Origin: a virus
Taxonomy: Duplodnaviria; Caudoviricetes
IMG/VR virus record: IMGVR_UViG_3300045838_000034
Location: 1 to 27,215 of that record
DNA: 27,215 nt
Reading direction: 5' to 3' (one strand)
Shown here: piece by piece, positions 1-27,215 of the stretch
Layout of the letters: the number at the start of each line of letters is the position of its first letter
Position numbering within the stretch: position 1 is the first letter of the stretch
Notes under the pieces: model-generated
The model's database searches: none
What the model was told of the DNA's origin: nothing
What the model saw: only the letters and a program-made list of their open reading frames with translations
Made by a program: the position numbers and the translations under genes

Positions 1-918
1 CGGCATGGCCCAGGTAAACCCCTGGGCCCCCTTGACCCCAAACTGGACCGAAAGCCGTATGTAGTCATCCAGAGGAGCCTGCTTGGCCGCTGACAGCAGC
101 GTGATGTTGGGAAAGGTAATCACGTGCTGGTTGCTGGAGGGGCCAATGGTCAACACAGTCGGCCCTAGATCGGTTCCGTTCTTGAAGTCGGCGGCCACCG
201 TCGCGGCGTTGGCATCATCGTAGCGCACCATAAAGCTGCCGGTGATCGCAAACTCACCGCCGATCACGCTCGTCGCCGAGTGCAGCCCCGCCCCAAAGTC
301 CTGCTTGGGGTTGTTGGCGATGGTAAAGGAAAACTGGCTGATCTGCCCGCCCACCGCCGAGAGTCCCGTAATGCTCTGCACGTCGGCCCACGCCAGGGTG
401 GGGTCGGAGGAGGAGAACGTGGGCGTGGGGCTGGTGACGAGTGTCTCCAGGCCGCCCAGGACGCTGAACGCGACCTTCCACTCCGCGTGCGACTGGCAAC
501 TGACCGTCGCCTGAGCGAGCATGCAGTCCTGGTAGGAGTGGGCTTCGAGCGTCCACAGATCGACGATAGTGAGCAGCTTGGGCCGGCTCACGCTGATGGT
601 GTCCACGGCCGGCGTGCCCGCCGTCGTCCCCGTCCCCAGCAAGGCCTCGATGAGCGTGCGGATAGTCGAGGTGCGCAGGTTCGCTTCGAACCCGCCTTGC
701 AGGTGGATCTCGCCGAGCGCACTCTCCTGCTCATCCGCGCGTGTGCCCAGCGCGGTCTTGATCATGTGTGCGCCCGTCACGTACTCGAGGGTATTGGCCG
801 TTTGGTTGATCCAGTTGCCGGCGGTGGCCGGCACGACCACGGGCGTGCCCAGCGTGGACTGCGTGGCGAAGCCCAGTGGGCATTCAGCGCCGATGCGCGC
901 GGCAGGAGTCCCGGGCAT
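1..918 (-). CDS. Major tail tube protein (3' end truncated by window edge)
   Basis: Not in the ORF track. ATG at 918 directly after the stop of 919..1158, preceded by AAGGAGGA; frame open to position 1 (MPGTPARIGAECPLGFATQSTLGTPV...FSFTIANN...ITGSFMVRY...). The N-terminal GxxxQSTxGTP motif, Thr/Gly-rich composition and position after the neck genes fit a tube protein. Confidence 0.75.
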   Translation of the reverse strand, partial: MPGTPAARIGAECPLGFATQSTLGTPVVVPATAGNWINQTANTLEYVTGAHMIKTALGTRADEQESALGEIHLQGGFEANLRTSTIRTLIEALLGTGTTAGTPAVDTISVSRPKLLTIVDLWTLEAHSYQDCMLAQATVSCQSHAEWKVAFSVLGGLETLVTSPTPTFSSSDPTLAWADVQSITGLSAVGGQISQFSFTIANNPKQDFGAGLHSATSVIGGEFAITGSFMVRYDDANAATVAADFKNGTDLGPTVLTIGPSSNQHVITFPNITLLSAAKQAPLDDYIRLSVQFGVKGAQGFTWAMP

Positions 919-1158
919 CTATTCCTCCTTCTGGCTCTGGCCGCCGCGGCCGAACAATCCAGAGCGGCGCTCTGGGCCGGTGTCCTGTGCTCCCTCACCC
1001 GCGCTGAACGGGCTGCCCTCGCCGAGGAGGCCCTCGACGAGCTCGTCCGGCACCTCCTTGCTCTCGCCCGGCTCCCACGACCCCAGGGCGGTGTCGCCGT
1101 CCTGTGCGAGCGTGGGTGTCCAGACGGGCTGCTCGCCGGTATACGTCACCTGTGCCAT
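919..1158 (-). CDS. Small virion-module hypothetical protein (79 aa)
   Basis: AAGGAG RBS; VTYTG...WEPGESKEVPDE pattern typical of small genes preceding tail tube genes; abuts the tube gene start. Confidence 0.65.
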   Translation of the reverse strand: MAQVTYTGEQPVWTPTLAQDGDTALGSWEPGESKEVPDELVEGLLGEGSPFSAGEGAQDTGPERRSGLFGRGGQSQKEE

Positions 1159-1184
1159 GTCTGCGCTCCTTCCGTCACGTCACG

Positions 1185-1679
1185 TCAGGTGGGTAGGCCA
1201 ATGAAGGGGATGCGGATCTGGCAAAAGACCCAGTCCGCGCCCAGCCACTCGCTGAAGAGGCCCTGCGGGTCCCTGATGGTCTCGATGGGCCGCACGATGG
1301 CCCCGACCTGGCCGCCCAGGTGCGCGCCCGCGCGCAGCGTGCTGATGATGGCATTGACGTTGGCGCCCATGTCGGCGTCGATCAGCGCGAGGCTGCGCCC
1401 CTGCTCCTCTGCGGTGCGGTCCAGGTAGTACAGCTCAAGGGTGCCGTCCGCGCGGTCGGAGCCCGCGCCCTCCCACGTCACCTGCGAGACCAGCGGGACG
1501 CTACTGACGAAGATGGCCGGCGTGGGGCCGTCGTAGGGCGGCGCGGGAGCGTAGCAGTTGCCGGCCGCGATCGTGCCAATCCAGCTGCCTCCGACCCTGT
1601 TATTGGCTGCATCCCAAGCCCCTCCAGGGTTTAAGGTTTCAATCAATCCCCTGGCCGCAGCCGTGATGTCAATGGCCAC
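1185..1679 (-). CDS. Putative tail terminator / tail completion protein
   Basis: 164 aa, between gp10-like neck gene and tail tube; PAIFV motif. Assignment mainly by synteny. Confidence 0.55.
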   Translation of the reverse strand: MAIDITAAARGLIETLNPGGAWDAANNRVGGSWIGTIAAGNCYAPAPPYDGPTPAIFVSSVPLVSQVTWEGAGSDRADGTLELYYLDRTAEEQGRSLALIDADMGANVNAIISTLRAGAHLGGQVGAIVRPIETIRDPQGLFSEWLGADWVFCQIRIPFIGLPT

Positions 1680-2141
1680 TTAGCTCCCCAGTTGCTTGCT
1701 CAGGGCGACGTAGGCGGCGCCGCCGGCAGCCACGACGCTGCGCGCGATGCGCTCCAGCGCCGCCACCAGAGCCGCGGTGGGCCGTGTGCCGGGATGGTGC
1801 ACCAGGGGCGCGTAGACGGCCCGACCACCGACCTCGAAGCGCAGTGCGCGTGCGGTGCGCGCCCGGATCTCGTGCGGGCGTGTCCCGCTGAACAGATAGG
1901 GCACGTAGGGCTTCTGGTTGCTCACCTTGACCGTGCGCACGGACGGCAGGTAGTCAGCTCTCCAGGCAGCGCGGGCCTGCCCGGTACGCACCGGCGTGGC
2001 ATCACGGAGCTCGCGCACGGCCGTCGTGCCCCACTGCTGCACGGCAGCGGCGAGGGCGTCGCCGGCATCCGCACGCGCCCACCTGCCGGCCGCATCACGC
2101 CACTGGGGCATCACGCGTGCCTCGACGTCCAGGCCGGGCAT
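1680..2141 (-). CDS. HK97 gp10-like neck/tail-completion protein
   Basis: TPVRTGQARAAW, YVPYLFSGTRPHEIR and VHHPGT motifs characteristic of the gp10-like family. Confidence 0.8.
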   Translation of the reverse strand: MPGLDVEARVMPQWRDAAGRWARADAGDALAAAVQQWGTTAVRELRDATPVRTGQARAAWRADYLPSVRTVKVSNQKPYVPYLFSGTRPHEIRARTARALRFEVGGRAVYAPLVHHPGTRPTAALVAALERIARSVVAAGGAAYVALSKQLGS

Positions 2142-2455
2142 CAGGGTTGTGTCCCGCCGTACCCGGTGAGCTCCACGGAGGTCAGCGCCAGAGGCGCCGG
2201 TAGGCGGTCCACGAGGCCCACGGCGTAGCGCACGGGATGCACCGCCCCGGTCTGGCCATCCAGGGCCACGATGGTGAGCACATCACCGCTCTTGTAATCG
2301 GCGCCCACGGTGTCCCACAAGCGCACGGGCACCTCTGCGCCCTGCGCCATCAGACGCTGCTGCATGGTCGGAAAATCGAGCTGCGCTCTGCGATTGGTGA
2401 GCACAGCGGACCCGGCCCGCGTGGTACTAATCGTGGCGTTGCAGAAGGGGACCAC
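2141..2455 (-). CDS. Putative head-closure (stopper) protein
   Basis: 104 aa, beta-rich, DYKSGDVL motif; TGATG coupling to the gp10-like gene; synteny. Confidence 0.55.
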   Translation of the reverse strand: MVPFCNATISTTRAGSAVLTNRRAQLDFPTMQQRLMAQGAEVPVRLWDTVGADYKSGDVLTIVALDGQTGAVHPVRYAVGLVDRLPAPLALTSVELTGYGGTQP

Positions 2456-2464
2456 TCGTGTGCG

Positions 2465-2713
2465 CTATCCTTCTGGCGTGCGGCGTGCGGGCGGGGCCGG
2501 AGCGCCGGGTACCCGCGCCAGCGGGTGCGAAGCGCTCGGCTCCCCCGTGGGCGGCGTGCGGACGTAGCCGGTCCTCTTGTGCCACGCGTCCCAGGATTGC
2601 GCCGTGCGCTCATCGCGGCGTGCCAACCAGCAGCCTGCACACCAGCGGCGCCGATACGCCTTGCCCGCCACAAAGGTGCGGCCACACCCCGCGCAGCAGC
2701 GCTCTTGCGCCAT
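2465..2713 (-). CDS. Small zinc-ribbon protein (CxxCGxxF...CxxC)
   Basis: ATG 2713 with AGGAG/AGGA RBS; MAQERCCAGCGRTF...WCAGCW. Confidence 0.6.
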   Translation of the reverse strand: MAQERCCAGCGRTFVAGKAYRRRWCAGCWLARRDERTAQSWDAWHKRTGYVRTPPTGEPSASHPLARVPGAPAPPARRTPEG

Positions 2714-2720
2714 CGAGATC

Positions 2721-2954
2721 CTACTCCTGCACCGCACAGAGCAGACGCGGATCCAGCTCCGCTGCACCGCCAACGGCGTAGGGCGGCGCCGCCGGGGCAT
2801 CGCCTGAGCCTGGACGGCGCGCTCTCTGACTCACGTAGAGCAGGTGGCTGGCCGTCGCCTGGTCCGGCGCACGCAGGCGCACCCGGTACACCGTCTCGTG
2901 CTCGTCCTGCGCGGCCACCTCGACGGCGACCACGAGCCATCTCTGCCGGCTCAT
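2721..2954 (-). CDS. Hypothetical protein (77 aa)
   Basis: ATG 2954 in ATGA overlap with upstream stop at 2951; MSRQRWLVVAVEVAAQDEHETVYRVRLR. Confidence 0.55.
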   Translation of the reverse strand: MSRQRWLVVAVEVAAQDEHETVYRVRLRAPDQATASHLLYVSQRARRPGSGDAPAAPPYAVGGAAELDPRLLCAVQE

Positions 2955-3085
2955 CTGAGGCGAGAGGCGTGGGGCGAGAGCCCACAGAGACCGCACTCCG
3001 GGGGCCCATGCACGCGACCTGCACAGGCCCCCGGCCCACGGTCCGAGGAGGGGTGGGTGCAGAAAGATTGCATCAGGCGTGGCAT
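2951..3085 (-). CDS. Small Cys/His-containing hypothetical protein (44 aa)
   Basis: GGAGG RBS, ATG 3085 just after the upstream stop, ATGA coupling to the next gene. Confidence 0.4.
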   Translation of the reverse strand: MPRLMQSFCTHPSSDRGPGACAGRVHGPPECGLCGLSPHASRLR

Positions 3086-3086
3086 G

Positions 3087-3314
3087 CTAGTGGGCCTCCC
3101 CTGCATCTGAGTCGCCGCCGAGGGGGATCCAGTTGAGCACGGTATGGTACGGGAACGTGTGCGCGGCCTGGTCCAGCGCCCGCAGATCATCCTCCAGGCG
3201 CTCGATCTCGCGCAGACAGTCGAGGGGGACGCGCCGCCTGATCTCCTCACGCCGCAGCATCCAGTGTCCGTGCCCGTCGTAGGCCACCCAGACGACGTAA
3301 TAGCGGCGCGCCAT
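3087..3314 (-). CDS. Hypothetical protein (75 aa)
   Basis: GAGGAAGG RBS; protein-like composition; first gene after the AT-rich patch at 3385-3425. Confidence 0.6.
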   Translation of the reverse strand: MARRYYVVWVAYDGHGHWMLRREEIRRRVPLDCLREIERLEDDLRALDQAAHTFPYHTVLNWIPLGGDSDAGEAH

Positions 3315-3384
3315 GCTGTGGCCTTCCTCGTGTCGTGCCTGGGTAGGCCAGCCCGAAGAGGGGATAGCGCAGCGGCCCGGCCTG

Positions 3385-3425
3385 CCCTATAGTAGGACTA
3401 CTACTCAATTCAATTCAGTTGCTCA
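3385..3425. promoter_or_regulatory. AT-rich divergent promoter region
   Basis: ctatagtaggactactactcaattcaattcagtt in a very GC-rich background, between divergent genes (3314 minus, 3448 plus). TTGAAT and TACTAT/TATAGG-like boxes on minus; TATAGT on plus. Confidence 0.55.
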
Positions 3426-3447
3426 ACCACGCAGAGGAGGGGACGCG

Positions 3448-3627
3448 ATGAGAGTGCTCCTTGCCTTGGGGCTGGCCACGTACTGGGCGGCGCACCCGCA
3501 CCTGGTGCAGCGCATCCTGGCCCTCGTCACGCTGGCCGCGAGCGCGCTGACGCATCTGGGTGGTGGCCATGCAGGCGGGCCGGACGTGCAGACCACCGCC
3601 GTGCTGCTGGGCTCACACTGGAATTAG
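3448..3627 (+). CDS. Small hydrophobic protein (59 aa), antisense to the late operon
   Basis: GGAGG RBS before ATG 3448; MRVLLALGLATYWAAHPHLVQRILALVTLAASAL. Confidence 0.55.
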   Translation: MRVLLALGLATYWAAHPHLVQRILALVTLAASALTHLGGGHAGGPDVQTTAVLLGSHWN

Positions 3628-3643
3628 CGACCCGACGCTCGCT

Positions 3644-3760
3644 CTAGAATAGGCGCGCCAGGCCAAGCGCGACGAGGAGGACGACGACGAACAGGCCGGC
3701 GCACAGAAGCACCACCAGGAGGCCCTGCAAGACGGACAAGGGGTCGTTGTAGGGGTTCAG
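3644..3760 (-). CDS. Small single-TM peptide (38 aa), probable CTG start
   Basis: AGGAGG followed 5 nt later by CTG; (M)NPYNDPLSVLQGLLVVLLCAGLFVVVLLVALGLARLF. Not in the ORF track. Confidence 0.5.
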   Translation of the reverse strand: MNPYNDPLSVLQGLLVVLLCAGLFVVVLLVALGLARLF

Positions 3761-3789
3761 CCTCTCCTCCTGTCCTCGTGCTCTCACTC

Positions 3790-4368
3790 TCAGGCAGGCA
3801 GGCGGATCGAGCACGGCACCTCATCGCCCCAGACATCCCAGCCAAGCCGCTGCCGCCGCGCGAACAACTCTAGGCGCGGCCCCTCGCTCACCTGCTCGAT
3901 GAGGTCAAGGAAGGCCTCTGGCTTCACGCTGTGGGCGCGGGTGCGCTTCCACTGGAACCACGTGCTAGGGACGCGCCGCTTGTGGGGCATGCGTCCACGC
4001 CTGCCCAGCAGCGCGAACTCTGTCGTGGGCGTGAACAGGCCGCCCTGCCCCGTGCCGCGTGGCGTCTTGCACCAGACGAGGGTCTGACAGTACCGAAAGC
4101 CCCACGCCTCCAGCACGCCAAAGGCGGCCGGCAGAAACCGCTGTGTGGTCCACAAGTACAGATCACAGTCTTCGGCGGCCATCCGGGCCACGGGCAAGGC
4201 CGCGATCTGGCGCACGCTCAGCTGCTCATAGGGCATCGGGAACGACGCCGCCCACTGTCCTTTGGGAAACTTGCGTCGAGCCGCGGGCGTGTCGCTGGCG
4301 CCGTCCCAGTCGCGGCGGTAGGGCCAAGGCGGATCGGCGACGATGGTACGATAGCCACTCCTGTCCAT
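3790..4368 (-). CDS. MT-A70 family (N6-adenine) methyltransferase
   Basis: IVADPPW, LYLWTT, AWGFRY, WCK, TEFALLG, HSVKP and RLELFAR...GWDVWGDE: full MT-A70 motif set. Confidence 0.92.
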   Translation of the reverse strand: MDRSGYRTIVADPPWPYRRDWDGASDTPAARRKFPKGQWAASFPMPYEQLSVRQIAALPVARMAAEDCDLYLWTTQRFLPAAFGVLEAWGFRYCQTLVWCKTPRGTGQGGLFTPTTEFALLGRRGRMPHKRRVPSTWFQWKRTRAHSVKPEAFLDLIEQVSEGPRLELFARRQRLGWDVWGDEVPCSIRLPA

Positions 4369-4389
4369 GGGCTCCTCATCTCAGGCATC

Positions 4390-4554
4390 TCAGCGCAGCA
4401 CGCCCACCGCGTAGAGCAGGACCACGACCACGATGAGGATCAGCAGGGGGCTCCATCCGTAGTACCCCCAGCCGCTACCGCCCCAGGTGCCAAAGGCGCC
4501 GCCGGCCACGGCGAGGACCAGCAGGATGACCAGGACGATCCACAACAACGACAC
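4390..4554 (-). CDS. Small two-TM membrane protein, DUF3309-like (54 aa)
   Basis: GTG 4554 with AAGGAG RBS; two hydrophobic helices around a WGGSGWGYYGWSP loop. Confidence 0.65.
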   Translation of the reverse strand: MSLLWIVLVILLVLAVAGGAFGTWGGSGWGYYGWSPLLILIVVVVLLYAVGVLR

Positions 4555-4609
4555 GGCGGGACTCCTTGGGGCCTGTCCCCAGAGCGACACGCTGTCCGCG
4601 CCTTGTGGC

Positions 4610-5044
4610 TCAGACGACGAGCTGCAACCGTGGCTGCACACGCGCACATCTCGCCTGAGCCAGACGCAGATAATCGGGCTGCAAGTCAATGCCGATGGCC
4701 CGCCGGCCCTCCTCCAGCGCCACCATGAGCGTGGTCCCGCTCCCAGCAAAGCAATCGAGGACCGTGGCCGGCACGATGGGGGCGTCTGGGCCGCAGGAGC
4801 AGGTGGGCTGCCAGCCAGTCGTGCTCACAGACACGCCGGCCACGCCATTCGGCATCTTGGTGAACCCGTCATGCCGGCCGCCGCGGTCCCGCTCGCGTGC
4901 ATCTCCATCCGGGCGAGGCCGTGCCAGCGCCAGGCGATCCACCACCCGCCGCCATGGCGCCCCACACTGCACCGCGACCTCCTCGAAATACTGTCGTAGC
5001 TCGGCCGGGATGTCCTTGGGGTCAAAGAGTTGGTCCCCGCACAC
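4610..5044 (-). CDS. C-terminal half of split beta-class DNA methyltransferase A (SAM-binding motif I)
   Basis: CGAPWRRVV...TTGWQPTCSC...VLDCFAGSGTT...GRRAIGIDL. Likely start GTG 5044 with GGAAGGGG RBS 9 nt upstream; the frame is closed upstream by a stop at 5303-5305. Confidence 0.8.
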   Translation of the reverse strand: MCGDQLFDPKDIPAELRQYFEEVAVQCGAPWRRVVDRLALARPRPDGDARERDRGGRHDGFTKMPNGVAGVSVSTTGWQPTCSCGPDAPIVPATVLDCFAGSGTTLMVALEEGRRAIGIDLQPDYLRLAQARCARVQPRLQLVV

Positions 5045-6029
5045 CGTGCAGTGCCCCTTCCCTGGTATCGTGGGACGCGCTATAAGAGAGGCGTGAAAGC
5101 CTGCGCCCACTGCGGTGCGCTCTTTCAGCCCGCGCGCAAGCACCCCAAGCAAAAGTACTGCGGCGCAGCCTGCCGCGATGCGGCCAGAGTCACGCATGTG
5201 ACGCAGCCGTGTAGCGAATGCGGCCGGCCTGTGACGCGCATGAGGAGTCGTGCCCAACAACTGGAGCACGCCTACTGTCGCGCGGCTTGCCGATCTGCCT
5301 GGCTAGGCGCGCACCGTCGCGGGCCAGCGCACAAGCAGTGGACGCGTGTCAGCATCCTGTGTGATGCCTGTGGCGCCCTACTGTGGCGGCAACCAGCAAA
5401 GATCCGCCAGCACAACTTCTGCGGGCCAGCGTGCCGCACGCGGTGGCAGCAAGAGTCCGGCTATACGTCCGGTGCACTGAGCGCCGCGTGGCGCGGAGGC
5501 GCATCACACTATCGCGGGCCGAACTGGCGGCAACAACGCCATCTGTGCTTGCGACGCGATGGGGGTGCCTGCCAGCGTTGCGGTGCGGCCACGTGCGTGG
5601 ACGTGCATCACCGCCGGCCCTCTCAGACGTTCACCTCGCACCTGGAAGCCAATGACCTGTGCACCCTAATCACGCTCTGCACGAGGTGCCACACGCTGGC
5701 TGACGGGGCGTATCGCCGCGCGCATCCCGATGATCCGCGCTTGGTCCCAGCGTGTGAGCGCGTGCACGTGTGCGAGAATTGCGGCGAGCCGTTCATCGCA
5801 CGCGGCCCACGTGCGAAGCGCTGCGACCGCTGTTGGCAGCGCGTCTGCCTGACGTGCGGCAAGATATTCCGTCCGGCGGCATGGCGCGAGGTGGGGCACT
5901 ACTGCTCGCGCGCCTGTGCTGGTACGCCGACTAAGAGGCCAGCCCGCGCCGTCTCAGATAACCCATAACCCTGGCCTGCGCCTCAGGCGTCAGGTCACTG
6001 CGCAGCCTGAGCTTCTTGACCATCGCGCC
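4973..6029. mobile_element. Inferred HNH endonuclease insertion splitting MTase A inside a CxxC motif
   Basis: Removing 4973-6029 in silico restores AGTSEHGVC-VQ-CGAPWRRVV; the interval is filled by the antisense HNH gene. Boundaries uncertain by a few codons. Confidence 0.65.
5093..5968 (+). CDS. HNH endonuclease with multiple CxxC...CxxxC zinc fingers
   Basis: GTG 5093 with GAGAGG RBS; three N-terminal fingers, WRGG...RGPNW...RDGGACQRCG...VDVHH...NDLCTLITLCTRCH core, two C-terminal fingers. TG-G-TATCGT (5063-5071) and TATAAG (5081-5086) upstream. Confidence 0.85.
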   Translation: MKACAHCGALFQPARKHPKQKYCGAACRDAARVTHVTQPCSECGRPVTRMRSRAQQLEHAYCRAACRSAWLGAHRRGPAHKQWTRVSILCDACGALLWRQPAKIRQHNFCGPACRTRWQQESGYTSGALSAAWRGGASHYRGPNWRQQRHLCLRRDGGACQRCGAATCVDVHHRRPSQTFTSHLEANDLCTLITLCTRCHTLADGAYRRAHPDDPRLVPACERVHVCENCGEPFIARGPRAKRCDRCWQRVCLTCGKIFRPAAWREVGHYCSRACAGTPTKRPARAVSDNP

Positions 6030-7904
6030 GCATACCCCATGCTCAGAAGTGCCGGCACGGATCATGGGCCGCACCAGCTCGGGCGGGAAGGCAGCGTAGT
6101 GTTCCACCATGTCCAAGCCGTATTTCTTCGAGGACAGAGGGGCGGTGGCGACGGTCCAGACGGAGCGGGCATTGCGACCGGCGGGGTGCTGACCACCGCT
6201 GAAGCGGGAGGCGTCGCCCGCATGCTGGACGACCAGATGCTTGCCCTGCGTGCGGTAGCGCAGCGCCTCTGTGGTGAACTTGTGCAGGCTGCTGGCGTGT
6301 GGCTCCCTGATCGCGTCCTGGTCGTAGTAGTATCTCGGGCGCCTGGCCAGCATGAACACCGTCTCGTGCGCCCGCGTGCAGCGGTCTTTGACCGACTCGG
6401 GCATGGGATTGGGCTTCGAGTTGGCGGTGAGCACGCCCGAGGCCAGGGCGAACAGGTGTGGCTCATCGGCCACACCGACGTGCCAGAACTGGCGAGCCCT
6501 GGATCGCCGGATGGCCACAACCGTGGCGCGGTCCTTCTCGCTGTGATGGCCTGAGCGCGTCCAGCGCAGCTCACCTCGATAGATGGGCCAGCGCTTGCCC
6601 CATGCCGCCGTACTCGTGGCCTGGAGCGTTAAGGTTGCGCCCAAGCGCGCAGCGAGGGTGCGCAGATCAGCGGCGAGGGCATCGTTGCGCGTGAAGGCAA
6701 GGCGCCAGCGGTCGTTGGCCACGTCCCTGCTGCCATCGCCGGCCAGGTAGCCATCGAGCAAGGCGCGCAAGAAGTCGTCAGAGCGATCCCAGCATGCCGG
6801 CTTGAGGTGCTTCGTGCGGGCCGAGGAGCCGCCCACGTAGGCGTTGACGACGGCATAAGGGATACCGCCCTCAACCTGTATGCTGGCCGCATTGCCACGC
6901 CCGACGTGCGCCCAGACGGTACCATGATACGCCTCGGCGAAGCGCTGGAGCGCCGGCAAGCGATAGACCGTCTGATCGCGATGACCGGCAAAGCGCATGT
7001 GCCTGAACCGGTTGCGGCTTCCTTCAGCCAGATACAAGCCGCAGACCCAGCCGACGAGGCGGTCATCAAGTGCTTCGGGGCTTGCTGCCGCGGGCTCGGG
7101 CAACCGGCACGTCTGCAAGACATCGCCGACGCGTAGGTCGTCGGCCCGCACGAGGCCGCGCTGCGTCGGCCACTGGTGATGGCCGGTACAGCCGATGCGC
7201 TCACCACTGCGCAGCTCTATCTCAAGCGCGCCTTCGCGGTCTTCAGCGCGAGACCAGCCCAGCACCTGCGTCCAGCACTCGCCGGTCCAAAGTTGGACTG
7301 TCTCCGGCCGCAAGCGGACGAGATCCTTGAGCGTGATGGGCATCTCGCCCTTTTGTGTCTTGGCGTAGACGCGGGTGCCACCGGATAGGCACCAGATAAT
7401 CTCCGACCGCACGATCCAACCAGCTTCCTGTAGCGCAAACGCTACTTTCCACGGTGCGCCCAGGAGCTGCTTGTCAGGGCCGAAGCCATCGCCAAGAACC
7501 AGCCAAAGAGTCCCATCGTCTCTGAGAACTCTTTTGACTTGGCCGAAGACCTCTACTAGTATTCTAACATAGTCGTCAAGAGTCTTCTCATGCCCTATCT
7601 GACCGTCCGCTTGGTAGTCGCGAAGATTCCAATATGGAGGACTCGTACAACAGCAGTGCACGCTGTGCTCAGGCAACGTCGCAAGAACCTGCCGTGCGTC
7701 GCCGCAGAGCAGCCGCAGAGCGTCGTCGCAGATGGCCGTGCTCCTCCGAGAACGAGGGTCTGCTGTGCGCCGGGCCGGGGCAGGGACCGCCGGCCGGGCG
7801 CGCGGGGCGGCCCTCGCCGACCACGCCACCGCGCGCTCCAGCGGACGGCTGAGGAGGGACACGCGCCGCACGCGCACCCCCAAGAGGAGGAGCCGCCGCG
7901 GCAT
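5931..7904 (-). CDS. N-terminal half of split beta-class (N4C/N6A, SPPY) DNA methyltransferase A, intein-containing; true start probably near 7733
   Basis: GDARQVL...TSPPYW...GTLWLVLGD...IIW/SKPNPMPES...HETVFML...RSVW...HYAAFPPEL; lacks motif I (FxGxG), which lies in 4610..5044. Confidence 0.88.
   Translation of the reverse strand: MPRRLLLLGVRVRRVSLLSRPLERAVAWSARAAPRARPAVPAPARRTADPRSRRSTAICDDALRLLCGDARQVLATLPEHSVHCCCTSPPYWNLRDYQADGQIGHEKTLDDYVRILVEVFGQVKRVLRDDGTLWLVLGDGFGPDKQLLGAPWKVAFALQEAGWIVRSEIIWCLSGGTRVYAKTQKGEMPITLKDLVRLRPETVQLWTGECWTQVLGWSRAEDREGALEIELRSGERIGCTGHHQWPTQRGLVRADDLRVGDVLQTCRLPEPAAASPEALDDRLVGWVCGLYLAEGSRNRFRHMRFAGHRDQTVYRLPALQRFAEAYHGTVWAHVGRGNAASIQVEGGIPYAVVNAYVGGSSARTKHLKPACWDRSDDFLRALLDGYLAGDGSRDVANDRWRLAFTRNDALAADLRTLAARLGATLTLQATSTAAWGKRWPIYRGELRWTRSGHHSEKDRATVVAIRRSRARQFWHVGVADEPHLFALASGVLTANSKPNPMPESVKDRCTRAHETVFMLARRPRYYYDQDAIREPHASSLHKFTTEALRYRTQGKHLVVQHAGDASRFSGGQHPAGRNARSVWTVATAPLSSKKYGLDMVEHYAAFPPELVRPMIRAGTSEHGVCGAMVKKLRLRSDLTPEAQARVMGYLRRRGLAS
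6420..7391 (-). mobile_element. Intein with LAGLIDADG homing endonuclease (324 aa)
   Basis: Starts CLSGGTRV after IIW; block B CTGHH; LAGLIDADG motifs GLYLAEGS and DGYLAGDGS; ends LASGVLTAN followed by +1 Ser; removal restores IIW-SKPNPMPES. Confidence 0.92.
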
Positions 7905-7932
7905 CAGGCGGCGCGTGAGCGGTCCTGATGAC

Positions 7933-8103
7933 TCAGGCGTCCTCGTCCAGGTCTAGGTCCTGGTCCTCGTCGCCCGACGGCGCAGGGGGCAACGGGGCAT
8001 CCGGCGCTGGGGCCGGTGGCGGGACGGGGTCATCCTGTGGGGGCCAGCCGCGCTGGTCTTGCTCGTCAGCGGGATCGATCAGCAGGAGCGCACTCATGCT
8101 CAT
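7933..8103 (-). CDS. Small Pro/Asp-rich hypothetical protein (56 aa)
   Basis: ATGA overlap with the 8100 stop; MSMSALLLIDPADEQDQRGWPPQDDPVPPPAPAP...DEDA. Not in the ORF track. Confidence 0.5.
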   Translation of the reverse strand: MSMSALLLIDPADEQDQRGWPPQDDPVPPPAPAPDAPLPPAPSGDEDQDLDLDEDA

Positions 8104-8624
8104 GCACGACCCCCTGCTCCCTGTCCCCCAGAGACGCCCCCTGCGGCGGGCGCGCCGCTCGTTGCGGCCTGGTACGCCTCGGGCGGGTTCTCAGGCACGT
8201 CCGTCTGCGGGGTCCCGACGAGGGAGCCGCGCTGGTTCATGCCCCTGAACTCTTTCTCAGCCAGCTCCTTGCCGCGCTCATTCCACCACTGCGCCTCGCC
8301 ATTCTCCAGTTGCTCCAGGCCCTCCTGCGCGACCTTTGAGGCCGGGGCGCCGCCGATAGAGGCGATGTGCAGCTCGCCGAGCACGCGCCGAGCCAGCTCC
8401 AGGCCGTAGTGGTTGACGTCGGCCGCCAGGCGGGCCTTGAACTGATCCAGGTTGACCGTGGGCGGCTCGGGCAGGTGCTCCTGCTCGTCATCCGCGCGGC
8501 TGTCGGGCCCAGCTACCGACTGTATCGCCTCGCTGGCCGGCTGGTCCGCGCTCTTGCCGCCACGGCCGGACTTGCCGGTCCCCTTGTCCTGCTGCTCTGT
8601 CTGTGTGGAAGGGTTGTCGGACAT
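8100..8624 (-). CDS. Acidic hypothetical protein (174 aa)
   Basis: AAGGAG RBS before ATG 8624 (MSDNPSTQ...); the upstream part of track ORF 8100..9086 merely overlaps the connector gene. Confidence 0.7.
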   Translation of the reverse strand: MSDNPSTQTEQQDKGTGKSGRGGKSADQPASEAIQSVAGPDSRADDEQEHLPEPPTVNLDQFKARLAADVNHYGLELARRVLGELHIASIGGAPASKVAQEGLEQLENGEAQWWNERGKELAEKEFRGMNQRGSLVGTPQTDVPENPPEAYQAATSGAPAAGGVSGGQGAGGRA

Positions 8625-8649
8625 GATGCACTCTCCTTCGACGTCGACG

Positions 8650-9450
8650 TCACACGAACTGCGGTGCAGGCGCCTTCTTGTAGCGCCCCAAGATGCTCGC
8701 TGCCTGCTGCGCGAGCGCGCTTCCGAAGCCCAGTGCGGCCCCCGCTCCGCTGCTCCCCAGAGAAGACCCCTGCAGGGGCCGGTAGCTCTCGCTGCGCTCG
8801 CCCACGCGCACGCTTTGCAGGATGCCGGCGAAGGGCTGGGCGGCATTCGCGTTCTGCGCGGCCTGGACCGCCAGGGCTTCTTGCGCCAGCAGCGCCGCCG
8901 CATACTGGATGTCTTTGGGCACGGGATCGGCCCCGTAGCTCCCGCCGCCGGGCGCGCTCGGATCGCCGATCGCGCTCCACCCTGCGGCGTAGGAGGCGAT
9001 GTAGCCGATGCCATGCAGGCTCGGTGTCGTGGCGTATTGAAAGCCGACGCCGGCCAGGGCATCCACAAAGCCCGGCGCCAGCGCAAACAGACGCCCGGTG
9101 CTATGCTCGACCACGACCGAGTCCAGCGGGATGTCCGTGGGCGTGGTCAGCGCGAGGGCGTAGGTCAGTTGCAGCGTGGTGAAGATGGCCGTGGCTGCTC
9201 CTGGGACGAGCGGACGGTGGACGAGCTCAATCAGGTAGCGCCCGGCGTACGGTCCAGCACCCAGATACGTCGCCGGCCCCTCTTCGTTGCTGTGGAGGCT
9301 CAAGGAGGGACGATAGCGCAAGTAGCGCTCGATCTGGGCCTCCGTTGCGGCCAGCAGGGGGAGCAGGTAGGCGTCGGGGTATGTGGTGGTGTTCAGGACG
9401 TCCGTGCGGTTGCTCAGGGCGGCCAGTGTCGCACGGTCTAGCAGGCTCAT
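8650..9450 (-). CDS. Head-tail connector (adaptor, HK97 gp6/SPP1 gp15-like)
   Basis: LLAATEAQIERYL, YAAGW...VPKDIQYAAALLA, SVRVGERSESY, ILGRYK motifs; located after capsid genes. Confidence 0.8.
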   Translation of the reverse strand: MSLLDRATLAALSNRTDVLNTTTYPDAYLLPLLAATEAQIERYLRYRPSLSLHSNEEGPATYLGAGPYAGRYLIELVHRPLVPGAATAIFTTLQLTYALALTTPTDIPLDSVVVEHSTGRLFALAPGFVDALAGVGFQYATTPSLHGIGYIASYAAGWSAIGDPSAPGGGSYGADPVPKDIQYAAALLAQEALAVQAAQNANAAQPFAGILQSVRVGERSESYRPLQGSSLGSSGAGAALGFGSALAQQAASILGRYKKAPAPQFV

Positions 9451-9453
9451 GAG

Positions 9454-10815
9454 CTAGCTCGGGGCAACAGGGCGGGCAATGACGGCGAATATGTCCACGT
9501 GGCCCTGTGTGGGGTCCGTGCCGCCGGTCTGCGCAAGTTGAATCTGCACGGGGTCCGTTGACGCAAAGACCCGCGCGCACACGCTCTGCTCGGGCTGACT
9601 GGTCGCGCGATACTGGTCAAAAGCGATCACGTCGGTCGTCTCGTCCAGCGCTGACGATAGTCCCGCAGCCCCGGCCGGGAGCACCAAACGCGCGGCATGC
9701 GTCCCCTCCCACGTTGTGGGCTCGTCCGCGCCATCAGCCCACGTCCGCCAGCTATAGACCGTTCCGCTCGCCGCAAAGCGTGTCCAATAGGCGTGCCCGG
9801 TCGTGCCGCCGGCCCACGTCGTCGTGATCGTTTCCGTGTCAGTTCCATCAAAAATCCCGAGCGTCGCCTGACCGTTAAGAGAGAGGCGCAGATACGCCCA
9901 GCGTTTACCAGGACCGGCGCCCGCTGATGGATCATACCCGGCAGTGCGCATGAGCATGACAGGCCCAATGTCTGTATTTCCATTTCCTGATGTCAGCGTC
10001 CAGCGCACGAGCGCCGTCACATCAGCGCACGTGAACGGTGCGCCCAGGAAGAGTGCGTCTGTTTGCCCATACGGCGCAGCCCCCGTCTGCGTCCCCTTGT
10101 CTGAGCTGAGCGCGTCGGTGTTAAAACCACCGACAGCAGTCCAGGGACGACCATCCGCTGCGCTGCCCCAAGTCCCCGCATCTGCGCGCACAAACGTGTC
10201 CTGACGTAGTTCTGGTCCGACCACGCTGCGGCCACAGACGAGCAGTCCATGGTCGAAGGGGATGCAGGAGAGCGGATCAGCAAACAAATGCACCAACACA
10301 TCCCCCGCCTGCGGGGTCCACAGTGTCACCGTGTGGCCCTCCATGGGCGCGGGGCCAAAGTCGGTGTAGTCCACGACGTAGGGGCCGTAGAGCGTGGGAG
10401 CGCCCGCCGGAGCCGGCACGGCGCGCTGCTGCACCGGCAGGCTGCGCCAGCCGCTCTGCTGCACCGTCGCGGCCGTGATGTGCCCACTAGAGACCGTGAT
10501 GGCCGCCACATCCAGGGCCGTCGCCGTGGGAGCCGAGGCGACCACGGACCAGACCGGCTGGTAATTGCCGCCCACCTCCTGGTAGTCCAGCCACAGCGTG
10601 TAACTGCCATTGGTGGACAGCCCGCTCAGGTGCGTGCTGGCCAGCTCGTCGGCCAGCACCGTGCCATCGGGCAGGACGGCCCACGCAGGCGGGGTGATGG
10701 TGACGTCGAGCTGGGTCAGCAGCCCGCCGTGCGCGGCGCACGTGATGCCGCTGTGGCCCTTGACGCCCAGCGCCGCCAGCATGGCCCCGGCGCTCTTGCT
10801 CTGGAAGGAAGTCAT
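9454..10815 (-). CDS. Putative head decoration/fiber protein with inserted beta-sandwich domain
   Basis: 453 aa, Thr/Gly/Trp-rich, between capsid and connector; internal segment DTFVRADAGTWGSAADGRPW...FDQY has visibly lower GC. Confidence 0.55.
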   Translation of the reverse strand: MTSFQSKSAGAMLAALGVKGHSGITCAAHGGLLTQLDVTITPPAWAVLPDGTVLADELASTHLSGLSTNGSYTLWLDYQEVGGNYQPVWSVVASAPTATALDVAAITVSSGHITAATVQQSGWRSLPVQQRAVPAPAGAPTLYGPYVVDYTDFGPAPMEGHTVTLWTPQAGDVLVHLFADPLSCIPFDHGLLVCGRSVVGPELRQDTFVRADAGTWGSAADGRPWTAVGGFNTDALSSDKGTQTGAAPYGQTDALFLGAPFTCADVTALVRWTLTSGNGNTDIGPVMLMRTAGYDPSAGAGPGKRWAYLRLSLNGQATLGIFDGTDTETITTTWAGGTTGHAYWTRFAASGTVYSWRTWADGADEPTTWEGTHAARLVLPAGAAGLSSALDETTDVIAFDQYRATSQPEQSVCARVFASTDPVQIQLAQTGGTDPTQGHVDIFAVIARPVAPS

Positions 10816-10818
10816 CGG

Positions 10819-11094
10819 CTATCCCTTTCGCCGTGGCGCGCGCGGCACCGTGCCCGACAACGACGACGAGGTGGCCGGGGTGCTGGTGGTCTGCGTCCAC
10901 CCGGGCTCATCCTGTGCTCTGGGCTCTGGGTCCGCGCCTCCCGCCTCATCCAGGGGCTCCATCACGCCCAGCTCAGCAAGCCGCCGCGCGGCCGGCTCTT
11001 CGATGGCGAAGGGCCGGCCAGAGGGCAACTCCGTGTCCAGGATGACACCGGGCGCGTAGATCCCGTGCGGGGTGATGAGCCGATAGCGGGTCAT
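10819..11094 (-). CDS. Small post-capsid hypothetical protein
   Basis: GAGGA RBS; YAPG...ARRLAELGVMEP and basic C-terminus typical of the small gene following major capsid genes. Confidence 0.7.
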   Translation of the reverse strand: MTRYRLITPHGIYAPGVILDTELPSGRPFAIEEPAARRLAELGVMEPLDEAGGADPEPRAQDEPGWTQTTSTPATSSSLSGTVPRAPRRKG

Positions 11095-11123
11095 GCCGCG
11101 TCCTCACTCTCTGCCACGATGCC

Positions 11124-12683
11124 CTAGTAGAGCAGTCCGCGGCGCCTGACGATGGCCTCAGGATGCAAAGGCGCGATATCGTGCCTTGCAATTGCGCGGA
11201 AAAGCGTCAAATCGTCCTGGTACGCCGAGTGGGTGTTGCTCGATCCATCGACGTAGGAGCCTTCGTTGCTGGTGCGCAGCTCGAGCTCGGCCATCTGGCC
11301 GATGACGATGTAGCCCATGTCGACGAGGGCGAGATCCGCGGTAGCGCCCGTCCCGGTCGTGCCCAGCGGCATCTGCGTGCTCATCAGGAAGGGATAGCCG
11401 AAGAGGGTGGGCACGCGCTGCAAGAGGCTGCCCAGCTGGATCTGCTGGTAGTCTTGAAACAACGGTCTGCCTTGAGAGTCCGTCACGTTGCTGACGGCTT
11501 CCCTGATGCGCGGGTTGGCCAGCCAGACGCGGTTGATCTCGGGCACGTTGGCCGCATCAAGCGCGCCGATCATGCGTGTCAGCGTGGTGTAGGCGATGGC
11601 ATCGCCGTTCGTGCCGGTCGCGTTGATGGTGGTGATGCCGGAGGCCGTCAGGATGCCGGCCGGCACGGTGCTACTGCCGGTGCCCAGCAGGAAGGTGTAG
11701 TCCTCCTTGAGGCCGATGGCGCGGGCCATGTCGCGCACCACGATCTGCTCGACCGCGGGATCGCTGTCGTTGACCAGCTCGTTGGAGATCGGCACCAGCG
11801 CCGTGAGCTTCTTGGCCGAGAGGCTGAACTGGTCGAAGGTCGGCTGGCTACTGGGGATCGGGACGGTCTCACCCACGTAGCTCGCGCTGGCGCTGGCCGT
11901 CAGCCGCGGCTGGCGGTAGACGGGGCTGTTCATGGTCTGGACCGTGGCGCCGGCCCGGCGCACCACGACCTGCGGGTACAGGCGCTCGATGATCTGCGTA
12001 CTGAACTCGACGGGCACGAGCCAGCCGCCGCTGGGGCCGCCCGTGCTGTCGATGGCCGCCCCACCCTCGATCAGGGCCTTGCGCCCGGTCTGCATGCCGT
12101 AGTAGCTCTGGATGTCCCGGATGGTGCCGTCGTCCTTCCGCCCCGCCGCCAGCAGGAAGGCCAGGAAGGTCGGCTTCTCGCCCATCTTGTGCGCCGCCAG
12201 GTACGCCGGACCGCCCTTGCGGCCCCATTCTGTCGCCTGACGCCCGTCGCCTGTCGCCTGATCGTCCGGGACGAACTTGCGCCCCAGGCGGGCCTGGGAG
12301 GCCTGCGTGAGAGCGCCGGCCATGAGCGACTGCACGTCGAGGGCGGGGTTCTGGCCGCCGAAGGCCCTCTTCAGCTCCTCGGAGATCATGCTCTGGAGGC
12401 GCTCCTGCTCCTGGGCCTGGGTGGCCTTGACGCCGCTGGCGACCTGGGCCACGAGGCCCTGCACGCTCTCGCGCGTCTCGCGCTCACGCTTCTCGCGGCG
12501 CAGGGCGTCGAGCTCCTCGCGCTCGGAGGCATACTGCTGCTGCTGCTGGTCGCGCAGCGCCTCAAGCGCGGCGGTCTTCTGGCCGATCTGTGTTTCGAGG
12601 TCGGCACGCTGCTGCTGATCCGCTTTGTCTAGCTGGGCGCGGGCCTCAGCGATGGCGTTTTCCAACTCCTGGATCTGGTCCAA
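11124..12683 (-). CDS. Major capsid protein, HK97 fold, with N-terminal coiled-coil scaffold domain
   Basis: GGWLVPVEFSTQII, YVGE, KKLTALVPISNELVNDS, FLLGTG, WLANP, DSQGRPL, TLFGYP, FRAIARHD motifs. Confidence 0.95.
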   Translation of the reverse strand: MDQIQELENAIAEARAQLDKADQQQRADLETQIGQKTAALEALRDQQQQQYASEREELDALRREKRERETRESVQGLVAQVASGVKATQAQEQERLQSMISEELKRAFGGQNPALDVQSLMAGALTQASQARLGRKFVPDDQATGDGRQATEWGRKGGPAYLAAHKMGEKPTFLAFLLAAGRKDDGTIRDIQSYYGMQTGRKALIEGGAAIDSTGGPSGGWLVPVEFSTQIIERLYPQVVVRRAGATVQTMNSPVYRQPRLTASASASYVGETVPIPSSQPTFDQFSLSAKKLTALVPISNELVNDSDPAVEQIVVRDMARAIGLKEDYTFLLGTGSSTVPAGILTASGITTINATGTNGDAIAYTTLTRMIGALDAANVPEINRVWLANPRIREAVSNVTDSQGRPLFQDYQQIQLGSLLQRVPTLFGYPFLMSTQMPLGTTGTGATADLALVDMGYIVIGQMAELELRTSNEGSYVDGSSNTHSAYQDDLTLFRAIARHDIAPLHPEAIVRRRGLLY

Positions 12684-12729
12684 CGCGGTATCCTACTCTT
12701 GCTGGTTTCGGCCAGCATCCGTCACTCGG

Positions 12730-12789
12730 GCGTCAGGCGTCGGGCGTCGGGCGTCAGAAGCTCTGCTGACGCCTGTCGCCGCTCGCCTG
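12730..12789. repeat. Inverted array of 7-bp repeats forming a long hairpin upstream of the capsid gene
   Basis: gcgtcag gcgtcgg gcgtcgg gcgtcag - aagctctg - ctgacgc ctgtcgc cgctcgc ctg. Confidence 0.75.
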
Positions 12790-12870
12790 GTCATGGCCCG
12801 CAGTCGGTTCGTCCGCCAAGATGTGACCGGCTGCGGGGCTGTGTTGTGTCTAGCGCGAGAAGGCGAGGGG

Positions 12871-13149
12871 ATGCGCGACGAACGGATCGCGAACGTCTAC
12901 GTGATGGGCAACGGCCACGTCTGCGTCGTCGACGTCCAGGGACAGCAGATGCCTGAGTACCAAGGCCGGCTAGAGGACGTGCAGGTGCGCCTGGAGGCGG
13001 CCTACCCGCGCCGGCTCTGGCACGCGTGGAGCGGGCCGGGCCTGTGCCAGTGCGGCCGGCGCCTATTCGAGCACACCGAGGGAGTCAAGCTGGCGCTAGC
13101 CGAGGCCACAGGGGTGGGCCTCAACCCGCCAATGGACACGGCGCGCTAG
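12871..13149 (+). CDS. Hypothetical protein (92 aa), antisense between protease and capsid genes
   Basis: GAGGGG before ATG 12871; NVYVMGNGHVCVVDVQGQQMPEYQG; fills the gap and ends tail-to-tail with the protease gene. Confidence 0.7.
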   Translation: MRDERIANVYVMGNGHVCVVDVQGQQMPEYQGRLEDVQVRLEAAYPRRLWHAWSGPGLCQCGRRLFEHTEGVKLALAEATGVGLNPPMDTAR

Positions 13150-13150
13150 G

Positions 13151-14395
13151 CTAGAGCACCAGCGGCGCGCTCTCGTCCTGCTCGTCCTCGTCCTCGCCTT
13201 GGTCGTCAAGGCCGAAGTGGCCACGCAGCTGGTCGACGTGCCCCTGGAGGCCATCGGCAATCGTGCGCACCGCAGCCACGGTCGCCGCAGAGTGCGTGCG
13301 CCCCGCCTTGGTCTGGCGGGTGAACTCACGCAGCACGGCCACGGCGTGGCCCCGCGTCACGTCAGCTTTCTTGCCGCTGCCGCTGCTGCTCTCCTCATCA
13401 GCCGGCCAGTCCCAGCCCTGGCTTTTATAAATAGCACGCAGCTTTTTCAGCGCCGCCTGCTTGTCCGGGCCGGAGTAGGGATTGCCGCGGAAGTTCGAGG
13501 TGAGCGCGGCGTAGGCTTGCGCGCATAGCGTGCGGTCATAATCGCCAGAGGCGTTCTTGACCTGGAGGTGAAACGTGCTCGCCTTGTCCGGGTCCTCCAC
13601 CACCAGGTAGTGAGAGGGCGGGTGCATGGCGCCATCGGGCTCTTTCTTCTGAGCCGCTTTGGTGCCCCTGTCCGCCTCAAAGACTGCCGCCGGCGTCGTC
13701 CCACTGCCGAAGGACAGCGTCCAGCCACCCGCTGCGGCCCCCACAGGCGCGCTGACGGTCACATGCTCGGGCGGGAGTGCCAGATGCATGCTGGTCCCAG
13801 GCGACACGCTGTGTGTCTGTGAGCCGTTCACAGAGCCTCCTTTGTCAGATGAGTCGTCGTCGAGGATGGCCGGCACGCTCCCGTAGGCGTCGGCGAGGGC
13901 CTTGGCGCCCACCGCGAACGTCGCCGAGGGCAGGCAGGGCTTGCTGACCACGCTGAGCTCGAGCATGCTCCAGCGCTTGATGGCCCCGGCCGCATCGCGC
14001 GTGTAGGTGCCGCCCACGCTGAAGCCGCGCAGGACGCCCCGCTTGAGCGCTGAGTAGACCTCAGAGAACGTGGAGCGCGCCCGCTCGTCCGTCCAGGCCG
14101 GCTGCTGGGGCACGAAGACCGAGACGTGCAAGCCCTGGTCGTCGATCTTGTGGTCAATGGCCTTGCCGATGCGCCGCGTGCCCAGCTCGGAGAGTCCATG
14201 CTCGAAGAGGACGATGGGCTCGGCACCCCAGCAGTCCGCAAGGTCGGCCAGCGCGCCCCGTGTCATGTGCTCGCCGGACTGGTCCACCTCGCCGAAGCGC
14301 GTGGCGTAGCCCTGGAGCAAGAGGCCTCTTTGCCCGTCGTGGACGGTCTCCTGCACGGCCTTGATGCCGAACGAAAGGGCAAACGGTTCAGACAT
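13151..14395 (-). CDS. Prohead (HK97-type) protease with C-terminal extra domain
   Basis: GYATRFGEVD, VLFEHG, IDDQGL, GFSVGG, ELSVVSKPC catalytic motifs; extra domain YLVVEDPDKASTFHL...FRGNPY...KLRAIY. Confidence 0.9.
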   Translation of the reverse strand: MSEPFALSFGIKAVQETVHDGQRGLLLQGYATRFGEVDQSGEHMTRGALADLADCWGAEPIVLFEHGLSELGTRRIGKAIDHKIDDQGLHVSVFVPQQPAWTDERARSTFSEVYSALKRGVLRGFSVGGTYTRDAAGAIKRWSMLELSVVSKPCLPSATFAVGAKALADAYGSVPAILDDDSSDKGGSVNGSQTHSVSPGTSMHLALPPEHVTVSAPVGAAAGGWTLSFGSGTTPAAVFEADRGTKAAQKKEPDGAMHPPSHYLVVEDPDKASTFHLQVKNASGDYDRTLCAQAYAALTSNFRGNPYSGPDKQAALKKLRAIYKSQGWDWPADEESSSGSGKKADVTRGHAVAVLREFTRQTKAGRTHSAATVAAVRTIADGLQGHVDQLRGHFGLDDQGEDEDEQDESAPLVL

Positions 14396-14397
14396 GC

Positions 14398-16440
14398 TCA
14401 GACTCCCGCCTCCTGGTTGGCCGCGGCGAAGAGCGGCCCCGTCTGCTGCTCCTGCTCATAGGCCACGCGCCGGCGTGCGATCTCGACGTAGCTCTCTTGG
14501 GCATCGATGCCAATGAAGTGCATCTGCTCACGCACGCACGCGACGAGGGTGCTGCCAGAGCCGCAAAATGGATCAAGAATAGTGCCGCCAGGCGCACAAA
14601 CGAGACGGGCAAGCCAGCACATGAGGGTGAGTGGCTTCACGCACGGATGGCTATTTTGCCGCGGTGGCGACGGGTTGCGCGGATAGCCGCCATCGGGATG
14701 TCGTGCATCCTCGATCCACTCAGAGGCGATGAGGTTGCGCGTTGTCTGGTCCGGGCAGGGCATCCCGTCCAGGCCCCTGTTGCGCTCAGCCCTGCTCGCC
14801 TTGGGGCAGTACATCCAGGGCACGGCGTCCTCAGGGTCTGGGGCGAAGGTGGGAAAGTAGCGGCTTGGCCCGCCCTCATCCCCATAACCACCCGCAGACG
14901 CTGAGACTTGCTGCCGCCCGGCCGTATACATCCCCTGCCCGCCCCACGTGGCTGTGCGTCGGATCATAGCCGTGCCGCCCGTGCTCGTGCGCGGTCCCGC
15001 TTGCTCATCCAACAGACGAATTGGGCAGGAGGGGTCACAGGAGTAGGCTGGCACCTCTTCGTAGCCATCGGCGTCGGCGAGTTGGATGCTGCGCTCGCCA
15101 TTGCGGCCGGCACTCTGGCCGAAGGTGCGATCATCTTTGCCGTTGGGGAACACAGGTTGAGGGACGGGCTTGCTGCCCCGCACCCGGCGCGTGCCCTGCG
15201 GCACACAGCGCTCTGTGTGGCTCAGCAGCGTGTTTGGGGGCCATCTGCCCGCCCCTGAGCCGCTGACCGTCGCCCCCTCTGTCAGGCGTTCCTTCCAGGG
15301 CCGTTCTTCCGCGGCAAAGCTACTGGTAGCAGAGACAGTGCGCGTCCAGGCCCCTTCGCCCGTGGGCACCCGGCACGCATCAATCTGCAAGGGCTGCAAG
15401 GGGCCGGGGGCTTTGGCCAGCCACCATATTTCGTGGGCGGGACCGTCAGATGAAACGCCCTCCCGTCCGTTCGCGGCCCTCTGCGACGTGCTGTCCGTTG
15501 CGCCGAGCGAACCCGCTTGCGCGATAGCACTCCTTGGAGCAGAAAGTGTTTGGATGGCGCTCCACTTCAACGATGCGGCGATCAACAGGCTGTCCACAGC
15601 ACAGACAAGCGACCGTTGTCCATCGTGCCCTGACACGGCCTGGATGATGCTGTCTGGTGTGATTTGCGATAGCGAGGAGTTCAAGGTTTTCAAGTCTGTT
15701 ATCAGACTTGATGCCATTTCGATGGTGGACGTGCTCATTGCTTCGCAAAGGCCGTCCCAGGTGCTCCTCCATGACGACACGATGTTCAAGCTTGTACGTT
15801 CGGCGGTCGGTTGCGATTGCAACGTATCCGCTTGCAAGTTGGTAACGCTTTGCCACAGCCCCTCCTCAAGCTCGCCAATCCTCATACTTATTATAGCATG
15901 GAGGTCTGGCATACTCAAGGGATTCTGTGCGCACCACCACGTTTCATGTGCGGGCTTAAGACAAGACTTACTTTTCGGAAATCCCGATCCGAAGAGGTGG
16001 AGGTAGCGAGAAGAGCCTTTGAGGTGGCTAATCTCGTCCCTAATCTCCCAGCCGGCCTCTTCCAGTGCCAGCGCTGTCCAATGGCTGGTGCGCGGGAGAG
16101 CCCAGACGAGGGCATAGCCGCCCGGCTTGATGACACGGCGGCACTCCGCGAAGATCTCAGCCAGTCCGGCAATGAACGTGTCCCGTGCCCTGCGGCCAGA
16201 GTCGATGTGCATGCCGTTGGCAAAGCCGCGCTCGTGGGCGTGGGCGGTCTGCTGACTGTTGCCGGGCACGCCGCGCAAGGGGCCGCGGTCACGCAATGGG
16301 AAGGCTTGGGGCCGGTCCCAGTCTTTCCCCATGAAGGCGATGCCGGCCGGCGGATCTGTGAGCAGAGCGTCACAGGAGGCCGTGGGAATGTCCTTGAGCA
16401 CGAGCGCGGCATCACCGCACAGCACCACGTCACGCTCCAC
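14398..16440 (-). CDS. Beta-class DNA methyltransferase B (DPPA motif IV) with 171-codon in-frame insertion
   Basis: [55 protein letters not shown] motifs; GAGGTG RBS. Confidence 0.9.
15446..15856 (-). CDS. HNH endonuclease (136 aa) nested in an alternative frame inside MTase B
   Basis: GYV...[37 protein letters not shown]...H intact HNH motif plus C-terminal CxCCG...FCSKEC finger; GAGGAGG RBS before GTG. Confidence 0.9.
15890..15918 (-). promoter_or_regulatory. Consensus sigma-70-type promoter for the nested HNH gene
   Basis: TTGAGT (15918-15913), 17-nt spacer, TG-C-TATAAT (TATAAT at 15895-15890), 33 nt upstream of the HNH start. Confidence 0.8.
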
Positions 16441-16469
16441 TCGTCGGCCACCTCACCTCGACGCACGAC

Positions 16470-16553
16470 TCAGCGTGACCACGGGCGCAGCATAGCCAGG
16501 ATGACCAGCAGCCAGACCAGCAGGACGAGGCCCCAGGCCCACCACAGGTCCAC
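16470..16553 (-). CDS. Small single-TM peptide (27 aa)
   Basis: GGGAG RBS, GTG start; MDLWWAWGLVLLVWLLVILAMLRPWSR; fills the gap before MTase B. Confidence 0.45.
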   Translation of the reverse strand: MDLWWAWGLVLLVWLLVILAMLRPWSR

Positions 16554-16612
16554 GCCGGACTCCCACCGTCACCGTCACCGTGCCGGCCGCACGGCACGGC
16601 CGTCGCCGTCGC

Positions 16613-17431
16613 TTAGCGCGTGCACAGCGCATCCACCTCCAGATCATGGGCCGCGCTGTGGTCATCGTTCTGCGCCACGATCGCCCAGCCCTGCCCCTGT
16701 GCCGTCTGGAGGGGAAAGGAGGCCAGCACGGCTAAAGCCTCGTCGCCCAGGTGATAGCCGCCCGAGACGATGGTGCGGCCGGCCGGACACAGCACCGTCG
16801 CGACGTCGCACTGGGACGGCGGGCGGCGCTGTCCGCTGACGCCCGGCGCCTGACGCCCGACGCCTGCTGCCGTGCAGCCCGCGGCCAGGGTCATGGTCGC
16901 GCTCACCTGCTGCACGCCGGCGATGGCGCCGGGTGGTCCCTGTGGCCCGGGATCACCCTTGGGGCCCCCAGGGCCGGGGCTGCCCGCGACGCCCTGTGGC
17001 CCCGCAGGGCCAACAACGCTCGCCCCTGGTGGCCCAGCAGGACCAGCAGGACCGGGCAGGCCTTGCGGACCCACAGAGCCAGAAGCCCCGGCCGGGCCAG
17101 GAGCACCGGGTGTGCCCTGTGGCCCCCGTGATCCCTGCGGCCCTTGCGGCCCCTGCTGGTTCCAGGTGATCGCGCGCTGACCGGCTGGGCAGCGCAGCGC
17201 TGCCCCCTGCCCCCCTCCCCACGCTGCGCGCGGGGTCCCCGCTGCCCCCTGGTTGGGCACGGTGTCGACGAGGTGCAGCAGGCGCGGGGAGCGCACGCCG
17301 TAACAGGCGCGGATCAGGGGCGGGCTGCCTCCCCTTCCCCTGAGCGCGGGCGACGCTGCGGAGGCCACACAGACATAGGTGGCGGCGCTGATGGCCACTG
17401 TGGCGCACACACCCCAAGAGAAGCGCAGCAT
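16613..17431 (-). CDS. Collagen-like protein with signal-peptide-like N-terminus
   Basis: Runs of 15 + 10 Gly-X-Y triplets; hydrophobic N-terminus; Cys-containing flanking domains; AAGGAGAGGA RBS. Confidence 0.85.
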
Positions 17432-17476
17432 AGGATCATCCTCTCCTTCTGGCGCAGGCGGCGCGCGCCCCCTCCC

Positions 17477-18064
17477 TCAGTCATCATCAGGACCGCCGAC
17501 CCAGAGCGAACTGACGTCGCCGAGATCATCGTATGTCTGCTCCCACGCATGCGGGCAATGCATGTGGGCCGGCAAGACGTCTTCCACCTCCGCGATGGGA
17601 ATCTCTCCCATCGCGATGAAGTCGCGACATATGTCCGATGAATCGGTGTCGGGAGGAACGACGCGCGCAACTCCACTGAGCACGTCCGCGTTGCGCGTCC
17701 GAAAGTCCGCCGCTGCGGCGCTGGCGGCCATGCCAGCCTCAAAGGCGGCCACCGCCCTGGCCCGCTCCTCGACCCATTGCTTGTACAGGACTTTGGCCTC
17801 AGGAACGCTGCCCGTCTGCTCGTAGAAGCGCTGCCGTGCGGCCAGATGCGTGCGGGTGAGCGAGGAAGCCGAGACCGCGGCACGCTGCGCGATGGCGTCC
17901 TTGACCGCGGCGCTCTGGACGTGGCGAGGCGCCTTCTTGCCGAAGGCTGCGGCGTGCTGGGCGAGGGCCGCCCGGTACACGCGCCGGTTGCCGGCCGCAA
18001 GCGTGGCCGCTAACTGGTCGGCACGGCGCTGGAGGGACGGGGGCAAGGGCGCAGGGTCGGGCAT
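17477..18064 (-). CDS. Putative head morphogenesis (MuF/SPP1 gp7-like) protein
   Basis: Follows portal; C-terminal ICRDF...LPAHMHCPH resembles the MuF C...P.HpnCRC motif. Confidence 0.6.
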   Translation of the reverse strand: MPDPAPLPPSLQRRADQLAATLAAGNRRVYRAALAQHAAAFGKKAPRHVQSAAVKDAIAQRAAVSASSLTRTHLAARQRFYEQTGSVPEAKVLYKQWVEERARAVAAFEAGMAASAAAADFRTRNADVLSGVARVVPPDTDSSDICRDFIAMGEIPIAEVEDVLPAHMHCPHAWEQTYDDLGDVSSLWVGGPDDD

Positions 18065-18080
18065 GCGCTATCCTTGAGCC

Positions 18081-18287
18081 ATGGTGCTGCGTGCCTGGCT
18101 CCTCAGCCTTGTCCTCTTCTGCCTGGCCGTGGCCGTTGCGGCCACCCTCTACCAGCTCAGCGTGCTGCGCGCCTTTGCCGGTGAGCGGCCCCTGCCGCGG
18201 CATCTCCTGGTGCTCGGCCCGCTAGCGGTCGGGGGCTGCCTCGTCGCCAGCCTGGTGTGGGCTGTCATCGCGCTGGGCGGACGCTGA
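18081..18287 (+). CDS. Two-TM membrane protein (68 aa), antisense, probably leaderless
   Basis: Two hydrophobic helices; TATCCT (18069-18074) lies 6 nt before the ATG. Confidence 0.55.
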   Translation: MVLRAWLLSLVLFCLAVAVAATLYQLSVLRAFAGERPLPRHLLVLGPLAVGGCLVASLVWAVIALGGR

Positions 18288-20111
18288 CTGCACCGCCAGC
18301 GCCCACGCGTCATCGTCGTCGGCGGATGCCCACTGCGCGTAGGCCCGCGTGAGGCGCTCCACGTCGCTCTGCTCTGGCCGCGCGTGGACGCGCAGTCTCC
18401 TGGACGGGTCGGACGTCTGGGCCGGCGATCCGGCAGCTCCCGGACTCCGAGGAGGACCCGATGCCCCATCCGCGCTCGCACGAGATGCGGCATCAGAGGC
18501 ATCTGCTTTCGCGCTGGGGAGCAGCCACAGCGGAGGCGTCTGGCGTGCGGCGTGCGGCGTGCGGGGGTGCTCCAGCTGGCGGCGGCGCTGGTCGTGGCGC
18601 GCAGATGGCGAGAGGAGGGCCGCCGGGTAGCTTTTCGCTCCGGCCCTGGCGGCGTGCTCGCTCTTGCCGCTGCGCGGCTCTGGAGCCGTCTGAGGGACTC
18701 CTGCGGCCCCTCGCTGCGCTGCCGCCGGCTGCTGTCTGGGCGCGGGTGCCGCAGCAGCGGGAGCGGGAGCGGGTTGGCCCAACTCGGTCACCTGTGGTGC
18801 CGGTGGCAGCTCCTCTGGCGCCTCCTGCAGCTGCTCCCCGAGCTGCGCGGCTTGCTCGGGCGAGAGGAGCGTCATCCCCTTGGGCAGCGGGATCAGCCCG
18901 CCCAGCTCGTCGTCGTCGGGCAGGGGATCATAGCCAGCGCTGACCCGCAGGTCGTTGACGCTGAAGGCGCCCGTGCCGGCCAGTTTCGCCGCGGCATCGG
19001 CACGCATGGCGTAGTCGATGACCTCGCGCTGCTCGTACTCGGCGCGCAGGCCGGGGTCGAACAGCTCAAGCAGCGGGTTCCAGAAGTCCTCTTCGAACTG
19101 CCGCAGGATCGGGGCGAGGGTCTCGCCGTAGAAGAACTGCACGGCCTCCTGTGCGTTGCGATAGTTGGACTCGGAAAAGCCCGAGCCGCCGAGCAGCTGG
19201 AGCGGCACGCCGAAGAGCTGGGCGATGTCGTCCAGGCCCATCTTGACCAGGTCGGCGATGGGCACGCGCCCCAGGGGCTCCTGAATGGGTGTGTAGGAGG
19301 CCCCGGCCCACAGCAGCGCCGTGCGTATCTTGTTCCGGGCGCCCTCACGCATGGCCCGCCAATCCGCGACGAGCGCGCGTCTGTCCTCTTCGGGGATCTC
19401 GCCCGGCGTGGTCAGCACGCCGTCTAAGATGGCCCCCCGCGCAAAGAAGTTGAGCGCGAACTCGTTGACCAGGCGGTCCTTGCTGAACGTGAGCTCGCCG
19501 CCCTCGATCGTGCCAAACCCCCACAGCGGATCGGTCGGATGGGCCAATTTGACGTGCAGGACGGAGTCGCCATCGTACCAGATGGTTTTGGTGGTCCGGT
19601 TCGCTTCCACGTCATAGCCGTAGGCCAACTTGCCCACGTCAGAGCGGATGATGTGCAGCTTGTCGGGGCGCAGGACGTAGAGCTCGGTGGGCCGGCCCAG
19701 TCCGTCGTCGTTGTCCAGCAGCACGACGGCATTGCCCGTGAGCTGGAGATGGTGGCTGAGGATCTGGCGGAAGTGCCGGCCGCGCATCTCGGGGTTGGGC
19801 CGGCGCAGGAGCGCGTCGAACTCCGGCAGACGGTCTTTCGGGTCAACCTCGTTGTCGTCCTCGTCGAGGAGGTGGAGCTGCGTCGCGGAGAAGGTGTTGG
19901 CGATGAGGGCCAGACACTTGTAGACGTTGGGGATGGTGATGGCGCCCAAGTAGGACTCATAATCCTTCATCCGCTTGGCGGACGAGGGATCCAGCGTCGA
20001 GAGGTACGTGAGGGCACGCGCAGCGGCAGGCACAGCGTTGCTGTCGCCCCGGCCAAAGAGGCGCGCTTTGGCGCCATCGGCCAGCCCTGCAAACTGTGCA
20101 GCCAGTCCCAT
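18222..20111 (-). CDS. Portal protein (HK97 family) with long low-complexity C-terminal extension
   Basis: VYKCLALIANT, LLRRPNP, LTGNA, LRPD, VLHVK...GFG, IAQLFGVP, SNY, SVNDLR...GYDPL motifs. Confidence 0.93.
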   Translation of the reverse strand: MGLAAQFAGLADGAKARLFGRGDSNAVPAAARALTYLSTLDPSSAKRMKDYESYLGAITIPNVYKCLALIANTFSATQLHLLDEDDNEVDPKDRLPEFDALLRRPNPEMRGRHFRQILSHHLQLTGNAVVLLDNDDGLGRPTELYVLRPDKLHIIRSDVGKLAYGYDVEANRTTKTIWYDGDSVLHVKLAHPTDPLWGFGTIEGGELTFSKDRLVNEFALNFFARGAILDGVLTTPGEIPEEDRRALVADWRAMREGARNKIRTALLWAGASYTPIQEPLGRVPIADLVKMGLDDIAQLFGVPLQLLGGSGFSESNYRNAQEAVQFFYGETLAPILRQFEEDFWNPLLELFDPGLRAEYEQREVIDYAMRADAAAKLAGTGAFSVNDLRVSAGYDPLPDDDELGGLIPLPKGMTLLSPEQAAQLGEQLQEAPEELPPAPQVTELGQPAPAPAAAAPAPRQQPAAAQRGAAGVPQTAPEPRSGKSEHAARAGAKSYPAALLSPSARHDQRRRQLEHPRTPHAARQTPPLWLLPSAKADASDAASRASADGASGPPRSPGAAGSPAQTSDPSRRLRVHARPEQSDVERLTRAYAQWASADDDDAWALAVQSASAQRDDSPHQAGDEAAPDR

Positions 20112-20114
20112 GCG

Positions 20115-21401
20115 TTATCCCCACGTAATCCGTGCCGGCGCCGGCGCACTCAAGATGAGCTCATGCAGCGCCCACACCAGCGCGTCGAGCCGGCCCGGAC
20201 TGTAGCCGTCCAGGGGCGTCCAGCTGCACACTTGATTCTCCAGCGCCGGCAGCAGGCCCACGTGATGGACCTTGCCCTGCATCGCCAGCACCGCGCACGG
20301 CTCGGCCCGGACGACCTTGCCCCGGCTGGCCTGCACGAGCTTGAGGCGTGGCCGGCAGCCCATCTCTTTGGCCGCAGCCTGGATCGTGCTCTGCACCATC
20401 TCGCCGCCGAAGTTGGCCTCGGCCACGATGGCGTCGGCTTTGTGCGCCTCATAGGCCGTGATCGCTCTGGCCGCCCAGTCGTCAGGCCCCAGGTGCGCTG
20501 AGAGATCGGCGAGCACGTAGGCCTGCCCGCGCCCGTCGCAGCCGCAGACCACGATGCCCACTTCGTCGCCCCTGCGGCTCCCAGAAGGGTCCAGAGCGAC
20601 GACGACGCGCACCAGGGGCGGCACCGCGTCCGGCCGGATGCGGCTCGTGTCGATCCACTCCCGTGACCATAAAGCGCCCTCGTTCTCAGCCTCGAAGAGC
20701 GCGAGGATCTCCTGGCGGTAGACCCTTGAGGGCAGGTCGCGCTCCAGGGACTCCAGCTCAGCGCGGCTGATGTGCGGGTTCGTGGCCGTGGGCATCTGCC
20801 AGGAGGCCCAGTCCGGATAGGCGTCCGACTGGCCGTACTGGTACAGGGTGTGATAGTCGTTATAGCCTTTGGGCGTCGAGAGGAACCACGCATCACCCGC
20901 GTAGTCGGCGAGCGTGCTCCTGATGACCTGGTTCCAGGCGTCGAGCAGCCCCGGCACCATCGCCGCCTCGTCGATGACCGCGCGCTGATACTTGCGCCCA
21001 CGCGCCACATCGGGCGAATCGAGGCTCCACATGTCGAGCACGCCACCGGTCACCAACTCCAGGCGGTGCTCCGCGGCATTGGACCGGGCGATGGCCGGCC
21101 GAAGGGTGCGCACCACCTCGCGCCATAGGTCGGTCATCATGCCATACGTCGGGGCAAAATAGGCCACCGGCCGCCCCTGCAAAGCAGGACCGACGAGGCG
21201 GTTGATGCCGAGCGTGGACTTGCCCCACCTTCTTCCGCAGCAGACGACACAGTTACGCCGGCTCTGGCTGATCACCTCCCGCTGCGCTGGGTGGGGGCGC
21301 GGCAAGTGCAAGGTCAGGTCCCGCTGCCTCTGGTGGGCCGGCGACGCTTTGGTCTGGGGCATCCTGGTCGTCGTAGACGACGCGCACGTTGAGTTGGACA
21401 A
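20115..21401 (-). CDS. terL: Terminase large subunit (start may be ATG 21362)
   Basis: Walker A GRRWGKS, Walker B AVIDEAA, STP coupling motif, nuclease VALDPS...EANFGG...RLDAL. Confidence 0.95.
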   Translation of the reverse strand: MSNSTCASSTTTRMPQTKASPAHQRQRDLTLHLPRPHPAQREVISQSRRNCVVCCGRRWGKSTLGINRLVGPALQGRPVAYFAPTYGMMTDLWREVVRTLRPAIARSNAAEHRLELVTGGVLDMWSLDSPDVARGRKYQRAVIDEAAMVPGLLDAWNQVIRSTLADYAGDAWFLSTPKGYNDYHTLYQYGQSDAYPDWASWQMPTATNPHISRAELESLERDLPSRVYRQEILALFEAENEGALWSREWIDTSRIRPDAVPPLVRVVVALDPSGSRRGDEVGIVVCGCDGRGQAYVLADLSAHLGPDDWAARAITAYEAHKADAIVAEANFGGEMVQSTIQAAAKEMGCRPRLKLVQASRGKVVRAEPCAVLAMQGKVHHVGLLPALENQVCSWTPLDGYSPGRLDALVWALHELILSAPAPARITWG

Positions 21402-21852
21402 GGTTGTTCTGCACGTCGGGCCGCTCCAGCCCGCACAGCTTGCACAGCGCCTGCGTGGCCTGCACGATCACCCGCAAGTACTCGCTCTTCTGGCTTCTGA
21501 ATTGCTGCTGGGTCTTGCGCTCCACTCTGGCCCCGTCGACGGGGTCGGGCACCTGCACCTCAGACGCGAACTCGCCGGCCAGCCAGCGCCGCTCGTTCTC
21601 CTGGTCCTGCTCGTGGTCCCGCCAGGCCTGGTCGATGACGCGCTGGTACTGGGCGATGGCCAGACTGAGCGCCCGGGTGTGCTGCTCGGCGGCCCAGTGC
21701 TCCAGTTGGCCGTTGATGATCTTGAGATCGCGGGCCAGCGTGCGCTCGCTAATGCCCATCTCACGGCGCAACTGCGCGTAGGTGTGGCCGGCGATGACGT
21801 GCTGGAGCAGCAGCGCACGGCGTGCTGTCTGCTCGGCTTTGGAAACGTTCAT
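21253..21852 (-). CDS. terS: Terminase small subunit
   Basis: N-terminal HTH (GHTYAQLRREMGISERTLARDL), helical middle, KLCGL motif; overlaps the terL start. Confidence 0.75.
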   Translation of the reverse strand: MNVSKAEQTARRALLLQHVIAGHTYAQLRREMGISERTLARDLKIINGQLEHWAAEQHTRALSLAIAQYQRVIDQAWRDHEQDQENERRWLAGEFASEVQVPDPVDGARVERKTQQQFRSQKSEYLRVIVQATQALCKLCGLERPDVQNNLVQLNVRVVYDDQDAPDQSVAGPPEAAGPDLALAAPPPSAAGGDQPEPA

Positions 21853-21906
21853 GCTCTCGAAGGGTGTGCGCGTGCGCGCGAGGGCAACTGCGCCGATTAG
21901 GGACGA

Positions 21907-22287
21907 TTAGCGCCCGCCATCGCTCCTGCACTCCAGCGCCGTGGGTGTCCTGCTCGCGCTGGTCGGCTCCAGCATCGTGCGCAGCCGCACCAGCGCCTGC
22001 CGGTGCAGCTTGCTGCCCCTGCTCTTGAGCCCGCCCCAGCGCTTGGCACCCTCGCTCAGCTCGTAGCCGCCCCAGTAGTGCAGCCAGATGACGGCACGCT
22101 CACGGTCCTCCTCCGTGGGTCCGCCTTTCTGCCGCAGCTCCAGGATGCGCACGGGCACCATGAAGGACAACCAGGCGCGCAGTCGGGCCGCGCGCTCGTT
22201 CTCCTGCGCGTAGGCCTCCCACCAGCGCTGCTGCTCGTCCCAGCCGATGCGCCGGGCTATCCGCTCCGCCTCCGCCGTCTGGGCCAT
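21907..22287 (-). CDS. Protein with sigma-70 region-4-like C-terminal HTH
   Basis: RERAVIWLHYWGGYELSEGAKRWGGLKSRGSKLHRQALVRLR resembles FliA/WhiG-type region 4; no region 2. Confidence 0.55.
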   Translation of the reverse strand: MAQTAEAERIARRIGWDEQQRWWEAYAQENERAARLRAWLSFMVPVRILELRQKGGPTEEDRERAVIWLHYWGGYELSEGAKRWGGLKSRGSKLHRQALVRLRTMLEPTSASRTPTALECRSDGGR

Positions 22288-22293
22288 GGCGAG

Positions 22294-22551
22294 CTAGGGC
22301 CGGCCCAGGCCCAGGACGAGCGCGATCAGCACGCCGCCCAACGCCCCCCCCAGCACACCAGCCAGGGGCCAGAGCAGAGGCACCAGGCGAGACGCGTGCC
22401 GCCTGGTGCGATAGGGCAGCGTGTCCTCCAGCAGAACACGGGGATGCGCGTGCATCCAGCAGATCAGCCGCCACTGCTCCAGCGGGGAGAGGGCGCTAGG
22501 GGATAGGGGATAGGCGTGAGGACGTGCTGCGTCAGTCCTGCGGCGTCTCAT
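22294..22551 (-). CDS. Hypothetical protein with C-terminal TM helix (85 aa)
   Basis: TGATG coupling at 22551; ends LVPLLWPLAGVLGGALGGVLIALVLGL. Confidence 0.55.
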   Translation of the reverse strand: MRRRRTDAARPHAYPLSPSALSPLEQWRLICWMHAHPRVLLEDTLPYRTRRHASRLVPLLWPLAGVLGGALGGVLIALVLGLGRP

Positions 22552-22652
22552 CAACGCTCCACGAGCCACAGCACGAAAGCCAGGAACGCGAGGAGGCCCA
22601 GGAACAGCGCGCCATACAGGACCATCTCGGCCCCGCTCAGGGTCTGGGCCAT
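22551..22652 (-). CDS. Small single-TM peptide (33 aa)
   Basis: TGATG overlaps at both ends; MAQTLSGAEMVLYGALFLGLLAFLAFVLWLVER. Confidence 0.6.
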   Translation of the reverse strand: MAQTLSGAEMVLYGALFLGLLAFLAFVLWLVER

Positions 22653-22972
22653 CACTCGTGCCTGGGCTCCTCATTCCAGTGGCTACCCTCGCCATGCCCT
22701 CTGCGCTGCTGCGCCTCATGGCTGGCATGCACCCGCTGCGCCTCGGCCAGGCTGTTCTGGGCCTGCGCGATGTGCCCTTGCACGCCTTTGGCCACTTCAG
22801 CCGCCGTCTGGTGCTCTTTGCGCTCGTGATGCTTGGCCGCTTCCCTGACGCGGTCGGAGGCCTCGTCGAGGTGCTTGGCGGCACGGTGCAGGTGCGGCAC
22901 TGACGGGTGACTGTCGCCGCTCGCCGCTCTCCTGTCGCCTGACGCCTGACGCCTGTCGCCTGGTGAGGACAT
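22652..22972 (-). CDS. His/Ala-rich helical protein (106 aa)
   Basis: GGAGGT RBS before ATG 22972; HLHRAAKHLDEA...EAAKHHERKEH pattern. Confidence 0.7.
   Translation of the reverse strand: MSSPGDRRQASGDRRAASGDSHPSVPHLHRAAKHLDEASDRVREAAKHHERKEHQTAAEVAKGVQGHIAQAQNSLAEAQRVHASHEAQQRRGHGEGSHWNEEPRHE
22911..22962. repeat. Tandem array of seven 7-bp units inside a CDS
   Basis: ctgtcgc cgctcgc cgctctc ctgtcgc ctgacgc ctgacgc ctgtcgc. Confidence 0.85.
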
Positions 22973-23171
22973 GGGCACCTCCAAAGGGGCCGGCGGGCGT
23001 GCTCTCGGCAGTCAGAAGAAAAAACCCATCACGTCAGCTCCCCGCCCCTACCCGTTGTCTAGGAGCACAGAGCAACGGCCCCACACAGCCGGGGGCGGTG
23101 TCCTTGATGGGAAAAAGGCGCACGCAGCCTTTTCTAGGTGAGGACGTGGGCACCTCCAAAGGGGCCGGCGG
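22962..23171. repeat. 35-bp direct repeat (22962-22996 and 23137-23171, one mismatch)
   Basis: ggtgaggac[a/g]tgggcacctccaaaggggccggcgg. Confidence 0.95.
23111..23134 (-). terminator. Intrinsic terminator-like hairpin (possibly bidirectional) in the late leader
   Basis: Minus strand GAAAAGGC-tgcgtgc-GCCTTTTTC. Confidence 0.5.
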
Positions 23172-23204
23172 TGGCCTGCACCGCAAAAAGGGTACAAGCG
23201 TCCT

Positions 23205-23265
23205 AGCGCCAGTGTACGACAATGTTTGCAGTATTCGTAATTTATCTCGGCCCCTGTCGCAATCT
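23205..23265 (-). promoter_or_regulatory. Putative late-operon promoter
   Basis: AT-rich patch; minus-strand TACACT at 23216-23211 with TTACGA 18 nt upstream; precedes the packaging/morphogenesis genes. Confidence 0.5.
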
Positions 23266-23512
23266 AGCGAAAAGACTTCCAGGTGCGGTCGGCCTGGCGG
23301 GCCCCCTCCGACCAGGGGCGGCCGCGGCGCTGGCGGCTGCGGAGCCGATACGTACACTCCTGCGAGCACGTGCGGTAGTACTGCTGGCACCAGGGGACGA
23401 TGAGGAAGGGTGCACCGCAGATGGCGCACGTCTTCTGGATGCGCCGACCCGGGATGCGCGCGGCCACCGAGGGCGGGGTGCGGTCAGGGGGCGCTGCTGT
23501 GGCTGCGGTCAT
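23264..23512 (-). CDS. Small protein with a single CxxC...CSxxC zinc finger (82 aa)
   Basis: ATGA coupling at 23509-23512; KTCAICGAPF...RTCSQEC. Confidence 0.6.
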   Translation of the reverse strand: MTAATAAPPDRTPPSVAARIPGRRIQKTCAICGAPFLIVPWCQQYYRTCSQECTYRLRSRQRRGRPWSEGARQADRTWKSFR

Positions 23513-23736
23513 CGTTTTGCTCCGTCGGTCGTGCCCTCGTCGCCCGCGCGGTACTCCCAATCGTCCAGCGGGTGCTCCAGGAACGCCCGCAGCGTCGCCA
23601 CGTAGACGCGCCCACACAGCGCGCACAGGCTGACGTGTGGGCCGTAGGGCGGTCCGATGGCCACGGGCACGCGGACCTGGCCGTGCCCGAGCTCCTCGTG
23701 GCAGCGCGCGCACGCGCCTTTGTCCGCGGGCATCAT
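23509..23736 (-). CDS. Small Zn-binding hypothetical protein (75 aa)
   Basis: CARC...CALC; GGAGGT RBS; ATGA coupling on both sides. Confidence 0.65.
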   Translation of the reverse strand: MMPADKGACARCHEELGHGQVRVPVAIGPPYGPHVSLCALCGRVYVATLRAFLEHPLDDWEYRAGDEGTTDGAKR

Positions 23737-24302
23737 GACGCCACCTCCTGCTCGGCCTCTGGGTGCGGCTCCTGGCTGCTCCTGGTGAGCACGTCTCCCA
23801 GATAGCGCACTGCGTCGCCCAGGCGGCGGCTAAGTGTCGCTTCCGACATGCCCCACTCCTGGGCAATCTCCTGGCGCGGCACACGCTCGAAGACCAGCTT
23901 TGTGATGAGCCACGCCCAGGCCGGCTTGACGCGGCGCATCTGATCCAGGGCGCGGTGCAGGAGAAGGCCATCGAGGTGCGCGACCCAGCGCGGGCGCATG
24001 TCGAGATGCGTGATGTGGCCCCGGCGATCACGCTCGTCGTCGTACATCTTGAGGAAATCGGCCAGGCGCTGTGGGCTGATGCGCCACTCTGTGCGGTGCT
24101 GCGGGTCGGGAGCGCCGGCCCAGTAGCACCGCTCGCGCCGCGCGTTGTGGTCCCGCAGGCGTGCGGTGCGGGCATCGTCGCGCTGCCGGCACGCACTGCA
24201 CAGACAGCGGCGGATGTGCGGGGCCAACTCCAGGGGGTCGATGCTGACGGCGACGATCTGGTGTTTGCCATAGCGTCGGCGGCGCTTTTCCTTCGCTCCC
24301 AC
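23733..24302 (-). CDS. Sigma-70 region-4-like HTH regulator (candidate late activator/antiterminator)
   Basis: LHRALDQM...PRQEIAQEWGMSEATLSRRLGDAVRYL; AAGGAG RBS; located upstream of the late promoter. Confidence 0.7.
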   Translation of the reverse strand: MGAKEKRRRRYGKHQIVAVSIDPLELAPHIRRCLCSACRQRDDARTARLRDHNARRERCYWAGAPDPQHRTEWRISPQRLADFLKMYDDERDRRGHITHLDMRPRWVAHLDGLLLHRALDQMRRVKPAWAWLITKLVFERVPRQEIAQEWGMSEATLSRRLGDAVRYLGDVLTRSSQEPHPEAEQEVAS

Positions 24303-24305
24303 GGC

Positions 24306-24425
24306 TCAACTCCTTTCCGGCACGAGCTCGGTGACCTCCAGGCGCACGGCGCGCTCCGGCCCGGTCTCCTGCCGCACCACTAACTCCACGTGCTCCGCGT
24401 CATCGTCAGCTAGGTTAAGACCGTC
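24306..24425 (-). pseudogene. Stranded original 3' end of rusA
   Basis: DGLNLADDDAEHVELVVRQETGPERAVRLEVTELVPERS aligns without gaps from LA onward to the RusA tail LAEESSAYCDVQVHQEQGKERAIRVEVCELL; no start of its own. Confidence 0.75.
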
Positions 24426-25267
24426 TCCCAGTTGGGGATAAGAGCCCTCCACCTGGCAATGGCCTTGTAAGCGTCCTCGTCGATGACGACAATGCGCACC
24501 TGCGGATAGTAGCGCGCCATGCGCGCAAGCGCGGTCTTGCCGCGCGGATGGTGCCATCCCTTTACCTCCCAGTAGTACGGCTCGGAGCCGGGCCGCTCAG
24601 TAATGCGAAAATCCGGCGTATACGAGCGCACACCGCGCTTGATCTCCTCGAACCAGAAGGTCTCTGCCTCGTAAGCCCACTCAGCGATGTCGCCGCGCTC
24701 CTTCAACCAGTTGAGGTAACGGGCGATGTTGGCTTCCCAGGATGAGCGGAAGTACATGTTGCCCAGATCGGGCCGCCGACCGCCGCGGCTGCGACTGTGC
24801 GCGCTGCGCAGGCGTGGATCGGTGAGGTGCCGCTGGCTCATCAAATCGCTCTTCCCCTGCACAAAACCCGGATCGGCATACAGACAAGCGCGTGAGCAAT
24901 GCAACGTCGCCGCTGCATGACTGCGCTTGACGAGGAGCAGCGCGCCACAAGTACGGCAAGCAACCTGCACTCTCTTGGCGCGTGCAGCCAATGAACACGC
25001 CCTGGAACAATGGGCCGCTCTCGCACGCGCCGTGGTGACGACCCACGTGCAGCCGCAGGTTGGACAAACACGCGTGCCGCGGTCCTTGGGCTGCCTGGCC
25101 ACCCTCTCCTTCGAATCCCACGCACAGCGCCGTGAACAGTATTTGCGGCTGCTCGTGACGACGACCTGGAAGACGACAGCGCACTGCAAACAGGTCAGCG
25201 TCTTGCGCGGGAGGCTAAGCTTAGCCTTGACTTCAGGGGGGCAGGGAACGCCCTTAGGCCAGGGCAT
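24410..25267 (-). CDS. Zinc-finger PD-(D/E)XK endonuclease (homing-endonuclease-like)
   Basis: Likely ATG 25267 (AGGTG RBS); NUMOD3-like GVPCPPEVKAKLS, three CxxC...CSxxC fingers, FRSSWEAN...YTPDF...EVKG nuclease motif. Confidence 0.85.
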   Translation of the reverse strand: MPWPKGVPCPPEVKAKLSLPRKTLTCLQCAVVFQVVVTSSRKYCSRRCAWDSKERVARQPKDRGTRVCPTCGCTWVVTTARARAAHCSRACSLAARAKRVQVACRTCGALLLVKRSHAAATLHCSRACLYADPGFVQGKSDLMSQRHLTDPRLRSAHSRSRGGRRPDLGNMYFRSSWEANIARYLNWLKERGDIAEWAYEAETFWFEEIKRGVRSYTPDFRITERPGSEPYYWEVKGWHHPRGKTALARMARYYPQVRIVVIDEDAYKAIARWRALIPNWETVLT

Positions 25268-25392
25268 CGCGCACCTGCCCACGAGGCGACAAGATACAAT
25301 GGGGATGCATGCGGACCTCCAGCGTCCGTGTGCCGCGCCGGCGGATGTTCGCACCATCGCGCCGGCTACATCATAGAGGGCTGTGTGACGCC

Positions 25393-25422
25393 ATGGTAAC
25401 ATGGACACGTCCCTCATGTCTA
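25393..25422 (-). promoter_or_regulatory. Putative promoter of the PD-(D/E)XK gene
   Basis: TAGACA, 18-nt spacer, TG-T-TACCAT immediately after the rusA stop. Confidence 0.45.
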
Positions 25423-25425
25423 TCA

Positions 25426-25803
25426 CTACAGTAGCTCGCACACTTCAACGCGTATTGCTCGCTCCTTGCCTTGTTCTTGGTGTACTTGTACATCGCAATA
25501 AGCGCTAGACTCTTCGGCGAGAACACCGGCGTCCACCAATCCCAAGATCGGCCCCTTCGCCCTGCTGTACACATTGTCAGGGTCCAGGGGCGACTGCCCG
25601 CGCCGCCGCACAAGAGTCACGCTCACGTGCGCCCGCTCAAAGGGCGGCCCGCTGTGTTCCTGCTTTGCGAGCAGGGCGAACGCATCGCGGTAGACGGTGC
25701 GATCACGGGCCACGCGCGTCCAGTGCAGCCCCCGTGTCTGGTTGATGCCCAGGGGCTGTCCTCTGACTTCGAGCGTGTACTGGCGCGCCGGCCGCTCAGC
25801 CAC
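25426..25803 (-). CDS. rusA: RusA-like Holliday junction resolvase with recoded C-terminus
   Basis: PLGIN...HW, LDPDN, AK...GLVDAGVL and terminal IRVEVCEL motifs. Confidence 0.8.
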   Translation of the reverse strand: MAERPARQYTLEVRGQPLGINQTRGLHWTRVARDRTVYRDAFALLAKQEHSGPPFERAHVSVTLVRRRGQSPLDPDNVYSRAKGPILGLVDAGVLAEESSAYCDVQVHQEQGKERAIRVEVCELL

Positions 25804-25996
25804 CGCCCTCTCCTGTGTGCTCCGCCTCTGGCGCCTGTCGCCGCTCGCCTGTCGCCTTCTCCAGCCAGCGGTGCATCAGCGCATAGACAATGCCCACCTG
25901 CTCGCGGTTGAGCGCCAGGCGCACCGTGGCGTGCTCGTCGCGGAAGTCGAGCAGCAGCCAGTCCGGGTCCCCGATTCCGACGTCAATCTCGCTCAC
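25796..25996 (-). CDS. Hypothetical protein (66 aa)
   Basis: GTGA coupling at 25993-25996; GGAGG RBS; VSEIDVGIGDPDWLLLDFRDEH. Confidence 0.6.
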   Translation of the reverse strand: MSEIDVGIGDPDWLLLDFRDEHATVRLALNREQVGIVYALMHRWLEKATGERRQAPEAEHTGEGGG

Positions 25997-26196
25997 CTGT
26001 CTGTGTCCTCCTCCTGGCTTCCTGCTGCCCATGCGCGCACCCGCACAGCGCTGGCCCGGGTCAGCTCCGCTCTGTGCCGCAGATAACAGGCCGCGCAGCG
26101 GCTGGGCCGCGGGCCCCACGTCATGCCCCGGCGGCGCCAGGCAAAGCCCGTGCCGCACTCCGTGCACACCACCGTGCGAGGTGCGCTCTGGGCCAT
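25993..26196 (-). CDS. Small zinc-ribbon protein (CxxCGxxF...RCxxC)
   Basis: VVCTECGTGF...PSRCAACY; GGAGG RBS. Confidence 0.7.
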   Translation of the reverse strand: MAQSAPRTVVCTECGTGFAWRRRGMTWGPRPSRCAACYLRHRAELTRASAVRVRAWAAGSQEEDTDR

Positions 26197-26198
26197 GC

Positions 26199-26459
26199 TC
26201 AGTCCTCCAACGGATGCATGCGCTCAGCCATCCAGGCCGGCACGACCGGGTAGCCCTCCACCACCGGCACCAAGTAGCACGTGCGCGCCCGCTCGCTCTT
26301 GTCCTGCGGCTCCCATACCTGATTGAGCGCCCACTCCCACGCGTCCTGCTTGCTCTCGAACTCCGGCTGGCGCACACGCCAGAGGTCGCTCGGGTCATGG
26401 CCAATCGTGGCCACGCGCCAGGCCGTCGCCGTCTGCTCTTGGGCGCCCTGCTCAGCCAT
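26199..26459 (-). CDS. Hypothetical protein (86 aa)
   Basis: GGAGG RBS; 8-nt ATGGCTGA overlap with the upstream gene. Confidence 0.65.
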   Translation of the reverse strand: MAEQGAQEQTATAWRVATIGHDPSDLWRVRQPEFESKQDAWEWALNQVWEPQDKSERARTCYLVPVVEGYPVVPAWMAERMHPLED

Positions 26460-26691
26460 CCGCGCCCTCCTGCTGCTGCTCGTCCTGCCACTGCGCGAAG
26501 GCCGCGATGAGGCCAGCGGCGTCCTCGATCGGCCGGGACGCCTGCACGCGCGCCCCTGGTGTGTCCGGCCAGGGGATCACGCGCCAGGGCCGGCAGGGGG
26601 CCAGGTGGTTCCGGCGCAGCCAGGTATGGTCGTGCTCTAGAAGGGTCCTTTGCTCCTCGCTCAGCGCCACGTCATCCGCCTGCTCAGCCAC
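26452..26691 (-). CDS. Hypothetical protein (79 aa)
   Basis: GTG 26691, GGAGG RBS, GTGGCTGA overlap. Confidence 0.6.
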   Translation of the reverse strand: MAEQADDVALSEEQRTLLEHDHTWLRRNHLAPCRPWRVIPWPDTPGARVQASRPIEDAAGLIAAFAQWQDEQQQEGADG

Positions 26692-26878
26692 GCCCACCCT
26701 CCTGTGCGTCCTCGCGGCGGCGGACGGTGAGCGCACGTGCGCGCTGCTCCACGACGACGCGCACATCCCGCTCCGTCCACCCCAGCGCCTGCAAGAAGGC
26801 ATAGGGGATCTCCACGCCGCACCACGTCCCCTCGTGCTCGATCGTTGTCTGGAACAGCCGCACGGCCTGCTCAGCCAC
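26684..26878 (-). CDS. AbrB/MazE-like small DNA-binding protein (64 aa)
   Basis: GTG 26878, GGAGG RBS; GVEIPYAFLQALGW...VRVVVE...LTVRR matches the swapped-hairpin pattern. Confidence 0.55.
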   Translation of the reverse strand: MAEQAVRLFQTTIEHEGTWCGVEIPYAFLQALGWTERDVRVVVEQRARALTVRRREDAQEGGRG

Positions 26879-27215
26879 GCTGTGCCTCCTCTCGTTCCTG
26901 CTCCATGATGGCCTCGAATAACGGCAGGGCCTGCTGTGGCACAACGGCATTGCCCAACGCCCTCAACTGTGCGACCCTTTCCGGCACGCCCGTCGCAAGG
27001 CGTGGCGCCTCGTCCTCGTGCTGCGCTTCTCCAGGGCGGGCGGGCCAGGAATGTCCAGCCAGCCGGCGGGAACGCCCATCAGGCCCTCGACCCACGACGG
27101 ATTCAACTGTCCGCTCATGGGAGCCCGGTAGGGACGCCCCTCCTGCTTGAGCGCCCGTGCCTGGGTCCCTGAGATGCGCGACCGTTCCATCGTCCAGGCA
27201 TCCTGGCAACTCGCC
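26871..27215 (-). CDS. C5-cytosine DNA methyltransferase, 3' part (motif X); 5' end outside window
   Basis: RVAQLRALGNAVVPQQA; frame open to the window edge. Confidence 0.75.
   Translation of the reverse strand, partial: GELPGCLDDGTVAHLRDPGTGAQAGGASLPGSHERTVESVVGRGPDGRSRRLAGHSWPARPGEAQHEDEAPRLATGVPERVAQLRALGNAVVPQQALPLFEAIMEQEREEAQRG
26963..27214 (-). CDS. Overlapping-frame ORF carrying a C5-MTase motif IX-like segment; 5' end possibly outside window
   Basis: GQLNPSWVEGLMGVPAGW; frame also open to the window edge. Confidence 0.55.
   Translation of the reverse strand, partial: ASCQDAWTMERSRISGTQARALKQEGRPYRAPMSGQLNPSWVEGLMGVPAGWLDIPGPPALEKRSTRTRRHALRRACRKGSHS

Follow-up and report, generated by a model that had tools for sequence, protein, structure and literature searches.

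Three nuclease insertions in a tailed-phage genome and a split methyltransferase whose halves are probably rejoined by a reusable peptide pair

Results

The window, i.e. the whole 27,215-nt stretch of the Caudoviricetes record IMGVR_UViG_3300045838_000034, comes from a soil phage and contains three nuclease genes lying inside other genes. A preliminary description had placed their reading frames at 5093-5968, 15446-15856 and 24410-25267, and there they were found; the three insertions are real. We label them element (b) (nuclease 5093-5968, plus strand), element (a) (15446-15856, minus strand) and element (c) (24410-25267, minus strand). The nucleases of (b) and (a) are HNH enzymes (PHROG 1271; Pfam HNH_3); that of (c) combines zinc fingers with a PD-(D/E)xK-type domain (PHROGs 190/218/9019) and is not HNH. 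The host genes encode two N6_N4 methyltransferases and a RusA-like resolvase. The claim that no group I or II intron is involved was borne out: a window-wide scan gave no Rfam match at any E value up to 1, and non-coding DNA at the three inserts amounts to only 0, 48 and 158 nt. A tRNA scan of the window found nothing. The intein noted earlier is present at 6420-7391.

The features of element (b) and its host gene are:

4610..5044, minus strand: C-terminal piece of methyltransferase 1, with SAM-binding motif I (PF01555 profile 184-220)
4967..5044, minus strand: acidic N-terminal leader of 26 aa contributed by the element; its start is a GTG with a Shine-Dalgarno (SD) sequence, and it shares the reading frame of the second Cys in the host CxxC
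5081..5086, plus strand: degenerate -10 box, 6 nt upstream of the nuclease start
5093..5968, plus strand: antisense zinc-finger HNH nuclease, overlapping the tail by 38 nt
5931..6029, minus strand: basic C-terminal tail of 32 aa contributed by the element and joined to the host CxxC behind its first Cys
5931..7904, minus strand: N-terminal piece of methyltransferase 1, with catalytic SPPY motif, intein and tail (PF01555 profile 1-81 and a later stretch)
6420..7391, minus strand: LAGLIDADG intein, 324 aa, beginning with C and ending with N before S

The split falls between the two cysteines of the host CxxC, with the catalytic motif on one piece and the SAM motif on the other. The C-terminal piece is called as a protein of its own (P0001, 144 aa). 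Homology of methyltransferase 1 starts near 7730 and its true start is uncertain: downstream of a good SD near 7745 there is no in-frame ATG, GTG or TTG. An intein related to that of the window was found in P0045. Empty alleles read GTSExGxCxxCGAPW in all nine intact viral loci, and contigs of runs X1 and X3 connect position 4970/4967 directly to 6049; no joint across (a) or (c) was found in four runs. A split intein at (b) was rejected, given peptides of 26-32 aa, a last leader residue of Q, T, P or E and no match of these peptides to a Hint domain.

The nuclease of (b) is without the first finger found in its relatives. A -10 rule held before the nuclease start in 7 of 10 family members, compared with 58 of 1635 background starts, and failed for the copy in the window; the relatives with a good -10 box likely have a leaderless mRNA. 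Of the promoters described earlier for each nuclease, sigma70-like sites were recovered for (a) (10/12) and (c) (9/12), and none before (b) in the window beyond the degenerate -10 box. Since two sites were found against shuffle means of 1.1 and 0.4, the weight rests on their position and not on their number. Against a working element (b) in this genome stand a methylase 1 without a clear canonical start and a nuclease (b) with a decayed promoter.

The two peptides of (b) recur in many loci. A tail profile gave 69 matches, of which 43 were retained after removal of 26 repeat-protein matches; all 43 end within 8 aa of the C-terminus, 38 of them at the CxxC site. With a leader profile, 79 of 95 matches bore the leader, 78 within the first 25 aa and 78 acidic; none had SPPY. 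The leader motif was also met in 11 metagenome loci (GC 0.48-0.62), ten with an antisense zinc-finger ORF upstream, one of these truncated, and the eleventh with just 180 nt of upstream sequence. Leader patterns gave no viral and no GTDB loci. Of 15 viral pattern matches, two (L178, L187) were discarded as unrelated. The matches listed when the phage collection was searched by tblastn with the tail were all mycobacteriophage methylases. Two weak tail matches, in phiKp_32 and RpoS-V10 nrdB, internal and outside methylases, were rejected. No homologs of the peptides were found in the PDB and the Atlas.

Conservation is at the protein level (43 clusters below 50% identity, GC 0.48-0.73). The nuclease C-termini that overlap the tail are not conserved, so the constraint lies on the tail frame. 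Tails carry charges of +2 to +9 and leaders of -3 to -7, and at a second site in L015 the charges are reversed, with a tail of -5 and a basic leader. Four sites in methylases carry homologous peptides, accompanied by HNH or Vsr-like nucleases, and all classified hosts are N6_N4 methylases. In Seagreen, Kari, KilKor and locus L183 the pair sits at a different site of a different methylase family with a Vsr-like nuclease; in ShiLan gp65/66/67 it was kept after nuclease loss, and P0187 is a natural tail-leader fusion. The AlphaFold model of P0187, uncontrolled and of moderate confidence (mean pLDDT 74, pTM 0.50), has just two strands, one from each half; their predicted pairing is deduced from DSSP. 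Occupied and empty hosts were intermixed in the host tree (14 changes, compared with 13.8 in shuffles), whose resolution is low, with 4 of 51 branches starred, and which does not tell repeated gain from loss.

Mycobacteriophage relatives differ from the window downstream of the leader. There, a stop and a frameshift break the HPTVKP motif that follows the leader (20 of 20 occupied loci read), the leader terminating at a stop within a 7-nt insert, whereas in the window the leader is in frame and a bypass cassette is absent. The 7-nt insert is possibly a ribosomal hop.

Element (a) comprises:

14398..16440, minus strand: methyltransferase 2 of the ShiLan methylase family, a single open frame of 680 aa
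15442..15954, minus strand: ShiLan-type insertion, 171 codons, the first of which form a GC-poor copy of the PAHE motif found downstream
15446..15856, minus strand: HNH_3 nuclease, out of frame, SD GGAGG before GTG
15890..15918, minus strand: sigma70-like promoter, 10/12, extended -10, inside host-frame codons

Its nuclease matches ShiLan gp65 with 45.9% identity (E 5e-20), and all 16 phage records with homologs at E ≤ 1e-15, ShiLan included, have them inside methylase genes. The insertion follows the K of an ALKP motif in the same methylase family as in ShiLan; the short-loop loci L022 and L024 are empty alleles. Element (a) is a homolog of the ShiLan domain described by Arsenault, Gosselin and Gogarten in 2025, and so of an already published kind (PMC11855218). 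Both share methylase family, site, homologous HNH nuclease, open frame and 5' motif copy; (a) differs in its length of 171 instead of 202 codons, in the absent N-terminal finger and in the 3' junction (PMC11855218). It has neither the Asn/TAAC ending before Thr/Ser nor the two flanking zinc fingers of the ShiLan type, but as the ShiLan paper itself names exceptions to this ending (PMC11855218), we filed (a) as a homolog or variant. According to that paper an RBS is lacking and the start lies 18 bp into the insertion as a proposal (PMC11855218); in (a), as in ShiLan, a GTG further along has an SD and a -10-like box at a conserved position. The host frame is kept open, and the inserted segment likely loops out. 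Openness as proof of selection was rejected, since the frame also stays open in 3783 of 5000 synonymous-codon shuffles of the nuclease.

Element (c) comprises:

24306..24413, minus strand: displaced original RusA 3' end, beginning with LADDD; its GC is host-like and it lacks its own start
24410..25267, minus strand: nuclease with zinc fingers and PD-(D/E)xK-type domain
25393..25422, minus strand: sigma70-like promoter, 9/12, extended -10, directly after the new stop
25426..25803, minus strand: RusA-like resolvase gene, with a low-GC replacement 3' end at 25426-25522 in which EE replaces DD

The duplication at (c) scored 75, above the maximum of 56 for shuffled pairs (n = 416). As described before, of the two motif copies the one upstream has the lower GC in (a) (0.57 vs 0.69) and in (c) (0.51 vs 0.68). 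Among 100 loci with relatives of nuclease (c), 84 had an upstream ORF, and the other 83 testable loci gave no credible second 3'-end replacement. Locus L084 scored 62, above the null maximum, but was discarded because inspection by eye showed low-complexity shadow ORFs. At L082 a relative of the nuclease has destroyed a rusA-like gene. The RusA query gave no viral loci, so that a close empty allele did not turn up for (c). The earlier claim of splicing-independent insertion with empty alleles is supported for (a) and (b).

An active RusA metal site consists of DxD, a Lys and a DD pair (PMC1636454). DxD and Lys are present here, the E. coli numbering being mapped by motif only; DD is changed to EE in the expressed end, and the displaced end and two phage relatives keep it. 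Since the new end turns a conserved DD into EE, repair of RusA by (c) appears doubtful from its sequence. The end that the element brought to RusA is recoded and likely cleavage-resistant, and it may have cost RusA its activity. In fungal mitochondria (atp6, rps3), homing endonuclease elements replace the 3' end of their host gene, the new end standing before the nuclease and the old one displaced behind it. Compared with these cases, (c) has a phage RusA-like host, a PD-(D/E)xK-type nuclease and an altered conserved acidic pair.

Discussion

Our data support the preliminary description in part. At (b) the host gene is in two pieces bearing added peptides; at (a) its frame is open, which is not rare by itself; at (c) it is doubtful that the repair is functional. 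The three nuclease elements of the window are unrelated and likely homing.

Element 4967-6029 splits a methyltransferase gene, and we consider it probable that its basic tail and acidic leader dock and so rejoin the enzyme without RNA or protein splicing. The nuclease would be made from its own leaderless antisense transcript and would cut empty alleles, the element being copied through repair. A tail strand would pair with a leader strand, both peptides would form one small domain reuniting the halves, and the rejoined methylase would be active.

The tail strategy itself is already published for mobE and MobA (PMC3045599; bioRxiv 2022.08.31.505936), with which (b) shares the split ORF and conserved C- and N-terminal extensions of opposite charge. 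In the mobE-split nrdA of Aeh1 the tails are likewise basic at the C- and acidic at the N-terminus, and no splicing occurs; there, however, a same-strand nuclease occupies one site (PMC3045599), whereas (b) has an antisense nuclease and a pair reused at several sites. The Aeh1 tails are essential for NrdA activity, are needed for the tetramer but not the heterodimer, and are thought to have arisen de novo (PMC3045599). Because the Aeh1 halves bound each other without tails, docking may, by analogy, not be the main role of tail and leader. For MobA of T4 genes 39/60, as for (b), extensions outlast nuclease loss, a secondary fusion occurs, a metal site is split, a host segment is recoded (HomR) and the nuclease can be exchanged for a VSR (bioRxiv 2022.08.31.505936). 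MobA also carries a bypass cassette that shields the target; it is found exclusively at a single Topo2L site with a 50-nt bypass (bioRxiv 2022.08.31.505936), whereas (b) in the window needs none. The hosts of MobA and MobE are Topo2L or nrdA of T4-like phages, at single sites; those of the (b) peptides are N6_N4 methylases, at four. What is new in (b) is that its peptide pair forms a module that is widespread and serves at more than one site. We found no description of a methylase peptide pair, a reusable pair or a 7-nt hop in the literature searched, mainly open-access main texts.

More tentatively, and with somewhat less than an even balance in its favor, the pair may be a portable protein clasp, present at at least four sites in two methyltransferase families and coupled in mycobacteriophages to a programmed 7-nt hop. 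The clasp would be a small split domain of strand-helix tail and helix-strand leader, brought by unrelated homing nucleases; charge-swapped versions would be orthogonal, making three-piece enzymes possible. The hop, ACC-stop-N-ACC/GCC after a hairpin, would add a second natural type of translational bypassing in phages.

The alternative that survives best, and which we consider unlikely, is that the split methylases are dead and the peptides conserved as passengers of a recently spreading element or by overlap with promoter and nuclease end. Phage methylases of this kind are dispensable (PMC11855218), so that selection for repair may be weak, and such accessory genes fit this reading, as do the uncertain start of methylase 1, the broken HPTVKP in all occupied mycobacteriophage loci read and the tail overlapping the nuclease 3' end. 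It sits poorly with the protein-level conservation across divergent clusters, with both pieces remaining open, with charges that stay complementary and swap jointly, and with a pair retained or fused after nuclease loss. Somewhat less likely still, the peptides would not clasp each other but rebuild the interrupted zinc site or a methylase dimer interface, as the Aeh1 tails do for the NrdA tetramer (PMC3045599); the split inside CxxC, with a likely partner CxC on the C-terminal piece, speaks for this, whereas the pair also occurs at CxxC-free sites of another family and directly fused. That all three inserts form one system with a shared mechanism and fully repaired hosts, as first described, is very improbable and a shared ancestry is already largely refuted: (a) and (c) do share a low-GC upstream copy with the nuclease promoter within or directly after it, but the elements have no nuclease family, host site, peptide or other sequence in common, which makes them co-residents, and the lack of further 3'-end duplications, the destroyed gene at L082 and the EE of the new RusA end also count against it.

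Docking of tail and leader is our preferred reading for (b). Crona et al. and the MobA preprint raised the possibility that extra tails offer mobile nucleases a third general route, next to introns and inteins, for residing within genes (bioRxiv 2022.08.31.505936). A heterodimer pair of 30 residues with a charge-reversed twin could become a tag for split-protein engineering. The element accounts for many annotations of a truncated methylase next to a hypothetical protein, e.g. ShiLan gp65-67. The earlier tail cases concerned single sites; element (b) stands for a widely distributed family in which the pair passes from site to site and from one nuclease to another, and since occupied, empty, nuclease-lost and fused states occur, many of them in cultured Mycobacterium smegmatis phages, the tail idea is directly testable there.

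Results

The 27,215-nt window is an entire contig. Its GC content is high, and domain and profile searches found terminase, portal, protease and capsid genes, as in a tailed phage or a prophage. Soil metagenome runs contain its sequence, and two of them may be its source; contigs of one run, X1, differed by 0-1 letters from the pieces that surround sites (a) and (b). The window also encodes a third methyltransferase, of the MT-A70 family (3790-4368), and a protein with collagen repeats (16613-17431). The following features are considered here:

Window 4967-6029: element (b), tail, antisense zinc-finger HNH gene and leader in methylase 1
Window 15442-15954: element (a), insertion in methylase 2
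L167:2428-2600, L170:2868-2990, L183:2867-3010 (mycobacteriophage-type loci): leader ORF stop in a 7-nt insert, ACC-stop-N-ACC/GCC

The motif GTSExGxCxxCGAPW was present in 9/9 intact homologs of methylase 1. In the window, the protein ends 32 residues past the first Cys of CxxC (the basic tail) and resumes 26 residues ahead of the second (the acidic leader), with the antisense nuclease between the pieces. Domain search placed SPPY on the N-piece and the SAM motif on the C-piece; beta-class methyltransferases require both, and neither piece is therefore functional alone. Contigs of runs X1 and X3 joined 4970/4967 to 6049 with 21-24 other letters, and are empty alleles of related genes from the same sample. 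At 7730-7760, a strong SD precedes the start of methylase-1 homology, without an in-frame ATG, GTG or TTG (non-canonical start or decay). A low-GC patch of methylase 1 (GC 0.54; 7391-7700, IGHE motif to intein) contains an antisense promoter-like site (7534-7562, + strand, 9/12). The patch corresponds in position to the second split of locus L015; a lost element may have left it as a scar, or it may reflect co-conversion with the intein.

A leader pattern search of metagenomes gave 11 loci, two of them (L010 and L018) near-identical; an antisense nuclease lay upstream of the leader in ten, and the tail was seen in all five that extend far enough. A -10 box 5-7 nt ahead of the nuclease start (7/10 family members, 58/1635 background starts) points to a leaderless nuclease mRNA; the window's own nuclease fails this rule. 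The tail profile gave 69 hits; 26 of them were repeat proteins matched in numerous short stretches and were left out. In each of the 43 kept hits the match stops no more than 8 residues short of the C-terminus (CxxC site in 38, another site in 3; the other 2 are fragments), and 32 of 39 scanned tail-bearing proteins matched PF01555. Among 95 leader-profile hits, 79 carried the leader, N-terminal in 78 and acidic in 78. On a poorly resolved host tree (38 occupied, 16 empty), 14 label changes compared with 13.8 in shuffles.

Judged by sequence, the tail-leader pair is portable and reusable at four sites. L015:1403-4585 encodes a methylase split twice into three pieces, with two antisense nucleases and charge-reversed peptide pairs; at its second split, near an IGxE motif, the antisense HNH is not the same one, the tail is acidic and the leader basic. 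Another protein, P0106, starts with a basic leader at yet another site. The tail matched 82 mycobacteriophage records weakly (best E 0.4). In the four that were opened, a ShiLan-family methylase is broken at ERPS/AHPT, and the sequences of tail and leader are clearly homologous to the (b) pair. Seagreen, Kari and KilKor carry an antisense zinc-finger Vsr-like nuclease at this split, and ShiLan gp65/66/67 has the peptides without a nuclease. Of 124 records, duplicates included, 85 cover the leader junction; the others, such as the empty phage Wee, match the host part only. P0187 fuses tail and leader in a single chain, modelled as strand-helix-helix-strand (pLDDT 74, pTM 0.50); one strand comes from each half, which implies that the two would pair with each other.

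The leader ORF stop fell within the 7-nt insert in 20/20 occupied mycobacteriophage-type loci, and the insert was missing from 3/3 empty ones and from element (b). The stop is flanked by ACC on both sides in L183 and by ACC and GCC elsewhere; a hairpin ends at this first ACC, and one of its pairs shows a compensatory change when L183 is compared with the other loci. A short programmed ribosomal hop, read from three sequence variants, is possible; a separate GTG start with SD is an alternative. As far as described in bioRxiv 2022.08.31.505936, bypass in T4 gene 60 protects the MobA target, and the 7-nt insert resembles a miniature of it.

Discussion

The preliminary description had grouped the three inserts as one splicing-independent toolkit. 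Our data did not support this: (a) is the ShiLan domain, (b) resembles tail elements and (c) follows a HomR-like strategy. That (a) and (b) persist without splicing was supported, and no Rfam family matched in the window up to E=1. The proposed comparison of occupied with empty alleles could be made at (a) in loci L022 and L024, which have a short loop there, and at (b) in the X1 and X3 contigs.

Element (a) is the ShiLan domain of PMC11855218 and thus already known. Its HNH lay inside a methylase gene in 16/16 matching phage records (E<=1e-15), ShiLan gp65 (45.9%) among them; the insertion site is identical. The host frame is open for 680 codons across the out-of-frame HNH gene; this is weak evidence alone, because it stayed open in 3783/5000 shuffles. 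In a set of 43 homologous viral loci, L028 has this site occupied, L056 houses an HNH in an intein and L027 has an overprinted antisense HNH at a different methylase site. The open host frames across antisense inserts in L027:671-2893 and P0187 (residues about 40-270, another methylase site) are an antisense form of the ShiLan trick. Whereas PMC11855218 gives the nuclease no RBS, we saw a -10-like box and SD ahead of a later start codon, clear in the window, Cr-LKS3 and L027 and weaker in ShiLan, Pollywog and L028. A low-GC (0.52) stretch 5' of the insertion (15955-16060), with about 8 additional residues preceding HLFGSG, is possibly a scar or co-converted flank; the L056 intein sits at the position of these residues.

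At (c), the last 32 codons of the RusA-like gene form a low-GC segment. Behind it come a promoter, a zinc-finger PD-(D/E)xK-type nuclease and the displaced original end of host-like GC. The recoded replacement end proposed earlier is thus present, but EE replaces DD and the repair of RusA may be nominal only. Relatives keep DGL and DD, the window's expressed end has LGL and EE, and the nuclease likely cuts at these codons. Among 84 testable loci of the nuclease family, only the window had a credible 3'-end duplication; in L082:1340-2430 a relative of this nuclease forms an in-frame fusion with the C-terminal end of a RusA, and upstream only a RusA-like 5' stub of 20 codons is left. Such 3'-end replacement is known in fungal mitochondria. 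The acidic pair DD is described as part of the RusA metal site (PMC1636454). Element (c) is a single case of an already known strategy, the one outlined for HomR of MobA (bioRxiv 2022.08.31.505936).

We found no description of a reusable methylase peptide pair in the literature searched. Element (b) would work like the tail elements mobE (PMC3045599) and MobA (bioRxiv 2022.08.31.505936), as far as these accounts go. It is, however, not a member of that group, because its hosts differ, its nucleases are antisense and one peptide pair is reused at four sites.

Follow-up and report, generated by a model that had tools for sequence, protein, structure and literature searches.

A probable mobile nuclease cassette with conserved tail and head peptides splits phage DNA methyltransferase genes and may rejoin their products without splicing

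How could a phage enzyme still be made once its gene has been broken in two inside a CxxC motif? The question is raised by the 27,215-nt stretch of DNA analysed here (the window), in which a soil phage beta-class DNA methyltransferase gene is interrupted by a 1.06-kb cassette. The cassette consists, in order, of a basic tail peptide with a stop, an antisense zinc-finger HNH gene, a ribosome-binding site and an acidic head peptide (Table 1). A first-pass annotation had described the SPPY and FAGSGTT motifs as lying in separate open reading frames with stops between them, the break as falling between the two Cys residues of the CxxC, and the halves as having gained a tail on one side and a ribosome-binding site, GTG and head on the other, and each of these elements was located in the sequence. 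Cys625, which ends the host part of the N-half and is invariant across 36 N-halves broken at this position (site A), is followed by a 32-residue tail and a TAG stop at 5931-5933, while Cys27 opens the host part of the C-half. The C-half starts with GTG at 5042-5044, 9 nt downstream of GGGAAGGGG (5054-5062), as it does in the protein collection's own gene call (P0001), and the true start of the N-half probably lies nearer 7733 than the end of the open reading frame. Contigs from the probable source run match the window at every base over most of its length, both stops included, and are not independent data; runs with a small share yielded scattered pieces of the stretch only.

Table 1. Features of the split methyltransferase locus (positions in the window)
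Feature	Position	Strand	Basis or remark
Methyltransferase C-half	4610..5044	-	PF01555 E 4e-11; frame differs from N-half
SAM motif FAGSGTT, C-half	4730-4750	-	
CSC, C-half	4793-4801	-	
Cys27, C-half	4964-4966	-	follows 26-residue head
Acidic head, cassette-encoded, 26 aa	4967..5044	-	FDPKDIPAELRQYFEEV; starts 75 of 91 profile matches; pN/pS 0.27/0.90 (heads picked by their own motif)
Divergent control region	5045..5092	.	C-half ribosome-binding site 5054-5062 (-) and probable nuclease promoter (+)
Zinc-finger HNH nuclease gene, antisense; perhaps degenerate	5093..5968	+	PHROGs HNH families; alignment with nine relatives
Methyltransferase N-half	5931..7904	-	with intein and C-terminal tail; PF01555 E 6e-23
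Basic tail, cassette-encoded, 32 aa and stop	5931..6029	-	KKLRLR, then helix; conserved; pN/pS 0.39/0.83
Cys625, N-half	6030-6032	-	first Cys of broken CxxC, final host residue of N-half
HYAAF, N-half	6087-6101	-	motif position
LAGLIDADG intein	6420..7391	-	PF14890 and PF14528, both sub-threshold at E 0.0018; separate from cassette
Catalytic SPPY, N-half	7632-7643	-	motif position

Apart from the break, the gene has the features of a beta-class N4/N6 DNA methyltransferase, with SPPY in the N-half preceding FAGSGTT in the C-half, PF01555 in both and, as far as the sequence can tell, intact catalytic and SAM motifs. The AlphaFold2 model of the C-half (mean pLDDT 80) includes a long beta-hairpin, and the solved chains nearest to it are beta-class methylases such as MboIIA, CcrM, PvuII and RsrI. 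Uninterrupted homologs carry GxCxxCGxPW at the position of the break. The second position of the C-half CxC is Cys in 61 of 75 C-halves and His in 12, a pattern that fits a zinc site shared between the halves. The N-half also contains an intein with Cys as its first residue, Ala-Asn as its last and Ser at +1 (junctions IIW|C and TAN|S); in another locus (L001) an intein-like insert follows the same IIW.

The head occupies the N-terminus of 75 of the 91 proteins matching its profile, all of them stand-alone C-halves of 81-240 aa of which none has SPPY, and the other 16 are uninterrupted GxCxxCGxPW proteins from which the peptides are absent. As the C-terminal end of a methyltransferase N-fragment, the tail occurs in 74 proteins and at six break points: it follows GxC in 36, KAxxxER in 32, RSVW in three, and PDC, the GDSY loop and SPPY in one each, so that four of the six are based on one to three proteins, and a cognate head is known at sites A, B and C only. 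Three further short tail-bearing fragments were unplaced, and 30 of 107 tail-profile matches, each with three or more short matches, had been removed; the six inspected were unrelated repeat-rich proteins. Among 17 site-A loci retrieved by the head alone, 15 also have the tail, and the contigs of the other two stop before its position. The annotation had predicted that the pair would flank nuclease insertions elsewhere, and co-occurrence and additional break points were indeed found, but the expectation of other host genes was not borne out, since in profile searches the hosts were N6/N4 DNA methyltransferases only. Searches of viral contigs with the site-A head and tail patterns gave no confirmed relative. 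Of four head matches in genome contigs, three were discarded as chance (L014 and L016 after inspection, L015 by the same match as L014), as was a match in L034.

The peptides are not ordinary parts of uninterrupted homologs, and by sequence they are conserved as protein rather than as RNA. Third-codon identity is 0.38 over 12 tail alleles and 0.32 over 14 head alleles, the sets from which the pN/pS values in Table 1 derive, with head conservation inflated as heads were picked through their own motif. Synonymous sites are near saturation, yet the amino acids have been preserved, a pattern restricted to the host frame, and none of the 28 peptides contains a stop. The charge complementarity proposed for KKLRLR and YFEEV proved to be general, all 12 site-A tails being basic and all 14 heads acidic. 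It is reversed in a site-B pair (L026; tail net charge -5, head LLKFFQKPKL) and in the same way in a second pair (L132), these two alleles being the whole of the case for reversal and L132 so divergent that its homology was judged by eye.

The HNH open reading frame matched HNH families in PHROGs (phrog_1271, E 3e-23) and no Pfam family, a search of viral contigs with it gave no confirmed relative, and its final 38 nt overlap the tail coding sequence. HH and CxxCH can both be recognised, the alignment with its relatives shows no counterpart of the first 35-residue zinc-finger repeat, and Thr stands where nine of ten aligned nucleases have Asn; from these features the window copy looks degenerate. 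A sigma70-like score of at least 9 of 12 was obtained for 7 of 14 alleles vs 65 of 2800 control positions (the L020 start was misplaced and its score is uninformative). The window promoter is weak, at 6 of 12, and looks decayed, and no consensus promoter was detected at the cassette when the window was scanned. A second 'GxC' just before the head start was considered as a target duplication or hop landing site, a reading we rejected because, among the alleles with the best scores, TGTCAA represents the nuclease -35 box in reverse and GG belongs to the ribosome-binding site; an ancestral duplication behind it is possible.

Elsewhere the same peptide pair flanks a Vsr-like nuclease (L013 and L039) or is retained with no nuclease at all, as in L018, in L026, where the nuclease is deleted, and in all four mycobacteriophage records inspected. 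Cultured mycobacteriophages carry this nuclease-less allele (ShiLan gp65/66/67), and ShiLan gp65 ends in the tail peptide. Placing the split alleles in one clade was rejected by the AU test (p=0.0007; 27 against 18 rows) on a weakly resolved tree of 188 columns, with 4 of 42 branches starred and only two changes forced, and recombination of the host gene could also have produced the mixed split labels. The family has the marks of genes in pieces: a nuclease gene splits the host open reading frame, uninterrupted homologs exist, the extensions are insert-derived, selectively conserved and outlast the nuclease, and the distribution is sporadic and, with the AU result on that weakly resolved tree, compatible with homing.

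We consider it likely that a mobile tail/antisense-nuclease/head cassette split the methylase gene and that its peptides pair, joining the halves into a working enzyme without splicing. Comparison of sequences has established the split, the limits of the cassette and the conservation of both peptides at the protein level, and has shown that they are used again at several break points, occur with two nuclease families and remain where the nuclease is lost. The nuclease, expressed from the divergent promoter near its start codon, would spread the cassette by homing into uninterrupted alleles, while translation of the C-half would rely on a ribosome-binding site of its own, the transcript probably being shared with the N-half. 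The basic KKLRLR would pair with the acidic FEEV and both helices would pack on them, so that a small two-chain domain would take the place of the CxxC turn. Cys625 would in this way be brought to Cys27 and the CxC/H of the C-half, restoring a zinc site as well as the active site of SPPY and SAM motif.

Of the ordered elements that had been anticipated, structure prediction recovered the helices, one in the tail (residues 476-488 of P0026, pLDDT about 90, the rest of the model being weak) and a short one in the head (residues 14-17, block pLDDT 87), and not the strands, as neither of the stretches expected to pair forms a strand when folded singly; this counts against the pairing, though it would fit a requirement for the partner. 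When tail (35 aa, alignment of 35 rows) and head (33 aa, 70 rows) were modelled as a complex, the score was 0.28 vs a mark of 0.32 and the controls did not fold, so that this model counts neither for nor against the pairing. Profile searches of the PDB returned unrelated proteins for tail and head (best E 0.007 and 0.13), and the ESM Atlas had no usable tail match. Every prediction about the sequence named at the outset was otherwise confirmed, and the direct contact of tail and head is what we infer from these patterns.

The most serious alternative, which we regard as unlikely but worth keeping in view, is that the peptides are functional while the halves join through their native interface and the zinc site, the peptides capping the ends, stabilising the halves or aiding dimerisation. 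Beta-class methylases frequently dimerise, and in the model, strands and helices of the core fold come from the C-half, so that a large native interface is to be expected. [quoted passage not shown] A capping or dimerisation role specific to one site would not, however, predict the same pair at break points around the fold, and the charge reversal affects both peptides together.

That the gene is dead or dying, with the peptides as by-products of nuclease overlap, promoter and flanks, seems improbable. The tail does overlap the 3' end of the nuclease gene, the start of the head overlaps the nuclease promoter, the window nuclease looks decayed, and phage methylases can be dispensable (PMC11855218). 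Against this, the residues are maintained without stops at near-saturated synonymous sites, the core of the head lies outside the nuclease open reading frame, the peptides persist beyond nuclease loss, and the catalytic and SAM motifs are unbroken.

Some inteins end in Gln-Cys, as the window head does, and the site-C alleles of the same element probably contain a short hop. Nuclease genes between split-intein halves are also known (PMC2677866). A covalent joining of the halves by RNA splicing, protein trans-splicing or a ribosome hop over the cassette is nevertheless the least probable reading, given that the heads bring a start codon and an SD-like site of their own and that no fused tail-head protein occurs among the 91 head and 77 tail matches. 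The terminal residues of 75 heads and Rfam searches of five sources gave no intein or intron signature at the break. Group I and II introns were rejected: neither the window nor four loci matched Rfam at gathering score, and the third-codon identity of 0.32-0.38 speaks against a conserved RNA. A split intein was likewise rejected: the residue before Cys is Gln in 25 heads, Thr in 17, Glu in 13, another in 20 and never Asn, the residue after the N-half Cys varies (S, G, P, N, A), excision of a Cys-to-Gln unit would remove a zinc ligand, and the only intein Pfam stretch in the N-half (residues 224-310) lies in the separate intein rather than at the break.

Returning to the paired peptides, a bolder form of this proposal, on which we lean slightly towards doubt, is that the pair is a self-assembling clasp independent of site, a third strategy of homing nucleases beside introns and inteins. 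Such a clasp would be portable between loops, would swap nucleases and have a nuclease-less mini form, would exist in charge-reversed versions that do not cross-react (the L026 enzyme being assembled from three chains) and in one branch would carry a miniature ribosome-bypass element. That insert-borne tails may be a general alternative to splicing was proposed by Crona et al. and by Manning and Atkins, but each known case involves a single site in one gene; a pair that recurs at several break points, is combined with different nucleases and exists in reversed-charge forms is how a general intein-like strategy would be expected to look. If the clasp is real, it would offer a heterodimer tag of natural origin, about 55 residues long. 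Annotations would be corrected too: 'methylase fragments' and very small hypothetical genes, ShiLan gp66 among them, would in many cases belong to one enzyme. The nuclease-less allele of cultured phages of Mycobacterium smegmatis makes the question testable.

The concept of insert-derived tails is already published for two other phage genes. Our literature search, which covered article text and few subscription journals, found no description of this peptide pair in methylases, nor reuse of one pair at many sites. The fractured split-intein genes (Dassa et al., PMC2677866) share the half-nuclease-half layout, Vsr-like nucleases and a mostly phage setting, but their added pieces are splicing intein halves, whereas the peptides here lack intein terminal residues. 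The ShiLan domain, or hidden HNH, is likewise an HNH insertion in a phage DNA methylase free of intron and intein, and the passages of PMC11855218 and PMC9957025 considered here say nothing of the tail or of gp66/gp67 pieces. That domain keeps the host frame open, whereas the window frame is closed by the stop at 5931-5933 and a frame change, and we therefore rejected a hidden HNH of this type.

Also related is the phage T4 MobA element of genes 39/60 (Manning and Atkins, bioRxiv 10.1101/2022.08.31.505936), with its conserved CTE and NTE at a split in a metal-binding site, repeated independent insertions, and peptides that stay when the nuclease is replaced by Vsr or lost; its bypass element after the head appears to be mirrored by our site-C alleles. 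MobA occupies one topoisomerase-gene site with a CTE and NTE of about 44 aa, whereas the present peptides have about 32 and 26 aa, their nuclease lies mostly in antisense orientation, more than one site is occupied, with several known, and in the window site-A allele the head is followed by neither a stop nor a hop. We do not assign the cassette to MobA or MobE proper, as its host is a methyltransferase and the peptide profiles have no convincing PDB match. In Aeromonas phage Aeh1 nrdA-a/mobE/nrdA-b, the closest tested case, an HNH gene splits the enzyme between active-site Cys residues, and the tails, which derive from the insertion and carry opposite charges, are indispensable for activity and needed for higher-order assembly (Crona et al., PMC3045599). 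Compared with the window by description, Aeh1 shares the HNH split, the basic C-terminal and acidic N-terminal tails and the lack of splicing; it differs in its host gene, its single insertion site and tails that are dispensable for the heterodimer, whereas the window pair is reused at six break points.

The window consists of one contig of 27,215 bases, whose portal, terminase and major head genes show it to be a phage. The sequencing runs that match it best come from soil metagenomes and may be its origin. Three methyltransferase-type genes are present in the window. The first-pass annotation had described one as split, with SPPY in an N-half, FAGSGTT in a C-half of another frame and an antisense HNH gene between them, and this arrangement is seen directly in the sequence, the GTG of the C-half being placed nine bases 3' of GGGAAGGGG. 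Eleven of the 12 loci retrieved with the C-half encode continuous methylases without the tail (the basic peptide ending the N-half) or the head (the acidic peptide starting the C-half), and GxCxxCG occupies the break position in 10 of these 11; L011 was a chance match. In the probable source run, a soil metagenome, one low-depth contig connects positions 4970 and 6049 through 21 different letters, and looks like an uninterrupted relative within the same sample, probably from another organism. Judging from the GGAGGAG listed in the table, the N-half may start at the non-standard ATC codon instead of ATG 7904. The intein inside it ends in Ala-Asn, without the penultimate His usual at intein C-termini; related inserts at its site terminate in THN (L001, P0014).

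Features of the split gene, its surroundings and related loci (window positions unless a locus is named)
Feature	Position	Strand	Description
Methyltransferase N-half ORF	5931-7904	minus	SPPY at 7632-7643, HYAAF, then GVC, 32-residue tail, stop
LAGLIDADG intein inside N-half	6420-7391	minus	
Strong GGAGGAG	7731-7747	minus	7 nt 5' of ATC codon, close to homologs' start
Zinc-finger HNH gene	between N-half and C-half	plus	
Methyltransferase C-half	GTG start at 5044	minus	26-residue head, then CGAPW, CSC, FAGSGTT
MT-A70 methyltransferase	3790-4368	minus	directly downstream of split gene
Second methyltransferase	14398-16440	minus	171-codon in-frame insert, ~15441-15954, between two PAHE motifs
HNH_3 gene inside that insert	15446-15856	minus	another frame; E 1.5e-11
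Zinc-finger protein	24410-25441	minus	weak TnsA-like nuclease match, E 0.08
Single methyltransferase gene in three ORFs	L026:1250-4639		cut at sites B and A
Site-C HPT/TAG/VKP junctions	L013:1590-1700, L035:3684-3790, L037:3013-3110, L039:3454-3560, L132:1438-1530		

The head starts 10 of the 24 non-self matches to the C-half. Its profile gave 91 matches, of which 75, the window's own protein among them, have a length of 81-240 aa, an N-terminal head and no SPPY, and 16 run through the CxxC without the peptides. A metagenome scan with the head returned 18 loci, 17 genuine and 13 distinct. The tail lies upstream in 15 of the 17, the remaining two contigs stopping short of it, and since the query did not include the tail, its conservation here is no selection effect. 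A related antisense zinc-finger HNH is also found in 15/17; L018 has no nuclease and L026 a deleted remnant with a stop. The two peptides co-occur around nucleases and, as had been supposed, are conserved and foreign to uninterrupted homologs (the 11 continuous loci and the 16 read-through proteins). For 12 site-A tails, pairwise pN/pS was 0.39/0.83 and third-position identity 0.38; for 14 heads the values were 0.27/0.90 and 0.32. These peptides contain no own-frame stops, and the protein-level signal disappears in shifted frames. By these sequence comparisons, selection on tail and head acts on the protein.

A tail profile searched against 1.84 billion representatives gave 107 matches; 30 that had at least three short matches each were excluded, and the 77 kept include several of the query loci's own proteins. 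Seventy-four are methyltransferase fragments that terminate with the tail, and six break points are represented: after GxC as in the window (site A, 36 fragments), after KAxxxER in a second subfamily (site C, 32), after RSVW (3), after PDC (site B, 1), after the GDSY loop (1) and after SPPY (1). Three short fragments have no assigned break point. Neither a fused tail-head protein nor a host gene other than the methyltransferase occurs among the tail-profile matches. Site-A tails are net basic (+1 to +7, 12/12) and heads acidic (-2 to -6, 14/14). The L026 site-B pair is charge-reversed (the tail, at -5, contains YLELR and the head LLKFFQKPKL), giving opposite polarity at its two cuts and therefore a middle piece whose head and tail are both basic, which in this one case would discourage self-pairing. 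The divergent L132 pair is shifted in charge the same way.

At site C the pair brackets a Vsr-like nuclease (a motif reading; PHROGs assigns HNH or endonuclease), antisense in L013 and L039 and sense in L132. All 85 phage records matching the site-C tail are mycobacteriophages, and in each of the four inspected a short nuclease-less gap lies between tail and head, the parts being annotated as separate genes or overlooked. Between tail stop and head start, nuclease-less alleles (L035-L038, L040-L047, L049) have 60, 75 or 96 nt; each length is divisible by three, possibly by chance given that there are just three lengths. In the 96-nt form tail and head share one frame with a single TGA between. 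P0189, with an N-terminus like the L013 zinc-finger nuclease and a tail-bearing methyltransferase fragment as its C-terminus, suggests a further nested insertion or fusion. The head ORF of site-C alleles stops at HPT, followed by TAG, 2-4 bases and VKP in another frame, the codon preceding VKP being ACC or GCC. Five distinct alleles have a hairpin of different sequence at the same place 5' of this stop (-20.5 to -23.5 kcal/mol); 70 uninterrupted alleles reach -9.7 +/- 3.7 there, with a minimum of -21.0. The junction resembles the T4 gene 60 bypass in a 5-7 nt version, the alternative being internal restart, as annotated for mycobacteriophage ShiLan gp67. The insert in the window's second methyltransferase reads as a ShiLan-type hidden HNH.

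In a tree of 188 columns from N-halves of 27 split and 18 uninterrupted alleles, omitting nine short or partial site-A proteins, L008 and L011, support is weak; 12 changes of the split/uninterrupted label occur, against a mean of 14.3 after shuffling, and monophyly of the split alleles is rejected (AU p=0.0007). A sigma70-like promoter toward the nuclease overlaps the head start in 7/14 alleles at a score of 9 or more of 12, reached by 65/2800 control positions, and the nuclease start codon follows ~6-8 nt past its -10 box. In the window the promoter score is 6, and the HNH is missing one repeat as well as the conserved Asn, so this cassette may be heading toward the nuclease-less state.

We consider it most likely that a homing cassette makes its own insertion harmless through tail-head pairing. 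The sequences themselves establish the split, where the cassette begins and ends, the selection and the reuse. We infer that the cassette homes and that the C-half is translated; the halves would be made separately, with the tail's basic stretch on the head's acidic stretch and the helices packed on top, the pair replacing the two-residue CxxC turn in a zinc-binding, active enzyme. We regard this clasp as reasonably probable. The AlphaFold2 model of the C-half (mean pLDDT 80) has a short head helix, a long hairpin from Cys27 to CSC and then the SAM-binding elements; that of the N-half is of low quality as a whole (mean 53), with a confident tail helix. The residue after C-x in C-halves is Cys in 61/75 and His in 12/75, as would be expected of a metal ligand, which makes it plausible that the two chains share a zinc site. 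As the chief alternative, the two halves would come together without help, and the peptides would contribute to stability or dimerisation. Phage Aeh1 is the model for this: its basic and acidic insertion-derived tails are reported to be essential to activity and not to the heterodimer (PMC3045599). An intron is unlikely given no Rfam match and the protein-level selection with low third-position identity, as is a split intein, the residue before the C-half Cys never being Asn (0/75) and Gln in just 25/75.

The article text covered by our literature search held no description of this tail/head pair in methylases; the published extension sequences are in figures and supplements. Other reports describe fractured genes carrying split inteins (PMC2677866), methylases with an in-frame hidden HNH (PMC11855218, PMC9957025) and 10-nt bypasses in a Streptomyces phage terminase (PMC10732093). 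The T4 element MobA contributes CTE/NTE at one site, is replaced by Vsr or GIY-YIG or lost, and is proposed to exemplify a general strategy (bioRxiv 2022.08.31.505936). The element described here is real, conserved and mobile, and is a variant of this genes-in-pieces strategy that differs in reusing one peptide pair at many sites.
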